Source of the DNA: a virus
Lineage: Duplodnaviria; Heunggongvirae; Uroviricota; Caudoviricetes
Virus record (IMG/VR): IMGVR_UViG_2703718801_000022
Direction: 5' to 3' (one strand)
DNA length: 42,217 nt
Part shown: positions 1 through 42,217 of the stretch, in pieces
Position numbering within the stretch: position 1 is the stretch's first letter
How the letters are laid out: every line of letters starts with the position of its first letter
Program-made: the position numbers and the translations under genes
The notes under the pieces: generated by a model
Seen by the model: the letters and a program-made list of their open reading frames with translations, nothing else
Told to the model about the DNA's origin: nothing
Databases searched by the model: none

Positions 1-8454: not shown

Positions 8455-8974
8455 TAAAAATCAAATTGTCAGATATAAGGGTCGAGTATTGCATACGCAA
8501 AATTTCTCGGCCCTTTGTGCATCTGATCTTGAGCTGAAGAAAGTATCTGATGCCTTTGCCCAGTATTGGAAAACGGGATACCATCCATCTCTTGGTAAAG
8601 ATGCTGCATTTGCTCGTCCGACAGAAATGCTTAAACTAAATGTCAGGCATACTCATGTCGATAACCAAGACTATATTCCAGAAGATAGTGATAAAAAACA
8701 CACTGGTAAAAAATCATCTTGGGATGCATGGAAAAATATAGCGTCTGTACAAGTAAAATGCATACCAACAAGTGATTGCTTTTTAGTTTATTCGGTAAAT
8801 CACAATCGTGATGCGCTGGTTATGTTTTTTGTTGACGCAGATGCTCACAACATAACTGAGCAAGAAGAGTTTAAAGAGGAAGCAATCACTATCAGTTATC
8901 AATTCTTTGAGAAAACAAAAACAGAACCAATGCCTTTAGAAGAAGATCTTTTTTCTGATAAATGGAAGGAATAG
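8429..8974 (+). CDS. YafO-like toxin domain protein
   Basis: AGGAAA RBS; product resembles YafO ribosome-dependent mRNA interferase as recalled (LGKDAAF...LKLNVRHTHV...CFLVYSV...DADAH); AT-rich. Confidence 0.45.
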   Translation: MSSSASQNDKNQIVRYKGRVLHTQNFSALCASDLELKKVSDAFAQYWKTGYHPSLGKDAAFARPTEMLKLNVRHTHVDNQDYIPEDSDKKHTGKKSSWDAWKNIASVQVKCIPTSDCFLVYSVNHNRDALVMFFVDADAHNITEQEEFKEEAITISYQFFEKTKTEPMPLEEDLFSDKWKE

Positions 8975-9066
8975 TCCGCAGCGCAGGCTTTTTTGTGGAC
9001 GAAACAAAAGTCAGTGCTACACTCATTGACGCCACATTGAGGTGGCTTATAGATGGAAATTTCACA

Positions 9067-9228
9067 ATGAAAAAAGCATTTGCTGCACTGTTCGTTTTGT
9101 TGTCTCTGGTAGCTTCAACTCAGGCCTTTGCCGGTCGTTGTCAGCACGACAGCGACACTGCTGCTGACGGCTCACGCTGTGGTGGGCGTTCTGCGGATTC
9201 CCGCCCAGGCGGCGGTGGCATTCGTTAA
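9067..9228 (+). CDS. Small secreted Cys-containing peptide (hypothetical)
   Basis: 53 aa with clear signal peptide then Gly/Arg/Asp-rich tail with two Cys; weak RBS. Confidence 0.3.
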   Translation: MKKAFAALFVLLSLVASTQAFAGRCQHDSDTAADGSRCGGRSADSRPGGGGIR

Positions 9229-9260
9229 AAACAAGGCCGCGAAAGCGGCCTGTGACATGT
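9229..9260. terminator. Terminator hairpin downstream of minus-strand antirepressor gene
   Basis: GGCCGC-GAAA-GCGGCC stem followed on the minus strand by TTGTTTTT. Confidence 0.55.
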
Positions 9261-9277
9261 CACGATAGTTCCGTTTT

Positions 9278-9534
9278 GCACATCCCTGTGCCGCCGCCCG
9301 TCAGAAGAACCCTGCCTTGTCGTTGATGTATTCCGCGTGGGTCTGGATATCACGCAGGCATTTACTCACACCGACGATGTAGCAGAACATGGTGGTCAGC
9401 TCCGCCGCCGCGCCCGATACGTCGTGCCCGTCTTCCTGTAACTGGTTCAGCAGATTCATCAGCAGTGAGTTCTCCGTCAGGCCGAGAACACCAGACGGAG
9501 AATGAATCAGACTGCGGTAGCCGGGCTTCAGTGG
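9278..9534. repeat. Inverted repeat, right copy (3' end of second antirepressor gene plus 23 bp)
   Basis: Reverse complement matches 7894-8150. Confidence 0.85.
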
Positions 9535-10239
9535 ATAACCATAACATTTTGTCTGTGTTTTAATTGCCTCACGAAGCGCATCTAACATCTTGACTGCCAC
9601 TTCATCATTCTCTGATGCAACTCCAGCAGGGAGATACTCCCCTTCAAGCGGAACCCGGGCAACAAGAGACAACGCTTCGGCGAATTGATCTTCACCAATT
9701 TCTTTGTACGAACAGCCAAAGTGAGATTTTAGTGACGACCACATGGTAATGATCGCCCTCGCCTGTTTTTCTTTTGGCAGAGACTGACCGCGACTCATGA
9801 CGAGTTGTTTAATGGCTTCCTGCTGTTCAGTCGTGATTTTACCCGGCAACACCTTTTTAGCTTTGCGCGGGTTAACCACATGGCCTTTAGTCCAGTACTC
9901 GTAGAGCACATCATCACACTCTTCCTGATACTGGATTACCTTATCGCGGATTTCAGGGCGGACTTTGTTTGGACTGATGCTGTTCAACCAAGCTGCCAAT
10001 TTTCGTAAAGCCATACAAATCATGGCTTGCACCCCTCCGGCAGAAGGTATGGTGATTTCCACCATACCCTTCGAGAAGCGTTGAGAAATCTTCTTATGTT
10101 GAGATTTCCAGTCTAGACCCATTCCCTCAACGATAGGTTTCATTGGGGTGTACGGTTCGCCGTTGTGATTGACAACATAAAGTTCTACGCCGTGGAATGG
10201 CACGTTGATAGTAGATACCGCTGTTGCTATACTCGTCAT
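9301..10239 (-). CDS. Antirepressor, AntA/P22-Ant-like N-terminal domain plus shared Ant C-terminal domain
   Basis: 312 aa; N-terminus FHGVELYVVNHNGEPYTPMKPIVEGMGLDW; downstream of Arc-like gene as in P22 immI; C-terminus shared with 7417-8127. Confidence 0.75.
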   Translation of the reverse strand: MTSIATAVSTINVPFHGVELYVVNHNGEPYTPMKPIVEGMGLDWKSQHKKISQRFSKGMVEITIPSAGGVQAMICMALRKLAAWLNSISPNKVRPEIRDKVIQYQEECDDVLYEYWTKGHVVNPRKAKKVLPGKITTEQQEAIKQLVMSRGQSLPKEKQARAIITMWSSLKSHFGCSYKEIGEDQFAEALSLVARVPLEGEYLPAGVASENDEVAVKMLDALREAIKTQTKCYGYPLKPGYRSLIHSPSGVLGLTENSLLMNLLNQLQEDGHDVSGAAAELTTMFCYIVGVSKCLRDIQTHAEYINDKAGFF

Positions 10240-10312
10240 GTCGTTAATTCCTATACGTAGTTTTACGATACTGAAGCCCTTACGGTCTGGCCACCGTTGG
10301 GCTTCGCTGTTT
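10240..10312 (+). ncRNA. Candidate sar-like antisense RNA covering the antirepressor RBS
   Basis: -35 TTGATA (10205-10210), 17-bp spacer, -10 TATACT (10228-10233); nested hairpin GAAGCCC..ACGGT..ACCGT..GGGCTTC (10273-10305) + TGTTTTAT; antisense to ant RBS. Confidence 0.4.
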
Positions 10313-10479
10313 TATGCCACGCTATTCTTCTCACCAGTGAGTCCATACACTTTCCTCAACTGATAGATAATCTCTGTATTGAACTTTCGGCATTCTTTTT
10401 CACCATTTCTTTCAATAGCTAACTTCACATCGTCCGGAAAACGAATTCGTCGTTGACACATCTCTTTTGCTTTTTGCAT
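10312..10479 (-). CDS. Arc-like ribbon-helix-helix repressor
   Basis: 55 aa from ATG with AAGGAGAG RBS; RIRFPDDVKLAIERNGEKECRKFNTEIIYQL resembles P22 Arc; immediately upstream of ant. Confidence 0.7.
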   Translation of the reverse strand: MQKAKEMCQRRIRFPDDVKLAIERNGEKECRKFNTEIIYQLRKVYGLTGEKNSVA

Positions 10480-10599
10480 CTCATCTCTCCTTTGCCCCAC
10501 GGTGGGGCAAAATAATTGTCACACCGTGCGTCATTGATGTCAAGCACACGGTGAGGCATACTTCAATCATTGCAAGTAACTCAATATTTGGTGAAGAAC
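10480..10599. promoter_or_regulatory. Divergent Arc-like/Mnt-like control region with palindromic operators
   Basis: Perfect 19-bp palindrome TTGCCCCACGGTGGGGCAA (10492-10510); inverted CACCGTG (10522-10528) / CACGGTG (10547-10553). Confidence 0.5.
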
Positions 10600-11031
10600 A
10601 TGAGCAGAGAAGATCCACAACTAAGGATCAGACTTCCCATTGAAGTAAAAGAAAAAATAGAAATTTCTGCAAAAGCCAATAAGCGATCAATGAACGCTGA
10701 AATAGTACAACGTCTTGACACCAGCTTCCTGAAAGATATTCATGAAGATGACGTAATTTCTGCTTATGAAGCAAAAATCATTGCAAACAACGCACGGCAT
10801 GAAATATCAAATATCATTTTCAAAAGAACCTTTAATGAAATTAATAAAAAAATAACACTTGGACATACAAGTTTTTATATAAACCTTAATGACCTTGAAC
10901 TGGAATCACTTGCAGATAATGATTACCAGGTCATCTTTGAAAAAACATTTAATAAGCTCAATGAACTAGGTTACATCATCTGTGAAAATTCATGGGATGC
11001 AGATGGTTTTGGAATTGAAATACCTGAATAG
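10600..11031 (+). CDS. Mnt-like ribbon-helix-helix regulator with extended C-terminal domain
   Basis: N-terminus MSREDPQLRIRLPIEVKEKIEISAKANKRSMNAEIVQRL resembles P22 Mnt; 143 aa vs 83 aa for Mnt; AT-rich. Confidence 0.6.
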   Translation: MSREDPQLRIRLPIEVKEKIEISAKANKRSMNAEIVQRLDTSFLKDIHEDDVISAYEAKIIANNARHEISNIIFKRTFNEINKKITLGHTSFYINLNDLELESLADNDYQVIFEKTFNKLNELGYIICENSWDADGFGIEIPE

Positions 11032-11098
11032 GAAGAACAAAAGGCGTGTGCATATTACACGTCTTTAATATAATTGAAAAACACCACATTACTGATGT

Positions 11099-11689
11099 AT
11101 GTCTGTTACAACAAGGAGCGACATTTTGAAAACCATATCTATATTAAAGGTTGCATTAGGCGTCGCTATTATTTTGACGCTCTCAATATTGTTTTATTTT
11201 TACAACAAAAAAACTGCTATTGCTCTTGATGGTCACGCGGCAAACTCATTTTTCTCAGAGTACATAGTACCGCTATCAGGAAGCAGTATAACAAATAAAT
11301 ATACTGACTATGACATCAAATATGGAATTGATGATGGGGAGTCTATTGTATTACACGTAATCATTAAAAACCTAATGACAGTAAATAAAAATGCAGACTT
11401 CAACGATAAAAATACAATACACCACAACCACAGCAAAACATTAATTTCTTATAGTAACAACATCTATACGGATAAATACCTAAAATACATATCAGAAGAT
11501 ACAATAAAAGCAACCCGCGAAAAGTTAAAAAACATATATTGTGCATCCGGCAGTTTTCACAAATTATCGCCGCAAGAGCGTTTATTCTACGAAGCAAGAA
11601 AACAACGCAAGTCGATAATATTACATTATTATGCTGATTCAGGGGAGTCACTCATATTTAATATTGGGGTTTCCCCTGAATCATGCTAA
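11099..11689 (+). CDS. AT-rich membrane-anchored protein at the sieA-equivalent position
   Basis: N-terminal TM helix, Asn/Lys/Tyr-rich body; alternative TTG start at 11124 after AAGGAG; lies between ejection-protein genes and mnt-like gene. Confidence 0.5.
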   Translation: MSVTTRSDILKTISILKVALGVAIILTLSILFYFYNKKTAIALDGHAANSFFSEYIVPLSGSSITNKYTDYDIKYGIDDGESIVLHVIIKNLMTVNKNADFNDKNTIHHNHSKTLISYSNNIYTDKYLKYISEDTIKATREKLKNIYCASGSFHKLSPQERLFYEARKQRKSIILHYYADSGESLIFNIGVSPESC

Positions 11690-11700
11690 AGGTGTTTAAC

Positions 11701-14700
11701 TCACCGCATCACCGGATCCACTTGGTTTATTAGTGGCGCAATCCAGAACAGGTTATTGCCGGGTATCAGGGTTCGGACATTATGCACAATACGATCACCG
11801 GCATCACCATTCAACACTCCTGCGGTCACATCAATGATGCTATCCGCAAGACCAAATGACGGTCCGAATAGAGATCCTACGAATCCACGACTGGCATACC
11901 TAGACTGTGTTCCAGTGCCAAATAAAGCCCCCAGCCCAACAGCACCACCAGTAGCCTTTTCAGCCATGTTGTTATATTCCATCAATGGCCCAAGAATACC
12001 GGATCTATCTATACCCTCAAGCACCAGCTTCTCTGGTGACCAGTCAACATTTTTCCCTTTCGATGCTTCTTTAAGCGCATAGACCAGTGAGCCAAGAGCA
12101 ATCTGAAATGCAGTGCCATAATAAAATTGCGCAGTTCCTTCCTGTAACCCACCAAGTAGCGCACGGTTGTATGAAGCCGTTGTGAATGATTTAAACTGAA
12201 ATATCGTTCGCCCCATTGGAGTACTCGCCCATAAAGGTGTGTCACCAATACCGGGGGTGATGATAGTGTTATTAACGTCTTTCAGAACCGCTGACTGGAA
12301 TACTCCGGCAACGTACTGATCGTCCCATTTATCAAAGTTACCAATGTGCCATCCATCAATTACCTCACCATGTTTCTCGAACTCACTGCGAATACGCGCA
12401 GCCATATTGTCGTTGATACCGAGTTTTGCCATGCGACGTGCAGAAAACGCACCAGACAAAATACCGTCTGACGTGAGCATTCCGCTCATAGATTTGTTTA
12501 TGTCATTAAATCGATCCATGAGTGTCAGCTTGCCGAAGGCATCAGTAATTCGCTCCATTCCTGCTTCGACTGCTGTTGTCCTGGAAGAACTGTCAATCAG
12601 ATCACCAATTGCACGAGAACGTGAATGTAGTACAGTTTCCAATCCAATCCCCATCTTCAACATCTCTTCTTTGCTGGCCTTAAATGCCGGTGATTGGGAT
12701 ATCTGAGAAGCATAGCCTTTCATGGTGTTACGGAAACCATTAACCATAACCCCTCTGGCCAGATCTGGAATAGCTGATACTGTCATTCCACCGAGTTTGG
12801 TCGTGAAGTTCACATCCCGCAGAAAAGCGCCAGCACGAACAAAAAACGAAGACGGGTCATCAGGCATACCATATGTACCAACAAGACGATCGCGTAATGC
12901 TGTTATGTCTCTGAGATCATTTGCTCTTGATTTTGAAAGTCTGGACTGTTCTTTTCGTAATTCCTTTTCGTACTTTCGCATTAATGAATCGAGTTTACCC
13001 TGAGGAACAACTTCACCATTGCTCTCATAGCGTGCTTTCAGATTTGCCACACTTTCGTCATATTTCGCCTTTATTTTTTCAGGCACTTCCCGTAACAGAC
13101 TGTCATATTCGTCCTCAATTAATTGCAGACGCTCAGTCATAGTTCGTTTGCCAAACGTTCTCGTCAACTCAATTTCTGCTGCCGCTTCACGGATATGACG
13201 CTGCAGCACGTAATTCACATCACTTTCAAGATAATCCCTGATAAGACTATCAGGCACATTTAATGTTCTTTCTTTCGTACTACCTGCGGCTTTTACAGAA
13301 AATACGCTGACAAAATCCTGTGGAACCTTAGCACCAGTAATTTTATTAATTACGATATCCGCTGCAATTTCAGCATCCTCAGGATCCAGTGTTTTATTTC
13401 CTCTCGACCACCAGTCAACCAAAATACGTCGAAATTTATCGCGTTCACTGATTATTTTTCCAACTTTATATATACGTGGAAAATAGCTTGCCTGGCCTAA
13501 TGCTTTCAGTTCTTCATCTGGCGGTAATAAACCAAGCTTTTGCATTTCAACCTTCACCCGATTTAATACAGTTCGCATCGCCTGCGCCGTTTCCTGAACA
13601 ACAGGATTAGCATGCACATCACCGCTTCGCATAGCATTCCCAACCTGCTGACGAAATGAATCAAAACTCATGTCACCACCATCAGCTTTATACTTTGCGT
13701 ATGCCTGTTTATTTCCGACAACAACAGCAGCTTCTTCACGCTGCCATCCACGTGTACGGGTTTCTACAGCTACCGGTGTTTCAATCCCCCTTTCATTTCC
13801 TTTAAGGGTGAAATTATTTTCGGCTAACTCCAGCGTTGTTTTTCGCACTGTCTTGGACGGAGACTCCATTAACCTTGTCAAAGGAGTAAGATAGCTCCCT
13901 GCTTTCCATGCAGCCTTTCCAACCACCCCACCGGAAACAGGGGTTAAATCATCCAGAGTCGCTGTATCAATTTTCATAGCACCAACACTACCACCATCGG
14001 AAAGCGAAGCGGCAGCCCTGTCAGTCGCTGATGTAATGCTCATATTATCAAGAGCATCAGCAACCTCACGTGTGGCTGCAGCCCGGACGGATGGCGAAAG
14101 CGCAACACCAGCACTGGCAAACACGCCGCTCATCATCGCACCCGCTGCAACGTGAGCGGCACTTTCACCCCATGAGCGTGTTATTTGCTGATTATTCAGC
14201 ACAACCTCGCTTAATGCTGTACCGGCAGCACCAATCGCAATCTGTGAGCCAATACGCGCCAGTGCCCCTCCTTGAGCACCGGGGATAAACATTGACGCAA
14301 CAGTAACCGGATCCATTCCCGCAGCAATACTGGCAAGAGTTCCAACTACGCCAGCATCAGACAATAAACGTCTGTCTTCATTTTCATCATCTATCTGCTG
14401 CTTAATCCACGCCGTTTCCTCTGGCGATCGGGAATCTGCAAATTTCGCCCCCCAGTATTCATAACCGTGCAACTCATTTTTATCAGCATATGGGTTATAA
14501 CCTTCGACCGGTTCAAACTGTCTGGCTGGTCGGAAAAAACCAGCCAGAATATTGTTCTGTCGCATTGCAGCCCCCCATACGGAAGGCTCCGGTGGCAATG
14601 GCTCAGGATTAGCCCCTTCCGGAAGGGCAACATCAAACCCAGTTTGTTCCGGCAAAACATTACCTGACGGGATCAGTCCGTTATTAAGATCTTCAGCTTG

Positions 14701-14715
14701 TGCATAAACTGGCAT
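11701..14715 (-). CDS. Large internal virion/ejection protein (T7 gp16 position)
   Basis: 1004 aa; last large gene of the structural operon; assignment by size and gene order. Confidence 0.55.
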   Translation of the reverse strand: MPVYAQAEDLNNGLIPSGNVLPEQTGFDVALPEGANPEPLPPEPSVWGAAMRQNNILAGFFRPARQFEPVEGYNPYADKNELHGYEYWGAKFADSRSPEETAWIKQQIDDENEDRRLLSDAGVVGTLASIAAGMDPVTVASMFIPGAQGGALARIGSQIAIGAAGTALSEVVLNNQQITRSWGESAAHVAAGAMMSGVFASAGVALSPSVRAAATREVADALDNMSITSATDRAAASLSDGGSVGAMKIDTATLDDLTPVSGGVVGKAAWKAGSYLTPLTRLMESPSKTVRKTTLELAENNFTLKGNERGIETPVAVETRTRGWQREEAAVVVGNKQAYAKYKADGGDMSFDSFRQQVGNAMRSGDVHANPVVQETAQAMRTVLNRVKVEMQKLGLLPPDEELKALGQASYFPRIYKVGKIISERDKFRRILVDWWSRGNKTLDPEDAEIAADIVINKITGAKVPQDFVSVFSVKAAGSTKERTLNVPDSLIRDYLESDVNYVLQRHIREAAAEIELTRTFGKRTMTERLQLIEDEYDSLLREVPEKIKAKYDESVANLKARYESNGEVVPQGKLDSLMRKYEKELRKEQSRLSKSRANDLRDITALRDRLVGTYGMPDDPSSFFVRAGAFLRDVNFTTKLGGMTVSAIPDLARGVMVNGFRNTMKGYASQISQSPAFKASKEEMLKMGIGLETVLHSRSRAIGDLIDSSSRTTAVEAGMERITDAFGKLTLMDRFNDINKSMSGMLTSDGILSGAFSARRMAKLGINDNMAARIRSEFEKHGEVIDGWHIGNFDKWDDQYVAGVFQSAVLKDVNNTIITPGIGDTPLWASTPMGRTIFQFKSFTTASYNRALLGGLQEGTAQFYYGTAFQIALGSLVYALKEASKGKNVDWSPEKLVLEGIDRSGILGPLMEYNNMAEKATGGAVGLGALFGTGTQSRYASRGFVGSLFGPSFGLADSIIDVTAGVLNGDAGDRIVHNVRTLIPGNNLFWIAPLINQVDPVMR

Positions 14716-17432
14716 TATTTAGATCCCCACGAAAAGTAATCTTTAAATTTGTCCATACGTTCGTTATGCAGGCGCTGATACTGCTCATCCAGAGCGCGAT
14801 GCTTGTCTTTGAAGTTTCGTATAGCCTGTCCACGCATAATTTCTTCCTGCTCGTACTGCTCCCGTTCCTGCTGCATTTTCTTATAAGGTTCCCAATCTTC
14901 TAGTGATGGTTCCCAACGCATAGGACGCCCATGTTTGTTATAAAACGGCTGGACCCGATCGATGCCATTTTCATCCTTAGTTCTTACCATAATGGCGTAA
15001 TCACCATTACGAGGTGTTAACACGTCAGGGGTTATGAATAATTCTCCATTAATACGACTCTCAGGGGTTTTTGTCTCAACTACAGGAGCATTACCTGACG
15101 TGATCCCAAGCAACGTCGGACTGGTTGTTATAATCTCTTTGCGCTCACCGTACATCAGCCGTTCTTTTTCAGCTTTCCACTGCGCCGCCTGCCAGCCTGA
15201 CGGCCCATATTGATAAAGCGCCTCCGGTGCATATTTCATAAACTGCGCTTCTCCGTTAACCTCGCTGATACTCCAGGTGCGGGCTATCTGCTGGTTGGTC
15301 ATTTGCTTCGCTACGTCAGCGTTACCACCAGCAACGCGGTAGTTAATGTCATACAGCGTCTGATAGTCATTACGGAATCTAGCTGCTTCCGGCGTCTGGT
15401 CATCCGCAGACGGATCCCAACGGAACCACTGCGCCATATTGCTGACAGCAGAATTCATCGCCTTGCTGCGATCATTTTTGTACTCTTTTGAACTCTGCGT
15501 TGATGCCAATTGAGCTTTAAGAGCATCGGTCTGGTTGTACGTAAGGTTCTGCGCCTGCTCGATAGCCGCATCAGCAGACATGCCAGAATCAGTTAGTTGC
15601 TTAACAGTCAGATAAAAACCCTGCATATCCTTCGGCATATTTCCAATAGATGCATTGTCTGTTTCATATAACCGACTAAACAGTTCAGCCGCATTTTTAA
15701 CCACTTCCTGATTGCTGGATCGGGATACTGCTGAAAGCTGCGTGATGACCTGCGAAGGCATTATGCCAGTCTGAGCCACAAGCCGAACAACCCCATCATG
15801 AGTGGAGGCATCATTAATACGAAAGTTCTGCGCCATTTCTGTGTAATCAGCAGCTTTCTGCATTGACTTGTTGCTTGGGTCTAATTTTTCACCTATTGTC
15901 AGCGCCTCATTAAATCTGCGTGAATCCCGTTGCGCCTGAATTGCTTCATTTGATCTCTGAAGCAATGCAGACAATTTTCCGTAAGCATCGAGTTTTAACG
16001 CATAGTGAGGATCGTTAACCTCAGGCTTCACTTTCTGCATTTCTTCTTGCTGCTGAGAAGGAGGCAAATACTGAATTGCCTGGAATATTCTCGCGTTATC
16101 AATCGCTATATCCAGTTGGTTGATTATTTTATCTGCGTTTTTTCCATACCCCCTGATGATGGTCTCCTGAGCCGGTATATAATCTGGAACCTCACCGTTA
16201 TATAGCTGGGCCATGGTGTTATTAATAGCTGGCTCAAGCTGTTCTAATATTAACTTCCTTTGCTTTTCTATCTGACTATTAGCAAGGTTATCTATTTGAT
16301 AAATAGTCAGCGGATCCATTCCAGTTTTATTTTTTCTATATCGGGAAAGCCACCCTTGTGTTTCTGATGGAAGATTTCTGATAAATTCTTCTTCTGATAT
16401 TTCACCTTTACGTGGATCACCGACTTTGGCGATCAGTTTATCCACGTTACCCATCCCCCAGTTATATGCTGCTCCGGCCAATATTTCGGAGCCGTACTTA
16501 CCATACAGTTGATTTACATAGTCACTGGCGAGCATTTCATGCTGTTGTTCGTCCGTAGGGTTGTATTCAACGCCACGCTTGGCCGCCAGTTCTTTCCCTG
16601 TGCCCGGCATTAACTGGTATTTCCCCTGGGCTCTCTCTCCAGAAGATGTTATCGGTCCTTCAAGAAGACTACCATCAGGATTAAAATGTCGATCGCCTGA
16701 TTCAACAAGGCGTATGGCACGCATGTCCATGCCTCCAGAATCATTTTTCTGAAACAGACCATTTAGCCATCCTTCTGGATTGGCAGCGGCATAATTCTTC
16801 GCCCGCGTTTCTGTGGCACTGCGATCATCACTTTCTATTTCTTCCAGAATGCGTTCTTGTGACCATCCCCTGGCAGCTCCATATCTGGCAATGGCTACCA
16901 TTCTGGAATTTCTGGCTAAAGTGGCAGTTTGCGGGTCATTCCAGGCATCCGCTTCATTTTGTATCCATAATTTTCTCGTTGCCTGATATTGCTCATCTTC
17001 ATAGGCATTTGTCTGCCCTATCTCATGTCTGAGAACTCCAGTACTGAACTGAATTTTCTGTGTTCTGGCTTGTTGCAAAAACATATTTCTTGCTGCTTCA
17101 TCAGTCAATGAAGCAGCTATTTCTTCCACATCCTGATCAAATCCAGATATGTACTCTTGCCCCTTACCAATCGCATTTTTGCCTTGTTGTGCATAAAAAC
17201 CGGTTTGAGGGTTATAAAGACGTTCATTGCTGCGCTGATTAAGCTGAAGGATGGCATCCTGAGACAATGCAACATTCGCTTTCTGCCTGGCTTCACCATA
17301 TGCCACCGCATACTGATCTGCGACATTCGCCAGCACCTGACCTGCTTGAGGAACATCGAAGGTCTGAAAACCACCGGTTTGCACACCACGACTTTGCACC
17401 TGGCGTCCGGATGTAGTAGGAACAACTGGCAT
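14715..17432 (-). CDS. Internal virion protein with lytic transglycosylase (SLT) domain
   Basis: 905 aa; SLT-like motifs GERAQGKYQLMPGTG and AAYNWGMGNV. Confidence 0.65.
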   Translation of the reverse strand: MPVVPTTSGRQVQSRGVQTGGFQTFDVPQAGQVLANVADQYAVAYGEARQKANVALSQDAILQLNQRSNERLYNPQTGFYAQQGKNAIGKGQEYISGFDQDVEEIAASLTDEAARNMFLQQARTQKIQFSTGVLRHEIGQTNAYEDEQYQATRKLWIQNEADAWNDPQTATLARNSRMVAIARYGAARGWSQERILEEIESDDRSATETRAKNYAAANPEGWLNGLFQKNDSGGMDMRAIRLVESGDRHFNPDGSLLEGPITSSGERAQGKYQLMPGTGKELAAKRGVEYNPTDEQQHEMLASDYVNQLYGKYGSEILAGAAYNWGMGNVDKLIAKVGDPRKGEISEEEFIRNLPSETQGWLSRYRKNKTGMDPLTIYQIDNLANSQIEKQRKLILEQLEPAINNTMAQLYNGEVPDYIPAQETIIRGYGKNADKIINQLDIAIDNARIFQAIQYLPPSQQQEEMQKVKPEVNDPHYALKLDAYGKLSALLQRSNEAIQAQRDSRRFNEALTIGEKLDPSNKSMQKAADYTEMAQNFRINDASTHDGVVRLVAQTGIMPSQVITQLSAVSRSSNQEVVKNAAELFSRLYETDNASIGNMPKDMQGFYLTVKQLTDSGMSADAAIEQAQNLTYNQTDALKAQLASTQSSKEYKNDRSKAMNSAVSNMAQWFRWDPSADDQTPEAARFRNDYQTLYDINYRVAGGNADVAKQMTNQQIARTWSISEVNGEAQFMKYAPEALYQYGPSGWQAAQWKAEKERLMYGERKEIITTSPTLLGITSGNAPVVETKTPESRINGELFITPDVLTPRNGDYAIMVRTKDENGIDRVQPFYNKHGRPMRWEPSLEDWEPYKKMQQEREQYEQEEIMRGQAIRNFKDKHRALDEQYQRLHNERMDKFKDYFSWGSK

Positions 17433-18007
17433 CAGTAACCTCCTATTTTGAATCGGGAGTCAGAATTCATAAAACCTGAGTTAGATAACATTGGCGTCCC
17501 ACCACTAGATGTACTTCCTTTAGAGAACGGACTCCACGTCCCACCAAACATCTGGTACGCACCGTATGCCTTCAGAGGCGCGGTGAGCAATGTTGTTGCT
17601 GCTCCCACATTCCCCTGTTTACGGGCTGAACTGGCTTCTGCTTTATAGTTAGCAGCCTGAACCTGATAACCGTAAGCCTCGCGTTGCGCGTTATTCACCG
17701 TCGTCAGCGAATCAAGAGCGCCAAACTGGGCAGTGTCGCCAAATATATCCAGCGCGTTACCTGTAGATAAATCAGCGCCGGTAGCCCCCATTGTCGCCGC
17801 CTGTGTACCAAGCCGCTGTCGGGTCTCTCTGCGCCGTTGCTCAGCTTCAGCGTTACCTCTGTTTATTGCATCATTTGCCTGAGCAGTGGCTATATCTGCG
17901 TTCGCTTCTGCAACCTTCGAGGCATACTTTCCCTGTTGGTACTGGGTGTATGCCTGAATGCCACTCATGGCGAGCATTGCGCCACCAGCAATAACCGGAT
18001 CGCACAT
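17432..18007 (-). CDS. Internal virion protein (T7 gp14 position)
   Basis: 191 aa Ala/Gly/Gln-rich; translationally coupled; size and order match T7 gp14. Confidence 0.4.
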   Translation of the reverse strand: MCDPVIAGGAMLAMSGIQAYTQYQQGKYASKVAEANADIATAQANDAINRGNAEAEQRRRETRQRLGTQAATMGATGADLSTGNALDIFGDTAQFGALDSLTTVNNAQREAYGYQVQAANYKAEASSARKQGNVGAATTLLTAPLKAYGAYQMFGGTWSPFSKGSTSSGGTPMLSNSGFMNSDSRFKIGGY

Positions 18008-18471
18008 TATTTTCTCTCCATGTGAAATCTGTGGAAATTAAGACCAAGAGCACCATAAGGCGCGGCTTCTTCAAGCCTGAATCCAAGCCAGTGCAGCCAT
18101 GCTTTGGCAACATGGTTTCGCTCGTCGACGTAGTTTTCCAGGCGCGGATAAACTGCCAGCATCTGCTGCAATACAGGTCGGCAGTGGCGAAGAAATGTCT
18201 TCTGATATTTTTCAATACGGCTGGTTCCTACCAGCCAGGGCGTACCATTGCCACCGATCATTGACGCCGGAGATACACCAAACATGGTTACCAGTTCTCC
18301 GTTCGCGAACCCTGACCAGGCCATAGTCGCAGTGCGAAGACCAACGCGCAGCGCATCTTCGGTAGTCATCAGCGATACCGCATACAGTTCGTCAATATCA
18401 GCCTGACGAACATCCGGCAAAATCATCTGAAGATGCTCTTCGGTAGCGGGAATAATTTGAACATCGATCAT
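18007..18471 (-). CDS. Virion assembly/internal protein (T7 gp13 position)
   Basis: 154 aa; coupled between nozzle-like and gp14-like genes. Confidence 0.35.
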   Translation of the reverse strand: MIDVQIIPATEEHLQMILPDVRQADIDELYAVSLMTTEDALRVGLRTATMAWSGFANGELVTMFGVSPASMIGGNGTPWLVGTSRIEKYQKTFLRHCRPVLQQMLAVYPRLENYVDERNHVAKAWLHWLGFRLEEAAPYGALGLNFHRFHMERK

Positions 18472-20936
18472 CAGAATCCCCCAACAGTAAGGCGAGGAAT
18501 AACGGCAAGAACAGACAGCGGCAACGGGTCAAGCTGACGGATTTTTACACGCCCGTTTTTGCCCCAGTTACTGTCCAGTTTCACTTCTACTTTTCCGGTA
18601 GCATCATCAACAGGATCATCGTAGAACTCGAATTCACGCTGTGGATATTCGTACCATTTACCGCCGGGCGTAGTCGCCCAGATGCCGCGACTGGCATTCA
18701 CAACCAGAGTAACGGACGGGATCACCTGTTTTTTGTCCAGCAGCGTTTCCTGTCCGTTAATGTTGATATCCAGTGTTTCGAATTCAGCAGTTATTGGCAG
18801 GCCGATGTGCACAACAGCCCCCGGTGATTCCAGCGTGACGGCACCTCCGGAAACCACTTTCTGTGGTTCCACGTTCGCATCAGAGAGAATGTTTACGGTC
18901 TGGCCTTCAAGATGAGACAGGCCTCCAAATGTCCGGCGCGCCATCTGCCAGTTCGTGGTAGCCACATTCCTGAGGGATGGCGGGACGTTCCTGTTAGCAC
19001 GAACCACTACAGCGGTATTGCTGGTTACAGAAATGATGTCGCAACGTAATTCTTTTGACACTTCATCGCCAGGATCAGTTCCGGTATAAGGGAACTGTAG
19101 TTGAGCACCGACATCACTACTGGTGAAGTACGCACCACCAGAAACACTGATTGTATATTCCGCGCGGTAATCCCATTCGCCAGAACCACCAGTGATGATC
19201 ATCGTTCTGTCAGACGTATTTCTTCCATCATAGCTAAGGCCAGAATCAACAAAGAAAGCATCTTCATCGCTGGTAAATAAACGGCTGGACAGTCGCTCGA
19301 TGTATCTCACTGTTTGCCCGTTAACGGTTCGGTTAACGACGAAATACACCGCATCTTCATTTCCTTCGCTGATACTGCATGTGCTTTCATATTTTCCGGT
19401 ACTGGATTGTGGTGCCCATGCAAAAACCTGCTGATCACGCAAATAGGTCATCACCAGTAATTTACCGTCATCACGAATGCAGAAGGCGCTGGAGTAAGGG
19501 ACAATAGAGAAGCACCAGTCAACAATGCTGTGCTTCTGAAAAAGATGATTGGCAAGGATGGTCAGGTCGTTCCCCTGATAGCCGTCAACATCGAATGAGT
19601 AGGCCAGATCACGGACAACACTGCCTTTCTCCTGGACGAACAGAGCAATATTCGCCACGGCAATTGGTGGGACATTGCTCGAGCCATTTGATCCCTGAGA
19701 GCTGAATGCAAATGATGATGGGGTTAACACTTTGTTCTGGTCGCCGGTGATGACGTACTCACCTCCGGAAGTCAGTGCCACCAGCGAACCGACATCAATC
19801 AGGTGGCGGATCTCATTAACCTGACGCCCGGCATAGGTGTAGATAATTCTGTCGTCATCCTGCGTAGGATTGCTTTTGCCAAAATCCTTATAATCCCCGG
19901 TACGGCTGGCCCAGATAGTCTGAGGGAACGCAGTCGATGCGGCGAAGTAAAGACGTTGTTGATAATAAACAACAGTGCCAGGATAACCATTAACACTGTT
20001 CCAGGCATATTTAGCCCATTTATAGCTGGCATTATCCTCGCCAACTACCTGCGAAGGGATATAGGAAATCACCTCGGCAGTTGCAGTAGTTCCATTTGCA
20101 GCAGTGATACGGGCAATGCCAAAACCACTGTGCAGATATTCCCACTCAATGCCAGTATCATCATCACCGGATCCGCCCCAGCCATCCCATGATGTGCCTT
20201 CTGTATGCGAAGGGCGCAAAGTACCTGTTTTGCCTGCTGTAACGGCGCGATAGTAGTTACTGTCTGCACGGCGAATATCGCCAACCGACGTACTCTTACT
20301 GGTTTCCCATACCGGCACAGAATCCACTGCAGGCTGTTCCAGATAGAACAATTTGCCTACCTGCTCCGCGCCAAAAATAGAGGCGCTTGCCGTTAACGTA
20401 ATTGTCCCGGTGCTGGCGCTGGCATAAACCGTCACTGACTCGTCAATATTGATATCTTCAAATGGCCCGTTCTTCGTTACCACATCAACCAGTTGCCAGT
20501 TGTCATGCGCATAGCGGCGCAACTCTTTCGGCGGGTATGCCGGGTGAACCAGCGTAAGCACGTCGGCGCTTTGCGTAAATTTAATTCGGAACAGATCGGC
20601 TTCAGTATATGGCGTGGCAATTTCATAAATAACATTGCTGCTGTTCAGCACCAACGCACCATCTTTGATAACGCGCATGTACTGGTGTCCGAACTCCAGA
20701 GCATAGGTCTGAACCGTCGAGAACTGAAACGGGATCAGGCGGCATTTCCGATTTGGGTATTTTGCGGCACCGACAAAACGCGTACCTGGTCGATTCTCAA
20801 CGCCGCCATACTGCCGCACGATGAAGTTATCGCACTTGCGCAATGCCACCTGGTACTTCGCCATGTCGATACGTCCGTACAACGACGGTCCAATCTCACC
20901 ACCGGCAAAGCTGGGCTGGATCCAACTGATAGCCAT
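18471..20936 (-). CDS. Tail tubular protein B / nozzle (T7 gp12-like)
   Basis: 821 aa; N-terminus resembles T7 gp12 start (GG.S..P pattern); follows gp11-like gene. Confidence 0.55.
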   Translation of the reverse strand: MAISWIQPSFAGGEIGPSLYGRIDMAKYQVALRKCDNFIVRQYGGVENRPGTRFVGAAKYPNRKCRLIPFQFSTVQTYALEFGHQYMRVIKDGALVLNSSNVIYEIATPYTEADLFRIKFTQSADVLTLVHPAYPPKELRRYAHDNWQLVDVVTKNGPFEDINIDESVTVYASASTGTITLTASASIFGAEQVGKLFYLEQPAVDSVPVWETSKSTSVGDIRRADSNYYRAVTAGKTGTLRPSHTEGTSWDGWGGSGDDDTGIEWEYLHSGFGIARITAANGTTATAEVISYIPSQVVGEDNASYKWAKYAWNSVNGYPGTVVYYQQRLYFAASTAFPQTIWASRTGDYKDFGKSNPTQDDDRIIYTYAGRQVNEIRHLIDVGSLVALTSGGEYVITGDQNKVLTPSSFAFSSQGSNGSSNVPPIAVANIALFVQEKGSVVRDLAYSFDVDGYQGNDLTILANHLFQKHSIVDWCFSIVPYSSAFCIRDDGKLLVMTYLRDQQVFAWAPQSSTGKYESTCSISEGNEDAVYFVVNRTVNGQTVRYIERLSSRLFTSDEDAFFVDSGLSYDGRNTSDRTMIITGGSGEWDYRAEYTISVSGGAYFTSSDVGAQLQFPYTGTDPGDEVSKELRCDIISVTSNTAVVVRANRNVPPSLRNVATTNWQMARRTFGGLSHLEGQTVNILSDANVEPQKVVSGGAVTLESPGAVVHIGLPITAEFETLDININGQETLLDKKQVIPSVTLVVNASRGIWATTPGGKWYEYPQREFEFYDDPVDDATGKVEVKLDSNWGKNGRVKIRQLDPLPLSVLAVIPRLTVGGF

Positions 20937-21541
20937 CAGGACAACCTCGCAATGGTAAACTCATCAACCGGTGGCTGCGGTTCCTGTGATTCATTCTGGC
21001 TATGCGAGCCAGCACTCAGAATCACGCGATTGTACATATTGAGGGCAAATGTACCGAGGTCTGCATTCCCAGTCAGAGCCATGTTAATGGCTGCCGCAAG
21101 ACGCCAGGCCAGCGCCTCCATAAAAATGGCATCAAACATGTTCACATCTGAAACGCGAGAGACATACTTGAGCCATGCCTGAGGCTGGTCTGTGTAGATC
21201 AATTTCCCTGTTCCGTTGGTGTCTGCACCTACTTCGTACTGAACGCGCATTGCTGCTGTTGGATTGCGTACACCGGGAAGCATAATTTCAGTAATGCGCA
21301 GACAATCGGACGGGTACTGGTATGCGTATTCCCAGTCAGGCGGTGGATTGTTCGTATCTGCAAGCGCCACGCGTTTGGTAGCAAAGTTCCAGTCAAAATC
21401 AGAAAGTACAGCATCACGGCAGGCCTCAAAGTGCAGCGAACATTCCCCAGCTTCCTTGCTGGCTTCCGTCAGGCTATTAATGCTGCGGCTGTTGCCAATA
21501 TTGGACAGCGCACGATTGCAGATCTCTACTACAGAGGCCAT
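20936..21541 (-). CDS. Tail tubular protein A / gatekeeper (T7 gp11-like)
   Basis: 201 aa; size, position and N-terminal pattern similar to T7 gp11. Confidence 0.5.
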   Translation of the reverse strand: MASVVEICNRALSNIGNSRSINSLTEASKEAGECSLHFEACRDAVLSDFDWNFATKRVALADTNNPPPDWEYAYQYPSDCLRITEIMLPGVRNPTAAMRVQYEVGADTNGTGKLIYTDQPQAWLKYVSRVSDVNMFDAIFMEALAWRLAAAINMALTGNADLGTFALNMYNRVILSAGSHSQNESQEPQPPVDEFTIARLS

Positions 21542-21870
21542 TACTCACCCCCATTGCCGTACAGGGTTTCAGCCGCTGATTTTTCTACATCCCCGGAAAC
21601 AGGAGCGATCGCCATATCAGTGATCTGCAGATCGGCGCTGCGATTAACACCATCGTCAGTTTCTCTGGCAGACAGGCCTCGAATAACAGCCTTTGCAGTT
21701 ATCATCACTTCTGTTCCGACGCCCTGAGGTTGCGCCTTCAGCTTATTCAATGTGTCGTTATTAAGAGTGATGCACAGCCCCCACGGGTATTCATCGCGAG
21801 TTCTGGTTTCTCCGCTCTCATCCTGGTAGCTGTCAGTGCCGGTTTTGAGGTTTACGAGTTCCATATACAC
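21541..21870 (-). CDS. Hypothetical virion protein
   Basis: 109 aa ORF coupled within the structural operon. Confidence 0.4.
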   Translation of the reverse strand: MYMELVNLKTGTDSYQDESGETRTRDEYPWGLCITLNNDTLNKLKAQPQGVGTEVMITAKAVIRGLSARETDDGVNRSADLQITDMAIAPVSGDVEKSAAETLYGNGGE

Positions 21871-21914
21871 TCCTGCAATAAAGGGGCCGAAGCCCCTTGT
21901 CTGATTCGCGAGGC

Positions 21915-22259
21915 TTACACGCCCAGTTCTTTACGCTTATCTGCGATCTTCTCGCGGAGCGTTTCGGCTTTGGCGTTATGGTGTGGCTTCTCGTTAAAGA
22001 GCAATTCGTACTCTTCACGGAGCTTATCCAGTTCACCATCATCTGACACATCATTGATGATTTTGGTGCTGGTTGCTGCCATAGACACCTTTCCTGCTAC
22101 CTTTGCTTTTGCCTGTCTGGCTGCATCGTTAACAGGTTCCAGTGCGCTACCAGGCTCACCTTCGTATTCGATTTCTGCCCCCTCCGGCCACAGAGTGTTA
22201 TGGATATGAGAGAGGCGCAGAACGCGGTATCTTGGTTTCTCACCTGACATCGATATCAC
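21915..22259 (-). CDS. Hypothetical virion protein
   Basis: 114 aa charged ORF between decoration-like and tail genes. Confidence 0.4.
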   Translation of the reverse strand: MISMSGEKPRYRVLRLSHIHNTLWPEGAEIEYEGEPGSALEPVNDAARQAKAKVAGKVSMAATSTKIINDVSDDGELDKLREEYELLFNEKPHHNAKAETLREKIADKRKELGV

Positions 22260-22268
22260 CTTAACCAG

Positions 22269-22694
22269 TTACTTTTGAGCGGATCGGGTACGGTGTGCAT
22301 CAACATCAAGACTGATACCCGCAGTGAATTCGCCAGCCGTTAGTGGGCCAGTTGCGACGGAGTAGTTAACACGCAGATATCGCTGAACACCGGCAGGCAC
22401 CTTTGCAGAAACAACTCGTTTACCTGCTGTCAGGGTGGTCTTTGCCAGTGCACCACTATCATAAATAGTGGTCCATGAGCTGTTATCCTCACTCGTCTGC
22501 AACTGGATGTTTACAGTTGCATCACCGCTTGCCGTGGCGGCTGTGTTAACCAGCACCCAAAACTCAAGCGGGTAACCCACACCGATATCGCGACGGTTTC
22601 CGTCAATTGGACCGAGATCGATTACGTCAGTAGAAGCCGCGGTATTCGTAACCGCCTGAGCTTCGGAGAACATCAACAGTTTGTCGGTGATCAT
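22269..22694 (-). CDS. Capsid decoration/stabilisation-like protein
   Basis: 141 aa Thr/Ala/Val-rich beta-type protein directly after major capsid gene. Confidence 0.4.
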   Translation of the reverse strand: MITDKLLMFSEAQAVTNTAASTDVIDLGPIDGNRRDIGVGYPLEFWVLVNTAATASGDATVNIQLQTSEDNSSWTTIYDSGALAKTTLTAGKRVVSAKVPAGVQRYLRVNYSVATGPLTAGEFTAGISLDVDAHRTRSAQK

Positions 22695-22745
22695 CTTCTT
22701 TCTCCATTAGTGGGTCTGTTACGACCCACAGGTTAATAACAGGCG

Positions 22746-23738
22746 TTACACCACGCGGGCTTCTGTTTCCAGAAGCGCATCAGTTTCACGGATTGGTACA
22801 CCACGGAATGACGTCCACCACTCGCCTTCAGTCTCTTTTACGCTAATCGCCAGAGATGTTTTCTCCAGAGATTGCAGATCAAGAGCCTGGCCTACAGTGC
22901 GGTTCATGTAGAACACCGGGCGACCCATGCCACGGTTTGGAATGCGATGCAGTGCTTTAACCATCAACTTCGCAATATTTGCGGCAGAGGAAGGTTCTGA
23001 AAGATTGCTGACATCGATGTTTGCAATGCGAACAACATAACGCCAGTCACGCAGAGCAAGTCCGTTGTCCCATTTGTAATGGGTACGGTAGCCTTCGTAC
23101 TTGCCGCCATTAGCATCTTCCAGTGTCACCTGGCCTTTATCTTCCATCTGGATGCCAGCCTTCTGCCCTTTCGGGAAGATGCCATGCACGGTGTTTTCGC
23201 CCCACACCACTAACCAGATTGAGGTGTTATCTGTACCCGTGCCACCAGCATCAATGATGTTCTGAGCATTACCCGCAGACAGGCTGGAATAGCGGGAGGA
23301 CAGCCCCATAAACTGCTGAGGGTTAACGCTGGAATCACCATAAAACAACGTCTGCGCCATCTGCTGATTCATCGCTTCAATAAATGCGCGGTCTTCAGAC
23401 AGGCGGAATTCGGCGGTATTACCGTTCAGATCAGCCAGTGACTTATCGACTTCAGCATAGGTTTCCAGCATTCCAACGGAATCGGTGACCTGCACTGTGG
23501 TTGATTTGCTTGGCTGTACACCATAGTTCAGCAAACGCCAAGTGGCTGAAGGTAAACCAGAACGAATGGTGGTTCGGTGTCCGGTAGGAAGGTTCCCTTC
23601 GACAAAAGGCATATCCTGAAGGATCGGGTTAGTTTGACCGAGAAGCTCGATAATCTTATCGACTTTCCCGTTTGGATCGACGCGCTTACCCCAGTCAGCC
23701 AGCGTTAGCGCAGTTAAGCCTTTAACAGCCATTGTCAT
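22746..23738 (-). CDS. Major capsid protein
   Basis: 330 aa following scaffold gene; size and position typical of podovirus capsid protein. Confidence 0.75.
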   Translation of the reverse strand: MTMAVKGLTALTLADWGKRVDPNGKVDKIIELLGQTNPILQDMPFVEGNLPTGHRTTIRSGLPSATWRLLNYGVQPSKSTTVQVTDSVGMLETYAEVDKSLADLNGNTAEFRLSEDRAFIEAMNQQMAQTLFYGDSSVNPQQFMGLSSRYSSLSAGNAQNIIDAGGTGTDNTSIWLVVWGENTVHGIFPKGQKAGIQMEDKGQVTLEDANGGKYEGYRTHYKWDNGLALRDWRYVVRIANIDVSNLSEPSSAANIAKLMVKALHRIPNRGMGRPVFYMNRTVGQALDLQSLEKTSLAISVKETEGEWWTSFRGVPIRETDALLETEARVV

Positions 23739-23746
23739 TTCCTCTC

Positions 23747-24448
23747 TTATTTGCCATAGAGCACTTCGGCCGCACTACGCTGGCCTTCATTACCACCGGT
23801 GACCATGCCATCTTCAGACATCGCCTTTCCGATTTTCACGAACGTTTTGACCAGATCAGGGTGATTACCCAGCCCGGTGGTGTTCAGATATTCTTTGAGC
23901 TCAGGTGTCCCGAACTGGTCAAGCGCACGCTGTGCGGCGCTAAGGTTAGAAATCAACTTGTCGCCACCGATTTCTTTGTCAGCTTTTACATCCGCAGCCC
24001 ACTGCTCGGTTGTTTTCTGCCAGGCTTCTGCCTGGCGCTGCTGAACACCTGCCAGAATCTTCGGATAAGCATCAACCAGCTTTTGCGCTTGCTCGTTGGT
24101 CAGGTTAAGTTCTCGCGCCACCGGCTCGAATTCCTGCAACGCTTCTGTATCCAGCTCTACGCCTTCGGCAGCCTGAAACTCGTACTTCTCAGGCGCACCC
24201 TCTGGTTTATTGCCGTCCTTTTTTTCATCCTGCTTATCGTTTTCAGGCTTTTTGTCATCAGCAGGTTTATCGCCATCAGCAACAGGTTGTGGCTTATCAC
24301 CTTCCTGTTGTGATGGATCACCAACTGGAGCAGGGTTATCACCTGCAGGCGCTGACGGTTCTGACGCAGCCGGAGCTGCTCCACCATCGACTGGTTGCTC
24401 ATTGCAAAGACGGCGATACAGCAAACGCTCAAATAAATTCATGATCAC
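23747..24448 (-). CDS. Scaffolding protein
   Basis: 233 aa, acidic Pro/Asp/Lys-rich N-terminus and helical C-terminus; between portal and capsid genes. Confidence 0.6.
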   Translation of the reverse strand: MIMNLFERLLYRRLCNEQPVDGGAAPAASEPSAPAGDNPAPVGDPSQQEGDKPQPVADGDKPADDKKPENDKQDEKKDGNKPEGAPEKYEFQAAEGVELDTEALQEFEPVARELNLTNEQAQKLVDAYPKILAGVQQRQAEAWQKTTEQWAADVKADKEIGGDKLISNLSAAQRALDQFGTPELKEYLNTTGLGNHPDLVKTFVKIGKAMSEDGMVTGGNEGQRSAAEVLYGK

Positions 24449-24741
24449 TCCTGTTCACTGGCCTCTTTGGCCATCTTCAAATACTGTTCAGGGCAATGCG
24501 CCATAACGCGCTGAAACAGTTCCAGCGCCAGATTGCGTTGCCCCTCATTAAATGCCATTGCCATAGCGTCCATCGGTGAGATAGCGGAAAACACACGGCC
24601 TTTCTCCAGCACCGACCAGACAACGCGACGCCCCTGTTCACTGCTCATGACAAAGCGAATGTCATCAATTTCACGCTGCGCCATGTCACGTTGCTTACGG
24701 GCGTTTTCTTCTTTCAGTTGATCGTCTTCGTAATCTGTCAT
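24445..24741 (-). CDS. Hypothetical small acidic protein
   Basis: 98 aa ORF coupled between portal and scaffold. Confidence 0.45.
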   Translation of the reverse strand: MTDYEDDQLKEENARKQRDMAQREIDDIRFVMSSEQGRRVVWSVLEKGRVFSAISPMDAMAMAFNEGQRNLALELFQRVMAHCPEQYLKMAKEASEQE

Positions 24742-26417
24742 TGTGATTGCCCACCCTGACCACTAACTGCATTCGCCATAGCTGACAAAACACTCGGATC
24801 CGAAGTTTTAGCTTCGCTTAGCGTCTTGGCACCCTGTGCCGCAGCCATCCCCATCGCCATCATTTGTTGCTGCTGTTGCTGCTGTGCCCGTTGCTGGCGA
24901 GCCTGCTCAACCTGTTCCTGCGGAACAATGACGGTTGGAGACACTCCAGACATATCAGCGAATGCATCGATCGCCTGATCAACGTTGAGTTTGTCGAGAG
25001 CTTCTGGTTTCGCTTGCGCAAGTTGACCTATGAAGTTGACCGTAGACGCCAGACTGGACAGGCCGATAGACTTCTGCGCCTGAGCCATGACGGAAATGTA
25101 TTCGACCTTCAGGGGCATACCTTCCATCGCGTCAGGCGGTGGCGGCAGCATGTTTTTACGCACCATCATCGAGAAAGCGCGGTCAATGAGAGGATTAAGA
25201 CATTCGTCGTTCAGACGCTCCAGAACCGGCCCCAACATTAGAAGTTTTTCTTCTTTCATTTCGATCACTGCTTCAACAGGCATCGAGCGGGTATTGATGT
25301 TCTGCAACATCATGAACAGATCGACAAAGTAGGCGCTGTTAATGATTTGGCGAGTGTCCTGAATGTCTGCTACCAGATCTGCTGTACTGGGGTTAACCAG
25401 ATAAGCAGGCCTGAAACCATCCTGACCAGTAATCTGATCGATATACGTGATGTCGCCAGGAAGAAGGGATGCGCGCTGATTCTTGAGGGAAGTCGGAGCA
25501 ACCATCGGCGGATTGGTGGCTTTATCAATCAACTGCGACTTACGCTTCTGGAGAAGCTGCAATGCCTTAACAGGTCCAAGCGCCAGCATACCCGGGCATG
25601 ATGATCCATAAACATCTTCGCCGTTAACTTCCCAGCGCGGAGCCATAATTGGAAACTCATCGAATCCGGACTCACGCAACAACTTGTCGTTATCGCCACC
25701 AACCTCGTAATAAACCGATTTGAATGGCTTGTTCTTGCTATCCAGCTTCGATGTATCGCGGTCAATGTTCGGGTAAACCGAATGCATCACTTCAATCCAC
25801 TTCTCGTAGGTGCCGCTTTCCCACATGCTTTTTACGGATTCGCTGACGTTATTTAGCCCGAACTCCTGAACAAGCTGACGAACGGTCATAGAGAACTTGC
25901 GAAAACAGGTGTCCACACTGCCACGAGGTGAGTTAGCCAGGTAGTAACTGCCTATCGGGAATGGCATTGTGCGAATGATGTCCTCGTCATCCTCCAGTAC
26001 CGCCATTGCACCAGTGCTGTATGTGCCGAGGCTTCCGTATAACTGCGGAAGAGACTGGTAGAGATTCGACTTATTGAACATATCGTTCATGCGGTTCTGC
26101 ACCGCCTCAAGCCACAACTTAACAGGGCCATAATCCATCATTTCAGGATCTGGCGTAGCTAGGCGAAACCACGGACGCGCGGGGCTTGTGATGCCTGACA
26201 TCATGCCGCTGGCGAGAGTGCGCGCCGCCATAGTCCCGGTCGAATCAATAATGCGTGTATTGCGTCGATCGTTACGGTTGACATCAGAAGTCAGAAAGCG
26301 GGAACCACGCGGGTTGATGTAATCACTCAACTCGCGCCAGTGCGGCTCGAACGACTGACGCTCGCTTTCAAGTTGTGCGAACTGTTTGTTCAATCGCTCT
26401 TTAGTTGTTTCCGCCAT
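24738..26417 (-). CDS. Portal (head-to-tail connector) protein, T7 gp8-like
   Basis: 559 aa; Gln/Ala/Met-rich C-terminal tail as recalled for T7-type connectors; precedes scaffold and capsid. Confidence 0.75.
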   Translation of the reverse strand: MAETTKERLNKQFAQLESERQSFEPHWRELSDYINPRGSRFLTSDVNRNDRRNTRIIDSTGTMAARTLASGMMSGITSPARPWFRLATPDPEMMDYGPVKLWLEAVQNRMNDMFNKSNLYQSLPQLYGSLGTYSTGAMAVLEDDEDIIRTMPFPIGSYYLANSPRGSVDTCFRKFSMTVRQLVQEFGLNNVSESVKSMWESGTYEKWIEVMHSVYPNIDRDTSKLDSKNKPFKSVYYEVGGDNDKLLRESGFDEFPIMAPRWEVNGEDVYGSSCPGMLALGPVKALQLLQKRKSQLIDKATNPPMVAPTSLKNQRASLLPGDITYIDQITGQDGFRPAYLVNPSTADLVADIQDTRQIINSAYFVDLFMMLQNINTRSMPVEAVIEMKEEKLLMLGPVLERLNDECLNPLIDRAFSMMVRKNMLPPPPDAMEGMPLKVEYISVMAQAQKSIGLSSLASTVNFIGQLAQAKPEALDKLNVDQAIDAFADMSGVSPTVIVPQEQVEQARQQRAQQQQQQQMMAMGMAAAQGAKTLSEAKTSDPSVLSAMANAVSGQGGQSQ

Positions 26418-26431
26418 TTCAATGACTCCGG

Positions 26432-26638
26432 TTACTGACCAAGCAGCGTTTTACCGCTGGTATTAGCGGTTGATGTGTCGCCCTGAGAACCGGTAAGCAG
26501 CGTAGAACTACGACCAGCAGCAGCGCGACGGCGACGTGTTTCTTCGTCGCGGGCATCAACAACGGCGGCATCCTGCTCCTGTGGTGCTGCCTGAACTTCT
26601 GGTGTTGCAGGCACTGATGGTGAGCTACCCATGCACAT
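26432..26638 (-). CDS. Hypothetical small protein upstream of portal
   Basis: 68 aa ORF with GGAG 8 nt upstream; low-complexity. Confidence 0.3.
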   Translation of the reverse strand: MCMGSSPSVPATPEVQAAPQEQDAAVVDARDEETRRRRAAAGRSSTLLTGSQGDTSTANTSGKTLLGQ

Positions 26639-26728
26639 ATCAATGACTCCGTACGCAATTAAATTATTACCAACTTAACCACATATGATTTATTTATCGT
26701 AGATAGTTGACATTTAACGCACGAATTA

Positions 26729-26743
26729 TTACCTTTAAGGTAA
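26729..26743. promoter_or_regulatory. Operator-like palindrome TTACC-TTTAA-GGTAA
   Basis: Perfect member of dispersed family; upstream of portal operon and next to TTGACA at 26707-26712. Confidence 0.45.
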
Positions 26744-26759
26744 TCAAAGAGTTCATTCC

Positions 26760-27060
26760 GGTTATTAACCTGACTGGCTTGTCGTTAAATTGAACAGGTG
26801 GAGTGAGCTTTTATTTTGAGCAGTACGGCGTATGGCACATGCGCCGATAGTGGTCTGGATACGTTTAAGGGGCACCCTCCCTTGCTCGGGCAAACGAACC
26901 AGGTAGCCGGAATGTGCAAGTCGAGCGGTTTTATTCCGCGCACGGGGATTCACCATCCCGGCGATTCGGTGTGACGCCTCGGAAGAGACGAGGGTACAAC
27001 GATGAGAGCATTTATGGAGCCGCGACAAAGTGTGGTGCCTTAACAGGCTAAGTGCTCTCA
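26760..27060 (+). other. GC-rich structured non-coding region upstream of tRNA
   Basis: No convincing ORF; several stable hairpins (GGCGTATGG..CATGCGCC, CGGAAT..ATTCCG, CCTCG..CGAGG). Confidence 0.25.
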
Positions 27061-27065
27061 GCGTT

Positions 27066-27142
27066 GTGGCATTAACTCAGTTGGACAGAGCAACCGCCTT
27101 CTAAGCGGTTTGTCGCAGGTTCGAATCCTGCATGCCACGCCA
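27066..27142 (+). tRNA. tRNA-Arg (anticodon UCU)
   Basis: Cloverleaf by eye: acceptor GTGGCAT/ATGCCAC, anticodon stem ACCGC/GCGGT with loop CTTCTAA, T-arm GCAGG-TTCGAAT-CCTGC, 3' GCCA. Confidence 0.85.
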
Positions 27143-27185
27143 GAATCACGCCTAAGGACCGTGATGCCAGAAGTTCCAGGTGCTT

Positions 27186-27228
27186 GGCGGTGATGGTTTC
27201 CCTTGAAGGACTATCACCGCCCTTTTTA
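27186..27228 (+). terminator. Rho-independent terminator downstream of tRNA
   Basis: Stem GGCGGTGAT...ATCACCGCC followed by CTTTTT. Confidence 0.6.
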
Positions 27229-27340
27229 CAGCAGGACGCCATTGCGATGACTTCATGCTGTAAACCAGTACAGCCACGGAAGGCATAACTCATTGCTTCC
27301 AGTTCGCCCGGTTCGCCGGGCATTTTTTTAAGGCGAGATT

Positions 27341-27712
27341 ATGAACGACCAGCAAATCGAAAAAGAAATCGTTGAGAAAGGCAAAACGGTACCGCGAGTT
27401 ACGCCAGACCATATCGAAGGAATTATTGCTCAGGAGGCATATTTCACAGCAGAGGATGGTGCCTTTGGCAAAGCCATAAAAGCGAAACATACTGGCGGAG
27501 AGGTAAACTACCAGCCGCACGAATCACTTTCTCTGCTGACGTTCTGCGTCCTGGTGCTGCGCAACGGCTTCACCGTCACCGGAGAGAGCGCCTGTGCAAG
27601 CCCGGAAAACTTTGATGCAGAAATTGGTCGGAAGATTGCCAGGCAGAATGCTGTAAACAAAATCTGGATGCTCGAAGGTTACTTGCTGAAGCAGAAGCTA
27701 AGCGAGCAATAA
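27341..27712 (+). CDS. Phage Gp49-like family protein (moron)
   Basis: 123 aa; C-terminal ACASPENFDAEIGRKIARQNAVNKIWMLEGYLLKQ recalled as typical of the Gp49-like family; opposite strand to flanking late genes. Confidence 0.45.
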   Translation: MNDQQIEKEIVEKGKTVPRVTPDHIEGIIAQEAYFTAEDGAFGKAIKAKHTGGEVNYQPHESLSLLTFCVLVLRNGFTVTGESACASPENFDAEIGRKIARQNAVNKIWMLEGYLLKQKLSEQ

Positions 27713-27802
27713 CACCGTGACATGTCACAAACAGTCAGCCGATGAGCTGGCTTTGTTTTATCCTCATCAGAGGATATAAACGACATTATCCCCACCAGCG
27801 GA

Positions 27803-29278
27803 TTAAGCATACGGGTCATAATCTGTGATGGCCTTGCCTTGCTGGTTCTGCTGCCCAGGAATTCGCAGACGCTTCGACACAGGGAAAGCAAACGTCAGCA
27901 GTAGCGCATCGCCTTTACCCGGCGAACGCCCAAGACGCTCTTTGATATCTTCCTTCGGTTCGATAACGATTTTACCGTCCACACGAACTTTGTACTCTGC
28001 CGCCGACAGGTCGTCTGCAGTTTCCAGGTCATCCAGCATGCCGCCCAGCCTCAGCCATGTCTTACATGAGTTGAACATCTCCCCACGCTTGTTAAGCATC
28101 TGCGGGTCAGTGGACGCACCGCCGAACGGAACAAGTTGCCATGTACGTCCCCAGCCATCACCGATTGACTTCAAACCGGTTCCGTAACCGAAGTCGATGA
28201 ACACCGCGTCAGCCTGATACTGGTCTTCAAAGTCAGCGATACGCTTCGCCATAATCAGATCGTCGGTAGTCTTGTTGCCAGTCCACAGCACCTTACTGTG
28301 TAGCCCCTGCCGCAGGTATATCACCGCGTCATCAACGCCTGAATATGCCGGGTCAACACCGATTATCACCGGAGCATGCGCCACCTGCGCAGCGGTTACC
28401 ACCCGTTTCATTGCCTCATCAGTAAGACCGGTAGGGATAAACTGCAATTCAGATGCATCAGGGAATATGCCGCGCACACGGATTTTAACGAAGTCGCTGT
28501 CTTCCCCGTAGTCATCAACCCATTTCTGCAACTGCTGTTTGTTAGTGCCTTCCACCGTTCGGCTGTCAATCTGCGCAGTTTTCCAGCGGTGTTTATATTT
28601 GCGGAAACATTCGCGGAAACGTCCGGTGTTACGTGTAGGGTTTCCGAACGCCACCCAGATAATCTCAGTGTCTTCGTCCGTAAGCGCACCCTCAGCAACT
28701 TCCCACACCAGATCCGCAATGTTCGACGCTTCATCGAATACCACGATGATGCGTTTGCGCTCGTTGTGTAGTCCGGCGAATGCCTCAGTGTTGTGCTCAG
28801 ACCAAGGGATTGCGTCAGCTCGCCACCGCTTGTCGTGCCCAGGGTCATTGCTGTACATCGCGGTAGCGGTACAGGTAAACCACTCTTTCGTGATAGCAAG
28901 GTTCGACCACTTGATAATTTCCGGCCAGGTCTTCGTTCGTAGCTGGTTGTCGGTGTTGGCGGTCACCACGACCTTACAATCCTCGCAAGTGGACATGCCC
29001 CAGTTGATCAGCATTGAGATAAATGCGGATTTACCAATACCGTGACCAGAAGCGCGTGCCAGCATAAGCGGCTGATAGCGCGTCTCCGGATTCTGCAGGT
29101 GATCACGTATCTCTCGGAACGCATCAGCCTGCCACTGACGTGGGCCGGTAGCATGTGCCAGTTCAGTCCCCTCTTCCCCCCACGGGAACGCATAGAGGGC
29201 ATAGCCAAGCGGATCGTGAGTGAACCCTGCAATATCTTCGATTAACTGCTCTTCAGGAGATAACGCTGCATCTGTCAC
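27803..29278 (-). CDS. terL: Terminase large subunit
   Basis: 491 aa; Walker A-like ARASGHGIGKS, acidic ATPase motif VVFDEA, C-terminal nuclease region; precedes portal. Confidence 0.85.
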   Translation of the reverse strand: MTDAALSPEEQLIEDIAGFTHDPLGYALYAFPWGEEGTELAHATGPRQWQADAFREIRDHLQNPETRYQPLMLARASGHGIGKSAFISMLINWGMSTCEDCKVVVTANTDNQLRTKTWPEIIKWSNLAITKEWFTCTATAMYSNDPGHDKRWRADAIPWSEHNTEAFAGLHNERKRIIVVFDEASNIADLVWEVAEGALTDEDTEIIWVAFGNPTRNTGRFRECFRKYKHRWKTAQIDSRTVEGTNKQQLQKWVDDYGEDSDFVKIRVRGIFPDASELQFIPTGLTDEAMKRVVTAAQVAHAPVIIGVDPAYSGVDDAVIYLRQGLHSKVLWTGNKTTDDLIMAKRIADFEDQYQADAVFIDFGYGTGLKSIGDGWGRTWQLVPFGGASTDPQMLNKRGEMFNSCKTWLRLGGMLDDLETADDLSAAEYKVRVDGKIVIEPKEDIKERLGRSPGKGDALLLTFAFPVSKRLRIPGQQNQQGKAITDYDPYA

Positions 29279-29871
29279 TGATTACCATCCTGACGTTCTT
29301 TGAGTCGCTTCCTGGCTGCCGCTATGCGATCAGCAATTGTCACATTCACATTAACATCCAGGCGTTCTTTGAATGCGTTGACGTCGACGTGCTTACCAAT
29401 CAGTTCTAGGTTCTTCACCTTGTCAGGCCATTTAATTTTTTTGAGGATTGTCTCTATCGAGTCCTCGTTCATGTTCATAATGGTCGATGACAGATCAAAG
29501 CCGCTAAGCGTAGTGCGCCATATTTTCGGCCACTCGCGGATTGGCTTAAGACTCCCATCGTCGTTGAGGATATCAATCACGTCCATCTGGTCGATCTCCA
29601 CCAGGCGCATGAGAACGTAATCAGCACTGACGCGCATTCGTTTGTTGCGCTCTTCCATCAACTCGGCAATCCGTTTTTGAATGCGTTCATCGCGCATCAT
29701 GACGCTGGCTTTAACTGCCGCTGTATTTGGGGAGAATCCTGCGTTAATCGCTGCCTGAGTCTGGTTTTCAGGAGTTTTGATGTATGACTGGCAATAAGCC
29801 TCCTGCATTGCTGTTAGTGGCTTAAATTGCGTTGATTTGCGTTTATAGGTTTTAGGTTCAGCAGGCATCAT
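29275..29871 (-). CDS. terS: Terminase small subunit
   Basis: Coupled to terL; start set at internal ATG (MMPAEP) because the upstream ORF extension covers operator and terminator sequence. Confidence 0.65.
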   Translation of the reverse strand: MMPAEPKTYKRKSTQFKPLTAMQEAYCQSYIKTPENQTQAAINAGFSPNTAAVKASVMMRDERIQKRIAELMEERNKRMRVSADYVLMRLVEIDQMDVIDILNDDGSLKPIREWPKIWRTTLSGFDLSSTIMNMNEDSIETILKKIKWPDKVKNLELIGKHVDVNAFKERLDVNVNVTIADRIAAARKRLKERQDGNQ

Positions 29872-29903
29872 AACCACCGTGGTAATAGTTACCGTTGTGG
29901 TAA
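29871..29903. promoter_or_regulatory. Tandem operator-like palindromes at the entry of the late operon
   Basis: TTACC-GTTGT-GGTAA (29889-29903) and TAACC-ACCGT-GGTAA (29871-29885) abutting the terS start codon. Confidence 0.45.
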
Positions 29904-29912
29904 TAGTACCAT

Positions 29913-29941
29913 GCAAAATAAAGCCGCCATAGTTGGCGGCA
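29913..29941 (-). terminator. Terminator-like hairpin upstream of terS
   Basis: On the minus strand GCCGCCAACTATGGCGGC followed by TTTATTTTG. Confidence 0.45.
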
Positions 29942-29945
29942 GTAT

Positions 29946-30179
29946 TCAAAGTCCATCAAATTCATCGTAAAAACTCTCGTCAAGATACCCTTCCCATTTA
30001 CCGCGAATGAAAATTACATCCTCGCCGCAAGGGTGCTGACTGTCGATAACTATATCCCTCCTGGCGCAACCATACTTATGCATGAGAAATTTAACCTCTT
30101 TCGGAAAATTTGCTGAGTTATCTCTCATATCTTCAAGGTCGTAGCGTATTTTTGGCATAACACCTTCGTGACATGTCAC
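29946..30179 (-). CDS. Hypothetical protein
   Basis: 77 aa ORF; start overlaps palindrome GTGACATGTCAC. Confidence 0.4.
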   Translation of the reverse strand: MTCHEGVMPKIRYDLEDMRDNSANFPKEVKFLMHKYGCARRDIVIDSQHPCGEDVIFIRGKWEGYLDESFYDEFDGL

Positions 30180-30514
30180 ACTATTAATTTCGTTTCATGC
30201 CAGCCTTTAGTCACCCAGCATTGTGAGTCACCATTACACGGACATGAATTAACTGGAACTCTCTCGCCGCACTTACCGCAACGTTTTCTACTGATCGATT
30301 TTATACGCCCGCGCACGCGTGCATCATCCTGGCGGATCAGTAACGCTATATACTCACAAAATTCGTAAGGCGCACGCCCGGGGCGACGCGCGGCACAGTT
30401 ACGCTCAAGCATTTCAATTTCCTGAGCATCAAGCACAATTTCCAGCTTACGCACACCAGATGCAGCTTGTCTTGCTCTCTGAGCGGCTTTGCGCTCTGCT
30501 GCTGATTTAGCCAT
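30176..30514 (-). CDS. Cys-rich zinc-ribbon-like protein, possible late regulator
   Basis: 112 aa basic N-terminus and CGKCG...CPCNGDSQC cluster; last early gene before terminase. Confidence 0.45.
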   Translation of the reverse strand: MAKSAAERKAAQRARQAASGVRKLEIVLDAQEIEMLERNCAARRPGRAPYEFCEYIALLIRQDDARVRGRIKSISRKRCGKCGERVPVNSCPCNGDSQCWVTKGWHETKLIV

Positions 30515-30788
30515 TGATATTCACCTTTATCGCGAACACCTTTACCGGTTTATCGCCGAAGTGGGGATGTGTGATTGTCTTGATTTCATATCCGTCATAC
30601 GGGACATCAATTCTGCGGCTGGAGTCGTCGCGCTTCGGATATCCCTTTGTGATAATCAGGCGGTCATACTTACGGTTAACGAGGCGCTTATTCCAATAGT
30701 CATTACACAGGCGATACTCTTCCGTTTTCTCTCTGCGAATCATGGCATCGAAGTATTCACCTTTGACGGCAAGTTGCAGGTTAGCCAC
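30507..30788 (-). CDS. Hypothetical protein
   Basis: 93 aa ORF coupled in the early operon. Confidence 0.45.
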   Translation of the reverse strand: MANLQLAVKGEYFDAMIRREKTEEYRLCNDYWNKRLVNRKYDRLIITKGYPKRDDSSRRIDVPYDGYEIKTITHPHFGDKPVKVFAIKVNING

Positions 30789-31065
30789 GACCTTCCTCCT
30801 TTGGCTTGTGAATTTGTATCGTCATGCCGCTTTGAGTGGTGACTACAATGACAGAACCAGGCTGAAGGCTGTTAAGATTGAATGCTTCGTAAAACGAATC
30901 CAATGCCAGTGCTTTTTTATTCTTTCGGTTCCACCAACGCCATCCCTTGCTACAGGCTACACTGACAATCCACTGTCCACTCCTGTAAGCCATATAAAAC
31001 CAGATGAGCAAAACCTGAAGGAATTCTATCCAGTCAATAATCGTATATTTCGCGAAGGAGTCCAT
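30781..31065 (-). CDS. Small hydrophobic protein
   Basis: Start taken at internal ATG forming TAATG overlap with upstream gene; hydrophobic segment IDWIEFLQVLLIWFYMAY. Confidence 0.35.
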   Translation of the reverse strand: MDSFAKYTIIDWIEFLQVLLIWFYMAYRSGQWIVSVACSKGWRWWNRKNKKALALDSFYEAFNLNSLQPGSVIVVTTQSGMTIQIHKPKEEGRG

Positions 31066-31631
31066 TACTTCATCTCCTGCGGCGGTTCTGGTAGAGGCAT
31101 CCAGTACAAGGCGTTCCCTAACCACGATAAAGTGCCGTCGCTCAACTCCACGTATTCCCCTTGTACCTGTCCTGCCATATACTCGCCGTGCTTTGAATAA
31201 ATTAAAATCCAATCATCTTGAGCGGGCATTCGCTCACTACAGCTTATCCAACCATCCAGAGTTACCGGATAGTTGGTTGACGTTTCCGAGATTTCCCGAA
31301 AATTATTGGTTGACGAACCCTTCTTTTCCCGAAAGTTTCCAGCCTGAAGCATGGCGGCGCTGTCTGGCGGGGCAGCATATAGCGGCACGTATATTTCCGG
31401 TTCCTTATCAGCACCGGGTTGCTCTTCCAGTGAGAATGTCTTTCCAGTAAATCGATTCATATAAAGCACGGGCTCTGCTTCCAGCGAAGCCTGAGCAACA
31501 AGGGCCAGTGCTAAATCCAACTCAATTGCCTCGAGAGAATTTTTGAATGCTGTCTGTTTTACTGCAAATTTCATCGCCTTTACATTTTCACTAACATGAC
31601 TGATTAACTGCTCTTTTGTAAAAGTGGTCAT
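31065..31631 (-). CDS. DUF551-like phage protein
   Basis: Start at ATG preceded by AAGGAG; C-terminal W..ALYWMPLPEPP motif recalled from DUF551. Confidence 0.5.
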   Translation of the reverse strand: MTTFTKEQLISHVSENVKAMKFAVKQTAFKNSLEAIELDLALALVAQASLEAEPVLYMNRFTGKTFSLEEQPGADKEPEIYVPLYAAPPDSAAMLQAGNFREKKGSSTNNFREISETSTNYPVTLDGWISCSERMPAQDDWILIYSKHGEYMAGQVQGEYVELSDGTLSWLGNALYWMPLPEPPQEMK

Positions 31632-31632
31632 C

Positions 31633-32220
31633 TCATTCTCCTTTGATGCGAATGCCAGCGGCACGGGAATTATTCCATCGCTTTACTTCTTCACGAATTA
31701 CGTCAATGCATTCTTTCGAATCCATTAGGTAATCTTCATCAAAAAGCCTTTCCTGTTCGTTTTCTATCGCAACAATGATTGCTTCAACTAACTTTTGTGC
31801 CTGAGAACCACTTTCTAACTCTGCAATGCGCTTCTCTGATGCTTCAAGTAACGCCTGCTTATCGCGTAGCGCTTCTTCCAGTTCAGCAACATGGCACTCA
31901 CTATCAATAAGGTTGTTCTCTGCGGCTTCCAGCTCAACACGCAGCCTCCCAACCGTTAGCGCAATATCCTCGTTCTCCTGGTCGCGGCGTTTGATGTATT
32001 GCTGGTTTCTTTCCCGTTCATCCAGTAGTGCCAAAGCAACCTTTGGATTAAAGGCAGCAATAAATTCAGCGTTGTTTTTCAGAACGTGTTGCGCAATGGC
32101 CTGACCACTTAGTCGGACCTTATAACCACGTGCGCCACGGTGTGGTTTATATGAGTCCCAGTCTCCCCACGTTGCTTTTTCTGCCTTTTCACGAAGTGCC
32201 TGATAGTCAATTTCGCTCAC
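31633..32220 (-). CDS. Ead/Ea22-like coiled-coil protein
   Basis: 195 aa; charged coiled-coil centre; typical early-region accessory gene. Confidence 0.5.
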   Translation of the reverse strand: MSEIDYQALREKAEKATWGDWDSYKPHRGARGYKVRLSGQAIAQHVLKNNAEFIAAFNPKVALALLDERERNQQYIKRRDQENEDIALTVGRLRVELEAAENNLIDSECHVAELEEALRDKQALLEASEKRIAELESGSQAQKLVEAIIVAIENEQERLFDEDYLMDSKECIDVIREEVKRWNNSRAAGIRIKGE

Positions 32221-32524
32221 TGGTTGTCTCCTTTGCTGGACCTTCTAACTTCTGAGTGGTTGTATCAAACTCAAACAACTTAACCACGTCATCAAACAGG
32301 ACATAATCGCCATCAGAATCTTCAGTCATGTCAGCGCCACAATCCTGACCGCACGAGTCGCAACCTCCCATATCAAGCTCGTATCGCTTCAGGTTTGCGA
32401 TATTTGATAAATTCAGCGCCAGTACAGCCAGGTCATAAACCTCTTCGGCGGTATACCCTGCACCATGCCCATACATTTCAATGCGCGATATGATTTCTTC
32501 TACTCGTTGTTTTGTGATTGTCAT
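32207..32524 (-). CDS. Hypothetical acidic protein
   Basis: 105 aa ORF coupled in the early operon. Confidence 0.45.
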   Translation of the reverse strand: MTITKQRVEEIISRIEMYGHGAGYTAEEVYDLAVLALNLSNIANLKRYELDMGGCDSCGQDCGADMTEDSDGDYVLFDDVVKLFEFDTTTQKLEGPAKETTSERN

Positions 32525-33191
32525 TTTTGCCCTCCTCCTTTGCGAAGCTGGGCAGCAAAGTCACGGATAGTGCCATCAAGGTCTGGACACAACAGATTGT
32601 CAGCAAACATCTCAACCCCCTGTGCACGAATTTCAGCCAGGAAAGCATCGGTGGCTGGGGTGTCGATATTAGGCAGAAGCGCATAATCGCAAATCGTATC
32701 GATCGCAGGATCACAACAGTCATCCTCGTTGCGTGGTCGTTCGCCAACCTTCGTTGACGATTGCATGATGATTCCCCAGCAAATACTATCGACCTCTTCG
32801 CTCCATCCATCGCAAGCATCACCGCGATAGTCGTCGATTGCAGCCTCAGCCGATTCGATAGCTTCCTCAGCAGTTTTGTGCCATTCGAAATTATGCTCAG
32901 AGCCATATGAGAAATATGAATGTCCCGCCTTCAGCCCCGCATTCTCCGCCGCCAGCGCCGAAAACTTCTCGTGTGCCAACTTAACAGCCGAATCAGCCTG
33001 CTTAATTGACTCAATCGCTCTCTGGTGGTCTTCGGCCAGCGCATTAGACGCACCAGTTGCACTTCCAGTTGCGTTGCCAAATCGCTGATCAGCTTTGCCA
33101 CACTGCGCATATCTACGGCACCACATTCTGCTTTCAGTTCCGAAGCCATCTCATGCCCGGCGGCAACTAACCCTTTGATATTACTTTCCAT
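32521..33191 (-). pseudogene. Ead/Ea22-like gene with apparent internal frameshift
   Basis: Good RBS (GAGGGT) and start at 33191 open an 86-aa ORF whose distal part is Arg-rich junk, while the overlapping 201-aa ORF has an implausible N-terminus; frames appear to switch near repeated GCAACTGG. Confidence 0.35.
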
Positions 33192-33252
33192 CTTTACCCT
33201 CGCTTATCCACATAACTTATTGATTACACTGATAACTAAAAAGATCGTCGAT

Positions 33253-33597
33253 TCAGAACTCTTCGATGTTCCAGCCACCACCTGCTTTCTTTGGTTTAAC
33301 CGTTACCCCGATGATTCGGAACGGATACTGATCTGCGGCGACTTTGGTTTTCACCCTGGCGTCGTCGGTCCAGAAACCTTTCACTTCGTGCAGTTCCATC
33401 TCGCCGGTGACGAGCATCACAGCAAAATCGGGCGTATAGAACGTGTTGTCAGCTAACCGCAGCTTGATACCCTCGAATCGATACCAGGCGATTTCCCCTG
33501 CACGTTTACGCAGCTCAAGGTGCTGGCAATACGCAGATTCTGTTTTGTTCATCTGGCCTGTTTTGAGTCGACCAAGAGCCTGTATCTGTTTTCTCAT
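33253..33597 (-). CDS. DUF1064-like phage protein
   Basis: 114 aa; pattern recalled from DUF1064 early-region proteins. Confidence 0.45.
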   Translation of the reverse strand: MRKQIQALGRLKTGQMNKTESAYCQHLELRKRAGEIAWYRFEGIKLRLADNTFYTPDFAVMLVTGEMELHEVKGFWTDDARVKTKVAADQYPFRIIGVTVKPKKAGGGWNIEEF

Positions 33598-33600
33598 GAT

Positions 33601-33678
33601 TTACCCCTGAGGTAATTAAAAACCACATAAGACACGAAATCAATAGAGTTTAGAATATTTTGTTACCCAACAGGTAAT
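33601..33678. promoter_or_regulatory. Two operator-like palindromes between replication and accessory early genes
   Basis: TTACC-CCTGA-GGTAA (33601-33615) and TTACC-CAACA-GGTAA (33664-33678). Confidence 0.45.
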
Positions 33679-33714
33679 TATCAAGACGTAAAAAAATGCG
33701 CTATCGCGCTGGTA

Positions 33715-34515
33715 TTACTTGATAAATCCTGCCGCCTTTCCCCGCCTGTATTCCTCCATCAGCCACTGCGCCGGTGTTATTCCCCCCAGGGTGGCGGCGT
33801 TAGGCATGCACCCGAAACTTCGCCCTGGCGGGTGGTAAACGTCTCTCCCTGTGTCCGGAGGCGTACTCATGGGTTCTGGCTTTGCCTGTATGCTGATCAC
33901 CGGATCGGGTATCTGCTGTCCGGAAGCCACCTTTTTCGCCCAATCATCGAGCAGCCTGCGCGCGTGTTTCTCAACCTCAATCTCGCTAAGCTGGCGCTGA
34001 TACATTGCACGGCGGGTATCACATACGACCCAGTACATAACCGGATGCCGCCACGGGAATCTTTCGGGACCACCAGGATATAAACTTTTTTCTTTGCTGT
34101 ACCGGTGAAACTCCGCCATCACATCGTCAATGGTGACGCCAAGAACCATCTTGCTGTCTTTACACCACTTGATGAATTGCCCTGGCGACGGCCAGAACGG
34201 AGATTCACTGGCGCGGGCATGGCGCATACCAGCAGAAACCTGTTCACGGGTTCGGATCCCCCCTTCGGCAAACGCAGCAATCCACTGCTGTTTTGCAGCA
34301 ACTTCCTGCTCTGGCGTCTTCAGGTTGGTTACCACTGCCGCCGGAAAGAGTTGTTTCAGCTGTTTGAAAAGGGCATCAACAAGCCTCTCTGCTGACATGT
34401 TCACCACATTGTCATTGTTGACGTATTGATGCTCATAACCTGACATGCGAGAAAGGGCTTCTCCGTCACGGTTTTGTATCGCGGTAAAAACGTTGTTCAC
34501 AAGAAATCCTCCCAC
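33715..34515 (-). CDS. Replication protein P-like (helicase loader)
   Basis: 266 aa; blocks resembling lambda P (QWIAAFAEGGIRTREQVSAGMRHAR, FWPSPGQFIKWC, YPGGPERFPWRHPVMYWVV). Confidence 0.75.
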   Translation of the reverse strand: MGGFLVNNVFTAIQNRDGEALSRMSGYEHQYVNNDNVVNMSAERLVDALFKQLKQLFPAAVVTNLKTPEQEVAAKQQWIAAFAEGGIRTREQVSAGMRHARASESPFWPSPGQFIKWCKDSKMVLGVTIDDVMAEFHRYSKEKSLYPGGPERFPWRHPVMYWVVCDTRRAMYQRQLSEIEVEKHARRLLDDWAKKVASGQQIPDPVISIQAKPEPMSTPPDTGRDVYHPPGRSFGCMPNAATLGGITPAQWLMEEYRRGKAAGFIK

Positions 34516-35312
34516 GCTTCAGGGCTGTTCCAGTGCGGAACGTTGTTATCAGGTAATGTTGATTGCTTCTGTCTGCTAATCTGCATCCGCCTTGCCAACT
34601 TCTGCTCCCACTGTGCCTGATGGTATGCCTTACCCTCAGCCATCCAGTAAATTCTGAACTCTGCAAGTTCCTGTGCCGTTGGCAGACTGTCCAGGTAGAT
34701 CCCCTGCAATGAGCTTTTCCGAAGAAAGTCATCTGATGGTTGCCATTGTTCATGCATGACAAATTTGCCTAATTGCCCTGGCCCACCAGGAGGAACAAAG
34801 TTATTCATCACGGCGTTGTTTGCGCCGGGGTCATGAGACACAGAATCCCCGTTTTTTGTCCTGCTCTCCCTCTCTTGGTTAAATGACTGGTTATATGACT
34901 GGTTCTGGATCCCGTTTTTGGGATCATTCAACATCCCGTTTTTGGGATCATTCAACATCCCGTTTTTGGGTATATTCCCGTTTTCGGTAACATTACCGTT
35001 TTCGGGTTCATTACCCCCTTCCCGGTTGCCTTTAATGTTCCCGTTTTTGGTTATATTAAGAGAGAAAACCCGCACTCTTTTCGTCGCTCCCTTTCTCTCT
35101 CCGGTATCTGAAATAAGCCCCATTTTCATGAGCGATATAAGCCCGGCCTGCACGGTTTTTTTATTCAGGCAAGTGTCTTTAACGAGGCGTTCTATGCTGG
35201 GGTAGCAGAGGTTATATTCATCGGCTCTGTCAGCCATCGAGAGCAGTATGAGCTTTAATGACGAGCTACCTGGATCTGTCTCCCAGGCCCAATCTGTTGC
35301 ATGTCTGCTCAT
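34497..35312 (-). CDS. Replication initiator O-like protein
   Basis: N-terminal HTH-like domain, internal Asn/Gly repeat linker encoded by iterons, C-terminal domain; precedes P-like gene. Confidence 0.7.
   Translation of the reverse strand: MSRHATDWAWETDPGSSSLKLILLSMADRADEYNLCYPSIERLVKDTCLNKKTVQAGLISLMKMGLISDTGERKGATKRVRVFSLNITKNGNIKGNREGGNEPENGNVTENGNIPKNGMLNDPKNGMLNDPKNGIQNQSYNQSFNQERESRTKNGDSVSHDPGANNAVMNNFVPPGGPGQLGKFVMHEQWQPSDDFLRKSSLQGIYLDSLPTAQELAEFRIYWMAEGKAYHQAQWEQKLARRMQISRQKQSTLPDNNVPHWNSPEAWEDFL
34905..35052. repeat. Origin-like iteron array inside the O-like gene
   Basis: CCCGTTTT(T/C)GG recurs about six times with 18-24-bp period (e.g. 34911, 34935, 34959, 34977, 34996, 35040). 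Confidence 0.7.
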
Positions 35313-35327
35313 GATTAATCTCCGCTA

Positions 35328-35528
35328 TCAGCTTGAATGTTGTGGGGAGGAATTAATCATGATCTGCTTAATCTCTGCCCTGATGCGACGGTTTGATTCC
35401 ATGGTGCACTCAACACAGTGTCCGTTGTAAACCCAGCGTTCACTGTCATGTCCGTGCTTACATGGTTTTCCGGTGTAGTAGCGTTTAAGTCCGCGCTTTG
35501 CGGCATCAATACGTGTAATGATTTCCAT
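35328..35528 (-). CDS. Small zinc-finger-like protein (cII-position gene)
   Basis: 66 aa from internal ATG; CKHGH...HCVEC cluster; between cro-like and O-like genes. Confidence 0.4.
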   Translation of the reverse strand: MEIITRIDAAKRGLKRYYTGKPCKHGHDSERWVYNGHCVECTMESNRRIRAEIKQIMINSSPQHSS

Positions 35529-35607
35529 GGTAAGCTCTGTTATTAGTATTGGGATTACGGTTATTTTGTGCTGACACAAAAAAAAGATCAACCAGATTTG
35601 GTTTTTT

Positions 35608-35622
35608 ATTACCTTTAAGGTA
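35608..35622. promoter_or_regulatory. Operator-like palindrome TTACC-TTTAA-GGTAC
   Basis: One-mismatch member of the dispersed family downstream of cro-like gene. Confidence 0.4.
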
Positions 35623-35632
35623 CGAATAGATA

Positions 35633-35660
35633 TGAAAAGACCGCCGGATGGCGGTCTACA
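35633..35660 (-). terminator. Terminator-like hairpin downstream of cro-like gene
   Basis: On the minus strand GACCGCCATCCGGCGGTC followed by TTTTCAT. Confidence 0.45.
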
Positions 35661-35678
35661 GAGGGTTGTGGCTGGATA

Positions 35679-35909
35679 TCATGAGTAGAAGAAGTATGCC
35701 AGTTCTGCTTTTGAGCGCAGCCATTGTCTTGTTTTACAGGCTTTAAAAAGCCCATTCATCAATACCTTACCTGGCATTTTGCGCTTACCTGTTAAGTGAG
35801 TCTGGATATAGTGACTCGTCGTTCCGGCTTCCTGTGCGAAGGCTTCACGCTCATCCGGAGTAAGTGCAAGCCAGTGCTTTTTGAAATCGAAATGTCCGTT
35901 ATCGCTCAT
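35679..35909 (-). CDS. Cro-like HTH regulator
   Basis: 76 aa; HTH-like segment REAFAQEAGTTSHYIQTHLTG; divergent from repressor across operator cluster. Confidence 0.55.
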   Translation of the reverse strand: MSDNGHFDFKKHWLALTPDEREAFAQEAGTTSHYIQTHLTGKRKMPGKVLMNGLFKACKTRQWLRSKAELAYFFYS

Positions 35910-35945
35910 AGCTATTGCCTGATATTTATTTCAGATAATAAATAT

Positions 35946-36008
35946 TCACCCATAAGGTAACAAAAATCAAGGATAGTTACCTATGGGGTGCATTTACCTG
36001 TTGGGTAA
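35946..36008. promoter_or_regulatory. Tripartite operator cluster between repressor and cro-like genes
   Basis: TCACC-CATAA-GGTAA (35946-35960), TTACC-TATGG-GGTGC (35977-35991), TTACC-TGTTG-GGTAA (35994-36008). Confidence 0.6.
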
Positions 36009-36063
36009 TATTGCTTTAAATTGAATCATCTACTGATTCATATATGAGGCGATTTTCCAGAAA

Positions 36064-36648
36064 ATGAAAAGTATCCAGGACGTCCGCAGGCAAAATCTCA
36101 ACGACTTGATCGACCGTGAATTCAATGGTGTTCAGACGCGGATGGCAGAAAAACTTGGAACTCAGGCAAATCTGGTAAACCGCTGGGCTCTTGGCAAGAA
36201 GGTTATCGGCGACCAGGTTGCGCGAAAAATTGAAGCTGCCGCCAATAAACCCCGTAACTGGCTTGATATCGATCGCTCGCTTTCTCAGGAAGGTTTTCAG
36301 CCTGTCGGCCCAAGCGACATTGGTCAGCTGGCGGCTCACAACCTGGAACGCTGGATGAGCGAAAGCCGCGACCTTTCAACACAGGGAAAACTTCACCGCG
36401 CATCCGGCGTCGCCCAGGTGACAATCAGCCGCCTGTTAAACAATGAGGTCAGCGTTTCCATTTCCACCCTGGAGAATGTTGCATCCGCATTCGGGCGTCA
36501 CGGATATGAACTACTGATTCACCCGCACGACCCTGCGACTATCAACTATGACCGCTCGCGCTACGCATTGTTACCCGAAACCGAGAAAGCAAAGATCGAA
36601 AGTTACATTGAATTTGTCATCAACCAGAACGAAAAAAACAAACAATAA
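36064..36648 (+). CDS. Prophage repressor with two tandem HTH domains and no peptidase S24 domain
   Basis: 194 aa; HTH-like segments MAEKLGTQANLVNRWALGKK and ASGVAQVTISRLLNNEVSVSISTLENVASAFG; no Ala-Gly/Ser..Lys autocleavage module. Confidence 0.7.
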   Translation: MKSIQDVRRQNLNDLIDREFNGVQTRMAEKLGTQANLVNRWALGKKVIGDQVARKIEAAANKPRNWLDIDRSLSQEGFQPVGPSDIGQLAAHNLERWMSESRDLSTQGKLHRASGVAQVTISRLLNNEVSVSISTLENVASAFGRHGYELLIHPHDPATINYDRSRYALLPETEKAKIESYIEFVINQNEKNKQ

Positions 36649-36670
36649 AATCATATTTTTCAGTAAGTAA

Positions 36671-36695
36671 GCCGCCTTCTGGCGGCTTTTTTATT
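36671..36695 (+). terminator. Rho-independent terminator of repressor gene
   Basis: GCCGCC-TTCT-GGCGGC followed by TTTTTTATT. Confidence 0.8.
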
Positions 36696-36705
36696 GCCTG
36701 TTCGA

Positions 36706-36782
36706 TTACCTAATGGGTAATTTTTTCAACTCATATCTATTGACATCAAACCAGATACGCATAATTATTACCTCAACGGTAA
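36706..36782. promoter_or_regulatory. Leftward-operon-like promoter with two flanking operators
   Basis: TTACC-TAATG-GGTAA (36706-36720), -35 TTGACA (36740-36745), AT-rich -10, TTACC-TCAAC-GGTAA (36768-36782). Confidence 0.5.
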
Positions 36783-36801
36783 CAGACAGAGGTAACAAGT
36801 T

Positions 36802-36954
36802 ATGCAGTGGAAAATCATCAACGGTTGGTACTGCGTTACTGCATGCGGATTCATGAGCTGGAAGTTCCGCACCTTACAGGAAGGCATTAAGTGGGCTTTC
36901 GTCAGCAAAGAAGCTCGCGATGTGGCCAACGATAACGAGATATGGGAGGGCTGA
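36802..36954 (+). CDS. Small Trp-rich protein, first gene of early operon
   Basis: 50-aa ORF below the track cutoff; GAGGT RBS; stop overlaps next start. Confidence 0.3.
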   Translation: MQWKIINGWYCVTACGFMSWKFRTLQEGIKWAFVSKEARDVANDNEIWEG

Positions 36955-36956
36955 TA

Positions 36957-37256
36957 ATGAACGTTAATCAGCAGAAAAATCTTCAAAAAATCATGCTGGC
37001 ATTCGACAAGGACTACCGCCTGTCAGAACAGCTATATGACCGACAAGTTGAACTGATTGAGAGCATCCGACTTCATCAACTGTCCTCAACTTTCGACGTT
37101 GTAACAGGCAAAGGCGTTCGTCAGGAAGTACTGGAGGCTGCTAAAGACAGCCCTGAGTTCGAAGAACTGACGGATGCCTATCGGCGAGAGGCAATGGCAA
37201 TTATCGCCCGCTGGGATCTGGCGGATCAGCTTGATGGACAGAGGGACGCGGCATGA
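36957..37256 (+). CDS. Hypothetical protein
   Basis: 99 aa from ATG preceded by GGGAGGG. Confidence 0.45.
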   Translation: MNVNQQKNLQKIMLAFDKDYRLSEQLYDRQVELIESIRLHQLSSTFDVVTGKGVRQEVLEAAKDSPEFEELTDAYRREAMAIIARWDLADQLDGQRDAA

Positions 37257-38074
37257 AACCGGGAATTTATTTCGACATCAGCAACGAAGACTACCACGCC
37301 GGTGACGGAGTGAGTAAGTCGCAACTGGACATGGTTGCCAAGAATCCGGCGCTTCTTAAATGGGTTCAGGCAGCACCAGAAGACGAAGAGAAAAAGTCTG
37401 CACTGGATATGGGAACCGCATTGCACTGTCTGCTTCTGGAGCCTGGAGAGTTCGACAAACGCTTCATTGTTTCACCGAAATACGATCGTCGGACGAAACA
37501 AGGTAAAGCTGACGAAGAGGCATTTTTTCGTGATGTGGCGGATATGGGGATTACGGTACTTGATGCCGAGCAGTGGCGGAAACTGGAGCTGATGCGTGAT
37601 AGCGCAATGGCTCATCCGGCGGCACGCTGGATGTTGGAAGCACCTGGTTACTGCGAAGCATCAATTTACTGGAACGATGAAGAGACGGGTGAGTTGTGCC
37701 GAATTCGTCCAGACAAATGGCTGAACGAACACAACGTGATCGTCGACGTGAAAAAGGTTGCAGATATGGAACGTTTTGCACGCCACATCGAGGAATTCCG
37801 CTACCACGTGCAGGACGCAATGTACCGCGAAGGCGCAATGAGGGTTACTGGTCAGCCGCATGGTTTTTTCTTTCTTGCCGTGAGCGAAAGCATTGATTGT
37901 GGTCGGTATCCGGTACGCGTGTTCGAGCTGGATGCGCCGGATGTCGATGCCGGGCACGCTCTGTTCCGCCGGGATCTGAATACCTATCACGAATGCCGCA
38001 TCAACGATGAATGGGGCGGAGTGGAAATTATTAAACGCCCTGACTGGGCACGTAAACAGGATATGTATGTATGA
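37253..38074 (+). CDS. PD-(D/E)XK family exonuclease (RecE/exonuclease VIII-like recombination nuclease)
   Basis: 273 aa; N-terminal ISNEDYHAG and IRPD...VIVDVKK nuclease-like motifs; coupled to annealing-protein gene. Confidence 0.65.
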   Translation: MKPGIYFDISNEDYHAGDGVSKSQLDMVAKNPALLKWVQAAPEDEEKKSALDMGTALHCLLLEPGEFDKRFIVSPKYDRRTKQGKADEEAFFRDVADMGITVLDAEQWRKLELMRDSAMAHPAARWMLEAPGYCEASIYWNDEETGELCRIRPDKWLNEHNVIVDVKKVADMERFARHIEEFRYHVQDAMYREGAMRVTGQPHGFFFLAVSESIDCGRYPVRVFELDAPDVDAGHALFRRDLNTYHECRINDEWGGVEIIKRPDWARKQDMYV

Positions 38075-38952
38075 GCAATGATATCGCAATCACATCACAA
38101 CCAGGCGCAACTGTAGGCACTGCAGCGGCAATCTTCAGCCCCGAGGTCATGAATCAACTGGTGCGTTTCGCGGAGTTGATGTCACAAAGCAAAGCGACTG
38201 TACCGAAACATCTTGAAGGCAAACCTGCCGATTGCCTGGCGGTGACCATGCAGGCGGCACAGTGGGGAATGAACCCGTTCGCCGTGGCGCAGAAAACGCA
38301 TGTGGTAAACGGAACGTTAGGCTACGAAGCACAGTTGGTAAACGCGGTCGTATCCTCTTCCAGCCTGCTGGCGACACGCCTGAATTATCGCTGGAGCGGT
38401 GACTGGTCGAATGTTAACGGCAAAACAGATAAATCACCGAATCTGACGGTAACTGTGTCAGCAGTTCTTAAAGGAGAAGCAGAACCACGTGAGCTTACCA
38501 TCAGTATGGCGCAAGCCGGAGTGCGTAACTCTCCATTGTGGGAACAGGATCCGCGCCAGCAGCTTGCCTATCTTTGCACGAAACGATGGGCTCGCCTGCA
38601 CGCTCCTGATGTACTTCTCGGTGTTTACACACCAGACGAATTACAGGAAACGGCACCGCGCGTTGAGCGAGACATTACTCCGCAAACGACCACTGCTGCG
38701 GGAATGAACAGTCTGATCAACGCTAAAACAGTGAAAAAGCCTGATGAGCAAACGCGTAAAGCGGATAGCCGTGATCCAGAAGAAATGCTGATGGCCTTTA
38801 CCAGCGCAGCGATGAATTACAGCACTGTCTCCGAACTAGATAAGGCTTACAAATACATTGCACAAAAACTTTCAGATGATGACGAACTGCTGGAAAAAGC
38901 CACCGACGTTTACAGCGTTCGCCGGGAAGAATTAAACGAAACATCTATGTAA
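38071..38952 (+). CDS. Single-strand annealing protein, lambda Bet (Red-beta)/RecT-type
   Basis: 293 aa; blocks resembling lambda Bet as recalled (QWGMNPF, ERDITP); directly follows exonuclease gene. Confidence 0.65.
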   Translation: MSNDIAITSQPGATVGTAAAIFSPEVMNQLVRFAELMSQSKATVPKHLEGKPADCLAVTMQAAQWGMNPFAVAQKTHVVNGTLGYEAQLVNAVVSSSSLLATRLNYRWSGDWSNVNGKTDKSPNLTVTVSAVLKGEAEPRELTISMAQAGVRNSPLWEQDPRQQLAYLCTKRWARLHAPDVLLGVYTPDELQETAPRVERDITPQTTTAAGMNSLINAKTVKKPDEQTRKADSRDPEEMLMAFTSAAMNYSTVSELDKAYKYIAQKLSDDDELLEKATDVYSVRREELNETSM

Positions 38953-39001
38953 CCACCACCGCGGCGCCACGCGCGCCGCACTGCAACCAAGAGAGGTATT
39001 T

Positions 39002-39250
39002 ATGAAAGGTGCATTAGGTAAGAAGGAACTCCTGGCGGTGGTGCCACTGTCATGGAGCACTATCGACCGTATGGAGCGCGCAGGTGAATTTCCTAAACGC
39101 TGGTATATCACTGACAAACGCTGCGCATGGAACCGTGACGAAGTTGAGCGTTGGCTTGATGAACGTCAGGCAGCAAGCCCGGCAGAGTTCCAGGGTAAAA
39201 AGCCTCCGGTTCAGCAACGTGTATATCGTCCTGTGAGCAACGCTGCATGA
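39002..39250 (+). CDS. AlpA-family DNA-binding protein (excisionase/regulator-like)
   Basis: 82 aa; N-terminal winged-HTH pattern typical of AlpA-type proteins. Confidence 0.55.
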   Translation: MKGALGKKELLAVVPLSWSTIDRMERAGEFPKRWYITDKRCAWNRDEVERWLDERQAASPAEFQGKKPPVQQRVYRPVSNAA

Positions 39251-39359
39251 GTGTGCTTCTAAGGCACTGGAGCAAATGGTCAGGATGGTACTTATTCCTG
39301 GCCTCTGTTTCAGCATGGCTTTATCTGCTGGCATTAATTTTCAGAGAGGGTTGGATTAA

Positions 39360-39659
39360 GTGAGAAAGTTAAGCCGACTTGAAAAATATCACATGAACAA
39401 GGTTTCAATGCGCAGTCCATCAAAGATTGTCGCCGTTACTCCTGCGGCGATAGAGATCGAAAAACGCGCGATTGAAAGAGAGAAAAAAGGGCAGTTCCGC
39501 ATTGCCGCTCACCTTTGGCTTCAGTGTATGGATGTTGCTTCTGGTGATGTTGAGCGTGCAAGGATCGCGGTTCGCAGGGACCAATGTATCACAAAAGGTA
39601 ACGGCCTTCGCCGTGGCGACTATAGCGGCATAGGATGTTGTGGGGTGGTTTATGACTAA
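39360..39659 (+). CDS. Hypothetical protein (ANR-like pattern)
   Basis: 99 aa; alternative ATG at 39393; ending overlaps methyltransferase start. Confidence 0.35.
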   Translation: MRKLSRLEKYHMNKVSMRSPSKIVAVTPAAIEIEKRAIEREKKGQFRIAAHLWLQCMDVASGDVERARIAVRRDQCITKGNGLRRGDYSGIGCCGVVYD

Positions 39660-40302
39660 GAAATACACACTAATCTATGCAGATCCACCCTGGGTATACC
39701 GGGACAAAGCCGCAGATGGTAATCGCGGTGCCGGTTTTAAATATCCGGTTATGAGTGTGCTGGATATCTGCCGCCTTCCTGTGTGGGATTTGACCGCTGA
39801 AAACTGTCTGTTGGCCATGTGGTGGGTGCCAACACAACCACTCGAAGCGCTAAAAGTTGTTGAAGCCTGGGGATTCCGTCTGATGACCATGAAGGGCTTC
39901 ACGTGGATAAAATGTGGTAGTCGACAACCAGATAAACTGGTTATGGGTATGGGACACATGACTCGCGCCAATAGTGAAGATTGCCTGTTTGCAGTAAAGG
40001 GAAAACTACCTCCACGCATTAATGCAGGGATCGTTCAGTCATTTACCGCACCGCGGCTTGAGCATTCAAGAAAACCAGATGTCGTTCGTGAAAAACTTGT
40101 GCAATTGTTAGGCGATGTTTCTCGCATTGAACTGTTCGCCCGCCAGACGTCTCATGGCTTCGATGTTTGGGGTAATCAGTGCGAAGACCCGGCAGTGCAA
40201 CTACACCCTGGATACGCGTTGGATATTGGCGGATTAACAAATGCATTCAGCAATGCTCCGGTGTCACCAATAGACAACCAGGGGCGGGAGCGTGCAGCAT
40301 GA
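39652..40302 (+). CDS. MT-A70 family N6-adenine DNA methyltransferase
   Basis: ATG at 39652; catalytic DPPW motif in YADPPWVY. Confidence 0.75.
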
Positions 40303-40958
40303 ACCTATATCAACGCATCAATGGCGCTGACTGGTGCAATATCTTCGTCGTCGGCGATCTGCATGGGTGCTACACGCTGCTGATGAACGAACTCGACAAA
40401 GTTTCATTCGACCCGGCGCGCGATTTACTTATTTCCGTTGGTGACCTTGTTGACCGCGGAGCTGAAAACGTCGAATGCCTGGATTTGATTACTATGCCGT
40501 GGTTCCGAGCTGTTCGTGGCAACCATGAGCAGATGATGCTGGATGCACTGGTCAACGGCGGAAGTTTCGGACATTGGATGTCAAACGGCGGTGGATGGTG
40601 GCACCAACTTGATTCTGAGCAGGATGTGCAACTCAAATACCTTCTGCCAAAGATTACCAACCTCCCGATGATTATCGAACTGGTTACCGGCAATAAGAAG
40701 GTCGTCATCTGTCACGCAGACTACCCGCACAACGAGTACGCATTCGATAAGCCAGTACCAGAAGAAATGGTGATATGGAATCGTGAGCGGGTTAGCGACG
40801 CGCAGGACGGTATTGTCTCGGAGATAACCGGTGCCGATTTGTTCATCTTCGGTCATACGCCAGCACATCACCCACTGGTGTATGCAAACCAGATGTACAT
40901 CGACACCGGCGCAGTGTTCTGCGGAAATCTGACGCTTACCAAAGTCCAGGAAGGATAG
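40299..40958 (+). CDS. Ser/Thr protein phosphatase (lambda PPase/PrpA-like metallophosphatase)
   Basis: Metallophosphatase motifs GDLHG, GDLVDRG, GNHE; ATGA overlap with methylase stop. Confidence 0.8.
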
Positions 40959-40960
40959 AA

Positions 40961-42217
40961 TTATTTATTACTGTCTTCCATCCACCTCTCAAACTTCGAC
41001 GGGGAGAACGGAATCAGATCCGTATGCTCCCCGTTAATCCAGGAATCAATCATATCGGCCCACTGCTGCAACATGTAGGCGCGCTGTCTGGCGTATTCCG
41101 CTTTGTTATATACGGCGCGCACACCTTTCTGCTCATGTGCCAAAGCTTTTTCAATCCAGTCTGAAGGATAACCAGCCTCATGCAACAACGTACTGGCTGT
41201 ACGGCGCATATCATGTACAGTGAAGCCCTGAATATGCTCACCATCTTCATTTATTATTTTCACCGTTCTGTCGATCAGAGAGTTCAGCGCGGCATTAGAT
41301 AATGGCTTCCGGAAATTGTAACGACCAGGAACCAGATATTCACTTCCACCAGCGCACATCTGCAACCCGACCAATATATCCTGTGCCTGTTTAGGCAGGT
41401 AAATAACGTGCGCCCGGCTTCCCTTCATGCGGTCTGGAGGAATTGTCCATGTCCATTTTTTAAAATCTATTTCATCCCACGTTGCATTGGTGAATTCGCC
41501 CTTACGAACCATAGTGATAAGCACCAGTTTTAAAGCCATTTTCATAGTGCCCATAGCACCAATGGCATCCAGCGTGCGGAAGAACAGGCCAATTTCTTCT
41601 GGTGTCAGTGTTCGCTCTCGTGGTTTAAATATGGCGATAGACGAAGGTTTAATGTCAGCCGCAGGATTAAACAAACCATGACCACGGTCATTGGCGTGAC
41701 GGTATACGCTACTGATGATCTCCCTGGCCTGCACTGCTGTTGCCCGGCCACCGCGTTCGACAATCCGGTCACACAAATCACGAACCATCGATGTGGTAAT
41801 TTCAGCCATCATTTTATTGCCAAGAACCGGAAGTATGTCACGGTCGATCACCGCCTGTTTCATTGCGCGGGTACTGTCAGCCAGGATGACGTGTTTCATA
41901 TAACTGTCGGTATGTACCGCAAACGTCTCGGCACCACGAATCTTTTTGATACCGTCACGTTTAGCCGCAGCCGGTGACTGGCCTGCTTTAAGCAGCTTCT
42001 TTGCAGCAATCAGTTCTTCTCGCGCTTCTGCCAGGCTGATACCGTCACGCCCATACTGCCCGATTACCAGCGTTTCGCGGCGACCGTTGATACGGTAGTC
42101 GTAGCGAAACGAGACCGTGCCTGACGTAAGCACAGCTACATACAGCCCGTCACGATCGGAGACCTTGTACAGTTTGTCCTGCGGCTTGAGGTTTTTTAAT
42201 TTTGTATCGGTAAGCAC
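40961..42217 (-). CDS. int: Tyrosine integrase (P4/CP4-57-like with N-terminal arm-binding domain); start at window edge
   Basis: 418 aa; N-terminal DUF4102-like segment and C-terminal catalytic region (HDMRRTAS, LAHE); GTG start is the last codon of the window so the true start may lie beyond. Confidence 0.8.
   Translation of the reverse strand: MLTDTKLKNLKPQDKLYKVSDRDGLYVAVLTSGTVSFRYDYRINGRRETLVIGQYGRDGISLAEAREELIAAKKLLKAGQSPAAAKRDGIKKIRGAETFAVHTDSYMKHVILADSTRAMKQAVIDRDILPVLGNKMMAEITTSMVRDLCDRIVERGGRATAVQAREIISSVYRHANDRGHGLFNPAADIKPSSIAIFKPRERTLTPEEIGLFFRTLDAIGAMGTMKMALKLVLITMVRKGEFTNATWDEIDFKKWTWTIPPDRMKGSRAHVIYLPKQAQDILVGLQMCAGGSEYLVPGRYNFRKPLSNAALNSLIDRTVKIINEDGEHIQGFTVHDMRRTASTLLHEAGYPSDWIEKALAHEQKGVRAVYNKAEYARQRAYMLQQWADMIDSWINGEHTDLIPFSPSKFERWMEDSNK

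Follow-up and report, generated by a model that had tools for sequence, protein, structure and literature searches.

A repeated 12-bp palindrome at transcription-unit ends of an epsilon15-like prophage: probable operators of a small ribbon-helix-helix-like phage regulator

Introduction

Why does the same perfect 12-bp palindrome, GTGACATGTCAC, occur three times in 42,217 nucleotides of phage DNA, each time where one gene module gives way to the next? The stretch of DNA in question, referred to here as the window, is an epsilon15/phiV10-like prophage. An earlier note, made from the sequence of the window, had proposed that the palindromes are binding sites for a phage regulator or junctions at which cargo was acquired. 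The comparisons below favor the first of these proposals and link the sites to a 112-aa protein encoded beside one of them. This regulator is small and uncharacterised, and the regulator-and-site pair occurs in many unrelated temperate phages.

The palindrome and its three positions

The window contains three exact copies of the palindrome and no further copy (Table 1). The earlier note had judged this number to be far above chance, and this is borne out, with three copies found and about 0.003 expected. The Poisson expectation is 0.0025 (P of at least three copies, about 3e-9), and shuffled versions of the window contain a mean of 0.01 copies, with none of 100 shuffles reaching three. The palindrome is also the sole repeated perfect 12-bp palindrome in the window. 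The one-mismatch search that had been suggested as a check was extended to two mismatches, and it adds just one match in the window, which lies in coding sequence. The extension of the palindrome by flanking bases, described earlier as (T/C)...(A/G), holds as well: the same oriented 14-mer, CGTGACATGTCACA, is identical at all three sites, on the minus strand at site 1 and on the plus strand at sites 2 and 3. Across phages, the consensus is YGTGAC-NN-GTCACR, and of 104 distinct sites from related phages, 99% have a pyrimidine as the flanking base.

Table 1. Palindromic sites and neighboring features in the window
Feature	Position	Strand	Remarks
88-aa membrane-associated protein gene	8962..9228	+	phrog_3117 / phrog_14503
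Intrinsic terminator, AGGCCGCTTTCGCGGCCT then TGTTTTT	9234..9251	-	begins directly past site 1 in the - direction
Site 1, GTGACATGTCAC	9252..9263	.	CGTGACATGTCACA on the - strand, 9251-9264
P22-type antirepressor Ant gene	9301..10239	-	PF10547; variable flank of site 1
tRNA	27066-27139	+	upstream of the moron gene, same strand
Moron gene	27341..27712	+	Pfam PF13876, Phage_gp49_66
Site 2, GTGACATGTCAC	27717..27728	.	convergent with the large terminase gene
Intrinsic terminator, AGTCAGCCGATGAGCTGGCT then TTGTTTT	27733..27752	+	
Intrinsic terminator, GCCGCCAACTATGGCGGC then TTTATTTT	29923..29940	-	end of the early-right unit
70-aa gene, phrog_1541	29946..30158	-	an insert past site 3, ahead of the early-operon terminator
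Site 3, GTGACATGTCAC	30168..30179	.	includes the regulator stop, TGA (30176-30178)
112-aa regulator gene	30176..30514	-	PHROG 536; epsilon15 gp49 / phiV10p55 / N15 gp46 family

All three sites are found at the ends of transcription units, and an intrinsic terminator adjoins each of sites 1 and 2. Site 1 lies between two convergent genes, which encode the 88-aa membrane protein and the P22-type Ant, and the right arm of an inverted repeat of 292 nt is 15 nt away. Its conserved flank consists of the 3′ end of the 88-aa gene and the hairpin. Site 2 lies between the stop codon of the Gp49-like moron and the moron terminator, with 4 nt on either side. A weaker minus-strand terminator reads from 27749 to 27736, and its tail extends into site 2.

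The earlier placements of sites 1 and 2 stand, while site 3, which had been placed over the start of a gene, instead covers the stop codon of the regulator gene. Directly past site 3 are a ribosome-binding site and the ATG (30158) of the next gene, and this ATG is the more likely start than a GTG within the palindrome. The early-operon terminator lies about 230 nt downstream of site 3, past the inserted 70-aa gene, which is absent from phiV10, TL-2011b, and epsilon15. The terminator hairpin is the same as in phiV10 and TL-2011b, where it comes after the motif.

The regulator gene at site 3

The regulator gene closes the early-right operon and is located directly upstream of the terminase genes. 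The confident AlphaFold model of the protein (pLDDT 93.1) aligns best with ribbon-helix-helix (RHH) DNA binders, and the regulator is predicted to consist of an RHH-like N-terminal module and a C-terminal Cys-rich tail that resembles a zinc ribbon. At the sequence level, there are weak matches to RHH_5, RepB-RCR_reg, and YbfE. These matches point in the same direction as the model, though the searches assign the regulator to no RHH sequence family. In addition, a profile of 70 family members weakly matches DksA/TraR zinc fingers (TraR and YbiI, E 0.013-0.02), with which it shares the pattern C-x2-C-G-x2-(L/I)-P...G-x3-C. Pfam zf-dskA_traR matches none of these 70 members.

Among the open reading frames of the window, only the regulator has homologues in all of Pectobacterium phage ZF40, N15, and a Yersinia P2-like phage. 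The family HMM also detects it in Vibrio phage K308, and finds no regulator in lambda, P22, or the E. coli K-12 pieces.

Distribution of the motif in other phages

In the closest relatives, the sites keep their places. Three exact copies in epsilon15 occupy the three equivalent junctions, and the two exact copies and one single-mismatch copy of phiV10, like the two copies of TL-2011b, are positioned at equivalent operon ends. Epsilon15 (19517), phiV10 (19493), and TL-2011b (32282) each have a copy at the position of site 1, where the late/ant unit ends, and epsilon15 (2142) and phiV10 (2262) also have one at that of site 2. The motif flanks have diverged among these three phages though the positions are kept, and in epsilon15-like phages all three copies fall 0-25 nt past a stop codon.

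Counting phages beyond this group, the motif accompanies the regulator gene in at least five unrelated types of phage. ZF40, N15, the Yersinia phage, and K308 each carry about three sites of the consensus form. The myovirus ZF40 has three copies of TGTGACATGTCACA, one of them 3 nt past the stop of the regulator homologue. N15 has three sites of the form GTGAC(TG/CA)GTCAC, one of which covers the gp46 stop and which are kept in N15-like contigs, and its asymmetric centre occurs in both orientations relative to transcription. K308 has three sites with GC or AC centres, one of them 20 nt upstream of the small terminase gene, and the Yersinia phage has its sites as a tandem pair; the sites of these two phages resemble promoter-proximal operators. 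The arrangement in which a site covers the regulator stop is kept down to about 30-35% protein identity, in N15 gp46 and again in a remote member of the family (L278). The two central bases tend to vary by clade, with the half-sites, their spacing, and the flanking purine and pyrimidine remaining constant.

Copies also occur within conserved coding genes, namely the cII-like gene and gp08 of ZF40, repA of N15, and the starts of Q-like genes, and several are found directly upstream of a Shine-Dalgarno sequence. The order of site and terminator varies, since the site comes first at some junctions and the terminator at others, and no consistent pattern was found in the promoter geometry around the sites.

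The association was counted in 144 loci picked by the presence of the regulator, blind to the motif. A site is present in 137 of these loci and lies at the regulator stop codon in 93, though many of the loci are closely related, which means that these counts exceed the number of independent events and that distinct contexts and phage types are the fairer measure. A subset of 56 loci (955 kb) contains 59 sites with the N2 spacing, in 42 distinct contexts, compared to 3 with N1, 4 with N6, and none with any other spacing, where about 0.9 per spacing is expected by chance. No intact site is found at the regulator stop in members L027, L034, L102, and L279/L280.

The sites as operators of the regulator

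The palindromes are likely to be the cognate operators of the regulator, and probably serve as transcription roadblocks at the ends of units. This link between protein and site is drawn because motif and gene occur together and because of the fold prediction. To judge from sequence comparison, the earlier suggestion of binding sites for a phage regulator is favored by the co-occurrence of the motif with one small RHH-like regulator across unrelated phages.

The regulator would bind the consensus as a dimer. The dimer of a classic RHH protein contacts the centre of its site. Because the centre varies here and the outer pentamers are fixed, unlike in the classic case, the regulator would have to recognize its site through its basic N-terminal helix or in some other way. 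The bound regulator would form a roadblock or insulator to RNA polymerase, mainly at unit ends, and would thereby restrict read-through into downstream or convergent genes. The site over the stop codon of the regulator gene would provide feedback at its 3′ end, as is known for LacI at O3. In epsilon15-like phages, the two further sites lie where the terminase and moron genes meet and where the late unit ends. Precedents for roadblock operators are LacI at O3 (PMC3711431), stoperators (PMC9283540), and proteins that block RNA polymerase before a stop codon, with trans-translation following (PMC13584721).

Alternative explanations

The motif might instead be a passive boundary sequence, a patch of homology at which recombinases (RecT/exonuclease) swap cargo and which is read by no protein. 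Such boundary sequences are a published concept for phages (PMC3029335) and are annotated in phage CUS-3, and RecT and an exonuclease are encoded in the window. Homology between relatives breaks off right at the motif: past the regulator gene, ...CACG is continued by at least six unrelated sequences, the variable neighbor of site 1 differs among phages, and the motif-plus-terminator unit of site 2 ends about ten unrelated moron genes, in the shared layout stop-N3/4-motif-terminator. The comparison with moron boundaries in relatives, which had been proposed as a check, places the homology breaks at the sites, at the edges of cargo slots. Like the lambdoid boundary sequences (Susskind-Botstein; Clark et al. 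2001), the motif is a short, conserved sequence at mosaic junctions of exchangeable modules. Unlike them, it is neither confined to module junctions nor otherwise unconstrained in sequence, since it is also found inside the ZF40, N15, and Q-like genes named above and inside conserved coding genes of some other related loci, where there is no junction. Moreover, it follows one regulator gene through phages that otherwise share nothing, and fixed half-sites, spacing, and flanks around a changing centre are the pattern of a site read by a protein, not of a homology patch. A length of 12-14 bp is very short for homologous exchange, and three identical copies per genome would promote harmful internal rearrangements. 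The annotated boundary features of CUS-3 (101 and 482 bp) do not contain the motif. A purely passive role is therefore unlikely, and the earlier idea of cargo-acquisition junctions survives in that the sites lie at homology breaks, but not as the sole explanation. In the operator reading, the sites appear as sharp edges of cargo slots because they stay fixed while the adjacent accessory genes turn over.

Two further explanations retain the regulator and change its action. Proteins of the DksA/TraR zinc-finger family bind the secondary channel of RNA polymerase. It is conceivable, though improbable, that the RHH module parks a TraR/DksA-like zinc finger on the unit-end sites, where it would act on elongating RNA polymerase and not as a conventional repressor of promoters. 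A factor tethered to DNA in this way would turn weak, one-directional hairpins into efficient stops, and at its own stop codon it would cause stop-less transcripts to form, setting the level of the regulator.

It is quite unlikely that the regulator is a positive factor, either a late-gene activator or a terminator-modulating factor on RNA polymerase, rather than a roadblock. Its position at the end of the early-right operon, directly ahead of terminase, is the place held by lambda Q, the epsilon15, phiV10, and TL-2011b records examined list no late activator, and both the K308 site ahead of the small terminase gene and the weak profile matches to TraR and YbiI would agree with such a role. 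However, N15 and ZF40 carry Q-type late regulators of their own besides the regulator homologue, the promoter geometry is inconsistent, the zf-dskA_traR domain goes unmatched in all 70 family members, and sites that lie in cII-like, repA, and Q-like genes are more readily explained by repression than by activation.

A host-protein site, borrowed or mimicked by the phage, is very unlikely; the candidates are MatP (matS, GTGACRNYGTCAC), CRP, and SlmA. The hosts of the motif-bearing phages (Escherichia, Salmonella, Pectobacterium, Yersinia, Klebsiella, and Vibrio) presumably all belong to MatP-bearing orders. A CRP site has the half-site TGTGA but needs the spacing TGTGA-N6-TCACA; all three window sites have GTGA-N4-TCAC, which speaks against CRP and does not bear out the comparison with CRP made in the earlier note, where the spacing had already been called wrong. 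The half-sites of matS are identical to the motif pentamers GTGAC/GTCAC (PMC3603311). In every phage examined, however, the spacer is 2 and not 3, so that the motif does not fit matS itself (GTGAC[AG]N[CT]GTCAC, PMC3603311), and matS is reported to be missing in a set of 500 prophages (PMC3603311). In sequence, the regulator does not resemble MatP (hhalign probability 0.1%), which speaks against a MatP homologue as the binder. The earlier note had also named a similar density in the host chromosome as the mark of an unrelated host motif, but GTGAC-N2-GTCAC has no copy in four 50-kb pieces (200 kb) of E. coli K-12 MG1655, compared to three in 42 kb here, and none in lambda or P22. The same scan finds two 13-bp N3 matS sites, those of MatP, in the Ter-region piece and nowhere else, and therefore the scan method works. 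Occurrence of the motif tracks the phage regulator rather than the host.

Finally, a small 3′ UTR hairpin that acts in RNA on termination, mRNA stability, or downstream translation would suit the epsilon15-like copies just past stop codons, the two that abut a terminator hairpin, and those upstream of Shine-Dalgarno sequences, but it is highly improbable, given a predicted hairpin of merely 4 bp with a 4-nt loop (-1.2 to -2.7 kcal/mol), a stem without any compensatory changes, a variable "loop" centre that in N15 stands in both orientations, copies in coding regions that are hard to reconcile with an RNA element, and Rfam matches in the window to isrK, C4, and a tRNA only, none of them at any site.

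Comparison with known systems

Among known RHH repressors (P22 Arc and Mnt, CopG, AmrZ, and the ParD and TacA antitoxins), a small protein recognizes a short dyad target, as the regulator would here, and gene and site are likewise tightly linked and move together. In contrast to these, the putative operator here overlaps the stop codon of its gene and recurs where other units end rather than lying at the regulator's own promoter, the site is constant in its outer pentamers and variable at its centre, and the regulator carries two additions, a basic helix at the N terminus and a Cys-rich tail at the C terminus.

The MatP/matS system of the E. coli Ter macrodomain resembles the present one not only in its half-sites but also in the RHH module of MatP, the few sites per replicon, and the location of the sites away from promoters. 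It is a possibility that a phage protein that reads matS-type half-sites also touches the host MatP/matS system.

The stoperators of Cluster A mycobacteriophages (L5 gp71 type) are likewise short sites in multiple copies through the genome, in and between transcribed genes, and the protein bound to them is thought to halt elongating RNA polymerase (PMC9283540). However, stoperators are asymmetric, depend on orientation, occur about 20-30 times, and are the targets of an immunity repressor monomer, compared to about three symmetric sites here. The symmetry of the motif speaks against the stoperator class, as do the immunity-repressor operators annotated in the epsilon15 record, which read ATTACC-N4/5-GGTAAT and are unlike the motif.

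LacI at O3, at the 3′ end of lacI, can block RNA polymerase and feed back on the regulator (PMC3711431; PMC13584721), and site 3 likewise stands at the 3′ end of the gene for its putative binder. In the lac case, the roadblock arises incidentally from control of the next operon at its promoter, whereas here the overlap of the putative operator with the stop codon is itself conserved across deep divergence.

The Palindromes in the Window

An exact search of the window finds the 12-bp perfect palindrome GTGACATGTCAC at three places (sites 1 to 3 in the table) and nowhere else. The Poisson expectation is 0.0025 copies, and dinucleotide-preserving shuffles contain a mean of 0.01 copies, with three copies in none of 100. 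It is the sole repeated 12-bp perfect palindrome of the window, and allowing up to two mismatches adds only one match, which lies within a coding gene. In every copy the palindrome lies within the same oriented 14-mer, CGTGACATGTCACA, which is read on the minus strand at site 1 and on the plus strand at sites 2 and 3. At sites 1 and 2, the motif occupies the spot expected for an opposite-direction U-tract. The earlier note placed site 3 on the start of a gene, but the overlap that counts is with the stop codon of the gene for a 112-residue protein (the regulator).

Positions of the motif and of other features in the window and in related phages
Genome	Feature	Position	Strand	Context
Window	Site 1	9252-9263		between 88-aa membrane-protein gene (8962-9228, +) and P22-type ant (9301-10239, -)
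Window	Terminator	9251-9234	-	directly adjoins site 1
Window	Site 2	27717-27728		4 nt 3′ of stop of PF13876 "Gp49-like" moron (27341-27712, +); convergent with large terminase gene
Window	Moron terminator	27733-27752		begins 4 nt past site 2
Window	Site 3	30168-30179		holds TGA stop of regulator gene; followed in order by 70-aa gene, early-operon terminator, small terminase gene
Window	Regulator gene	30176-30514	-	final gene of early-right operon
Window	Early-operon terminator	29940-29923
Window	Small-terminase long ORF	29275-29949		TTG start at 29949
Window	isrK	7184-7260
Window	C4 antisense RNA	7285-7368
Window	Bro-N antirepressor gene	7402-8127
Window	Inverted repeat	7859-8150 / 9278-9569
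Window	tRNA	27066-27139	+
Window	ORF matching phrog_4647	27072-27323	-
Window	Chi octamers	15325, 17982, 19778, 23242, 27792, 41346
epsilon15	Copy 1	2142		terminase/moron junction
epsilon15	Copy 2	19517		over stop of gp18 (last late gene), beside terminator
epsilon15	Copy 3	39612		over stop of gp49
ZF40	Copy 1			3 nt past stop of regulator homologue
ZF40	Copy 2			within cII-like gene
ZF40	Copy 3			within early-left gene
N15	Copy 1			over gp46 stop
N15	Copy 2			within repA
N15	Copy 3			upstream of C4-like RNA and antirepressor locus
Lambdoid-type contigs	Coding motif	L112 (2009, 5267, 7190); L116/L053; L026
L188, L191, L195, L198	LexA-box module	~10340-10410
Lambda (L213)	GTGAC-N1-GTCAC	9747, 19010

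The long small-terminase ORF contains the early-operon terminator, and the gene itself probably starts downstream of this TTG, in agreement with the annotation of TL-2011b and epsilon15.

Conservation in epsilon15-like Relatives

The window is an epsilon15/phiV10-like (Uetakevirus-type) prophage, with TL-2011b as its closest relative. The Salmonella phage epsilon15 contains exactly three copies of the motif, phiV10 has three in the same places, two of them exact and the third with one mismatch, and TL-2011b contains two, its moron being different and without the motif. The sequence around the motif is diverged or unrelated among these phages, and the motif is thus an island of identity.

Two identities were ruled out. 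The immunity-repressor operators annotated in epsilon15 (ATTACC-N4/5-GGTAAT) are unlike the motif in sequence. The motif lies at or close to the ends of the phiV10 and epsilon15 records, so a cos or pac site was considered; this was rejected, as each genome has three copies and the epsilon15 genome has been described as non-redundant, which implies the absence of fixed ends.

The Motif Tracks the Regulator Gene

The regulator belongs to PHROG 536 ("transcriptional regulator"), which includes epsilon15 gp49, phiV10p55 and N15 gp46. Its homologues are found in very different phages, and the motif is present in each. The Pectobacterium myovirus ZF40 has three copies of TGTGACATGTCACA, while N15 has three of GTGAC(TG/CA)GTCAC, which are kept in N15-like contigs with 69-76% protein identity. 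A Yersinia P2-like phage has a tandem pair of sites, 33 bp apart, just past a terminator-like hairpin; in Vibrio phage K308 there are three, whose centres are GC or AC, and one of these lies 20 nt upstream of the gene for the small terminase; and in a distant family member (locus L278) the regulator stop is again overlain by a site. Apart from the regulator, no ORF of the window has homologues in all three of ZF40, N15 and the Yersinia phage. A family HMM matches in every fetched motif-bearing genome, K308 included, and gives no match in lambda, P22 or the K-12 pieces.

Among 144 loci selected by homology to the regulator, a site is present at least once in 137 and lies within a few bases of the regulator stop codon in 93, although many loci are closely related, so that these counts overstate independence and a fairer basis is distinct contexts together with at least five distinct phage architectures. 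In lambdoid-type (Q- and cII-carrying) contigs, the motif supplies the codons R-D-M-S-Q at the extreme start of a Q-like antiterminator gene, and cII-like genes carry it close to their end as the codons (R/C)-D-M-S-(Q/H). Its nucleotides are exact in homologues that have diverged elsewhere.

Spacing, Flanks and Controls

In 56 regulator-selected loci (955 kb), the half-sites GTGAC and GTCAC are separated by two nucleotides (N2) at 59 sites in 42 distinct contexts. Three such pairs have a one-nucleotide spacer (N1), four have N6, and the other spacings are absent, with about 0.9 expected per spacing. Of 104 distinct sites, 99% have C or T just before the 12-mer, and the consensus is therefore YGTGAC-NN-GTCACR. 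The central dinucleotide goes by group, with some exceptions: most enterobacterial phages have AT, the N15 group has TG/CA, and the Vibrio group has mostly GC, AC, GT or GG. In the spacing test, CRP, FNR-type, LacI-type and SlmA-type sites misfit the motif in spacing or inner bases.

GTGAC-N2-GTCAC is not found in four 50-kb pieces of E. coli K-12, nor in lambda or P22. The K-12 terminus-region piece contains two GTGAC-N3-GTCAC, which are MatP matS sites (consensus from PMC3603311), and recovery of these known sites means that the scan works. It had been proposed earlier that an abundance of the palindrome in the host would mark it as a host motif; with no N2 copy in this 200-kb sample of the chromosome, that check does not refute the earlier reading. 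In lambda, two N1 pairs occur where about 0.05 would be expected, and N2 and N3 pairs are absent.

A scan of viral contigs with the 14-mer cannot alone show enrichment, as some hundreds of chance matches are expected for a collection as large as this, and only structured, recurring contexts were used from it. Five contigs matching the 14-mer (L107, L069, L040, L050 and L021) have dense GTGACA/TGTCAC-type repeat arrays beside sequence coding for acidic repeats. The arrays resemble origin iterons within a replication gene, and are possibly unrelated to the regulator's motif.

Edges of Cargo Slots

Eighty loci fetched by homology to the 112-aa protein, with the motif ignored in selection, represent 26 distinct 3′ contexts, and the exact motif is at the regulator stop in 23 of these. 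At L149 it has one mismatch, phiV10 itself (L160) ends at the regulator stop, so that the motif there is unreadable, and the exceptions are two loci with an extra small gene inserted, after which the motif sits instead. Beyond ...CACG, the sequence diverges into at least six unrelated families, which include the 70-aa gene, two kinds of spacer and terminator, and LexA-box promoter modules. Where the cargo meets the terminase gene, some 10 unrelated cargo genes share the ending stop-N3/4-GTGACATGTCAC-AA(A/T)CAG-hairpin-TTTGTTTT. The motif thus forms the fixed edge of variable cargo slots, in line with the suspicion in the earlier note.

In some relatives (loci L188, L191, L195 and L198), a TTGAC... 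promoter-like element directly follows the regulator-stop site and overlaps a consensus LexA box, TACTGT-N8-ACAGTA. This module is a predicted SOS-controlled cargo in the slot filled in the window by the 70-aa gene.

The Regulator and Its Putative Mechanism

Searches of Pfam, NCBIfam and PDB by sequence, started from either the protein alone or a shallow alignment, gave no family for the regulator, and homology to MatP was ruled out at the sequence level. An AlphaFold model from a shallow alignment (pLDDT 65.7, with meaningless Foldseek matches) was replaced by one from a deep alignment of 70 family members (pLDDT 93.1), for which Foldseek gives no significant match. In the predicted structure, a helix at residues 5-19 leads through an extended segment to two more helices (30-42 and 52-74), which are followed by a Cys-rich loop and then a helix spanning residues 100-108. 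A literature search found no occurrence of the 12-mer, and nothing about the regulator protein in work on epsilon15/phiV10 late control and N15 gp46.

The sequences establish a specific association of the site with the regulator gene, and the model adds a predicted DNA-binding-type fold. From these we infer that the regulator binds the site, and likewise the effect of binding. In epsilon15-like phages, the sites are at the ends of three transcription units; elsewhere they lie within genes (cII-like, repA and Q-like) or a short way upstream of terminase or cargo genes. What they have in common is that they lie in RNA polymerase's path and not at a promoter, which is why a roadblock or insulator role is favoured. 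Bound regulator would act as a roadblock or insulator to RNA polymerase, and regulator bound at its own stop codon would feed back on itself, with the sign of the effect either way. The LacI roadblock at O3 (PMC3711431), blocked transcription-translation complexes (PMC13584721) and mycobacteriophage stoperators (PMC9283540) offer precedents by analogy.

A regulator that acts as an activator or terminator-modulating factor is kept as a rival to the roadblock. An RNA hairpin, another rival, would be weak (-1.2 to -2.7 kcal/mol), lacks compensatory change and is present in both orientations in N15; Rfam has no match at any of the three sites. The idea of a purely passive recombination linker is at odds with the copies in coding regions, with the site-like architecture and with the tie to one gene. 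A host-factor site (CRP, MatP) fails on spacing and on the host control.

If confirmed, the pairing of regulator and site would provide a function and DNA target for a family annotated merely as "hypothetical" or "transcriptional regulator". This family comprises about 211 clusters at 50% identity and ranges over epsilon15-like, N15-like, P2-like, lambdoid-type and Vibrio temperate phages. The pairing would also account for three hitherto unannotated landmarks in well-studied phages, among them epsilon15, phiV10 and N15. Regulator and motif would form one more transcription factor/operator pair, putative in effect, and such operators, kept at the ends of operons and over the regulator's stop codon, would lend themselves to studies of roadblock control and 3′-end feedback in phages. 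As a precise marker of cargo-slot boundaries in these prophages, the motif may help annotation and the engineering of phiV10-type reporter phages.

Other Features of the Window

Rfam identifies isrK and a C4 antisense RNA directly upstream of the Bro-N antirepressor gene. This region is an immunity-I module of the P1/N15 type and converges with a second module, arc/ant of the P22 type; the homologous C4-like region of N15 has one of the regulator's sites just upstream. Through their 3′ parts, the two antirepressor genes form a 292-nt inverted repeat (92% complementary) on either side of a 1.1-kb segment. The segment contains site 1, a YafO-like toxin gene and the gene for the 88-aa membrane protein, and could in principle invert.

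The tRNA, a tRNA-Arg in related phage records, overlaps the ORF matching phrog_4647, which is annotated as a protein in phiV10. Because of this overlap and two plus-strand terminator-like hairpins within it, the ORF may not be a real gene. The six Chi octamers, with about 1.3 expected on both strands together, all read CCACCAGC on the plus strand and GCTGGTGG on the minus strand, which is the late-gene strand.

What the first reader, a model, noticed from the sequence alone, without database searches (positions are those of the whole stretch)
10205..10312. Candidate sar-like antisense RNA across the antirepressor ribosome-binding site
On the strand opposite the AntA-type antirepressor gene there is a textbook sigma70 promoter (TTGATA / 17 bp / TATACT) just inside the gene's 5' end. 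It is followed about 35 nt later by a nested hairpin (outer GAAGCCC/GGGCTTC, inner ACGGT/ACCGT) and TGTTTTAT. This predicts an RNA of about 70 nt antisense to the antirepressor RBS, the same arrangement as the sar RNA of P22 immI, and the Arc-like gene lies immediately upstream as in P22.
Basis: partly seen in the sequence, partly recalled or inferred. Interest (0 to 1): 0.5.

Follow-up and report, generated by a model that had tools for sequence, protein, structure and literature searches.

The report
P22-type sar antisense RNA gene
This is an unannotated copy of the sar antisense RNA known from Salmonella phage P22, sitting opposite the ribosome-binding site of an antirepressor gene in an epsilon15-like E. 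coli phage, so it is a real but ordinary feature.

Summary
TTGATA (10205-10210), a 17-bp spacer and TG-extended TATACT (10228-10233) lie on the + strand inside ant codons 3-12. A nested hairpin (10273-10305) and a T-run (10310-13) follow.

The element is a homologue of P22 sar, not merely sar-like. Rfam RF00262 matches 10241-10308 over its full length at 40.1 bits (E 4.9e-6), 3 bits below the curated cut-off. The TL-2011b copy differs by 2 nt and passes at 44.8 bits.

The geometry matches P22. The -10 lies in ant codons 3-4, the predicted start G10240 abuts the ant ATG, and the terminator T-run overlaps the arc stop codon.

In 77 of 80 phage contigs with a P22_AR_N ant gene the same cassette is present. 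Across 35 distinct variants, 94% of cells stay paired and 8 pairs carry compensatory changes. The -10/TG bases are invariant even at synonymous sites.

Expression and repression are inferred. The verdict is a new member of a known kind, of low to moderate interest. In passing, a second antirepressor gene in the window follows isrK and C4 RNA matches.

The parts
10205..10210 (+). Psar -35 hexamer TTGATA
   Evidence: Found by the promoter scan. TTGAT[A/T] is conserved in nearly all of the variant loci. It overlaps ant codons 10-12; the third position of codon 11 (the -35 G) has diversity 0.17 against a mean of 0.44.
10225..10233 (+). Extended -10: TG(C) at 10225-10227 plus TATACT at 10228-10233. 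This equals ant codons 5, 4 and 3 on the opposite strand.
   Evidence: TTGCTATACT is invariant between the window, P22, TL-2011b and CUS-3; all variants keep TAnnnT and the TG; the third codon positions of codons 3-5 are invariant. This is the only run of three such positions in 130 codons.
10240..10313 (+). Predicted sar RNA of about 71-74 nt, starting at G10240 and ending in the T-run
   Evidence: Rfam RF00262 matches 10241-10308 at 40.1 bits, E 4.9e-6, model positions 1-68 of 68. Custom model R1 gives 64.1 bits. The start site is inferred from identical geometry to the mapped P22 sar, where the -10 is followed by 6 nt and then G, the base next to the ant ATG.
10240..10269 (+). Stem-loop 1: GUCGU (10240-10244) pairs with ACGAU (10265-10269). 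The loop holds UUCCU (10248-10252), which is complementary to the ant Shine-Dalgarno AGGAA.
   Evidence: Seen in the fold of the window RNA. All 35 distinct variants form a 5-8 bp helix starting at nt 1-4 with an anti-SD motif in the loop. Three of the five pairs show compensatory changes.
10273..10313 (+). Stem-loop 2, an intrinsic terminator. Outer stem 10273-10279 / 10299-10305, inner stem 10282-10286 / 10293-10297, loop CUGGCC, then GCUG and UUUU (10310-10313).
   Evidence: Helices 2 and 3 are 97-99% paired in relatives, with 5 pairs changed on both sides. On the opposite strand no U-run follows the stem, so it terminates only in the sar direction (sequence).
9301..10239 (-). ant, the target gene: a P22-type antirepressor of 312 aa. 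Its Shine-Dalgarno AGGAA is the complement of 10248-10252.
   Evidence: Pfam P22_AR_N, E 3.8e-44. PHROG 524 and 245, anti-repressor Ant.
10312..10479 (-). Arc-like ribbon-helix-helix gene (55 aa counted from ATG 10479). Its stop codon TAA at 10312-10314 lies inside the sar T-run.
   Evidence: ORF list. 33% identity over 40 aa to P22 Arc, E 3e-5. PHROG 228, Arc-like repressor, E 2e-5. TL-2011b annotates the same 55-aa gene.
10515..10543 (-). Pant-like promoter TTGACA / 17 / GACAAT that would drive arc-ant. A 21-bp palindrome, TTTGCCCCAC-G-GTGGGGCAAA (10491-10511), lies at its predicted start site and is a candidate operator.
   Evidence: The operator role is an inference only.
10600..11031 (+). 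Mnt-like repressor gene, divergent from arc
   Evidence: Pfam Arc domain, E 1.2e-14. PHROG hits to Arc-like families.

Best explanation
The segment 10205-10313 is the promoter and gene of a homologue of the phage P22 sar RNA. It lies in an immI-type module (mnt-like, arc-like, ant) carried by an epsilon15/phiV10-like E. coli phage that is about 97% identical to TL-2011b.

A sigma70 promoter embedded in ant codons 3-12 would start transcription at G10240, the base next to the ant start codon. The transcript runs away from ant and ends after about 72 nt at an intrinsic terminator that overlaps the arc stop codon.

The RNA folds into two hairpins. The loop of the first displays UUCCU, which is complementary to the ant Shine-Dalgarno. 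The second is the terminator.

Because it is fully complementary to the arc-ant intercistronic leader, the RNA would pair with ant mRNA, occlude the ribosome-binding site and block Ant translation. This would apply to mRNA made from the local Pant-like promoter and to read-through from the upstream virion-gene operon. Stray antirepressor would then not interfere with establishment or maintenance of lysogeny.

Shown here: homology, layout, conserved structure, and nucleotide-level constraint on the promoter. Inferred from P22 and not shown here: transcription, the RNA ends, pairing and repression.
For: Homology to P22 sar:
- Rfam sar gives a full-length hit at E 4.9e-6.
- The TL-2011b-type copy, 2 nt different, passes Rfam's cut-off at 44.8 bits.
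- A direct alignment with the annotated P22 sar shows TTGCTATACT..CATGT and GAAGCCCTxAC..GGGCTTC conserved, with promoter, RNA 5' end and terminator in the same positions relative to ant and arc.

Conservation across relatives:
- The cassette is present in 77 of 80 phage contigs that encode a P22_AR_N Ant.
- In 35 distinct variants, 94.4% of cells are paired against 39-47% when partners are slid.
- Eight pairs have changes on both sides. The covariation score is 0.373 against 0.205 in shuffles, reached by 0 of 500 shuffles.
- Many G-U pairs lie on the sar strand (for example GU:24, UG:21, GU:19). These would be A-C mismatches on the ant mRNA strand, so the fold is selected on the + strand.
- All 35 of 35 variants keep a 5' hairpin with the anti-SD motif in its loop.

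Promoter constraint:
- All variants keep TTGAT[A/T], the 17-bp spacer, TG and TAnnnT, even where the encoded residues change (S/N/I and I/L).
- Third codon positions of codons 3-5 are invariant, against 5 of 118 elsewhere.
- Codons 2-12 have the lowest synonymous-site diversity of 118 sliding windows, while their non-synonymous diversity is above average.

Context:
- Ant, Arc-like and Mnt-like genes are present.
- The module sits between an internal virion protein gene and the tail fibre gene on the same strand, as the P22 'ant moron' does (PMC2629481).

Function of P22 sar: PMC12197685, PMC7968456, PMC12111858.
Against: - There are no expression data for this phage. The start site and 3' end are extrapolated from P22.
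- The Rfam score of 40.1 bits is below the curated cut-off of 43.
- This copy carries two substitutions in stem 2 (T10281 and T10298; both are G in TL-2011b). They create a U-U mismatch and cost about 1.5 kcal/mol.
- Stem-loop 1 is weak, at -3.0 kcal/mol.
- Promoter and terminator consensus matches alone are within chance expectation.
- The covariation alignment was fitted to the model, and the sequences are related, so the shuffle control overstates significance.
Confidence: 0.85

Rival explanations
1. The element is a decaying relic. It descends from sar but no longer works in this prophage, either because the promoter is silent or because the RNA is too unstable or poorly terminated to repress ant.
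For: This copy has two substitutions in stem 2 relative to TL-2011b. They drop it below Rfam's cut-off and weaken the fold from -25.1 to -23.6 kcal/mol. Stem-loop 1 is only -3.0 kcal/mol.
Against: - The promoter is a better consensus match than P22's own (TTGATA against GTGTTA at -35, same TG-TATACT).
- The seven G/C-rich outer pairs, the five inner pairs and a four-U tail are intact.
- The T10298 variant recurs in independent contigs (L014, L070, L079).
- ant, arc and mnt are all intact ORFs.
- An identical copy exists in a complete E. coli genome, and 38 genomes carry 80% or more of the module.
Confidence: 0.07
2. The promoter is real, but it acts mainly by transcriptional interference. Convergent transcription would collide with or occlude Pant or late read-through polymerases, and the RNA product would be incidental rather than a base-pairing inhibitor of translation.
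For: Psar and the Pant-like promoter are convergent and about 270 bp apart. From memory of Liao et al. 1987, which could not be retrieved here, interference between the two promoters was reported in vitro for P22.
Against: - Selection acts on the RNA fold itself: compensatory changes, and G-U pairs specific to the sar strand.
- Selection also keeps the anti-SD motif in a loop in 35 of 35 variants.
- Neither would be needed for pure interference.
- Reviews describe P22 sar as blocking ant translation by pairing (PMC12197685, PMC7968456).
Confidence: 0.04
3. There is no antisense RNA. The conserved hairpins would function in the sense arc-ant mRNA, for example as a processing site or for translational coupling, and the apparent promoter would be a by-product of conserved Ant N-terminal codons.
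For: Any hairpin also forms, in complement, on the mRNA strand. The -35 overlaps the conserved residues Ile-Asn.
Against: - G-U pairs on the + strand become A-C mismatches on the mRNA strand.
- The residues encoded across the -10 vary (S/N/I, I/L) while TAnnnT, the TG and the synonymous third positions stay fixed.
- The U-run follows the stem only on the + strand.
- The homologous P22 RNA is experimentally established and was recovered by small-RNA sequencing (PMC13397905).
Confidence: 0.03

Closest known systems
sar RNA of Salmonella phage P22 (Rfam RF00262; immI region mnt-arc-sar-ant)
   Same: - It is cis-antisense to the arc-ant intercistronic region and the ant ribosome-binding site.
- The promoter -10 lies in ant codons 3-4, with an identical TTGCTATACT.
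- The 5' end abuts the ant ATG.
- There are two stem-loops, with the anti-SD sequence in loop 1.
- The terminator overlaps the arc stop codon.
- The module sits between virion/ejection-protein genes and the tail spike or tail fibre gene.
   Different: - Stem 1 has a different sequence (GUCGU/ACGAU against GUUGGU/ACUGAC).
- The inner stem and loop of hairpin 2 differ (ACGGU-CUGGCC-ACCGU against CUGU-UACC-GCAG).
- The -35 (TTGATA) and the U-tail are closer to consensus than in P22.
- The predicted length is about 72 nt, against 68/69.
- The Arc and Mnt partners are only distant relatives of P22's, and Ant has a different C-terminal domain.
- The host phage is epsilon15/phiV10-like rather than P22-like.
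sar copies in P22-like E. coli phages such as CUS-3
   Same: The promoter and the 5' half of the RNA are nearly identical to the window up to about 10286. Rfam scores the CUS-3 copy at 84.6 bits.
   Different: In CUS-3 the 3' half is P22-like and no arc gene follows; the record annotates a 'bsq2 boundary sequence' there. A mosaic junction therefore lies inside the RNA gene.
c4 antisense RNA of phages P1/P7 (Rfam RF01695), with isrK
   Same: It is also a small RNA that blocks the ribosome-binding region of an antirepressor mRNA (PMC12197685). A copy sits elsewhere in this window, at 7285-7368, in front of a second antirepressor gene.
   Different: The c4 gene lies on the same strand as its target, upstream of it, and it has an unrelated sequence and fold. 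It does not match at 10205-10313.
Other cis-antisense RNAs that target a ribosome-binding site (lambda/P22 OOP, IS10 RNA-OUT)
   Same: They follow the same general logic: a short, hairpin-rich, terminator-ended RNA made from the opposite strand pairs with the target mRNA.
   Different: They are not homologous, and their targets and positions differ. The only OOP-related signal was a weak model hit (18.5 bits) at the P22 oop terminator.

Membership tests
sar RNA (Rfam RF00262) | Significant full-length match to the family's covariance model (sequence plus structure) | tested here: met
   10241-10308 on the + strand, model positions 1-68 of 68, 40.1 bits, E 4.9e-6. A custom model built from 26 variants gives 64.1 bits, E 5e-11, and this is the only hit in the window.
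sar RNA (Rfam RF00262) | Score at or above Rfam's curated gathering cut-off of 43 bits. This is an operational threshold, not a biological feature. | tested here: not met
   The window scores 40.1 bits against 43 and is absent from the gathering-mode run. The TL-2011b/L008 copy, 2 nt different, scores 44.8 and passes. Rfam also misses 11 of 17 variant loci tested that the custom model and synteny identify, so the model is narrow.
sar RNA (Rfam RF00262) | Encoded antisense between the arc stop codon and the ant start codon, covering the ant Shine-Dalgarno | tested here: met
   The RNA spans 10240-10313. The ant ATG is at 10239-10237 (-), the arc stop TAA at 10312-10314 (-), and the ant SD AGGAA is the complement of 10248-10252.
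sar RNA (Rfam RF00262) | Own sigma70 promoter (Psar) inside the first ant codons, placing the start site next to the ant ATG | tested here: met
   TTGATA / 17 / TG-n-TATACT at 10205-10233 has the same register as the annotated P22 Psar. It is conserved at synonymous sites across relatives. Promoter activity itself was not tested.
sar RNA (Rfam RF00262) | Two stem-loops: a 5' hairpin and a 3' terminator hairpin | tested here: met
   Both appear in the MFE and centroid folds. 94.4% of cells are paired and 8 pairs are compensatory across 35 variants. The 5' hairpin is present in 35 of 35 variants.
sar RNA (Rfam RF00262) | A ~70-nt transcript is made and represses Ant translation by pairing | not testable with these tools
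   No expression data are available for this phage. The property is known for P22 only (PMC12197685, PMC7968456, PMC13397905).
P22-type immI module | An Ant antirepressor with the P22_AR_N domain, preceded by a small ribbon-helix-helix Arc gene and a divergent Mnt-like repressor gene | tested here: met
   Ant hits Pfam P22_AR_N at E 3.8e-44. The Mnt-like protein hits the Pfam Arc domain at E 1.2e-14. The Arc-like protein has no Pfam or NCBIfam hit, but hits PHROG 228 at E 2e-5 and P22 Arc by BLASTP at E 3e-5. The Arc assignment is therefore weak.
c4 antisense RNA (RF01695) | Match to the C4 model at this locus | tested here: not met
   C4 does not match in 9000-11500 even at E <= 10. The window's C4 hit is at 7285-7368.

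The most novel reading that the evidence does not exclude
The sar cassette may be a portable antisense lock rather than a P22-lineage peculiarity.
- It is welded to the first codons of P22_AR_N antirepressor genes and travels with them into unrelated phage types, here an epsilon15-like podovirus.
- Mosaic recombination junctions fall inside the RNA gene itself, and many variants are invisible to the current Rfam model.

In this phage the cassette would work beside a second, unrelated antisense system. isrK and c4 matches at 7184-7368 precede a Bro-N antirepressor that shares the same C-terminal ~90 aa. That would give two independently gated antirepressors aimed at one target.

A sar-like element antisense to the ribosome-binding site of a non-ant gene in a Coralloluteibacterium prophage hints that the cassette can be re-targeted.
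Probability: 0.35. Interest if true: 0.5.

Novelty: new member of a known kind. Interest (0 to 1): 0.3.

Why it matters
Practical value:
- The copy is unannotated here and in the RefSeq record of TL-2011b, a phage from an EHEC O103:H25 outbreak strain. Threshold-based Rfam annotation misses it by 3 bits.
- Antirepressors decide whether a prophage stays silent. Knowing that ant is held by an antisense RNA as well as by protein repressors matters for predicting induction of such prophages in pathogenic E. coli.

Wider value:
- The comparison shows that the sar family is considerably broader than its Rfam seed.
- Its promoter is a clear case of a regulatory signal constraining synonymous sites of the gene it regulates.
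- The RNA gene is a recombination boundary in the fast-changing 'ant moron'.

None of this overturns current understanding.

Tried and rejected
- The genome-contig scan with the Ant protein gave only 4 loci. None has sar at the ant start, so it was not useful for covariation.
- A plain MAFFT alignment with RNAalifold recovered only stem 2, because the 3' arm of stem 1 was misaligned by register shifts. I fixed this with a covariance model and per-sequence folding. Nine rows are still mis-registered in helix 1, so its 85% pairing is an underestimate.
- Pfam and NCBIfam gave no hit for the Arc-like protein.
- The primary papers (Liao 1987; Schaefer & McClure 1997) are not held. Mechanistic details of P22 sar beyond what the reviews state are from memory and are marked as such.
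- Searches for RF00262 found nothing, and no paper mentioning TL-2011b was identified as dealing with its immunity region from titles and abstracts; none was opened.
- I considered that the inner-stem motif ACGGT/ACCGT might relate to the CACGGTG/CACCGTG repeats in the Pant region as a protein-binding site. I did not pursue it, because the motif is short and belongs to the arc-proximal mosaic segment.
- I first thought the sar-less loci L029, L030 and L069 had ant under c4 control. The isrK/C4 hits there are on the opposite strand, divergent from ant, so I dropped that reading. Only L006 (Chromatium) has C4 directly upstream of ant on the same strand.

Full report
**What is there.** On the + strand, TTGATA (10205-10210), a 17-bp spacer and TATACT (10228-10233) form a 10/12 sigma70 match with a TG two bases upstream of the -10. 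The ant ORF (9301-10239, - strand) starts at 10239, so the promoter lies in ant codons 3-12. Downstream lies a nested hairpin. Its outer stem is 10273-10279 / 10299-10305, its inner stem is 10282-10286 / 10293-10297, and it is followed by GCTG and TTTT at 10310-13. An Arc-like ORF on the - strand ends with TAA at 10312-10314, inside that T-run.

**Is it more than chance?** The consensus matches alone are not.
- The 4-kb scan found fewer promoter-like sites than shuffles did (3 against 8.7). Terminator-like sites were near expectation (5 against 3.2).
- The exact promoter pattern with up to one mismatch turns up in 13 of 100 shuffles of the window.
- The predicted RNA folds better than all 200 shuffles (z = -2.7).

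The decisive evidence is comparative.

**Homology to P22 sar.** Rfam's sar model (RF00262) matches 10241-10308 (+) over its full length at 40.1 bits, E 4.9e-6. This is 3 bits under the curated cut-off of 43.

The annotated P22 record places sar at 15021-15090 (-), Psar at 15097-15125, the ant ATG at 15091 and the arc stop at 15022. Aligned with the window, TTGCTATACT, CATGT, GAAGCCCTxAC and GGGCTTC are conserved, and every landmark is in the same register. By that register the RNA should start at G10240, seven bases after the -10 and adjacent to the ant ATG. It should end in the U-run at 71-74 nt.

The TL-2011b copy differs at two stem-2 positions (G instead of T at 10281 and 10298) and passes Rfam's cut-off at 44.8 bits.

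**Genomic context.**
- The window is about 97% identical to Escherichia phage TL-2011b over 87% of its first 25 kb. It is related to phiV10 and other epsilon15-like podoviruses over about 45%, and these lack this region.
- The RefSeq record of TL-2011b annotates Ant and an Arc-like repressor but no RNA.
- Ant carries Pfam P22_AR_N (E 3.8e-44); AntA did not appear among the hits at E <= 0.01. The divergent gene at 10600-11031 has the Arc/Mnt ribbon-helix-helix domain.
- The Arc-like protein is a weak relative. It has no Pfam or NCBIfam hit, hits PHROG 228 at E 2e-5, and is 33% identical over 40 aa to P22 Arc.
- The module lies between an internal virion protein gene (11701-14715, -) and the tail fibre gene (4444-6648, -). 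arc-ant is co-oriented with these genes, and mnt plus one more ORF are opposed. This mirrors the P22 'ant moron' between gene 16 and the tailspike gene (PMC2629481).

**Comparative test of the RNA.** A search of viral contigs with the Ant N-terminal domain returned 80 loci. In 77 of them the same cassette lies directly 5' of the ant ATG on the opposite strand. L029, L030 and L069 lack it, and one copy is cut by a contig end.

A covariance model built from 26 variants scores the window at 64.1 bits and finds nothing else in the window. On 35 distinct sequences:
- 94.4% of cells form standard pairs, against 39-47% when partners are slid by 1-3 columns.
- Eight of 17 pairs show changes on both sides.
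- The covariation score is 0.373 against 0.205 in shuffles, reached by 0 of 500 shuffles.

The alignment was fitted to the model and the sequences are related, so these numbers are generous. However, helix 1 is actually under-counted, because nine rows are mis-registered. Independent single-sequence folding gives a 5-8 bp 5' helix with a UUCC, CUCC or UCUC motif in the loop in 35 of 35 variants.

Many pairs are G-U on the sar strand. They would be A-C mismatches on the ant mRNA strand. The fold is therefore selected on the + strand. This argues against a purely sense-strand structure.

**Comparative test of the promoter.** All variants keep TTGAT[A/T], the 17-bp spacer, the TG and a TAnnnT hexamer.
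- The -10 equals ant codons 3-4 and the TG lies in codon 5. The encoded residues vary (Ser/Asn/Ile and Ile/Leu), yet the critical bases do not.
- Third codon positions of codons 3, 4 and 5 are invariant. Only 5 of 118 third positions in codons 13-130 are invariant, and several of those are Met or Trp codons. There is no other run of three.
- Codons 2-12 have the lowest third-position diversity of 118 sliding windows (0.31 against a median of 0.43). They also have the lowest ratio of synonymous-site to non-synonymous-site diversity (1.5 against 3.3).

This is the signature of a nucleotide-level signal overlapping the coding sequence.

**Mechanism.** For P22, reviews state that sar pairs with ant mRNA across the ribosome-binding site and blocks translation initiation. 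They also state that this is needed for proper control of antirepressor during establishment of lysogeny (PMC12197685, PMC7968456). ant is additionally transcribed from the late promoter, and Arc acts on Pant (PMC12111858). P22 sar was recovered by small-RNA sequencing (PMC13397905).

I infer the same mechanism here. The RNA is fully complementary to the arc-ant leader. Loop 1 presents UUCCU opposite the ant SD AGGAA. The co-orientation with upstream virion genes makes read-through transcripts likely. The hairpin is not followed by a U-run on the - strand, so it should not terminate arc-ant transcription. The steps not shown are promoter activity, the RNA ends, pairing and repression.

**Differences from P22.**
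- Stem 1 and the inner part of stem 2 differ in sequence but not in form.
- The -35 and the U-tail are closer to consensus than in P22.
- This particular copy has a U-U mismatch in stem 2 (-23.6 against -25.1 kcal/mol for the TL-2011b type) and a weak stem-loop 1 (-3.0 kcal/mol).
- CUS-3 has the window's 5' half joined to P22's 3' half, with no arc gene. E. coli genomes show matches that stop at the terminator or in mid-hairpin. Mosaic junctions therefore fall inside or at the edge of the RNA gene.
- 205 of 5426 complete E. coli genomes match part of the query. Of these, 38 carry 80% or more of the Psar-sar-arc segment, and one is identical.
- Rfam at its gathering threshold detects only 6 of 17 variant loci tested, so its model is narrow.

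**Rival explanations.**
- A non-functional relic is possible but unlikely. The promoter, stems, U-tail and all three protein genes are intact, and the T10298 variant recurs in other contigs.
- Pure transcriptional interference does not explain selection on the fold and on the loop motif.
- A sense-strand structure with a fortuitous promoter is contradicted by the strand-specific G-U pairs, the fixed synonymous sites and the one-sided U-run.

**Verdict.** Three corrections apply: the element is a homologue rather than an analogue of sar, the 5' hairpin was missed, and the antirepressor is P22_AR_N type. It is a new, unannotated member of a well-known RNA family in a phage type where it has not been annotated. 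Interest is low to moderate.

**Seen in passing.**
- The gathering-mode Rfam run also found isrK (7184-7260) and C4 antisense RNA (7285-7368) immediately upstream of a second antirepressor-like gene, which has a Bro-N domain (7402-8127, +).
- That protein shares its last ~100 residues (84 of 101 identical) with the sar-controlled Ant, as part of a 292-bp inverted DNA repeat.
- The phage thus appears to carry two antirepressors with a common C-terminal domain, each behind a different known antisense-RNA system.

Noticed in passing
window 7184-7368 (+), upstream of ORF 7402-8127 (+): Rfam gathering-level hits to isrK (RF01394, 7184-7260, 67.2 bits) and C4 antisense RNA (RF01695, 7285-7368, 66 bits) lie directly in front of a second antirepressor-like gene with a Bro-N domain. 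This is a P1/P7-type antisense control cassette in the same phage as the sar cassette. TL-2011b has the same pair.
   Followed up: partly
window 7859-8150 and 9278-9569: A 292-bp inverted repeat, 92% complementary, has 1127 bp between its arms. It encodes the near-identical C-terminal ~100 aa (84 of 101 identical) of the two antirepressors, Bro-N type and P22_AR_N type. The arms could allow inversion of the segment between them, and they suggest both proteins act on the same target.
   Followed up: partly
window 8402-8974 (+): An ORF with a weak YafO toxin domain (Pfam E 9.2e-6) lies between the two antirepressor genes. It is annotated as a YafO family toxin in TL-2011b. A small ORF at 8275-8454 precedes it and could be a partner.
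   Followed up: no
window 10491-10511 and 10517-10558: A perfect 10+10 palindrome, TTTGCCCCAC-G-GTGGGGCAAA, lies at the predicted start site of the Pant-like promoter. An inverted pair TGTCACACCGTG / CACGGTGAGGCA spans the region between the divergent arc and mnt-like genes. These are candidate Arc and Mnt operators. The sequences are unrelated to the P22 operators.
   Followed up: no
L007 3432-3506 (-), Coralloluteibacterium thermophilus contig: A sar-like element scores 37.3 bits with the custom model. It has a GAGGCCCCCGGUG...CACCGGGGGCUUC terminator and a TTGCGC/16/TACGCT promoter-like site. It lies antisense to the ribosome-binding site and ATG (about 3507, +) of an unrelated gene downstream of ant. 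The ant gene itself overlaps an Arc-like ORF and has no sar. The cassette may have been re-targeted.
   Followed up: partly
L006 2348-2432 (+), Chromatium okenii contig; L029, L030, L069: In Chromatium a C4 RNA match (57.2 bits) sits directly upstream of a P22_AR_N ant gene on the same strand, so this ant family can also be found behind a c4-type leader. The three viral loci without sar have a different ant 5' end, and isrK/C4 cassettes that are divergent from ant.
   Followed up: partly
window 27066-27139 (+): A tRNA gene is found by the Rfam tRNA model at 63.8 bits, inside the phage region.
   Followed up: no
window 9234-9251 (-): A strong terminator-like hairpin, AGGCCGC-TTTC-GCGGCCT followed by a T-run, lies just after the ant stop codon. 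This matches the position of the ant terminator annotated in P22.
   Followed up: no

What the first reader, a model, noticed from the sequence alone, without database searches (positions are those of the whole stretch)
10480..11689. Mnt-like regulator with an extra C-terminal domain plus an AT-rich membrane protein at the sieA-equivalent position
The divergent control region holds a perfect 19-bp palindrome and CACCGTG/CACGGTG inverted repeats. The plus-strand gene starts like P22 Mnt but is 143 aa, carrying about 60 extra residues of unknown function. It is followed by a 196-aa single-pass membrane protein with very AT-rich codons, located where P22 carries sieA between the ejection-protein genes and mnt. 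The pair is a candidate superinfection-exclusion or abortive-infection module, and the membrane protein has no family I can name.
Basis: partly seen in the sequence, partly recalled or inferred. Interest (0 to 1): 0.55.

Follow-up and report, generated by a model that had tools for sequence, protein, structure and literature searches.

The report
P22-type immI region plus periplasmic moron
This stretch of an E. coli prophage is a complete copy of the P22-type "second immunity" switch (long Mnt-like repressor, Arc-like repressor, sar antisense RNA, antirepressor), followed by an unrelated rare gene for a membrane-anchored periplasmic protein that always sits beside the phage's DNA-ejection genes and is a reasonable but untested candidate for blocking infection by related phages.

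Summary
10600-11031(+) encodes a 143-aa protein whose first 86 residues align with all of P22 Mnt, followed by about 57 extra residues. The control region carries a 21-bp palindrome and three CAC(C/G)GTG sites. An AT-rich gene for a single-pass envelope protein lies where P22 has sieA.

Corrections: the envelope gene most likely starts at TTG 11126 (187 aa, not 196). The locus also holds an Arc-like gene, a sar-like antisense RNA and ant, so it is a full immI region.

The two genes are not a module. The long Mnt occurs in more than 260 protein clusters across Enterobacterales, always beside the small Arc-like gene and an antirepressor, and in every non-E. coli module examined without the envelope gene. 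The envelope protein belongs to a tiny family (15 clusters among 1.84 billion representatives). In ten distinct contexts it lies convergent to the last ejection-protein gene. Only the E. coli lineage has the Mnt-like gene upstream.

The protein is not SieA. It has one N-terminal helix and a periplasmic domain with two conserved cysteines. One homologue is fused to a copy of the ejection protein's N-terminal segment. Superinfection exclusion is plausible (about 0.4) but untested. Moderate interest.

The parts
9301..10239 (-). ant: antirepressor, 312 aa
   Evidence: Pfam P22_AR_N matches with E 3.8e-44. PHROG 524/245 'anti-repressor Ant' also match.
10205..10233 (+). Promoter-like site for the sar-like antisense RNA (TTGATA-17-TATACT, with TG)
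   Evidence: Consensus scan gives 10 of 12 matches. The site lies inside the 5' end of ant, as Psar does in P22. Function is inferred.
10241..10308 (+). sar-like antisense RNA covering the ant start and the arc-ant junction
   Evidence: Rfam RF00262 sar matches model positions 1-68 of 68 at 40.1 bits (gathering score 43), E 5.9e-6. A terminator-like hairpin at 10284-10303 is followed by a T run. The fold has dG -23.5 kcal/mol and z -3.0.
10312..10479 (-). Arc-like small ribbon-helix-helix protein, 55 aa
   Evidence: BLASTP against P22 Arc gives 33% identity and E 3e-5. PHROG Arc-like families match with E 2e-5. A 55-58-aa homologue is present in the related modules examined.
10493..10509 (.). 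Operator O1: TGCCCCAC-G-GTGGGGCA, the core of the 21-bp palindrome at 10491-10511. It lies between the -10 of the leftward promoter and the arc-like Shine-Dalgarno.
   Evidence: Seen. It has the same CCACGGTGG core and the same position as the P22 mnt operator AGGTCCACGGTGGACCT. It is conserved, with symmetric substitutions, in Yersinia and Enterobacter modules.
10517..10533 (.). Operator O2: TGTCACAC-C-GTGCGTCA, lying in the spacer of the leftward promoter
   Evidence: Seen. It is invariant in all five aligned modules.
10542..10558 (.). Operator O3: AAGCACAC-G-GTGAGGCA, lying in the spacer of the putative rightward promoter
   Evidence: Seen. In Enterobacter, Yersinia and Proteus modules this site is the near-perfect palindrome CCCCAC(G/A)GTGGGG.
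10515..10543 (-). Pant-like promoter for arc-like and ant (TTGACA-17-GACAAT, with TG)
   Evidence: Consensus scan gives 10 of 12 matches. Both hexamers are invariant across genera.
10534..10562 (+). Putative Pmnt-like promoter (TTGATG-17-CATACT), back to back with the Pant-like promoter
   Evidence: Read by eye. It scores 8 of 12, below the scanner's cut-off. The -10 is CATAAT in the other genera. This is inferred.
10600..11031 (+). Long Mnt-like repressor, 143 aa: ribbon-helix-helix domain (about 1-46), an Mnt-like long helix (55-86) and an extra acidic alpha/beta part (87-143)
   Evidence: Supported. The AF2 model has pLDDT 82, with helix H55-86, strand E91-95, helix H106-123 and strand E136-140. 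Full-length homologues are 60-69% identical across Enterobacterales. pN/pS is 0.05.
11040..11066 (+). Hairpin (11-bp stem) between the two plus-strand genes; a possible partial or bidirectional terminator
   Evidence: The fold has dG -12.8 kcal/mol and z -3.25. The terminator scan found it on the minus strand. Function is inferred.
11069..11074 (+). Perfect TATAAT, a candidate -10 of the envelope gene's own promoter
   Evidence: Read. No good -35 is present. It is inferred by analogy with PsieA and from homologues that lack any upstream Mnt-like gene.
11126..11689 (+). 187-aa N-terminally anchored, probably periplasmic protein (PHROG 8033). TTG start, with AAGGAG at 11113-11118.
   Evidence: Supported. 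Y46, P49, Y62, Y66, G67, Y138, C139 and K162 are invariant, and C187 is nearly so.
11701..14715 (-). Last internal-virion (ejection) protein, 1004 aa, convergent with the envelope gene
   Evidence: PHROG 342 'internal virion protein' matches with E 3.5e-209. The genes upstream in its operon carry SLT and T7_gp14 domains. A homologue is the neighbour of every family member examined.

Best explanation
The locus consists of two independent units that happen to be adjacent in this E. coli prophage lineage (TL-2011b type).

Unit 1 (9301-11031) is a complete P22-type immI region. A leftward promoter drives a 55-aa Arc-like repressor and the antirepressor Ant. A sar-like antisense RNA covers the ant start. 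A divergent promoter drives a 143-aa Mnt-like repressor. In the lysogen this repressor most likely binds the 17-bp palindromic operators O1, O2 and O3 (core CCAC-N-GTGG) and keeps ant silent. The extra C-terminal 57 residues pack onto the Mnt-type oligomerisation helix. They most likely enlarge or alter the oligomer so that one particle can occupy more than one of the three operators, which are spaced 24-25 bp apart. A partner- or signal-binding role is the alternative.

Unit 2 (11040-11689) is a separately promoted, AT-rich moron. It encodes a 187-aa protein held in the inner membrane by an N-terminal helix, with a disulfide-stabilised domain in the periplasm. The gene is always found against the end of the ejection-protein operon. 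In sister prophages the slot holds other small membrane proteins. One homologue carries a copy of the ejection protein's N-terminal segment. I therefore infer that the prophage expresses this protein and that it interferes in the periplasm with the ejection-protein conduit of incoming related phages. That would make it a functional analogue of SieA, but not a homologue.

Shown here: the homologies, the operators, the sar match, the synteny, the positional conservation and the fusion.
Inferred: DNA binding at these particular sites, expression in the lysogen, the topology, and the exclusion activity.

Sub-confidences: immI assignment 0.85; independence of the two units 0.8; periplasmic location 0.7; superinfection exclusion 0.4.
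For: Unit 1 (immI region):
- Arc domain, E 1.2e-14.
- Alignment with full-length P22 Mnt, E 2e-14, and PDB hits to Arc, Mnt and AmrZ.
- Arc-like 55-aa protein against P22 Arc, E 3e-5.
- Ant carries P22_AR_N.
- sar RF00262 matches at full length, 40.1 bits, E 5.9e-6, at the arc-ant junction on the antisense strand.
- The promoter hexamers and three operators are conserved across four genera.
- O1 shares the CCACGGTGG core and the position of P22 Omnt.
- The clustering of the three sites is non-random.
- The same 55-aa / antirepressor / long-Mnt module occurs in Enterobacter, Yersinia pestis and Proteus siphovirus-type prophages.

Unit 2 (envelope protein):
- One N-terminal hydrophobic helix.
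- Two conserved Cys, and homologues with classic cleavable signal peptides.
- Every family member examined is convergent to an ejection-protein homologue, with 18-52 nt between the matches, except the fused L012 member (315 nt). This holds although the proteins have diverged to 28-43% identity.
- Sibling E. coli prophages with a 96%-identical ejection protein carry other small membrane proteins in the same slot.
- P0140 is a family member fused to a 46-aa copy of ejection-protein residues 66-111 (50% identity, E 1e-11) followed by a transmembrane helix.
- pN/pS is 0.55, against 0.05-0.13 for the neighbouring genes, and all 16 variable residues lie outside the membrane helix.
- P22 SieA, in the equivalent slot, blocks injection through the ejection proteins (PMC10883804).
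Against: - There are no expression or phenotype data for any member of either family.
- The model of the envelope protein is of low confidence (pLDDT 62), so the PA3611/AspS resemblance is only a lead. A profile search instead gave a weak hit to iota-carbonic anhydrase repeats. BFVD gave nothing.
- The fusion protein comes from a single metagenomic contig.
- The pN/pS estimate rests on a few substitutions in related sequences, and relaxed constraint would give the same value.
- Positional conservation could simply mark a permissive insertion site for morons of any function.
- The sar match is 3 bits below Rfam's gathering score.
Confidence: 0.45

Rival explanations
1. The Mnt-like regulator and the membrane protein form one two-gene exclusion or abortive-infection module. 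The regulator's extra domain senses infection and controls the downstream effector.
For: The genes are adjacent, on the same strand and share the AT-rich composition. They co-occur in the same number of E. coli genomes, 36 of 5426 each, and in all 18 IMG/VR loci.
Against: That co-occurrence is within one lineage of near-identical DNA. Outside it the two families never travel together. The regulator's conserved partner is the arc-like/ant operon with shared operators. A hairpin and a perfect -10 separate the genes. There is no PADLOC hit.
Confidence: 0.08
2. The envelope protein is a lysogenic-conversion or fitness factor that acts on the host's own envelope. It could be, for example, a pilotin-like chaperone or binder of a host secretin or periplasmic protein, or a serum- or stress-resistance moron. 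It would have no role against phages.
For: It is an AT-rich, oppositely oriented moron. The best fold matches are host periplasmic proteins, PA3611 and the AspS pilotin. Many prophage morons of this kind are host-directed (general knowledge).
Against: This does not explain the strict adjacency to the ejection-protein gene in ten contexts. It also does not explain the fusion to an ejection-protein segment. The family is confined to one prophage type.
Confidence: 0.25
3. The envelope protein is a periplasmic inhibitor of the murein-degrading (SLT) internal virion protein. It would either protect the lysogen from incoming phages' lytic transglycosylase, as T4 Sp does, or protect the cell during the phage's own assembly.
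For: The neighbouring operon encodes an SLT-domain internal virion protein. The protein has a periplasmic, disulfide-containing small domain.
Against: The gene abuts the 1004-aa protein, not the SLT protein, and the fused segment in P0140 comes from the 1004-aa protein. There is no similarity to the known lysozyme-inhibitor families in Pfam or NCBIfam.
Confidence: 0.1
4. The extra C-terminal part of the Mnt-like protein is a sensor or partner-binding domain, for example for an anti-Mnt factor or a small molecule, which lets the switch respond to a signal. It would not be an oligomerisation add-on.
For: It is strongly conserved and acidic (pI 4.05). The model shows a compact alpha/beta unit with pLDDT about 90. 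P22 Mnt works without it.
Against: No ligand-binding fold was recognised. In the model it packs along the helix that aligns with Mnt's tetramerisation helix. Three equally spaced operators fit cooperative multi-site binding.
Confidence: 0.3

Closest known systems
P22 immI region (mnt, Pmnt/Pant, arc, sar, ant)
   Same: The gene order and orientations match. The promoters are divergent and overlapping. The 17-bp palindromic operator has a CCACGGTGG core and lies between the Pant -10 and arc. The sar antisense RNA sits at the arc-ant junction. The region lies between the ejection-protein genes and the tailspike.
   Different: The repressor is 143 aa rather than 83 aa. There are three related operators rather than one Omnt plus one unrelated Oarc. 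There is no orf59a. The host phage is not P22-like: it has T7_gp14/SLT-type internal virion proteins, and its ejection protein is related to those of Klebsiella and Vibrio podophages.
P22 Mnt repressor (PDB 1MNT)
   Same: The N-terminal arm and ribbon-helix-helix domain match (MSREDPQLRIRLP against MARDDPHFNFRMP). The following long helix aligns with Mnt's C-terminal helix.
   Different: There are 57 extra C-terminal residues forming a beta-alpha-beta unit, with no counterpart in Mnt and no structural relative. Positions 6 and 8 of the DNA-reading arm differ, and the outer operator bases differ correspondingly.
P22 SieA superinfection-exclusion protein
   Same: It is encoded in the slot between the last ejection-protein gene and mnt, convergent to the late operon, and apparently has its own promoter. 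It is a small envelope protein (PMC10883804).
   Different: There is no sequence similarity (E 0.32). The protein has one transmembrane helix rather than three. The FxRYPxEAxxFNK motif is absent. Most of the protein is predicted to be periplasmic rather than membrane-embedded or cytoplasmic. It occurs in a different phage type.
AspS pilotin / PA3611 periplasmic protein fold (PDB 4FTF, 3NPD)
   Same: It is a small periplasmic alpha/beta domain. The order of elements is similar (alpha, beta-strands, alpha2, alpha3, beta4, beta5, C-terminal turn). A conserved Cys pair lies in a comparable part of the chain (the end of the long helix and the C-terminus) to the AspS/PA3611 disulfide.

Membership tests
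Arc/Mnt ribbon-helix-helix repressors (Pfam PF03869) | Profile match above the curated cut-off over the RHH domain | tested here: met
   54.2 bits against a cut-off of 20.4, residues 2-46. PDB profile hits to Arc, Mnt and AmrZ.
P22 Mnt (immI repressor) | Similarity extends beyond the RHH domain into the C-terminal oligomerisation helix | tested here: met
   BLASTP aligns residues 1-86 with Mnt 1-83, E 2e-14. The AF2 model has a helix at 55-86. The oligomeric state itself cannot be tested with these tools.
P22 Mnt (immI repressor) | Divergently transcribed from an arc-ant operon, with a palindromic operator over the ant promoter region | tested here: met
P22 Mnt (immI repressor) | About 83 aa, with nothing after the C-terminal helix | tested here: not met
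   The protein is 143 aa. Residues 87-143 are extra and are conserved in more than 260 homologue clusters.
P22 Mnt (immI repressor) | Binds the operator and represses ant in the lysogen | not testable with these tools
   This needs EMSA or footprinting and reporter assays.
sar antisense RNA (Rfam RF00262) | Covariance-model score at or above the gathering threshold | tested here: inconclusive
   40.1 bits against 43. The match covers the full model (1-68 of 68), E 5.9e-6. It is on the correct strand and in the correct place, with a promoter-like and a terminator-like site.
SieA (P22-type superinfection exclusion) | Sequence similarity to SieA types A, B or C | tested here: not met
   BLASTP against P22 SieA gives E 0.32. 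Only type A was tested.
SieA (P22-type superinfection exclusion) | Three (type A) or four predicted transmembrane helices and the cytoplasmic motif FxRYPxEAxxFNK | tested here: not met
   There is one hydrophobic segment only. The motif is absent from the sequence. The criteria come from PMC10883804.
SieA (P22-type superinfection exclusion) | Gene located between the last ejection-protein gene and the tailspike, in the immI neighbourhood | tested here: met
SieA (P22-type superinfection exclusion) | Blocks DNA injection by related phages | not testable with these tools
   This needs plating and DNA-entry assays.
AspS/PA3611 periplasmic fold | Structural superposition with a convincing score | tested here: inconclusive
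AspS/PA3611 periplasmic fold | Conserved disulfide that fixes the C-terminal helix (alpha4) relative to alpha2 | tested here: inconclusive
   C139 is invariant and C187 nearly so, at positions in the chain that could correspond (PMC3542185). Bond formation was not tested.
AspS pilotins | Outer-membrane lipoprotein signal (lipobox) | tested here: not met
   There is no Cys in the N-terminal segment of the window protein. The homologues' Cys is not in a canonical lipobox.
Known anti-phage defence systems (PADLOC-DB 2.0) | Any profile match | tested here: not met
   No hit for either protein at E up to 1.

The most novel reading that the evidence does not exclude
The 187-aa protein founds a new family of periplasm-facing superinfection-exclusion proteins specific to podophages with T7-type internal virion proteins. 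It would work by binding, or in the fused form mimicking, the conserved N-terminal segment (residues about 60-115) of the last ejection protein. This would stop the trans-envelope DNA conduit from assembling. The long-Mnt C-terminal domain would separately be a new oligomerisation or sensor module for ribbon-helix-helix repressors.
Probability: 0.3. Interest if true: 0.65.

Novelty: new variant of a known kind. Interest (0 to 1): 0.45.

Why it matters
The immI switch has been studied almost only in P22. This work shows a long-Mnt version with three related operators that is widespread in Enterobacterales prophages of several morphotypes, including Yersinia pestis and Enterobacter. This version would be a good system for asking how an added domain changes cooperative operator binding.

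If the envelope protein does exclude phages, it would be a second, unrelated solution at the same genomic address as SieA. It would give a direct handle on how T7-type ejection proteins cross the periplasm, which is poorly understood. The natural fusion to an ejection-protein segment suggests where to look. If it does not exclude phages, it is one more uncharacterised prophage moron.

Tried and rejected
- SieA homology: rejected (the topology and motif criteria from PMC10883804 are not met).
- Mnt-like protein as a fusion of Mnt and P22 Orf59a (83 + 59 aa is about 143): rejected, no alignment at all.
- PADLOC, NCBIfam and Pfam gave nothing for the envelope protein. PHROG only places it in the unknown-function family 8033.
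- Foldseek against BFVD viral structures found nothing significant.
- The afdb50 library was unavailable.
- A profile of the envelope family against PDB sequences gave a summed E of 3e-6 to iota-carbonic anhydrase repeats. Each repeat alone has E about 1, the order of elements differs, and I treat the hit as unreliable.
- Lipoprotein reading: rejected, there is no canonical lipobox.
- I first assumed from memory that TL-2011b is epsilon15/phiV10-like. NCBI leaves it unclassified. In the phage collection its ejection protein finds Klebsiella, Escherichia EC.W1-9 and Vibrio podophages. I dropped that label; my early notebook entries still carry it.
- The search for related loci with the diverse alignment A2 failed because no stretch was conserved enough. 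With a narrower alignment it found only Proteus cibi among 185,579 species genomes.
- A first clustering simulation timed out and was redone.
- A literature search found no functional work on these two genes.
Full report
**What the window is.** The region 10250-11750 is 97% identical to Escherichia phage TL-2011b, the only phage record that matches. It is 100% identical to prophages in several E. coli chromosomes. The late operon on the minus strand ends with a T7_gp14-like protein, an SLT-domain protein of 905 aa and a 1004-aa internal virion protein. In the phage collection the 1004-aa protein finds Klebsiella, Escherichia EC.W1-9 and Vibrio podophages. NCBI leaves TL-2011b unclassified. I therefore do not use the epsilon15 label that I first recalled from memory.

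**Checking the observation.**
- The palindrome is TTTGCCCCAC-G-GTGGGGCAAA, with arms at 10491-10500 and 10502-10511.
- The heptamer CAC(C/G)GTG occurs at 10498, 10522 and 10547, spaced 24 and 25 bp apart. Seven copies in the whole window is not unusual (4.5 expected). Three copies within 60 bp never occurred in 400 Markov simulations, and an analytic estimate is about 1e-4.
- The plus-strand gene 10600-11031 encodes 143 aa. Its ATG start is fixed by the invariant N-terminus MSREDPQ in 40 homologues.
- The downstream ORF can be read from ATG 11099 (196 aa). However, PGAP, the full-length PHROG 8033 profile (187/187), the AAGGAG at 11113-11118 and the homologues all point to TTG 11126, giving 187 aa.
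- Both plus-strand genes are AT-rich: 32.6% and 33.2% GC against 47.7% for the window.

**The regulator and its true partners.** Pfam Arc matches residues 2-46 (E 1.2e-14). A profile of the family finds Arc, Mnt and AmrZ in the PDB, but only over the ribbon-helix-helix part. BLASTP against P22 Mnt aligns residues 1-86 with the whole of Mnt (32% identity, E 2e-14). The long helix 55-86 of the AlphaFold model (pLDDT 82) therefore corresponds to Mnt's C-terminal helix, which from the literature on Mnt, as I recall it, forms the tetramer.

This long form is not peculiar to this phage. More than 260 protein clusters at 60-69% identity carry it, in Citrobacter, Enterobacter, Salmonella, Yersinia (including Y. 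pestis), Proteus, Serratia and other genera. The C-terminal part is conserved throughout.

In Enterobacter, Y. pestis and Proteus the gene sits inside siphovirus tail-gene clusters. It is always divergent from a 55-58-aa gene followed by a Bro-N/P22_AR_C or pRha/ANT antirepressor. None of these modules carries the envelope gene.

**A complete immI region.** On the minus strand the window has a 55-aa protein that resembles P22 Arc (E 3e-5; PHROG Arc-like families). It is followed by Ant (P22_AR_N, E 3.8e-44). Between them, on the antisense strand, Rfam's sar model matches at full length (10241-10308, 40.1 bits against a gathering score of 43, E 5.9e-6). This match is flanked by a promoter-like site inside ant and a terminator-like hairpin, exactly as in P22.

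The leftward promoter is TTGACA-17-GACAAT at 10543..10515. By eye there is a back-to-back rightward promoter, TTGATG-17-CATACT, at 10534-10562. Its -10 is CATAAT in the other genera.

Three 17-bp sites surround these promoters.
- O1 (10493-10509) lies between the leftward -10 and the arc-like Shine-Dalgarno.
- O2 (10517-10533) lies in the leftward spacer.
- O3 (10542-10558) lies in the rightward spacer.

An alignment of the control regions from E. coli, TL-2011b, Enterobacter, Y. pestis and Proteus shows O2 and both leftward hexamers invariant. O1 and O3 are conserved as palindromes with symmetric substitutions.

The P22 mnt operator is AGGTCCACGGTGGACCT and O1 is TGCCCCACGGTGGGGCA. The two share the central nine bases and the position. 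The Mnt-like and Arc-like proteins share a Q-x-R-I-R-hydrophobic-P reading strand, which fits three related sites.

I conclude with high confidence that 9301-11031 is an immI-type region and that the 143-aa protein is its Mnt. Which protein binds which site, and what the extra domain does, remain inferences.

**The envelope protein.** It has one hydrophobic helix, at residues 4-27, and no other. Pfam, NCBIfam and PADLOC find nothing. The word-indexed search found only close relatives. An exhaustive HMMER search of 1.84 billion representatives found just 15 clusters. Only TL-2011b among 50,697 phage records carries it.

The family alignment shows Y46, P49, Y62, Y66, G67, Y138, C139 and K162 invariant, and C187 nearly so. 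Some members have textbook cleavable signal peptides. Two conserved cysteines and secretion signals argue for a periplasmic domain.

The protein is not SieA.
- BLASTP gives E 0.32.
- SieA has three transmembrane helices and a cytoplasmic FxRYPxEAxxFNK motif (PMC10883804).
- Neither feature is present here.

**Where the envelope gene lives.** In every context recovered, the gene lies convergent to a homologue of the 1004-aa ejection protein, a few tens of bases from its stop. These contexts are the E. coli lineage, three Providencia prophages, Proteus sp. GOKU, Proteus cibi and five metagenomic contigs. The family proteins have themselves diverged to 28-43% identity. Only the E. coli lineage has the Mnt-like gene upstream.

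E. coli prophages whose ejection protein is 96% identical but which lack this gene carry other small membrane proteins in the slot. One is a 175-aa protein with an N-terminal helix, and another is a 98-aa protein with two helices.

One homologue, P0140 on contig L012, continues past the conserved C-terminal cysteine. The extension holds a 46-residue copy of ejection-protein residues 66-111 (50% identity, E 1e-11) followed by a second membrane helix. The contig's own ejection gene is intact.

Within the E. coli lineage the gene has pN/pS 0.55, against 0.05 (mnt-like), 0.13 (arc-like) and 0.12 (ejection protein). All 16 variable residues lie outside the membrane helix. The counts are small and the sequences are related, so this is only suggestive.

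Between the two plus-strand genes there is an 11-bp-stem hairpin (dG -12.8 kcal/mol, z -3.25) and a perfect TATAAT at 11069-11074. This resembles the terminator-then-PsieA arrangement in P22.

**Interpretation.** The two genes are separate units that became neighbours in one lineage. The regulator belongs to the immI switch.

The envelope protein is a moron tied to the ejection-protein operon. Four things make superinfection exclusion at the DNA-entry step the most likely function (about 0.4): its location, its predicted periplasmic exposure, the diversity of the slot, and the fusion to an ejection-protein segment. P22 SieA is a precedent, since it blocks the gp16/gp20 conduit (PMC10883804). 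Under this reading the protein is a functional analogue of SieA from an unrelated family.

A host-directed conversion function (about 0.25) and a murein-hydrolase inhibitor (about 0.1) remain open. Nothing supports abortive infection.

**Novelty and score.** The immI region is a new member, in a long-Mnt variant, of a known kind of switch. The envelope protein is an uncharacterised rare family that may be a new kind of exclusion protein. Overall this is a new variant of a known kind, with interest 0.45.

Noticed in passing
window 10241-10308 (+): A sar-like antisense RNA (Rfam RF00262, full-length match, 40.1 bits, just under the gathering score of 43) lies at the arc-ant junction. It has a promoter-like site at 10205-10233 and a terminator-like hairpin at 10284-10303.
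   Followed up: yes
L012 2958-3752 (protein P0140): A homologue of the envelope protein is extended at its C-terminus. The extension holds a 46-aa copy of residues 66-111 of the neighbouring type of ejection protein (50% identity), followed by a second transmembrane helix. It comes from a single metagenomic contig.
   Followed up: partly
L001 (TL-2011b) about 6375, equivalent to window about 10626-10631: The deposited TL-2011b genome has one extra G (CTAAGGGATC against CTAAGGATC) at about codon 9 of the mnt-like gene. This shifts the frame, and both deposited annotations consequently start the gene at an internal Met (113 aa). It could be a real mnt-minus mutation or a homopolymer sequencing error.
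   Followed up: partly
window 7859-8150 and 9278-9569: A 292-nt inverted repeat (92% complementary) encodes the shared C-terminal about 85 aa of the Bro-N protein (7402-8127, +) and of Ant (9301-10239, -). It brackets a 1127-nt AT-rich segment that holds the YafO-like gene. This could be a recombination or inversion substrate.
   Followed up: partly
window 8402-8974 (+): This is a YafO-family toxin-like ORF (Pfam PF13957, 26.1 bits, just above the cut-off; PGAP calls it a YafO family toxin). No antitoxin is annotated. A 59-aa ORF (8275-8454) overlaps its start. YafO-like genes recur in the same island in the Providencia and metagenomic relatives (L008, L022).
   Followed up: no
L019 3948-4475, L020 3948-4475, L021 4180-4476: Sibling E. 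coli prophages with a 96%-identical ejection protein carry unrelated small membrane proteins in the slot next to the ejection gene. One is a 175-aa protein with an N-terminal TM helix; another is a 98-aa protein with two TM helices. This slot is a hot spot for envelope proteins.
   Followed up: partly
window 11707-11751: A 45-bp piece of the 3' end of the ejection-protein gene matches unannotated DNA at 97.8% in many E. coli chromosomes, several of them ST131. It may be a prophage remnant or a recombination scar.
   Followed up: no
L016 and L017 358-2046: In Proteus, the homologous long-Mnt/antirepressor module has an AIPR (abortive infection phage resistance, PF10592) gene as cargo just beyond the antirepressors. 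These immI modules therefore seem to collect defence genes.
   Followed up: no
L018 4520-4771 (P22 mnt, NC_002371); PHROG 795 and 2685: The RefSeq record of P22 labels mnt as 'partition protein ATPase'. The PHROG families that the Mnt-like protein hits carry the same label. This looks like a propagated annotation error.
   Followed up: no
window 11126-11689 compared with L026-L043: Within the E. coli lineage the envelope gene has pN/pS 0.55, while its neighbours have 0.05-0.13. The 16 variable residues all lie outside the membrane helix. One allele (P0001, L042) has a 7-aa deletion in the clade-specific loop.
   Followed up: partly
window 27066-27142 (+): A tRNA-Arg (anticodon TCT) gene lies inside the prophage.
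   Followed up: no

Follow-up and report, generated by a model that had tools for sequence, protein, structure and literature searches.

A putative virion morphogenesis and DNA-ejection operon of the epsilon15/phiV10 type in an Escherichia coli prophage closely related to phage TL-2011b

As judged from sequence comparison, positions 11701-26417 of the 42,217-nucleotide stretch of DNA analysed here (the window) very probably form the operon for virion morphogenesis and DNA ejection in a temperate phage with a short tail, which belongs to the epsilon15/phiV10 group, in its variant represented by Escherichia phage TL-2011b, and resides as a prophage in E. coli. The DNA of this module is 98.5% identical to TL-2011b over 99%, and this identity to a sequenced phage, together with family E-values down to 1e-187, excludes chance. 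The part from the portal gene to the gp14-homolog gene is about 97.5-98% identical to phiV10, and ~98% identical to PAS61, ZX5 and phiv142-3. A match is carried by 563 of 5426 complete E. coli genomes. Because of the DNA identity of 98.5% to TL-2011b and 97.5% to phiV10, the whole window can be regarded as an epsilon15-group (Uetakevirus-type) prophage, which is the outcome of the comparison with epsilon15-like and phiV10-like phages proposed in an earlier note on this DNA. Alignments with both TL-2011b and phiV10 extend over the whole window, but only ~60% of it aligns with phiV10, so that formal genus membership is uncertain. TL-2011b is unclassified in the NCBI taxonomy and has been treated as a Uetakevirus (PMC11522302).

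The module is filled by 13 closely packed ORFs, all on the minus strand, the 1004-aa ORF stopping exactly at 11701 and the portal ORF starting at 26417. Adjacent ORFs show overlaps of 1-4 nt or small gaps, suggesting a single operon. The features are as follows:

24738..26417, minus strand, portal, 559 aa, T7 gp8-type (PF12236 Head-tail_con, E=1.8e-187)
24445..24741, minus strand, small Bbp19-like protein, 98 aa (PF25181 Phage_Bbp19, E=2.8e-17)
23747..24448, minus strand, probable scaffolding protein, 233 aa (231 aa if translation begins at the ATG of MNLFE)
22746..23738, minus strand, major capsid protein, 330 aa, epsilon15 gp7 family (PF20911 GP7, E=2.1e-149)
22269..22694, minus strand, Bbp16-like capsid cement protein, 141 aa (PF21190 Bbp16, E=9.5e-48)
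21915..22259, minus strand, epsilon15 gp9 homolog, 114 aa (PHROG 590, E=3.9e-61, a family labelled as of unknown function)
21541..21870, minus strand, epsilon15 gp10-like small head protein, 109 aa (PF21628 Gp10-like, E=1.2e-51)
20936..21541, minus strand, tail adaptor, 201 aa, predicted T7 gp11 / tubular tail protein A fold (AF2 and Foldseek)
18471..20936, minus strand, tail nozzle, 821 aa, homolog of T7 gp12 / tubular tail protein B
18007..18471, minus strand, gp13-like (IVP-A) protein, 154 aa (PHROG 308, E=9.2e-63)
17432..18007, minus strand, gp14-like ejection protein (IVP-B), 191 aa (PF24072 T7_gp14, E=4.4e-8)
14715..17432, minus strand, internal/ejection protein at the gp15 position, 905 aa, with a lytic transglycosylase domain
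16371..16763, minus strand, SLT (lytic transglycosylase) coding segment, residues ~224-354 of the 905-aa protein (nucleotide coordinates calculated from residue numbers)
11701..14715, minus strand, gp16-like ejection protein (IVP-D), 1004 aa, lacking an SLT domain at the N-terminus (PHROG 342, E=3.5e-209)

Every gene size quoted in the earlier note agrees with the ORF list, and the genes of its series are present, although it passed over four small head genes, those for the 98-aa protein between portal and scaffold and for the 141-, 114- and 109-aa proteins between capsid and adaptor. The same gene order is found in epsilon15, phiV10, Tyrion, AF, BPP-1, BcepC6B and Vibrio 284E43-1. TL-2011b (NC_019445 / JQ011317), which comes from E. 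coli O103:H25, has the same 13 genes, including the same 905/1004-aa two-gene ejection cassette (99.4% protein identity; named 'endolysin' and 'hypothetical', respectively, in RefSeq), and the same adjacent Arc/Ant region. It is collinear with window 7125-27339 at 97%, whereas it has no match to 3166-5988, which covers the acyltransferase and the part of the tailspike that binds the receptor, and differs in several early-region segments. The Uetakeviruses phiV10 (97.5% nucleotide identity over window 17526-29966) and epsilon15 (~75% identity over part of the module) have the same portal-to-gp14-homolog genes in the same order, and also share the operator motif, the tailspike N-terminal anchor and the lysis cassette.

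The order from the portal to the last internal protein parallels that of T7 gp8-gp16 (portal, scaffold, capsid, adaptor, nozzle, gp13, gp14, gp15 and gp16), as had been noticed before, and homology to T7 was found for the portal, gp11, gp12, gp13, gp14 and gp16 equivalents. Profile searches of the structural proteins, also proposed in the earlier note, placed the portal, gp13, gp14 and gp16 equivalents in families common to T7. T7 gp8 also matches PF12236, and PHROG 332 and 449 are cross-matched by both portal proteins; T7 gp13 likewise falls into PHROG 308 (1.1e-42) and was reached by a local profile of the 154-aa protein at 8.3e-7, and T7 gp14 matches PF24072, the family of the 191-aa protein. 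The 821-aa nozzle matched the 'Tail Nozzle' of Carin-1 in the PDB (8ck1_A) at E=2.7e-218, and its local 7-sequence profile matched only T7 gp12 (E=1.6e-7, T7 residues 351-443); similarity of epsilon15 gp12 to T7 gp12 has been reported in the same central domain (PMC4819975). No match between the 201-aa adaptor and T7 gp11 was obtained at the sequence level, including the local profile. Its AF2 model (pLDDT 72.7), however, when searched against the PDB with Foldseek, gave gp11-type adaptors as all of the best 22 matches, including Carin-1 8ck1_E (8e-15, 33% identity) and T7 gp11 7box_M (6e-6), with TM 0.47-0.49, and the fold also matched LME-1; the PDB sequence search gave 8ck1_E at 2.9e-26. 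The 201-aa protein is, by this predicted fold, the gp11 equivalent. The closest solved structure for both nozzle and adaptor is the tail of the Cobetia marina phage Carin-1 (PDB 8CK1), a marine phage unlike the present E. coli prophage.

These assignments also bear on the idea of a P22-type module (portal gp1, gp4, gp10, needle gp26 and the ejection proteins gp7/gp20/gp16), similar in origin to the neighbouring immI-like region. Genes for the P22-type antirepressor domain PF10547 and for Arc domains adjoin the module, and the succession of ejection genes, immI, tailspike and O-antigen modification gene resembles that of P22. We consider this origin extremely unlikely, as the portal belongs to the T7-type family PF12236, the significant fold matches of the adaptor model are all of the gp11 type (T7-like, Carin-1-like and similar phages), the nozzle matches Carin-1 and T7 gp12, and the DNA is related at the nucleotide level to TL-2011b, phiV10 and epsilon15. 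A P22-type module was refuted at the family level.

The T7 relationship of the epsilon15 group is known from the literature (Hardies 2016), and the RefSeq record of epsilon15 also mentions it, where HHpred links gp11 with T7 tubular tail protein A and gp15 with SLT; epsilon15 gp12, gp13, gp14 and gp17 are related to T7 tubular tail protein B and IVP-A, -B and -D (PMC4819975). The distant T7-like gene order is therefore real but already known for this kind of phage, and the tail and ejection genes have an ancient common origin with those of T7, with the head accessory genes being of the epsilon15/BPP-1 type. The earlier note was right that the remainder of the prophage is lambdoid/P22-like (integrase, HTH repressor, lambda-P replication and a P22-type Arc/Ant region, all outside the module). 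The mosaic that it described is not a special one, since the layout is the standard architecture of epsilon15, phiV10 and TL-2011b. A recent chimera, in which a lambdoid prophage captured the virion block of a T7-like lytic phage to give an unusual new mosaic, would fit the parallel to gp8-gp16, the several families in common and the lambda-P, RecT/exonuclease VIII and P22 Ant/Arc genes of the early region. It is nevertheless very unlikely, because none of the T7 structural proteins shows identity at the level of BLAST, the same combined architecture occurs in epsilon15, phiV10, Tyrion, BPP-1 and temperate Vibrio podophages, and operators of the epsilon15 type govern both early and late units, which indicates that the module has long been integrated into this phage type. 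Among 50,697 phage records, no Autographiviridae genome showed >50% protein identity across the block, and the window contains no RNA polymerase gene, unlike T7. The region upstream of the module includes:

26728..26744, no strand given, perfect repressor operator of the epsilon15 type (ATTACCTTTAAGGTAAT), preceding the late structural operon
27803..29949, minus strand, terminase genes (small 29275-29949, large 27803-29278), upstream of the module

A pattern search for the operator found 11 sites where chance would yield 0.04, and the epsilon15 record annotates the equivalent operator as 'repressor' binding. The terminase DNA is 96.5-97.5% identical to the terminase genes of TL-2011b and phiV10.

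Among the head genes, the capsid is not of the T7 type: the 330-aa protein belongs to PF20911, distinct from PF21703, the family of T7 gp10A. Family membership assigns the capsid, cement and staple proteins to epsilon15/BPP-1 types, not T7 types, and the four small head genes are additional as compared with T7. The 98-aa protein is a homolog of epsilon15 gp5 and phiV10 p08, and is without a T7 counterpart. For epsilon15 gp8, the homolog of the 141-aa protein, the record notes an HHpred match to the BPP-1 cementing protein 3j4u, and a cement protein homologous to the 141-aa protein is modelled in the PhiXacm4-11 capsid. The C-terminus of the 114-aa protein is conserved with epsilon15 gp9. The 109-aa protein ends in SAAETLYG, a tail common to the scaffold protein, and we observed that the C-terminal tails of the gp10-like and scaffold proteins co-vary in 8 lineages. 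Bbp19-, Bbp16- and gp10-like genes are also present in BPP-1 (Bordetella) and AF (Pseudomonas), with the gp10-like gene directly after the portal in BPP-1. The temperate ~32-kb Vibrio podophages (284E43-1, OX241448) have, unlike the window, a T7-type scaffold (T7 gp9, 2.6e-9) and capsid (T7 gp10, 7e-6), and neither a Bbp16-like nor a gp10-like gene is annotated between their capsid and adaptor.

The 233-aa gene probably encodes the scaffolding protein, as the earlier note had it against the database label 'protease'. If it were instead a prohead maturation protease, the head would be assembled in the manner of HK97 and not of T7. This is unlikely, even though naming in RefSeq, PHROGs and PGAP favours it: PHROG 458, which the protein matches, is labelled 'protease', its NCBI name is 'peptidase', and the epsilon15 and phiV10 genes are annotated as 'protease/endoprotease'. 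The epsilon15 label has no other basis than similarity to an LT2 'putative endoprotease', a transfer of a prophage gene name. No protease family was found in Pfam or NCBIfam, nor any match by PDB sequence search. The protein is acidic (pI 4.56) with a low-complexity Pro/Asp/Lys/Glu-rich linker of variable length, and its AF2 model consists of helices only, lacks a beta core and is disordered over residues 1-82. The Pfam match of the capsid spans residues 21-330, leaving no space for a cleavable delta domain. The protein also matches weakly (E=0.004) the T7 gp9-type scaffold of the Vibrio phage, which argues for the scaffolding function. The scaffold, capsid and gp15-position proteins showed no significant sequence link to T7 gp9, gp10 and gp15.

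The 905-aa protein carries a Pfam SLT match (PF01464, residues 263-342, E=1.1e-7), and its residues 224-354 match T7 gp16 residues 13-142 by BLASTP (E=2e-5); its sole link with T7 gp15 is a weak BLAST match (E=0.002). The SLT domain is thus real and lies, as previously claimed, in the gp15-position protein, but in the second quarter instead of the middle. In T7 it is at the N-terminus of gp16; its placement here is no peculiarity, being normal in the wider group (BPP-1 Bbp11, AF gp15 and Vibrio P0011). The 1004-aa protein aligns to positions 203-1225 of the 1235 in PHROG 342 ('internal virion protein with endolysin domain'), whereas T7 gp16 matches positions 4-1227. Its best relatives outside TL-2011b, and those of residues 519-753 of the 905-aa protein, are in the Vibrio podophages (32.6% identity over full length to 284E43-1 P0012, and 31% to P0011, respectively), which share with the window the T7-like order, an integrase and the SLT on the gp15-position protein. 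In BPP-1 and AF an SLT-bearing gp15-position protein is likewise followed by one large gp16-position protein, which is twice as long (2052 and 2213 aa); protein similarity to these phages is low. In contrast, phiV10 and epsilon15 have three large genes after gp14 (phiV10: 837, 600 and 824 aa), as compared with two in the window. The 905-aa protein shares only its N-terminal 250 aa with phiV10 p18 and epsilon15 gp15 (42-44% identity), phiV10 p18-p20 have no Pfam SLT match, and the 1004-aa protein gave no BLAST match to phiV10 p18-p20 or epsilon15 gp15-17. A blastn breakpoint at 17526, inside the 3' end of the 191-aa gp14-like gene, marks the recombination joint with phiV10-type sequence, where the ejection cassette of two genes has been swapped.

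The present analysis shows which genes are there and how they are ordered, the families or folds to which they belong, and that they are nearly identical to those of sequenced phages; the stoichiometries, assembly order and ejection mechanism of the following scheme are taken from work on T7, epsilon15 and BPP-1. The T7-type portal would nucleate a procapsid in which the epsilon15-type HK97-fold capsid protein assembles around the 233-aa scaffold, and DNA would be packaged by the terminase encoded just upstream. The shell may be stabilised by the Bbp16-like cement protein and the gp10-like protein, and the portal closed by the gp11-type adaptor ring and the gp12-type nozzle, bearing the separately coded tailspikes. 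The packaged internal core would consist of the gp14-, gp15- and gp16-position proteins, which at infection may be ejected to form a channel across the envelope, with peptidoglycan being cut by the SLT domain of the 905-aa protein.

The tailspike gene is coded apart from the module, and unlike in T7, where the lifestyle is also not temperate, it is not adjacent:

4444..6648, minus strand, tailspike, 734 aa

The earlier note held that a mosaic origin explains the detachment of the tailspike and lysis genes. This found no support, as they have the same epsilon15-type operators as every other operon, and epsilon15 and phiV10 have the same layout. The N-terminal anchor of the tailspike is conserved, as reported across Uetakeviruses (PMC11522302), and its receptor-binding part is missing from TL-2011b and phiV10. 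In the blastn comparison TL-2011b matches 5989-7101 at 89.7% identity, and neither TL-2011b nor phiV10 has a counterpart of 3166-5988. The O-antigen acyltransferase gene of the prophage is frameshifted. Operators of the epsilon15 type, predicted by pattern, stand at the start of every operon, early and late, and that at 6752-6768 lies in the divergent region upstream of the tailspike.

The virion module, from the portal gene to the gene of the last internal protein (window 11701-26417, minus strand), contained 13 ORFs encoding proteins of 559, 98, 233, 330, 141, 114, 109, 201, 821, 154, 191, 905 and 1004 aa, with neighboring ORFs overlapping by 1-4 nt or separated by short gaps. The gene sizes and boundaries quoted in an earlier note on this DNA were all correct, with the last ORF terminating at 11701 and the first one starting at 26417, although its gene list omitted four small genes, namely that of the 98-aa protein and the trio encoding 141, 114 and 109 aa. 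In a Megablast search of 50,697 phage records, the temperate podophage TL-2011b showed 98.5% identity over 99% of the module, while phiV10, PAS61, ZX5, phiv142-3 and O157 typing phages matched its upstream 60% at about 98%, and Enterobacter phage Tyrion and Salmonella phage epsilon15 showed about 82% and 75% identity, respectively. The remainder of the window likewise matched these phages. By local blastn, the window was collinear with TL-2011b at positions 7125-27339 (97%) and with phiV10 at positions 17526-29966 (97.5%). On the basis of these DNA matches, the window is, as judged from its sequence, a prophage of the epsilon15/phiV10 group and a TL-2011b variant.

The head-tail gene set and gene order of this group were present, in one-to-one correspondence with phiV10 p07-p17 and epsilon15 gp4-gp14, and the Pfam matches in the module included GP7, Gp10-like, Bbp16 and Bbp19. 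Operators of the epsilon15 type, a Uetakevirus trait, were found at operon starts. Another trait of that genus, three large internal proteins after gp14, was replaced by two genes (905 and 1004 aa). The ICTV criterion for a genus is about 70% nucleotide similarity across the genome. Of the 42.2-kb window, about 25.6 kb could be aligned with phiV10 at 84-98% identity, corresponding to about 58% similarity overall. TL-2011b has been called a Uetakevirus (PMC11522302) and is unclassified in the NCBI taxonomy.

Among 5426 complete E. coli genomes, 563 gave a match to the module, and 45 carried at least 80% of it; about 10% of such genomes therefore harbor prophages of this kind. The sole 100%-identical copies of the module among these genomes were those of E. 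coli OkiPb01680 and OkiPb01700 (NZ_AP042506.1 and NZ_AP042594.1). Both copies are broken by ISEc8, an IS66-family element, apparently in the gene of the SLT-bearing 905-aa protein, for which those genomes list two pieces. The window is free of this insertion.

The earlier note had proposed that the module follows the T7 gp8-gp16 series. We scanned the proteins of the window and those of T7 against the same family libraries. The portal belonged to PF12236 (E=1.8e-187), as did T7 gp8 (2.8e-113). The 154-aa protein shared PHROG 308 with T7 gp13, which was also reached by a small local profile at 8e-7, and the 191-aa protein shared PF24072 with T7 gp14. The 1004-aa protein matched PHROG 342, to which T7 gp16 also belongs, with E=3.5e-209. 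Since this alignment begins only at profile position 203, the protein is without the N-terminal lysozyme-like part. Pairwise BLASTP of the 905- and 1004-aa proteins against T7 gp15 and gp16 gave weak matches. The 905-aa protein resembled T7 gp15 in its place in the gene order and in its length, and matched it weakly but collinearly in BLAST (E=0.002 and 0.013); among the T7 proteins, its profile reached only the SLT domain of gp16. A previous study was likewise unable to confirm that the epsilon15 family has an IVP-C homolog (PMC4819975).

The putative adaptor (201 aa) and nozzle (821 aa) reached neither of the Pfam models PF17212 and PF25675, nor did they match T7 gp11 or gp12 in pairwise BLASTP. 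The adaptor likewise gave no match to gp11 with a local profile, and an hhalign comparison of gp11 with a 23-sequence adaptor alignment, a profile that was too narrow, yielded nothing. When its AlphaFold model (pLDDT 72.7) was searched with Foldseek, however, all 22 significant PDB matches were gp11-type adaptors, the best being those of Carin-1 (8ck1_E, 8e-15), LME-1, P-SCSP1u and T7 gp11 itself (7box_M, 6e-6, prob 1.00, TM about 0.47). The 821-aa protein matched the solved 'Tail Nozzle' of Carin-1 at 2.7e-218. A seven-sequence local profile of its family picked up T7 gp12 alone (1.6e-7), at T7 residues 351-443. This segment is the central domain by which epsilon15 gp12 has been related to T7 gp12 (PMC4819975).

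For the head proteins, the results were different. The capsid protein belonged to the epsilon15 GP7 family PF20911 and not to PF21703, the family of the T7 gp10 capsid, and the 233-aa protein in the scaffold position had no Pfam match, so that it fell outside the T7 gp9 scaffold family PF05396. No T7 protein was picked up by the local profiles built for the adaptor, the scaffold, the capsid protein and the gp14-position protein. By Pfam, the 141-, 109- and 98-aa proteins were Bbp16 (cement), epsilon15 gp10-like and Bbp19-like, respectively, and a T7 counterpart was found for none of them. NCBIfam gave no useful match for 10 structural proteins, and a PDB sequence search with the 1004-aa protein returned nothing. 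Taken together, the proposed T7 series stood for the portal, gp13, gp14 and gp16 by family, for gp11 by fold and for gp12 by profile, but not for the scaffold and capsid families, and gp15 was assigned by position, size and weak BLAST similarity. A recent T7 chimera and a P22-type virion module were also considered, and both were rejected.

Hardies et al. (PMC4819975) assigned the epsilon15 group to a homology group with T7 kinship, termed 'transient tail', and list tubular tail B (gp12), the syntenically placed IVP-A and IVP-B, and IVP-D (gp17), with gp15/16 as IVP-C candidates. Epsilon15 has also been counted among the podophages with gp14-16-like ejection proteins (PMC8954989), and its RefSeq record notes that gp11 matches T7 tubular tail protein A by HHpred. 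In view of these reports, the T7 kinship of the tail and ejection genes in this group is already known. The observation made in the earlier note was thus confirmed, and its interpretation was partly supported.

In the 905-aa protein, the SLT domain spanned residues 263-342 by Pfam, and residues 224-354 aligned with residues 13-142 of T7 gp16 (BLASTP). The domain is therefore on the 905-aa protein, as the earlier note had observed, and not at the N-terminus of the gp16 homolog as in T7. This placement is, however, not peculiar to this phage, as phage AF gp15 and Vibrio P0011 have SLT in the same position, BPP-1 Bbp11 is annotated with a transglycosylase, and the record of epsilon15 gp15 notes an HHpred match to a soluble lytic transglycosylase. 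A difference from other phages of the group was found in gene number. Whereas gp14 is followed by three large genes in phiV10, epsilon15 and Tyrion (837, 600 and 824 aa in phiV10, with a Pfam SLT in none), the window (11701-17432) and TL-2011b have two, encoding the 905-aa protein with SLT and then the 1004-aa protein. DNA similarity of the phiV10 type ended at 17526, with 94 nt of the gp14-like gene still to follow (blastn). The first approximately 250 aa of the 905-aa protein matched phiV10 p18 and epsilon15 gp15 at 42-44%, and residues 519-753 resembled Vibrio P0011. The 1004-aa protein and Vibrio P0012 were 32.6% identical in a full-length alignment, while BLAST gave no match of the former to phiV10 p18-p20 or epsilon15 gp15-17. 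Beyond TL-2011b, the closest relatives of the cassette were temperate Vibrio podophages of about 32 kb and Klebsiella phage Kp4865-1. The similarity break at 17526 and the Vibrio-type affinities of the two proteins indicate that the ejection cassette was exchanged as a unit, with the joint inside the 3' end of gp14. The gp15/gp16 cassette appears to be exchangeable between podophage lineages.

The 233-aa protein is called 'protease' or 'peptidase' in databases, and in the epsilon15 record this label derives from similarity to an LT2 gene annotated as 'putative endoprotease'. We found no peptidase family for it in Pfam or NCBIfam, and only chance matches in a PDB sequence search. The protein is acidic (pI 4.56), with a Pro/Asp/Lys/Glu-rich linker of variable length, and its AF2 model was all-helical at low confidence (pLDDT 46.5), with residues 1-82 disordered. 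It weakly matched the scaffold of Vibrio phage 284E43-1 (E=0.004), which in turn matches T7 gp9 at 2.6e-9. A protease, as the label has it, is accordingly quite improbable, and the protein is probably a scaffold, so the scaffold call made in the earlier note is the better one.

We found that this probable scaffold and the 109-aa gp10-like protein end alike, in A-x-x-[L/F/M]-Y-[G/P/A], encoded at window 23747-23776 and 21541-21579, respectively.

C-terminal tails of the scaffold-position and gp10-like proteins
Window: SAAEVLYGK (scaffold), SAAETLYGN (gp10-like)
Epsilon15: ISAFYPKK (scaffold), KDAFYPDG (gp10-like)
BPP-1: ARRLYAASNM (scaffold), AQRLYGASSM (gp10-like)

Matched pairs of tails were also present in BcepC6B, CP2, Jess A, ctEw122 and zth2-2, and the tail co-varied between both proteins across 8 distant podophage lineages. 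The gp10-like relatives were obtained by tblastn on the phage collection; a search for related loci gave 80 loci, all 99% identical and hence uninformative for co-variation. In a permutation test, from which DC33 was excluded on account of a frame change in its scaffold gene, the true pairs showed 30 identities. The 14,833 possible mismatched pairings averaged 12.1, and 30 was reached in none of them. Gene conversion could produce such shared tails; however, the codons differ at many of the identical tail residues, and a recent conversion was rejected as an unlikely source. A literature search found no description of the shared tail, which is not proof of novelty. For PhiXacm4-11, which is related to CP2, the Bbp16-type cement protein is the only one of these modelled on the capsid. 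One possible explanation, which we put forward tentatively and with some doubt, is that both tails would dock, sequentially or competitively, on one co-evolving head site (capsid protein or portal), the gp10-like protein replacing the scaffold anchor as the scaffold leaves. The cassette swap and the shared tail are small leads on how far the podophage head and ejectosome tolerate module exchange.

Using the operator motif taken from the epsilon15 annotation, we found 11 ATTACC-N5-GGTAAT palindromes with at most 1 mismatch in the window, as compared with 0.04 expected by chance.

Epsilon15-type operators in the window
3194: between the divergent lysis and acyltransferase units
6752: divergent region at the tailspike gene
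26728: late operon
29870 and 29888: terS
8199, 33600, 33662, 35993, 36705 and 36767: other sites, including the immunity region

Nearly all transcription units, those of the late, tailspike and lysis genes among them, thus begin with an operator, which suggests that the late genes may be directly repressed by the prophage repressor. In lambdoid phages, a single late operon is driven by Q-type antitermination; the annotations of TL-2011b and phiV10 list no Q homolog, and repressor-type operators lie at each late unit instead. The earlier note had regarded the T7/lambdoid mosaic as the reason why the tailspike and lysis genes are detached with their own control regions. Both do have control regions of their own, but the explanation is unsupported, as these regions belong to the one repressor system that serves the rest of the phage, and the layout is the same in epsilon15 and phiV10.

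The P22/lambda-like regulation, replication and immI regions described in that note were recovered as integrase, repressor, lambda P and Arc/antirepressor genes. Pfam matches in the early region comprised Phage_integrase, HTH_3, a DnaT-domain initiator and Phage_lambda_P, in keeping with a lambdoid phage, and RecT and exonuclease VIII were assigned from the TL-2011b annotation at 97% identity. Most of the window is covered by the annotations of TL-2011b and phiV10, and these include no single-subunit RNA polymerase, while an integrase and a repressor are present; the Autographiviridae traits of an own RNA polymerase and a lytic lifestyle are apparently lacking. The region downstream of the module contained the following features.

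Features downstream of the virion module
Downstream of the module: 196-aa ORF, no family match
10570-11031, plus strand: Arc-domain gene (Pfam)
10543-10515: strong promoter-like site
10312-10500, minus strand: Arc-like 62-aa ORF
9301-10239, minus strand: PF10547 antirepressor gene (Pfam)
9251-9234: terminator
7402-8127: Bro-N gene
7285-7368, plus strand: C4 antisense RNA (Rfam, 66 bits)
7184-7260, plus strand: isrK (Rfam, 67 bits)

The divergent mnt and arc-ant arrangement with a P22 antirepressor is that of a P22-type immI. The isrK and C4 RNAs lie directly upstream of the Bro-N gene, and the three are predicted to be a P1-type antirepressor control unit beside the P22-type mnt/arc/ant, giving two antirepressor modules in the prophage. 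Past these units lie the tailspike, the acyltransferase gene and the lysis cassette.

The analysis has little discovery value, the window being a near-copy of a sequenced phage whose T7 kinship is published, and its practical use is annotation repair. In TL-2011b, phiV10, epsilon15 and PGAP annotations, likely misleading labels include 'endolysin' for the 905-aa ejection protein, 'protease/peptidase' for the probable scaffold, 'head-tail adaptor' for the portal and 'hypothetical protein' for the gp16 homolog. Since such prophages are so frequent in complete E. coli genomes, these labels are widely spread.

Positions 3166-5988, covering the receptor-binding part of the 734-aa tailspike and the acyltransferase region, had no match in TL-2011b or phiV10, whereas five E. 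coli genomes of bovine origin carried them at 99.8-99.9% identity; the phage, although TL-2011b-like in other respects, would accordingly differ in O-antigen specificity. The O-antigen acyltransferase gene (Acyl_transf_3; 3281-4395, plus strand) was split into two ORFs by a frameshift at 3909. It has one TGTT repeat copy fewer than the intact 372-aa allele of E. coli 13E0780 and is otherwise identical to it. The split may mark a pseudogene, or it may come from slipped-strand variation or a mistake in the assembly. A tRNA gene was also found, flanked by the terminase and portal genes and oriented against the late genes.

27066-27142, plus strand: tRNA-Arg (TCT) (ARAGORN and Rfam, 63.8 bits)

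It overlaps an ORF at 27072-27323 (minus strand), the positional counterpart of TL-2011b gp24, whose annotation reads 'hypothetical protein'.

Follow-up and report, generated by a model that had tools for sequence, protein, structure and literature searches.

Positions 26822-27067 of the window (the whole 42,217-nt stretch of phage DNA analysed here) almost certainly encode a structured phage RNA of an uncatalogued family, in which a 175-nt pseudoknotted 5' domain is followed by a long hairpin, P6, and which forms the first part of the early transcript from a repressor-controlled promoter (26707-26735, with its operator at 26728-26744). A conserved pseudoknotted RNA of at least 250 nt is carried by P1, by Shiga-toxin phages and by roughly one in three complete E. 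coli genomes, and its lack of an Rfam family or of any annotation in those records is unexpected given how heavily they have been studied. The literature that we consulted on put, the P1 ban operon and trnI, mEp460/SfV, phiV10/epsilon15 and prophage sRNAs does not describe this RNA; an earlier account is possible.

Structure and covariation of the leader RNA

The leader between the promoter-like site and the tRNA gene is about 325 nt long and folds better than its shuffles (z = -2.6, with 1 of 100 shuffles equally good). Together with compensatory changes across many phages, this bears out the sequence-only reading of the region as hairpin-rich and non-coding. We built a covariance model, R1, comprising helices H1 and P2, an invariant 19-mer, P3, P4 with a pseudoknot, and P5. 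The 5' domain (26822-26996, plus strand) matches R1 over its full length (model positions 1-160 of 160) with 137 bits and E=1e-40, and its 175 nt form five helices and the pseudoknot: H1 at 26826-26846, P2 by pairing of 26851-26857 with 26900-26909, P3 by pairing of 26920-26922 with 26960-26962, P4 at 26945-26959 and P5 at 26977-26993, all on the plus strand. The 19-mer GGTAGCCGGAATGTGCAAG (26902-26920, plus strand), partly single-stranded at the P2/P3 junction, is unchanged in all ten BLAST-found relatives, so that 19 nucleotides are kept across phages that otherwise differ by 20-30%.

Among 37 sequences below 93% identity, 98.0% of the cells in the 5' domain pair, compared with 30-45% in slid controls, and double changes occur at 11 of its 32 pairs; none of 500 shuffles reached the covariation score of the domain. 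The pseudoknot, revealed by covariation, joins the P4 loop CACC (26951-26954) to GGTG (26968-26971), thereby spanning 26951-26971 of the plus strand. The 99 distinct sequences include 74 with CACC/GGTG, 22 with AACC/GGTT and none with a mixed combination, and in alignment A3 every cell of the pseudoknot pairs, with five double changes in at least three lineages. The length of the 5' domain in relatives ranges from 149 to 181 nt through indels in variable hairpins, in steps that are not multiples of three, and G-U pairs are tolerated on the plus strand only.

P6 (26996-27067, plus strand) is the long hairpin ACAACGATGAGAGCATT ... AAGTGCTCTCAGCGTTGT recovered by RNAalifold, which reports double changes at 6 pairs in 18 sequences. 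Its variable apical insert measures 30-150 nt in relatives, and its 3' end runs two bases into the tRNA. Upstream of the 5' domain, the stretch 26742-26821 (plus strand) resembles the decayed remains of a P6-like hairpin that appears intact in the related loci L003, L016 and L146, as judged from a by-eye comparison of upstream sequences.

Searches for a known identity

Rfam was scanned at gathering thresholds over the whole window and at E<=10 over the island (26400-27800). In the latter scan the tRNA was matched and the leader was matched by no model; weak RyhB-like and other matches (E>2) all fell on the terminator t2. Four related loci scanned at E<=1 yielded only C4 and isrK matches, both elsewhere. 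The models for GOLLD and ROOL likewise found nothing at E<=10 in 26400-27800 or at E<=1 in the four related loci. The C4 clan CL00128 (RF01695, RF03163) does not match the island; the C4 match of the window lies at 7285-7368, and a true C4 RNA is thus present elsewhere in the window, as it is in lambda-like relatives.

The sequence-only reading had proposed that the leader might be a processed RNA or a second, degenerate RNA gene, and that a leader with neither a stable transcript nor a covariance-model match would be simple promoter spacer. The covariation establishes an RNA in its own right, and the part of the proposal that fails is a degenerate tRNA: ARAGORN finds no tRNA gene in the leader and the tRNA model is silent there at E<=10. 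The Rfam scan did return no match for the leader, yet the compensatory changes oppose a simple spacer. An RfaH ops site within the invariant GGTAGC was also rejected, as by eye it agrees with only 7 of 12 positions of the ops consensus and lacks the essential C3. A role as a single-stranded DNA structure (a primosome or ssi site beside ban) was judged unlikely because the RNA is always co-oriented with transcription and lies between promoter and terminators.

Layout of the plus-strand island

The prophage is phiV10/epsilon15-like (Uetakevirus). Gene calls and phrog matches bear out a plus-strand island between minus-strand portal and terminase genes: all its elements lie on the plus strand, flanked on one side by the portal/connector gene (24738-26417, minus strand; phrog_332, E=1e-253) and a gp3-like ORF of 68 aa (26432-26638, minus strand), and on the other by the large terminase gene (27803-29278, minus strand; phrog_2). 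The earlier view of the island as a local insertion is refuted by an equivalent unit at the same site in Uetakeviruses of Salmonella, Enterobacter and Klebsiella, where it consists of promoter/operator, RNA, terminators and variable cargo; differing genes occupy the cargo position in other phages while the RNA is constant. Late transcription plausibly crosses the island antisense, since a promoter scan found no sigma-70-like minus-strand promoter upstream of gp3/portal and the minus-strand hairpin 3' of terminase is weak.

A promoter-like element read from the sequence, TTGACA-17 nt-TACCTT (26707-26735, plus strand), would start the island transcript. A stricter promoter scan does not list it; in other Uetake-like loci TTGACA/TTGACC-17-TACCTT stands 41-125 nt 5' of the RNA. 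Its -10 hexamer is overlapped by a palindromic operator, ATTACCTTTAAGGTAAT (26728-26744), a pattern that recurs at 11 sites in the window at up to one mismatch against 0.04 expected, and the epsilon15 record marks the homologous site as one for repressor binding.

At the far end of the leader, ARAGORN reports a single tRNA in the window, a tRNA-Arg (anticodon tct) at 27066-27142 on the plus strand, and RF00005 agrees at 63.8 bits (gathering score 29). The gene is thus the well-formed tRNA-Arg(UCU) that had been read from the letters, with discriminator G and an encoded CCA. It is an optional part of the unit, present in 27 and absent from 20 of 47 Uetake-like loci. In E. coli genes AGA amounts to about 2 per 1000 codons. 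The long ORFs of the window contain 7.1 per 1000, concentrated in 4444-6648 and 11701-17432, which is compatible with the rare-codon role that had been suggested, and the tRNA is probably an optional passenger that helps to decode AGA in tail and tailspike genes rich in this codon. Just after it lies a small conserved hairpin, ATCACG-CCTAAGGAC-CGTGAT (27145-27165, plus strand).

Beyond the tRNA, the sequence-only reading had placed one terminator and then a Gp49-like gene with a hairpin of its own. A terminator is present there, in the form of two hairpins rather than one: t1 (27186-27227, plus strand), a terminator-like hairpin with a 14-bp stem followed by CTTTTT, which was found by a terminator scan and is kept in epsilon15, and t2 (27306-27329, plus strand), an intrinsic terminator, GCCCGGTTCGCCGGGC followed by T7, found by the same scan and listed in the epsilon15 record as rho-independent. 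The gene's supposed own hairpin proved to be this second terminator (GCCCGG..CCGGGC then T7). The cargo gene itself (27341-27712, plus strand) encodes, as had been read, a 123-aa Gp49-like protein of the Phage_gp49_66 family (Pfam PF13876, 119.6 bits with the cut-off at 27, E=8.6e-35; phrog_322, function unknown); PADLOC gave no match that would make it a defence system. Because the T-tract of t2 ends 12 nt before the ATG, there is no room for a promoter, and the cargo ORF would be transcribable only via read-through. A third terminator-like hairpin, t3 (27733-27759, plus strand), which the phiV10 record annotates as a terminator, closes the island.

Distribution and the tRNA slot

BLAST relates the RNA at 76-83% identity to non-coding DNA of the unrelated phages P1, P7, D6, SJ46, cdtI and mEp460, of Stx2c phages and of Klebsiella phages. 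With the exact 19-mer GGTAGCCGGAATGTGCAAG as the search anchor, matches were found in at least 120 IMG/VR contigs and in genomes of 22 enterobacterial species; the RNA is present in 1840 of 5426 complete E. coli genomes and is annotated in none of them. UTI89 is among its E. coli carriers, and the element of the window is matched at 100% in E. coli 13E0780. Its carriers belong to three unrelated phage types (lambda-like, P1-like and epsilon15-like), and all contexts are phage or prophage. A match in an Oscillospiraceae MAG (L143) was a chance occurrence of the 19-mer and was discarded, and one on a 1.7-kb contig of a 'Bacillota' MAG (L155) is probably a true element brought in by contamination.

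At more than 100 loci the RNA is the very first element past an early promoter. In lambda-like phages it lies 36-84 nt past a TTGACA-type promoter directly after the cI terminator, and thus directly after PL, and these carriers have no N gene; mEp460 and the Stx2c phage place a strong terminator between the RNA and the first early-left ORF. The P1 copy, a 5' domain only, lies between trnI and ban inside the C1-controlled ban operon. Terminator-like hairpins follow the RNA in 115 of 147 distinct contexts, and no intrinsic terminators follow the copies in P1 and P1-like phages. It appears from these arrangements that the module is always part of an early transcript under repressor control and that terminators usually lie downstream of it. 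No second copy, whether beside PR or at another site, turned up in the whole mEp460 genome, the window or 57 other loci. Two relatives have lost parts of the unit: epsilon15 has core and tRNA deleted and keeps t1, t2 and an intact cargo gene, and ST64B has the same early-left operon, the P6-like hairpin, the slot domain and the terminators with the 5' domain missing, for which reason we set it aside as a well-studied host of the element.

The tRNA occupies a slot that is filled in relatives without a tRNA by a multi-hairpin domain of 85-210 nt with the closing stem GUUGUGG.../...CCACAAC. The flanks of the slot are identical in both versions, and at several loci the hairpin corresponding to 27145-27165 is kept after the tRNA and the non-tRNA domain alike. 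Since the tRNA fills this slot, a predicted RNase P cut at its 5' end would set the 3' end of the RNA. Among 155 loci, 49 have a tRNA near the element, and 46 of these tRNAs abut it directly (a tRNA-Arg on its 3' side in 28 cases, a tRNA-Ile2 on its 5' side in 18).

Proposed antitermination in cis and competing explanations

We favour, at a probability of roughly 0.4, the reading that this is a put-like cis-acting antitermination RNA, by analogy with phage HK022. The RNA would fold during synthesis and act in cis on the transcribing polymerase, as the HK022 put RNAs do; the polymerase would then pass the terminators at 27186-27227 and 27306-27329 and express the cargo Gp49-like gene, and in N-less lambda-like relatives the same module would allow transcription of the whole early-left operon. 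A cis role is suited by the RNA standing first past the promoter, with the whole lambda-like early-left operon transcribed through it, and this position makes the RNA a testable candidate for how N-less lambda-like phages pass their early-left terminators. The first ORFs after the RNA contain no N-like Pfam match; for a related phage, a 2025 paper reports no N homolog and proposes a put RNA-mediated mechanism as possible (PMC12315714). Put needs no tether to the transcript (PMC9378689), so that cleavage at the tRNA would not abolish a put-type activity.

Several observations count against antitermination in cis. The RNA shows no relation to put in covariance-model searches and is much larger and more elaborate, and the ban operon genes beside the P1 copy are non-essential. 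ST64B maintains the operon and its terminators without the 5' domain, and the copies in P1 and P1-like phages are free of terminators. Because epsilon15 lacks the core and keeps t1, t2 and an intact cargo gene, read-through there would be independent of the 5' domain. Further, the recurrent tRNA adjacency (28 tRNA-Arg after, 18 tRNA-Ile2 before) is unexplained by antitermination. A broader proposal, in our view less likely than not, is that the module constitutes a new class of RNA-only processive antiterminator, which would replace N in the large group of lambda-like phages without that gene (mEp460, cdtI, Stx2c and SfV-like early regions) and would have been borrowed by P1-like and epsilon15-like phages for their own repressor-controlled early operons, with the tRNA or slot domain as a built-in RNase P release signal.

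The tRNA adjacency fits better a stable early RNA of about 250-330 nt that would act in trans, excised by tRNA-processing enzymes and binding a conserved host component, an alternative that we hold to be only slightly less probable. RNase P would cut where the tRNA or slot domain begins and, in P1, tRNA-Ile 3' processing would supply the cut; the terminators would end an RNA gene, with the downstream genes riding on leak-through, and the RNA would be kin in kind to GOLLD, ROOL and the stable RNAs of the T4 tRNA cluster. Direct abutment of tRNAs in two independent arrangements speaks for such an RNA, as do the exchange of a tRNA and a stem-closed multi-hairpin domain within one slot of identical flanks, the 19 nucleotides invariant across phages that are 20-30% different, and the constancy of the RNA while the cargo past the terminators varies. 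The modules are separable, since P1 has just the 5' domain and ST64B just P6 with the slot domain, and the RNA seems dispensable: epsilon15 lives without it, and CRISPRi showed the genes of the ban operon around the P1 copy (tciABC, trnI, ban and dbn) to be non-essential (PMC10695390). GOLLD and ROOL offer a precedent as phage RNAs that lie by tRNA islands and sometimes contain tRNAs (PMC12286853), although the present RNA has no similarity to either. Its place as first element past an early promoter at over 100 loci, and the need to transcribe the lambda-like early-left operon through the RNA and its terminator, argue instead for a role in cis.

A pseudoknotted domain with invariant junction nucleotides upstream of terminators also recalls a riboswitch-like leader, in which a metabolite, a tRNA or a protein would be bound by the 5' domain, and alternative pairings of GUUG, with the P6 5' CAAC or, in the non-tRNA versions, with a downstream CACAAC, would set the fraction of polymerases passing t1/t2. 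We consider this improbable, as 120-350 nt separate the terminators from the conserved domain, the two do not overlap and a whole tRNA can lie between them, while P1 copies have no terminator and known aptamer models find no match. It is far less probable still that the leader is nothing functional, namely promoter spacer, a tRNA 5' leader or decayed tRNA remnants conserved through recent DNA sharing. The silence of Rfam and the life of epsilon15 without the RNA would agree with this, but the compensatory changes at 11 of the 32 tested pairs, the pairing of 98% of cells against 30-45% when slid, the perfect covariation of the pseudoknot, the occurrence in three unrelated phage types and 22 enterobacterial species, and a tRNA model silent on the leader even at E<=10 all contradict it. 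The least credible explanation is that small proteins are encoded, by the plus-strand ORFs 26816-26974 or 26914-27051 or by minus-strand ORFs annotated in public records: ORFs of 45-87 aa do exist on both strands and the mEp460, mEp390, Tyrion and phiV10 records annotate hypothetical proteins over the RNA, but the 5' domains of relatives (149 to 181 nt) differ in length by steps not divisible by three, substitutions come in pairs across stems and show no codon pattern, and G-U pairs are tolerated on the plus strand only, and the hypothetical proteins annotated over the RNA in several public records are probably spurious.

Comparison with known systems

As a phage-borne tRNA-Arg(UCU), the tRNA of the window is ordinary: it is argU-like with an encoded CCA, and the tail genes of the phage are AGA-rich. 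It differs in not being free-standing, since a larger RNA module carries it in a conserved slot, and close relatives of the locus manage without it. The C4 RNA of P1/P7 and the CI RNA of P4 are operon-leader phage RNAs matured by RNase P from tRNA-like stems; they are antisense regulators of 70-90 nt with known targets. The present RNA resembles them as a phage RNA in an operon leader that may be released by tRNA-processing enzymes, whereas RF01695 does not match it.

Put binds the beta-prime zinc-binding domain of the polymerase that is transcribing it and in this way suppresses pausing and termination. Both it and the present RNA follow closely on an early promoter under repressor control (PL in the case of putL) in lambda-like phages without N, and in both cases the early operon must then get past terminators. 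Both are structured RNAs, and the present one would, by analogy, likewise face the host polymerase. Put, however, is about 70 nt long, with two stem-loops and two copies (at PL and PR), whereas the present RNA is at least 250 nt long, with a pseudoknot, six helices and one copy per genome. Against HK022 PL and PR, R1 returned nothing at E<=10 with filters off, with scores of at most 1 bit. Shuffle-tested local alignments gave z of -0.3 to 3.3 for putL, located by published primers, and of 0.4 to 2.2 for putR, located by eye; the best value (z=3.3, putL) arose after post hoc hand trimming of a variable hairpin, and putR disagreed. With the covariance model silent and the pairwise similarity marginal, we rejected homology to put and treat the resemblance as a weak lead only.

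GOLLD and ROOL are phage- or prophage-encoded and pseudoknotted, often tRNA-adjacent, sometimes with a tRNA in a variable region, and non-essential (PMC12286853). The present RNA shares with them its phage origin, its elaborate pseudoknotted structure and its tRNA adjacency (49 of 155 loci). It is smaller, at about 250 nt, or at most some 500 nt when the slot domain is counted, and it differs from them in its Enterobacterales hosts, in its place at the 5' start of early operons and in having no match to their Rfam models. Its interchangeable tRNA slot nevertheless ties it to the unexplained association between large phage RNAs and tRNAs that GOLLD and ROOL exemplify.

A structured RNA upstream of the tRNA

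The 175-nt 5′ domain at 26822-26996, within the island that separates portal from terminase, is a structured RNA. Its structure, written down from an alignment of 37 sequences (<93% identity), comprises on the plus strand helix H1 (26826-26846), P2 (26851-26857 with 26900-26909), which encloses a variable hairpin, P3 (26920-26922 with 26960-26962), a second variable hairpin listed between P3 and P4, P4 (26945-26959; loop UUCACCA), a pseudoknot pairing CACC (26951-26954) with GGUG (26968-26971), and P5 (26977-26993; loop GAAGAGA); the long hairpin P6 (ACAACGAUGAGAGCA...UGCUCUCAGCGUUGU, 26996-27067) follows on the same strand. Standard pairs fill 98.0% of the 5′-domain cells in this alignment, compared with 30-45% in controls whose 3′ partners were shifted by 1-3 columns, and both sides have changed at 11 of its 32 pairs. 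The covariation score is 0.256 versus 0.120 in shuffles, a value reached by 0 of 500 of them. Among 99 distinct sequences the pseudoknot reads CACC/GGUG in 74 and AACC/GGUU in 22, never mixed, and the switch between the two occurs in at least three lineages. P6 carries double changes at six pairs and an apical insert of 30 to 150 nt.

R1, the covariance model of the 5′ domain, scores 137 bits on the window (E=1e-40). The conserved G-U pairs exist on the plus strand only and members differ in length by numbers not divisible by three, which argues against a coding region. Public records have hypothetical proteins annotated across the RNA or on the strand opposite the tRNA, namely PhiV10p04 (L001, 3173-3424), mEp460 gp36 and gp37 (L005, 2443-2996), mEp390 gp36 (L012, 2511-2753) and Tyrion gp54 (L160, 1906-2067); these are probably not genes.

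Distribution

A sensitive BLAST search with 26640-27065 showed that, from 26825 onward, the sequence is 76-83% identical to non-coding DNA of phages that otherwise share nothing with the window. In P1, P7, D6, SJ46 and RCS47 the element is flanked by trnI (tRNA-Ile2) and ban and belongs to the C1-controlled ban operon. The copies in cdtI, mEp460, 1720a-02, Stx2a_WGPS2, Stx2c phages, mEp390 and a 'Stenotrophomonas' phage are found ahead of the early-left operon, 150-280 nt downstream from the cI repressor gene, whose strand they share. The 19-mer GGTAGCCGGAATGTGCAAG (26902-26920) is unchanged in all phage relatives found by BLAST, but since homologues were gathered only by BLAST or by the exact 19-mer, both this invariance and the true range are biased towards close relatives. 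At least 120 IMG/VR contigs contain the 19-mer, as do species-representative genomes at 24 matches, one of which (L143) was rejected as a chance match. The others are confirmed by the covariance model, and all are from Enterobacterales except L155, a 1753-bp contig of a 'Bacillota' MAG; its full-scoring element (159 bits) is of the type usual in enterobacterial phages and probably reflects a binning or contamination error. By BLAST, 1840 of 5426 complete E. coli genomes carry the element (554 places on plasmids), with no annotated feature beneath it. The element occurs singly: no second copy turned up in the window, in the whole mEp460 genome or in 57 other loci.

The covariance-model scan that the sequence-only reading had proposed for this leader gave no known RNA: searches of Rfam 15 returned no family for the element, neither in the window (E≤10) nor in four relatives (E≤1). 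Rfam 15 thus lacks the family, as do the genome annotations looked at. No description was found in the searched literature, whose coverage was incomplete, so that an earlier one is possible.

An optional tRNA

The proposed tRNA-Arg(UCU) was confirmed by ARAGORN and by Rfam tRNA (63.8 bits) at 27066-27142, plus strand; it is unannotated in the phiV10 record. In members lacking it, the terminal GUUGUGG runs on as GUUGUGGUGA, which pairs with (U/C)CACCACAAC 85-210 nt downstream (covarying versions GUUGUGUUAA/UUUACACAAC) and so encloses a domain of about three hairpins. In the window, bases 1-4 of the tRNA are the GUGG of this motif and CCAC comes from the tRNA 3′ strand, and what follows, A(A/G)AAUCACGCCUnAGGACCGUGAU and a small hairpin (27145-27165), is identical in both versions. 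The tRNA is present in 27 Uetake-like loci and absent from 20; of SPN1S, PAT1 and Tyrion, only SPN1S carries it, and the 5′ domain is intact in all three (≥150 bits). In P1-like phages, tRNA-Ile2 instead ends about 14 nt before H1. These comparisons show the RNA with and without a tRNA; the tRNA is therefore an optional passenger and the RNA the conserved resident. In L139 (Superficieibacter electus; element at 4199-4359, minus strand) a slot-type domain, GTGGTGAATGCGCAGGCTGATGCGC...CCACCACAAC, lies directly upstream of H1, suggesting that modules may stand in tandem or in another order.

E. coli genes themselves contain AGA at about 2 per 1000 codons. Across 44 mechanically chosen long ORFs of the window, AGA accounts for 12.7% of arginine codons (7.1 per 1000), with rich stretches at 4444-6648 and 11701-17432 and none in portal, terminase or the ORFs between 22269 and 24448. 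The earlier suggestion of rare-codon supply is compatible with these data.

The island and its early transcript

The window is a phiV10/epsilon15-like (Uetakevirus) prophage; phiV10 is 96% identical over 26400-27800, and E. coli 13E0780 carries the element at a 100% match. Three minus-strand genes frame the island, the portal/connector gene (24738-26417) and a 68-aa gp3-like gene (26432-26638) on one side and the large terminase gene (27803-29278) on the other, and every feature within it reads on the plus strand. This holds for the Gp49-like ORF (27341-27712, 123 aa; Pfam Phage_gp49_66, E=8.6e-35), whose opposed orientation the sequence-only reading had recognized; its PHROGs entry gives function unknown, and PADLOC found no match. 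Where a single terminator had been proposed after the tRNA, there are two terminator-like hairpins (27186-27227 and 27306-27329), and a further hairpin (27733-27759) closes the island. The T-tract of the second terminator ends 12 nt before the Gp49-like ATG; the gene can therefore be transcribed only via read-through from upstream.

In Uetake-like loci a predicted promoter, TTGACA-17-TACCTT, lies 41-125 nt ahead of H1, its -10 overlapped by the palindrome ATTACCN5GGTAAT, and the homologous site is annotated as a repressor operator in the epsilon15 record. The window holds 11 such sites at ≤1 mismatch, against 0.04 expected (3194, 6752, 8199, 26728, 29870, 29888, 33600, 33662, 35993, 36705 and 36767), the one at 26728 overlapping the island's -10; they look like dispersed repressor operators, resembling the scattered C1 operators of P1. 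Lambda-like loci have a TTGACA-type promoter with operator-like repeats after the cI terminator, 36-84 nt ahead of H1. The context of the RNA is thus constant, the start of what promoter prediction indicates is a repressor-controlled early transcript. Of 147 distinct contexts, 115 have terminator-like hairpins after the RNA; mEp460 has a strong terminator (GGCGGUACCAG...CUGGUACCGC, then U5) and a second long hairpin between the RNA and the first early-left ORF. The genes beyond the terminators vary among phages. Elsewhere in the window, Rfam identifies isrK (7184-7260, 67 bits) and C4 antisense RNA (7285-7368, 66 bits), a P1-type antirepressor control module also found in mEp460 and an Stx2c phage, both carriers of the new RNA.

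As for late transcription across the island, no minus-strand sigma-70-like promoter was found ahead of gp3/portal, and terminase is followed by a weak hairpin on that strand. The epsilon15 record annotates an RNase III site on the minus strand, so its annotators assumed a transcript crossing the island; the annotated stretch overlaps the H1/P2 remnant of that phage.

Possible functions

We favor, at a probability of about 0.4, a role in which the RNA would act in cis as an antiterminator similar to put, the antitermination RNAs of HK022. Its place directly after an early promoter fits, as do the terminators ahead of the first gene; no N-like protein was found among the downstream ORFs. The related phage LLS, with an ST64B-like early-left operon and a cI that shares 89% identity with the one in mEp460_4F5, is reported to have no N homolog, and a put RNA-mediated mechanism has been suggested for it as a possibility (PMC12315714). 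The put RNAs suppress intrinsic and Rho-dependent termination and require no tether to the transcript (PMC9378689), so predicted RNase P cleavage at the tRNA is compatible with such activity. Against cis antitermination, P1-type copies have no intrinsic terminator 3′ of them, and epsilon15 lacks the equivalent of 26861-27191 (core, P6, tRNA and small hairpin), keeping only H1 and part of P2 (3544-3616, 33 bits), yet retains promoter, operator, terminators and an intact cargo gene (gene 50). Equally, ST64B, which shares its early-left operon with element-bearing lambda-like phages, has a PL leader (7240-8050, minus strand) with a P6-like hairpin ending CGTTGTGG, the slot domain GTTGTGGTGA...CACCACAAC and terminators, but another conserved 5′ module, GAACAGGCAGGACGCCCACGAAGTAGCCGCC...GGCATACGAA, where the 5′ domain would be. 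L095 has that same module ahead of its 5′ domain; N-less lambda-like phages thus seem to have mosaic early-left leaders, put together from several RNA modules.

The recurrent linkage of the RNA with tRNAs is better accommodated by a stable product released by tRNA-processing enzymes, and a trans-acting RNA of this kind is a tentative but serious possibility. That the RNA is a sensing leader seems improbable. Trivial explanations, whether a spacer, a tRNA remnant or small ORFs, are very improbable even jointly; of the earlier options for the leader, covariation upholds an RNA in its own right over a spacer or degenerate tRNA.

putL (HK022 219-313, minus strand) and the H1/P2/19-mer region (26822-26920) have in common the colinear string ACGGCG...CATGCGYCG..AGCG...CAGG...CGG.AATG.TGC. 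With the variable hairpin removed by hand beforehand, shuffling gave z=2.0 for the trimmed window sequence and z=3.3 for the trimmed mEp460 copy; putR and the covariance model lent no support, and the likeness may reflect either coincidence or a very remote relationship. Like put, which lies just downstream of PL (PMC9378689), the RNA follows an early promoter closely, but R1 and alignment against HK022 detect no sequence kinship between them, a further point against cis antitermination. As a stable RNA coupled to tRNAs, it would instead resemble GOLLD and ROOL, phage RNAs of unknown function that occur near tRNA islands and sometimes have tRNAs inside them (PMC12286853).

Follow-up and report, generated by a model that had tools for sequence, protein, structure and literature searches.

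The window, by which we mean the whole 42,217-nucleotide stretch of DNA that was analysed, is a Uetakevirus prophage of the epsilon15/phiV10-like kind that is common in E. coli. The stretch upstream of terS was matched in 502 of 5426 complete E. coli genomes (~9%). The window phage belongs to the E. coli (phiV10 / TL-2011b) branch, unlike the Salmonella phage epsilon15; epsilon15 and SPC32H, also Uetakevirus, are members of the same phage group, and their DNA in the terS region is 81-98% identical to that of the window. The gene for the small terminase subunit, terS (29275..29871, minus strand; 198 aa), starts with the ATG at 29871 (Pfam Terminase_2, E 1e-29; phrog_51, E 7.7e-58) and is followed by terL (27803-29278). 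A Shine-Dalgarno sequence, GGTGG, can be read directly at 29874-29878 (minus strand), and it is found exactly or with one base off in all 23 of the 23 aligned relatives. Some records annotate a terS of 224 aa. This longer version was dropped because indels upstream of the ATG disrupt its frame in the relatives.

Upstream of terS lies the last conserved gene of the early-right operon (30176..30514, minus strand), which encodes a 112-aa protein with a ribbon-helix-helix (RHH) domain and a C-terminal four-cysteine site. Its TGA stop codon is included in a perfect 12-bp palindrome, GTGACATGTCAC, at 30168..30179. Between this gene and the terminator described below, the window phage differs from epsilon15 by an extra cassette ORF of 70-77 aa (29946..30158, minus strand; phrog_1541, E 2.9e-39), which is listed with 77 aa from a GTG codon and likely starts at the ATG at 30158. 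The cassette ORF is variable and lies outside the control element: it is missing or swapped out in relatives, TL-2011b and PAS61 retain a remnant of just 8 codons, and its site is taken by a LexA-box promoter and a different gene in BUCT554, ST512, L018-L020 and L025.

The sequence-only reading had proposed an intrinsic terminator on the coding strand upstream of terS, and such a terminator is present at 29914..29940 (minus strand), 5 nt past the stop codon of the upstream ORF. The hairpin (stem 29940-29923) consists of GCCGCCA/TGGCGGC, that is 7 bp with 6 G-C pairs, closed by the 4-nt loop ACTA and followed by the T-tract tail TTTATTTTG at 29922-29914. The folding energy is -13.8 kcal/mol (z -3.8), and none of 200 shuffled sequences was equally stable. 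The terminator is kept in E. coli, Salmonella, Enterobacter, Klebsiella, Citrobacter and other relatives, and its stem is almost invariant between genera, so that there were zero compensatory changes to count. The RefSeq entry of epsilon15 lists its counterpart of this hairpin as a rho-independent terminator (39646-39672). These data also support the earlier statement that the terminator ends the early operon (cro-replication-nin-like) directly before terS. It is missing from five relatives, BUCT554, L018, L020, L177 and L178, in which an unrelated gene ends upstream of terS.

Between the terminator and terS lies a single operator of the lysogeny repressor Rep, ATTACC-ACAAC-GGTAAC (29888..29904), with an exact TTACC-N5-GGTAA core at 29889-29903. 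This motif occurs in nine exact copies in the window, compared with 0.06 expected, and is identical to sites annotated as repressor-binding in epsilon15. Among 26 distinct relatives, TTACC never varies and GGTAA deviates in one, while the spacer is free (column 6: C8/A8/G4/T6). Rep itself (36064..36648, plus strand; phrog_8) matches the repressor of phage SPC32H (PDB 5D50) over its full length with E 4e-42, and epsilon15 and SPC32H share both the homologous repressor and the operator motif with the window. We infer that Rep recognizes TTACC-N5-GGTAA, and repression at the terS site is predicted. The earlier claim that late genes need repressor clearance thus fits the locus to the extent that a lysogeny-repressor site does separate the terminator from terS. 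The combination of terminator and repressor site is already known from the annotation of the reference phage: in epsilon15, the site homologous to the terS operator is labelled 'protein_bind: repressor' (12-27), a label for which the record gives no basis, and directly follows the annotated terminator. The layout as such is therefore little new. Annotated repressor sites precede all three late units of epsilon15 (terS, gp3/portal and tailspike), and their counterparts in the window are found at 29889 and 26729.

The repeats upstream of terS could in principle have a non-transcriptional function, either as a packaging signal (pac or a TerS recognition site) or as a translational operator. The element directly adjoins terS, and the GenBank records of several relatives have position 1 only a few bases away from it. 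However, these record starts lie tens of bases apart between relatives, as would be the case for a numbering convention and not for mapped ends, and the 15-bp motif recurs at eight other places in the window, among them the c4-ant promoter and the PL and immunity regions, none of which has a link to packaging. We regard a packaging or translational role as scarcely credible.

The same stretch had been described as two tandem operator palindromes. The palindromes are indeed present, reading GGTAATAGTACC at 29899-29910 and GGTAATAGTTACC at 29881-29893 on the plus strand; their identity as operators, however, did not hold up, since both straddle one consensus site. The operator at 29889-29903 is made up of the inner arms of the two palindromes, and both carry the arms in the reverse order (GGTA...TACC) compared to the operator consensus. 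Their outer arms are not conserved: GGTAC is replaced by GTTAC, GATAC or GATAG in relatives, and TTACC by TTACT, TTTTC or TTAAT, with a spacing of 3-5 nt. The second palindrome, GGTAA-CTA-TTACC (29881..29893, minus strand), combines the right arm of the operator with a semi-conserved TTAC(C/T) and could be a hairpin in the 5'-UTR. In the alignment, 98% of the cells are pairable with a loop of 3-5 nt, and covariation was no better than in shuffled alignments (275/500).

According to the sequence-only reading, there is no room for a promoter between the terminator and the operators, and late genes have no dedicated promoter. We found that a TGn-extended -10 element does fit between the terminator tail and the operator. 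This predicted promoter, P_terS, reads TGgTACTAT (29903..29911, minus strand), with the TG at 29911-29910 and the hexamer TACTAT at 29908-29903. Counting ~7 nt downstream of the hexamer, transcription of terS-terL is predicted to start at 29894..29898 (minus strand); the conserved -10 thus predicts a start near 29896, inside the interval 29872-29912 where no start was expected, giving terS a leader of ~25 nt. The Rep operator is centred on this predicted start. Promoter activity and start site are both predictions that rest on the position and the conservation of the -10 element. In 26 distinct relatives, the TG is invariant, the following base is free (G8/T10/A8) and the next two bases, TA, are again invariant; of the remaining hexamer columns, the third is free (C16/G9/T1), the fourth is T in 25 of 26, and the final A and T are invariant. 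Moreover, TGnTAGTAT and the operator are kept in the five sequences of this set that have unrelated upstream DNA and no terminator (BUCT554, L018, L020, L177 and L178).

The position of P_terS relative to the operator is found at other promoters of the phage as well. At the strong promoter PL (TTGACA-17-AATTAT; operator at 36768), as at the promoter of the RuvC gene (TTGATT-17-TTTAAT; operator at 33601), the -10 hexamer ends with the T that opens the operator, and this register recurs at both sites in epsilon15. TGn and TACTAT before terS stand in exactly the same register. This argument is weaker than it appears, because the A and T of the hexamer also belong to the extended operator consensus ATTACC. 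The right flank of the operator carries no mirrored TGnTAnTAT pattern, and therefore the TG/-10 pattern is not part of a symmetric operator.

P_terS resembles the sigma-70 promoters of the galP1 type, which have an extended -10 (TGn): the TG is placed one base before a hexamer in which T1, A2 and T6 are retained, and a usable -35 is lacking. It differs in that its predicted hexamer TACTAT agrees with TATAAT at 4 of 6 positions. No recognizable -35 element was seen at P_terS, and our generic promoter scan, which requires both hexamers, does not list the terS site. The promoter-like elements of the second late unit (26729, read in minus-strand orientation) are weak. The epsilon15 record annotates no promoter before terS; the extended -10 element comes from the present analysis. 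A literature search returned no transcript data for a terS promoter, and the ZX5 and phiV10 papers contain neither transcript mapping nor operator data on the terS site. Across the different contexts of the aligned relatives, there is no conserved sequence upstream of the TG, which argues against a site-specific activator. Likewise, none of the proteins scanned from the early and immunity regions belongs to an N- or Q-type antiterminator family.

We consider it fairly likely that terS-terL is transcribed from its own Rep-repressed sigma-70 promoter and that the terminator serves as an insulator. The early-right transcript would run from the cro-like gene through replication, RuvC and ea22-type genes to the 112-aa gene and the cassette ORF, and would stop at the intrinsic terminator (29940-29914). 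Immediately downstream, overlapping the T-tail region of the terminator, would lie the extended -10 promoter TGgTACTAT (29911-29903), working without a -35, whose last hexamer T would double as the first T of the single Rep operator (29889-29903) spanning the start near 29896. In a lysogen, bound Rep would keep RNA polymerase off the promoter and stop any read-through as well. Once Rep is inactivated (the phage encodes antirepressors), polymerase would start the terS-terL mRNA with its leader of ~25 nt. The terminator would then insulate early from late units and would not be a gate that has to be overridden. One point counts against this promoter model: if Rep alone is in control, nothing obvious would delay the late genes relative to the early ones, and a tailed temperate phage without such a delay is unusual.

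The sequence-only reading explained late transcription differently. In a model built on it, there is no functional promoter; polymerases from the early promoters would pass the terminator, aided by an antitermination factor such as the 112-aa protein, and Rep would act only as a stoperator-like roadblock against leaky read-through in the lysogen. The adjacency of the terminator and the operator, both conserved, speaks for this idea, as do the missing -35, the agreement of the -10 at only 4 of 6 positions and the lack of an early/late delay under Rep-only control. Read-through as the sole entry leaves the conservation of TGnTAnTAT unexplained, however, and the five relatives without a terminator still keep both the -10 and the operator. 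In addition, the late units of epsilon15 are split by oppositely oriented genes, each unit having its own operator. A requirement for read-through or antitermination is consequently unsupported, as the -10 persists in lineages that have no terminator. We therefore judge it unlikely that late genes depend on read-through only.

A roadblock role of Rep at the terS site, in addition to promoter occlusion, is possible by analogy with the stoperators of mycobacteriophage L5. There, gp71 binds many sites outside the immunity region, within or between operons and late ones too, and the bound repressor can stop elongating polymerase. L5 stoperators are asymmetric and act in one orientation in transcribed regions, whereas the terS site is palindromic and abuts a -10, which is classical operator geometry.

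The gene order of the locus is similar to that of lambda Q with PR'-tR' (and N/nut): the last early gene is followed by a short non-coding stretch with a terminator and then by the late genes. In contrast to the lambda system, the 112-aa protein matches neither the Q nor the N family and is predicted to adopt an RHH fold, and the terminator is dispensable in some relatives. There is also no consistent constitutive promoter of the Q type between the 112-aa gene and the terminator in the sequences of the relatives; GTGACA-17-TAAATT can be read in epsilon15-type sequences, while the E. coli type, the window and ZF40 lack it. A promoter within the palindrome, with GTGACA as -35, was accordingly rejected as plausible solely in epsilon15-type sequences.

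The remark in the sequence-only reading that the 112-aa protein does not resemble lambda Q was borne out. The protein has a strand-helix-helix arrangement typed as RHH and cysteines at C79, C82, C91 and C99, and is predicted to be an RHH DNA binder with a four-cysteine zinc site. A first structure model had been discarded as too poor (pLDDT 61.5). In profile searches, the protein matched no Pfam family and no Q family in Pfam, PHROG or NCBIfam; its only match was NCBIfam PRK11675, which is sub-threshold (E 0.04), and a search against PDB sequences gave zero hits. Counterparts are epsilon15 gp49, N15 gp46 and ZF40 gp22.

The palindrome GTGACATGTCAC is probably the binding site of this protein. 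In the window there are three exact copies (9252, 27717 and 30168), and epsilon15 and ZF40 also have three each, compared with ~0.03-0.05 expected. In ZF40, N15 and a P2-like Yersinia phage, too, the homologous gene has its stop codon at the palindrome. In IMG/VR, 32 of 120 loci with the 14-mer encode a homologue of the 112-aa protein; many 14-mer matches in this wider sample are probably due to chance. A literature search for the 12-mer did not find it.

The palindrome is similar to matS, a 13-bp site (GTGAC-RNY-GTCAC; GTGACRNYGTCAC) (PMC3603311, citing Mercier 2008). Compared to matS, the phage palindrome GTGAC-AT-GTCAC has identical half-sites and one central base fewer (12 vs 13 bp). The 112-aa protein shows no detectable sequence similarity to MatP, and it has a zinc site where MatP has a helical bundle and a coiled coil. 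A widespread small RHH/zinc protein and a matS-like palindrome co-occur in four otherwise dissimilar phage groups, and it is this pairing that could yield something new.

Returning to read-through as the only source of late transcripts, it gains from the place of the gene for the DNA-binding 112-aa protein at the end of the early operon, with the presumed site of the protein, GTGACATGTCAC, between the stop codon and the terminator, and from further copies of the palindrome that shortly precede terminators at two other operon ends (window and epsilon15). Against it, the distance between palindrome and terminator varies widely, from 22 nt to >230 nt (and to ~500 nt from terS), and the homologues in N15 and ZF40 are encoded away from the late genes, in genomes that also have Q-type regulators. 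To our knowledge, no antiterminator has a ribbon-helix-helix fold. The palindrome was also considered as a fixed-position activator site for terS and was rejected, as its centre varies from ~-73.5 to ~-500 (~-73.5 in epsilon15, -74.5 in L026, -91.5 in TL-2011b/L022, ~-285 in the window and ~-500 in BUCT554).

The position of the palindrome next to a terminator makes the 112-aa protein a candidate that may play a role in terminator control. A dual entry of polymerase into terS would accommodate such a role: the Rep-controlled promoter would be joined by substantial read-through of the terminator, modulated by the palindrome-bound 112-aa protein to give a temporal boost not available from a weak extended -10 promoter. 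All evidence for the promoter applies here too, the order gene end, palindrome, terminator is a recurring one, and in BUCT554-type phages without terminator, upstream transcripts can enter terS. In the wider IMG/VR sample, however, the enrichment of terminator-like sites around the palindrome is weak (19 of 129 contexts, compared with 78 of 1290 random positions), and the pairing that the terS Shine-Dalgarno can form with ACCAC of the operator region in a read-through RNA has no covariation support. Such a combined entry seems improbable to us. In a stronger form, the 112-aa protein on GTGACATGTCAC would set whether polymerase stops or passes at the adjacent terminator and would thereby gate early-to-late read-through beside the Rep promoter. 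This is a long shot; if true, termination and antitermination would be switched through a DNA site in a previously undescribed way. In a weaker variant, the 112-aa protein may be the MatP-like factor of the phage, bridging the three palindrome sites.

The favoured model, in which Rep directly represses P_terS, is reminiscent of phage P1. The C1 repressor of P1 has operators dispersed over the genome and represses many promoters individually. Both phages have one repressor and scattered sites, and the window carries a P1-type c4 antisense RNA + ant module behind one Rep operator. The repressor family and the operator sequence of P1 are unrelated to those of the window. Furthermore, the late genes of P1 require the C1-controlled activator Lpa, whereas the window has its operators directly before the late units and shows no conserved site for a late activator. 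In phages of the epsilon15/phiV10 type, the lysogeny repressor appears to switch the late genes directly, at an own promoter for each late unit and without a Q- or N-like cascade. Such direct switching by Rep matters for the engineering of phiV10 or SPC32H reporter phages, where late-gene expression has to be predicted.

The DNA around terS, which with terL encodes the terminase subunits and starts the late genes, shares 93-98% identity with phiV10, TL-2011b, PAS61, ZX5 and similar E. coli phages; for Salmonella phage epsilon15, SPN1S and Enterobacter phage Tyrion the figure is 81-87%. Therefore, as judged from its sequence, the window is a Uetakevirus-type prophage. Of 5426 complete E. coli genomes, 502 contain the 131 bases surrounding the terS site. 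The gene for the lysogeny repressor Rep (36064-36648, plus strand), whose product is homologous to the crystallised SPC32H repressor (E 4e-42), lies opposite a minus-strand cro-like gene, the first of the early-right operon. Replication genes, a RuvC-like gene, ea22/DUF551/DUF4752/ASCH genes and the gene for a 112-aa protein (30514-30176) follow on the minus strand, and after them come a 70-77-aa ORF (30158-29946; phrog_1541), terS (ATG at 29871) and terL. The early-right operon does point into the late genes, as the sequence-only reading had stated. The terminator scan also flagged two tandem TGGGATCATTCAACATCCCGTTTTTGGG copies at 34919-34962 (plus strand), within the replication-initiator gene (34497-35312); these resemble origin iterons.

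The intrinsic terminator reported upstream of terS is real. On the minus strand, a stem at 29940-29923 with the loop ACTA is followed by the tail TTTATTTTG; the hairpin has a free energy of -13.8 kcal/mol, a stability that no shuffle out of 200 reached. The same hairpin is kept in relatives from E. coli, Salmonella, Enterobacter, Klebsiella, Citrobacter, Scandinavium, Superficieibacter, Kluyvera and Pseudescherichia. The RefSeq record of epsilon15 carries a "rho-independent terminator" as its last 27 bases and, at bases 12-27, a "protein_bind: repressor"; terS follows shortly, at 47. Thus, the core of the observation, a terminator plus a repressor site, is already annotated in the type phage. 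In the GenBank records of PAS61, PAT1 and SPN1S, terS has a long N-terminal extension (approximately 224 aa; window 29872-29949) that would translate terminator, promoter and operator. The 197-198-aa form is correct, because indels in relatives break the frame of the extension.

Repressor-binding sites annotated in epsilon15 RefSeq have the form ATTACC-N4/5-GGTAAT. In the window, TTACC-N5-GGTAA occurs nine times (7133, 8200, 26729, 29889, 33601, 33663, 35994, 36706 and 36768), compared to 0.06 expected. Exactly one copy, 29889-29903, is found at terS, built from the inner arms of two tandem palindromes that had been taken for operators. Both palindromes exist, but neither is an operator of this phage: across relatives the half-sites of the single consensus copy are essentially invariant and its spacer is free, whereas the outer arms drift in sequence and spacing. 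In epsilon15, the late units terS-terL, gp3-to-gp18 and tailspike each have their own annotated repressor site, the second of which has its equivalent at 26729 in the window. Downstream of this operator and upstream of a 123-aa gene (27341-27712), a tRNA-Arg (anticodon TCT; 27066-27142, plus strand) is part of a plus-strand unit that sits between terL and the portal operon. Some Rep operators are paired exactly 62 bp apart, start to start, both in the window (36706/36768 at PL and 33601/33663 at the RuvC-gene promoter) and in epsilon15 (32555/32617 and 35907/35969), which suggests cooperative or looped binding by a tetrameric repressor. Unlike the PL and RuvC-gene pairs, the terS operator is a singleton.

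The earlier claim that no room is left for a promoter does not hold. A predicted extended -10 element, TGgTACTAT (29911-29903, minus strand), fits between T-tail and operator, and its last T doubles as the operator's first T. The same -10/operator register is seen in the strong early-left promoter (TTGACA-17-AATTAT; operator 36768), the promoter before the RuvC-like gene (TTGATT-17-TTTAAT; operator 33601), the c4/isrK RNA promoter (TTGCAA-17-TATATT; operator 7133) and the homologous epsilon15 promoters. Register alone is weak evidence for a terS promoter, because the A and T at hexamer positions 5 and 6 also belong to the extended operator consensus. Among 26 distinct sequences, T and G of the element are invariant, the next position is free (G8/T10/A8), T and A are invariant, the following position is free (C16/G9/T1), T is found in 25 of 26, and the final A and T are invariant; this is the information pattern of TGnTAnnAT-type promoters. 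The right flank of the operator is not the mirror image, so a longer symmetric operator was rejected as the cause of this conservation. BUCT554 and four further relatives (L018, L020, L177 and L178) lack the terminator and have, upstream, the 3' end of an unrelated gene, yet conservation starts exactly at TG. No sequence upstream of TG is common to the different contexts among the relatives compared, which speaks against an activator bound at a fixed position upstream. Transcription is predicted to start near 29896, which would give a leader of approximately 25 nt with a GGTGG ribosome-binding site (29878-29874).

In the arrangement that we regard, with some reserve, as the most likely one, the terminator would insulate the early-right operon from the late unit, and terS-terL would be driven by a weak σ70 promoter of their own. 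In the lysogen, Rep on the start site would block this promoter and would also stop read-through there; clearance of Rep would turn the promoter on. The main weakness is that Rep-only control leaves the delay between early and late expression unexplained, together with a -10 hexamer matching at 4/6 positions and a missing -35 element at the proposed terS promoter. The delay could come from gene dosage after replication or from a factor acting without a DNA site. The PerC-like 'transcriptional activator' of the early-left operon (39360-39659, plus strand; phrog_868; counterpart of epsilon15 gp31) is a candidate booster of late promoters that would need no conserved site.

Scanning of proteins from the early and immunity regions yielded no N- or Q-family member, and the terS arrangement does not have the hallmarks of a lambda Q or N module. 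It is a member of the Rep regulon as in epsilon15/SPC32H, annotated so in epsilon15, and has some likeness to the L5 stoperators. P1, in which one repressor controls many dispersed promoters, the c4-ant module among them, offers a functional resemblance; the window phage also has such a module. Here, the Rep operator at 7133 and its in-register promoter are followed on the plus strand by isrK (Rfam; 7184-7260), the C4 antisense RNA (Rfam; 7285-7368) and the first of two antirepressor-like genes (7402-8127); 7133-8127 is a P1-type immI module under the lysogeny repressor. The second antirepressor gene lies at 9301-10239 (minus strand), with an Arc-like gene before it on that strand (10312-10500) and a divergent Mnt-like gene at 10570-11031 (plus strand). 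This P22-type immI module (9301-11031) means that the phage carries two different antirepressor systems.

The 112-aa protein had been put forward as a candidate antitermination factor, though one unlike lambda Q. The unlikeness is borne out. The protein matched no Pfam family and belongs to phrog_536, with homologues in Uetakeviruses, Pectobacterium myovirus ZF40 (gp22), N15 and phiKO2 (gp46), P2-like Yersinia phages, and Vibrio and Aeromonas phages. ZF40 and N15 carry the gene away from the late genes and also encode a Q-type protein; in a Yersinia phage it comes after the replication gene. C79, C82, C91 and C99 are invariant in all of these homologues. Therefore, the protein is a predicted sequence-specific DNA binder of the Arc/CopG/MetJ class with a zinc site, and not a Q- or N-like antiterminator.

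Its stop codon lies within a perfect 12-bp palindrome, GTGACATGTCAC (30168-30179), with further exact copies at 9252-9263 and 27717-27728. Epsilon15 (2142, 19517 and 39612) and ZF40 (5125, 7622 and 14944) also have three copies each, compared to approximately 0.03-0.05 expected per genome. In ZF40 the palindrome is just past the stop codon of the homologue, and the sequence at the stop codon is GTGACGCGTCAC in the Yersinia phage and GTGACTGGTCAC in N15; four otherwise dissimilar phage groups have the palindrome at or adjoining the phrog_536 stop codon. Among 120 IMG/VR loci with a 14-bp version, a homologue was encoded within the few kilobases retrieved in 32, and in 18 of these the palindrome is at, or ≤12 nt from, the end of the protein match; across phage records in general, the family turned up in just 152 out of 50,697. 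GTGACATGTCAC has the half-sites of matS, the 13-bp MatP site of enterobacterial chromosomes, with one central base fewer. Our best guess is that the palindrome is the binding site of the 112-aa ribbon-helix-helix/zinc protein, and this pairing is the sole element that could be new. Such binding leaves a small probability to the idea that the protein affects how polymerase passes the terminator. All six window and epsilon15 copies follow closely on a gene end and precede a same-strand terminator; the ZF40, N15 and Yersinia copies are not in this order, and in a wider sample terminators were only weakly enriched near the palindrome (19/129 contexts versus 78/1290 random positions).

Between palindrome and terminator/promoter lies a variable cassette (29946-30167 in the window), which here holds the 70-77-aa ORF. 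An 8-codon remnant of this ORF is all that TL-2011b and PAS61 retain. In BUCT554, ST512 and four other loci (L018-L020 and L025), the cassette holds a LexA-box promoter (TACTGTTTAAATGTACAGTA) driving a different small gene, and this would place an SOS-inducible transcript directly before terS.

What the first reader, a model, noticed from the sequence alone, without database searches (positions are those of the whole stretch)
35910..36782. Immunity repressor built from two HTH domains with no autocleavage domain
The 194-aa repressor has two separate XRE-type HTH segments and ends without a peptidase S24 module, flanked by three operators on one side and two around a TTGACA promoter on the other. 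A tandem-HTH single-chain repressor reading a palindromic operator is uncommon among lambdoid phages and fits the multiple antirepressor genes elsewhere in the element.
Basis: partly seen in the sequence, partly recalled or inferred. Interest (0 to 1): 0.5.

Follow-up and report, generated by a model that had tools for sequence, protein, structure and literature searches.

The report
Known phiV10/SPC32H-type phage repressor
This is the ordinary immunity repressor of a phiV10-like (epsilon15-group) prophage, and a relative has solved crystal structures showing that only the first helix-turn-helix binds DNA, while the second is a dimerisation domain and a small SOS-controlled antirepressor switches the protein off.

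Summary
ORF 36064-36648 encodes a 194-aa protein with two XRE-type HTH segments and no S24 peptidase. Three TTACC-N5-GGTAA operators lie on its left, and two on its right bracket a TTGACA promoter.

The protein is 100% identical to the repressor of phages phiV10 and vB_EcoP_ZX5. It is 42% identical over its full length to Salmonella phage SPC32H Rep (PDB 5D50/5D4Z). As citing papers describe it, that protein has an N-terminal DNA-binding domain, a middle dimerisation domain (the "second HTH") and a C-terminal tetramerisation and Ant-binding tail, and it binds DNA as a tetramer. It is not a single chain reading both half-sites.

The two half-sites are identical while the two HTH segments are unrelated in sequence, which also argues against the single-chain idea.

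The antirepressor link is correct. An 85-aa Ant (6844-7101), 86% identical to SPC32H Ant, sits behind a perfect LexA box. Two larger proteins carry the same Ant domain.

The module occurs in about 10% of complete E. coli genomes, so it is already known and of low interest.

Side observations: Rep operators recur at syntenic intergenic sites across the prophage, and three differently controlled Ant-domain genes appear to converge on Rep.

The parts
36064..36648 (+). rep: 194-aa immunity repressor. It is 100% identical to phiV10 p40 and vB_EcoP_ZX5 ORF21.
36064..36279 (+). Rep residues 1-72: N-terminal HTH DNA-binding domain. Net charge +5; 53% identical to the SPC32H Rep DNA-binding domain.
36325..36528 (+). 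Rep residues 88-155: the second HTH_3-like segment. It corresponds to the middle dimerisation domain (MDD) of SPC32H Rep. Net charge 0; 32% identical.
36529..36645 (+). Rep residues 156-194: C-terminal tail, corresponding to the tetramerisation/Ant-binding domain (CAD) of SPC32H Rep. Y181 and F184 align with the SPC32H tetramer-interface residues F187 and F190.
35946..35960 (.). Operator TCACCCATAAGGTAA (1 mismatch). It overlaps the -35/spacer of the candidate rightward promoter for the cro-like gene.
35977..35991 (.). Operator TTACCTATGGGGTGC (2 mismatches).
35994..36008 (.). Operator TTACCTGTTGGGTAA (exact), the one nearest rep.
35935..35963 (-). Candidate PR-like promoter: TTGTTA, 17-nt spacer, TATTAT. 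It faces the cro-like gene.
35679..35909 (-). Cro-like 76-aa gene transcribed divergently from rep. It matches phrog_35 (transcriptional repressor, E=5.6e-13).
36669..36688 (+). Intrinsic terminator hairpin just after rep.
36706..36720 (.). Operator TTACCTAATGGGTAA (exact), 20 bp upstream of the -35 hexamer.
36740..36768 (+). PL-like promoter: TTGACA, 17-nt spacer, AATTAT. It drives the exonuclease/RecT operon.
36768..36782 (.). Operator TTACCTCAACGGTAA (exact). It abuts the -10 hexamer and lies 62 bp from its partner operator.
6844..7101 (+). ant: 85-aa antirepressor, 86% identical to SPC32H Ant (PDB 5D50 chain E).
6805..6824 (.). LexA box TACTGTATATTTGTACAGTT, 20 bp upstream of ant. The same arrangement is present in SPC32H.
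6753..6767 (.). Rep operator-like site (1 mismatch) upstream of the LexA box. It is syntenic with SPC32H position 20013.
7417..8127 (+). Protein with an N-terminal BRO-N domain and a C-terminal Ant-like domain (5D50_E, E=2e-13).
9301..10239 (-). Protein with a P22_AR_N domain and a C-terminal Ant-like domain (5D50_E, E=6e-14). It lies in a P22 immI-like Arc/Mnt setting.
33601..33677 (.). Second pair of exact operators, also 62 bp apart, bracketing CTATTGAT on the minus strand between the replication gene P and the DUF1064 gene. Syntenic with SPC32H positions 35972/36034.

Best explanation
The ORF is the Rep immunity repressor of a phiV10-like Uetakevirus (epsilon15-group podovirus) prophage integrated next to guaA.

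Mechanism, inferred by homology with SPC32H Rep:
- The N-terminal HTH domain (residues about 1-72) reads the symmetric operator ATTACC-N5-GGTAAT as a pair of identical heads.
- The second HTH-like segment (about 88-155) is a dimerisation domain, not a DNA reader.
- The C-terminal tail (about 156-194) joins two dimers into a tetramer and is the docking site for the antirepressor.
- A tetramer carries two pairs of heads, so it can hold two operators at once. This fits the conserved operator pairs at PR/PRM and the 62-bp pair bracketing PL.

Induction, also inferred:
- Rep has no cleavage module, so RecA-stimulated autocleavage is not the expected route.
- DNA damage removes LexA from the box in front of ant.
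- The 85-aa Ant is then made, binds the Rep C-terminal regions, breaks the tetramer and releases the DNA.

Shown here:
- Homology of Rep and of Ant to the crystallised pair.
- The domain layout.
- Absence of an S24 domain and of a cleavage dipeptide.
- The operators, their symmetry and their conserved layout.
- The LexA box.

Shown in the literature for the identical protein: over-expression blocks lytic growth of vB_EcoP_ZX5.

Inferred only: the oligomeric state, which domain touches DNA, and that Ant binds this particular Rep.
For: - PDB sequence search: full-length match to 5D50_A 'Repressor' (E=4e-42, residues 1-190) and to 5D4Z_A (C-terminal fragment, E=4e-20).
- The Foldseek search with the AlphaFold model (pLDDT 78.6, two helical domains, disordered linker at 74-84) puts 5D50 and 5D4Z chains at ranks 1-12.
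- The SPC32H Rep architecture (DNA-binding domain, MDD, CAD), its tetrameric DNA binding with heads paired in trans, and disassembly by tetrameric Ant are described in PMC9638917 and PMC9986798.
- The SPC32H tetramer-interface residues F187/F190 align with Y181/F184 here, and F184 is invariant in 43 homologues.
- Ant at 6844-7101 matches 5D50_E with E=1.4e-46 and 86% identity. A perfect LexA box lies at 6805-6824, and the same layout is in SPC32H.
- No S24 domain and no AG/CG dipeptide.
- Nine exact operators against 0.01 expected. Left and right half-sites share one consensus. The 30/31 + 17 and 62/63 bp spacings are conserved in four phages whose Reps are 42-78% identical to this one.
- The helix ANLVNRW in the N-terminal domain is conserved in all four phages along with the TTACC half-site. 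The equivalent helix of the second HTH varies.
- The identical protein in vB_EcoP_ZX5 abolishes free phage and cuts holin and endolysin transcripts by more than 99.9% when over-expressed (PMC9782041).
Against: - Rep is only 42% identical to SPC32H Rep, and the MDD only 32%, while Ant is 86% identical. Whether this Ant really binds this Rep is assumed, not shown.
- The primary papers (Kim and Ryu 2013; Kim et al. 2016) were not available to read. The mechanism therefore rests on the PDB entries, on citing papers and on my recollection of the abstract.
- The second HTH passes the Pfam HTH_3 threshold and keeps an invariant Q118 and R123 in its would-be recognition helix within the close subfamily. 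A residual DNA contact is not excluded.
- The vB_EcoP_ZX5 authors attributed DNA binding to the C-terminal HTH, from a domain hit only.
- No promoter for rep itself was found by the consensus scan.
Confidence: 0.88

Rival explanations
1. One reading: one Rep chain acts as a pseudo-dimer, with its two HTH domains each reading one half of the palindromic operator, so the protein binds as a monomer.
For: - Two HTH-type segments are joined by a flexible linker.
- No classical dimerisation/S24 domain is present.
Against: - The half-sites are identical, but the two HTH segments show no similarity to each other.
- The homologue's second HTH-like domain is described as a dimerisation domain, and the protein binds DNA as a tetramer.
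- The tetramer-interface aromatic residues are conserved here.
- The N-terminal domain carries the positive charge: +5 against 0 for the second domain.
Confidence: 0.03
2. The second HTH dimerises, as in SPC32H Rep, but also keeps a secondary DNA contact (non-specific, or to a different site) that adds to operator affinity or to bridging between distant operators.
For: - The segment passes the Pfam HTH_3 gathering score.
- Q118 and R123 are invariant in 43 close homologues.
- Many operator sites are scattered over the prophage.
Against: - Q118 is a proline in SPC32H Rep.
- The domain has no net positive charge.
- No second conserved motif was seen next to the operators.
- The cited literature assigns the domain to dimerisation only.
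Confidence: 0.07
3. It is not the immunity repressor but a generic XRE regulator or a HigA/VapI-type antitoxin, as one phage record annotates it.
For: - Phage BP9 annotates the identical gene as 'plasmid maintenance system antidote protein VapI'.
- There is a weak NCBIfam HigA hit at E=0.0012, far below the cutoff.
Against: - The gene sits divergent from a cro-like gene, between the replication and recombination operons, with operators on both flanks.
- There is no adjacent toxin gene.
- Its homologue in SPC32H is annotated rep and was crystallised with its antirepressor.
- The identical protein represses lytic growth.
Confidence: 0.02

Closest known systems
Salmonella phage SPC32H Rep/Ant antirepression system (PDB 5D4Z, 5D50; Kim and Ryu 2013, Kim et al. 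2016)
   Same: - Rep shows full-length homology with the same three-part layout.
- Operators have the same TTACC-N5-GGTAA half-sites with the same 3 + 2 layout and 62-bp pair.
- The gene order is the same.
- Ant is 86% identical and sits behind a LexA box.
- Neither Rep has an S24 domain.
- Extra operator sites are syntenic across the genome.
   Different: - Rep is only 42% identical (MDD 32%).
- The operator centres are less A/T-rich here (61% against 78%), so immunity specificity may differ.
- This prophage has two additional Ant-domain fusion proteins that the SPC32H annotation does not list.
phiV10 p40 and vB_EcoP_ZX5 ORF21 (E. coli Uetakevirus repressors)
   Same: - The protein is 100% identical and the DNA of the region is 98-99% identical.
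- The phiV10 record already notes two HTH motifs.
- ZX5 ORF21 was tested by over-expression.
   Different: Nothing in the repressor itself. The antirepressor and moron region between the tailspike and structural genes differs between these phages.
Coliphage 186 CI/Tum and Salmonella Gifsy repressor/antirepressor pairs (LexA-controlled antirepressors)
   Same: The logic is the same: a non-cleavable repressor is inactivated by a small antirepressor whose gene is repressed by LexA (PMC7380047).
   Different: These proteins did not appear in the PDB or Pfam searches run here, and they were not compared directly with this Rep or Ant.
P22 C2 repressor with the immI Ant/Arc/Mnt region, and the P1/P7 immI c4-icd-ant region
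   Same: - This prophage carries a P22_AR_N antirepressor next to Arc-family genes.
- It also carries a C4 antisense RNA upstream of a BRO-N antirepressor.
   Different: - P22 C2 has an S24 autocleavage domain; this Rep does not.
- Here both large antirepressors end in an SPC32H Ant-type domain rather than in P22_AR_C.
pLS20 Rco/Rap and the p53-type tetramerisation domain ('TetDloop'); SinR/SinI
   Same: An N-terminal XRE HTH is combined with a C-terminal tetramerisation element, with relief by a protein partner (PMC9986798). SinR appears among weak fold matches.
   Different: Rco lacks the middle HTH-like dimerisation domain. There is no useful sequence similarity in the tail.

Membership tests
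SPC32H-type Rep (Uetakevirus repressor inactivated by Ant) | Full-length sequence homology covering the DNA-binding domain, MDD and CAD | tested here: met
   phmmer against 5D50_A gives E=4e-42 over residues 1-190. Identity is 42% overall and 53/32/46% by domain.
SPC32H-type Rep (Uetakevirus repressor inactivated by Ant) | The same fold | tested here: met
   The AlphaFold model's Foldseek ranks 1-12 are 5D50 and 5D4Z chains. TM-score is 0.68-0.75 on the 5D4Z C-terminal fragment. The relative orientation of the domains is not comparable.
SPC32H-type Rep (Uetakevirus repressor inactivated by Ant) | Hydrophobic tetramer interface (Phe187/Phe190 in SPC32H Rep) | tested here: met
   These residues align with Y181 and F184, and F184 is invariant in 43 homologues. 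This shows conservation only, not assembly.
SPC32H-type Rep (Uetakevirus repressor inactivated by Ant) | A cognate Ant gene in the same genome, under a LexA box | tested here: met
   Ant at 6844-7101 is 86% identical to 5D50_E. The LexA box is at 6805-6824.
SPC32H-type Rep (Uetakevirus repressor inactivated by Ant) | Symmetric TTACC-N5-GGTAA operators in the conserved layout around divergent early promoters | tested here: met
SPC32H-type Rep (Uetakevirus repressor inactivated by Ant) | Dimer-tetramer equilibrium, DNA binding as a tetramer with heads paired in trans, and release by Ant | not testable with these tools
   Known only for SPC32H Rep through citing papers. No multimer prediction or experiment was available.
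SPC32H-type Rep (Uetakevirus repressor inactivated by Ant) | Represses the lytic genes of its phage | not testable with these tools
   Literature: the identical protein over-expressed in a vB_EcoP_ZX5 host abolishes free phage (PMC9782041).
LexA/lambda CI-type autocleaving repressors | A Peptidase S24 domain with a Ser/Lys dyad and an Ala-Gly or Cys-Gly cleavage site | tested here: not met
   No S24 hit at E<=1 and no AG or CG dipeptide in the protein. All 194 residues are accounted for by the SPC32H Rep domains.
Single-chain tandem-HTH (pseudo-dimeric) DNA binder | Two DNA-reading HTH domains in one chain, each matching one half-site | tested here: not met
   The half-sites are identical, the two HTH segments are unrelated in sequence, and the homologue's second domain is a dimerisation domain. 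This evidence is indirect; binding was not measured.

The most novel reading that the evidence does not exclude
The repressor itself is known, but its wiring in this prophage may not have been described as a whole.

Operators:
- Rep operators lie at about nine further intergenic positions. These are in front of the replication-distal early genes, the small terminase gene, the head genes, ant/tailspike and the lysis cassette.
- Several of these positions are syntenic with SPC32H.
- Two promoter-bracketing pairs keep exactly 62 bp between operators.
- This suggests that one tetrameric Rep directly silences nearly every transcription unit through short loops.

Antirepressors:
- Three proteins carrying the same Ant domain are under three classical but different controls: a LexA box, an isrK/C4 antisense RNA as in P1 immI, and Arc/Mnt as in P22 immI.
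- All three may converge on this single Rep, giving three independent induction inputs.
Probability: 0.3. Interest if true: 0.4.

Novelty: already known. Interest (0 to 1): 0.13.

Why it matters
As it stands, the finding adds nothing new. The same protein is in sequenced and partly tested phages, and a homologue has crystal structures with its antirepressor.

Its practical value is in annotation. In about 10% of complete E. coli genomes this gene is labelled only 'helix-turn-helix domain-containing protein', and the 85-aa Ant is labelled 'hypothetical protein'. Both could instead be named Rep and Ant of an SOS-inducible, non-cleavable immunity system.

The side observations would be of moderate interest to people who study prophage induction and cross-talk, if confirmed experimentally. 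These are the genome-wide operators with a fixed 62-bp pair spacing, and the three differently controlled Ant-domain proteins.

Tried and rejected
- Primary papers: I tried to read Kim et al. 2016 (DOI and PMC4983836), Kim and Ryu 2013 (PMC3807360) and the epsilon15 genome paper (PMC2698709). None is held. The mechanism is therefore cited through PMC9638917, PMC9986798, a bioRxiv preprint and the PDB entry titles.
- Cryptic autocleavage: I looked for an S24 hit (Pfam at E<=1) and for AG/CG dipeptides. There are none.
- Internal duplication: I tested whether the two HTH segments are duplicates of each other. BLASTP finds no alignment.
- Curated family name: NCBIfam gives only far sub-threshold RstR, HigA and TreR hits.
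- Promoter for rep: the consensus scan finds none between 35994 and 36064. Hand-picked candidates were weak and were left out.
- Inverted-repeat search on the SPC32H immunity region returned only a trivial A/T palindrome. A direct pattern count was used instead.
- The antitoxin reading (VapI/HigA) was rejected on gene context and function.
- Coordinates transferred from the 100%-matching E. coli record were off by 12-18 bp outside the matched stretch. All coordinates given were therefore re-derived from the window itself.

Full report
**What is there**

The window is a prophage integrated beside guaA in E. coli. One att core (ATTGAGTGGGAATGATT) lies at 1164-1180. Host genes yfgH and yfgI lie to its left, and the integrase gene sits at the right end.

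The region 35600-36900 is 98.8% identical to phage phiV10 and close to other Uetakevirus (epsilon15-group) phages. It occurs in 562 of 5426 complete E. coli genomes.

ORF 36064-36648 (+) encodes 194 aa. It lies divergent from a 76-aa cro-like gene at 35679-35909 (phrog_35), which leads into the replication genes on the minus strand. Downstream of the ORF come an intrinsic terminator (36669-36688), a near-consensus promoter (TTGACA, 17 nt, AATTAT, 36740-36768) and a PD-(D/E)XK nuclease/RecT operon. This layout places the ORF as an immunity repressor.

**Checking the observation**

Pfam HTH_3 hits the protein with two stretches. Scanned separately, residues 88-155 pass the gathering score, while residues 1-72 give only sub-threshold HTH hits. 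There is no Peptidase_S24 hit at E<=1 and no Ala-Gly or Cys-Gly dipeptide.

The operators exist as described:
- Left of rep: 35946 (1 mismatch), 35977 (2 mismatches) and 35994 (exact).
- Right of rep: 36706 and 36768 (both exact), 62 bp apart, bracketing the TTGACA promoter.

Nine exact TTACC-N5-GGTAA sites occur in the window, against 0.01 expected.

The same three-plus-two layout recurs in SPC32H, Klebsiella phage BUCT711 and Enterobacter phage Tyrion. The spacings are 30/31 and 17 bp on one side and 62/63 bp on the other. The repressors of these phages are 42-78% identical to this one.

**What the protein is**

A sequence search of the PDB gives a full-length match to 5D50 chain A, 'Repressor' (E=4e-42). 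It also matches 5D4Z, a 107-residue C-terminal fragment (E=4e-20). These are Rep of Salmonella phage SPC32H, alone and in complex with its antirepressor Ant. The SPC32H genome annotates the gene as rep.

An AlphaFold model built on 43 homologues has mean pLDDT 78.6. It shows two helical domains, a disordered linker at 74-84 and a lower-confidence tail. Foldseek ranks 1-12 for this model are 5D50 and 5D4Z chains.

The protein is 100% identical to phiV10 p40 and to vB_EcoP_ZX5 ORF21. The phiV10 GenBank note already reads 'two helix-turn-helix motifs'. Over-expression of ZX5 ORF21 eliminated free phage and cut holin and endolysin transcripts by more than 99.9% (PMC9782041).

**How it most likely works**

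I could not obtain the primary structural paper. Two papers that discuss it agree on the following points:
- SPC32H Rep has an N-terminal DNA-binding domain, a middle dimerisation domain (MDD) and a C-terminal domain (CAD) that both tetramerises the protein and binds Ant.
- Rep shifts between dimer and tetramer, and the dimer binds DNA weakly.
- The paired DNA-binding heads come from different dimers.
- Tetrameric Ant binds two Rep dimers and breaks the tetramer (PMC9638917; PMC9986798).

Identity to SPC32H Rep is 53%, 32% and 46% in the three parts. The SPC32H tetramer-interface residues F187 and F190 align with Y181 and F184, and F184 is invariant in the family alignment.

Three observations from the sequences point the same way:
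- The left and right operator half-sites share one consensus, (A)TTACC, whereas the two HTH segments have no detectable similarity. A two-fold symmetric site calls for two copies of one head, not two different heads.
- The helix ANLVNRW of the N-terminal domain is conserved in all four phages together with the TTACC half-site, while the matching helix of the second HTH varies.
- The N-terminal domain carries net charge +5 and the second domain 0.

Which domain touches DNA, and the oligomeric state, remain inferences for this protein.

**Induction**

An 85-aa ORF at 6844-7101 matches the Ant chain of 5D50 (E=1.4e-46) and is 86% identical to it. Twenty base pairs upstream lies a perfect LexA box, TACTGTATATTTGTACAGTT (6805-6824). 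A Rep operator-like site lies at 6753. SPC32H has the same operator, LexA box and ant order.

The expected path is therefore: SOS response, LexA cleavage, Ant synthesis, Rep tetramer disassembly. This is the logic reviewed for Salmonella prophages in PMC7380047. It explains why Rep needs no autocleavage module.

The single-chain idea, one chain whose two HTHs read the palindrome, is contradicted by the homologue's structure-based description and by the symmetry argument above.

The design is not rare. It is the standard repressor of a common E. coli prophage group and is already annotated and crystallised. The phage is also not a lambdoid in the strict sense, although its early region is laid out like one.

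**Things found outside the given coordinates**

Rep operators across the prophage. Sites with at most one mismatch number 15 in the window; for comparison, shuffles of the similarly sized SPC32H genome gave a mean of 0.48. All but one are intergenic.

Several are syntenic with SPC32H sites:
- A second exact pair, 62 bp apart, at 33601/33663, bracketing CTATTGAT in front of the DUF1064 gene (SPC32H 35972/36034).
- Two adjacent sites at 29871/29889, just before the small terminase start (SPC32H 12).
- One at 26729 before the head genes (SPC32H 3175).
- One at 6753 between tailspike and ant (SPC32H 20013).
- One at 3195 beside the lysis cassette (SPC32H 24782).

Others lie at 7133, 8200 and 35609. 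This suggests direct repression of most transcription units. The fixed 62-bp pair spacing would suit a repressor with two pairs of heads. I could not check whether this has been published.

Further Ant-domain proteins. Two larger proteins end in an Ant-like domain that is about 40% identical to Ant, and the two copies are almost identical to each other:
- One has a BRO-N N-terminus (7417-8127). It is preceded by Rfam-threshold isrK (7184-7260) and C4 antisense RNA (7285-7368) hits. The C4 stretch CCACTTAG (7326-7333) is complementary to CTAAGTGG (7398-7405), which overlaps the gene's ribosome-binding site. This resembles the P1 immI circuit.
- The other has a P22_AR_N N-terminus (9301-10239, minus strand). 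It sits behind an Arc-like ORF and opposite an Arc-family gene, as in P22 immI.

The complete three-gene arrangement is rare: 10 of 5426 E. coli genomes, plus phage TL-2011b.

**Verdict**

The feature is real but already known. Interest is low. The side observations on the Rep regulon and the three Ant inputs are the only points that might repay further work.

Noticed in passing
window 3195, 6753, 7133, 8200, 26729, 29871, 29889, 33601, 33663, 35609 (15-bp sites): Rep operator sites (TTACC-N5-GGTAA, 0-1 mismatch) lie far outside the immunity region, and the listed ones are all intergenic. Several are syntenic with sites in SPC32H. The pair 33601/33663 repeats the exact 62-bp spacing of the PL pair and brackets a CTATTGAT promoter-like element.
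   Followed up: partly
window 6805-6824 and 6844-7101: A perfect LexA box lies in front of an 85-aa gene that PGAP calls hypothetical. The gene is 86% identical to the crystallised SPC32H Ant. Ant is far more conserved than Rep (86% against 42%).
   Followed up: yes
window 7184-7260, 7285-7368, 7417-8127: isrK and C4 antisense RNA (both above the Rfam gathering score) sit immediately upstream of a BRO-N protein with a C-terminal Ant-like domain. The C4 stretch CCACTTAG (7326-7333) is complementary to CTAAGTGG (7398-7405) at the gene's ribosome-binding site, as in P1/P7 immI.
   Followed up: partly
window 9301-10239 (-), 10312-10500 (-), 10600-11031 (+): A P22 immI-like module: an Arc-like small ORF followed by a P22_AR_N antirepressor, with a divergent Arc-family (Mnt-like) gene. 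The antirepressor ends in an SPC32H Ant-type domain that is nearly identical to the one on the BRO-N protein, which suggests a recent domain swap.
   Followed up: partly
window 8275-8454 and 8402-8974 (+): A YafO-family toxin gene with a small overlapping upstream ORF, preceded by an exact Rep operator at 8200. It may be a toxin-antitoxin moron under Rep control.
   Followed up: no
window 29866-29973 (-): The RefSeq start of the small terminase gene (equivalent to window 29973) runs across a terminator hairpin and two Rep operators. An in-frame ATG at 29871 fits the SPC32H gene start better, so the annotated start is probably too far upstream.
   Followed up: partly
window 27066-27142 (+): A tRNA-Arg (anticodon TCT) lies between the terminase and head gene blocks, as in SPC32H.
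   Followed up: no
window 1164-1180: One copy of the att core ATTGAGTGGGAATGATT reported for phiV10, epsilon15 and ZX5. The second copy lies beyond the right end of the window, so the window holds almost exactly one prophage plus yfgH and yfgI.
   Followed up: yes
window 35638-35657 (-) and 35609-35623: An intrinsic terminator lies directly after the cro-like gene, followed by an operator-like site before the next early gene. SPC32H has a similar site. This implies the rightward early operon is interrupted and may restart or need read-through.
   Followed up: no
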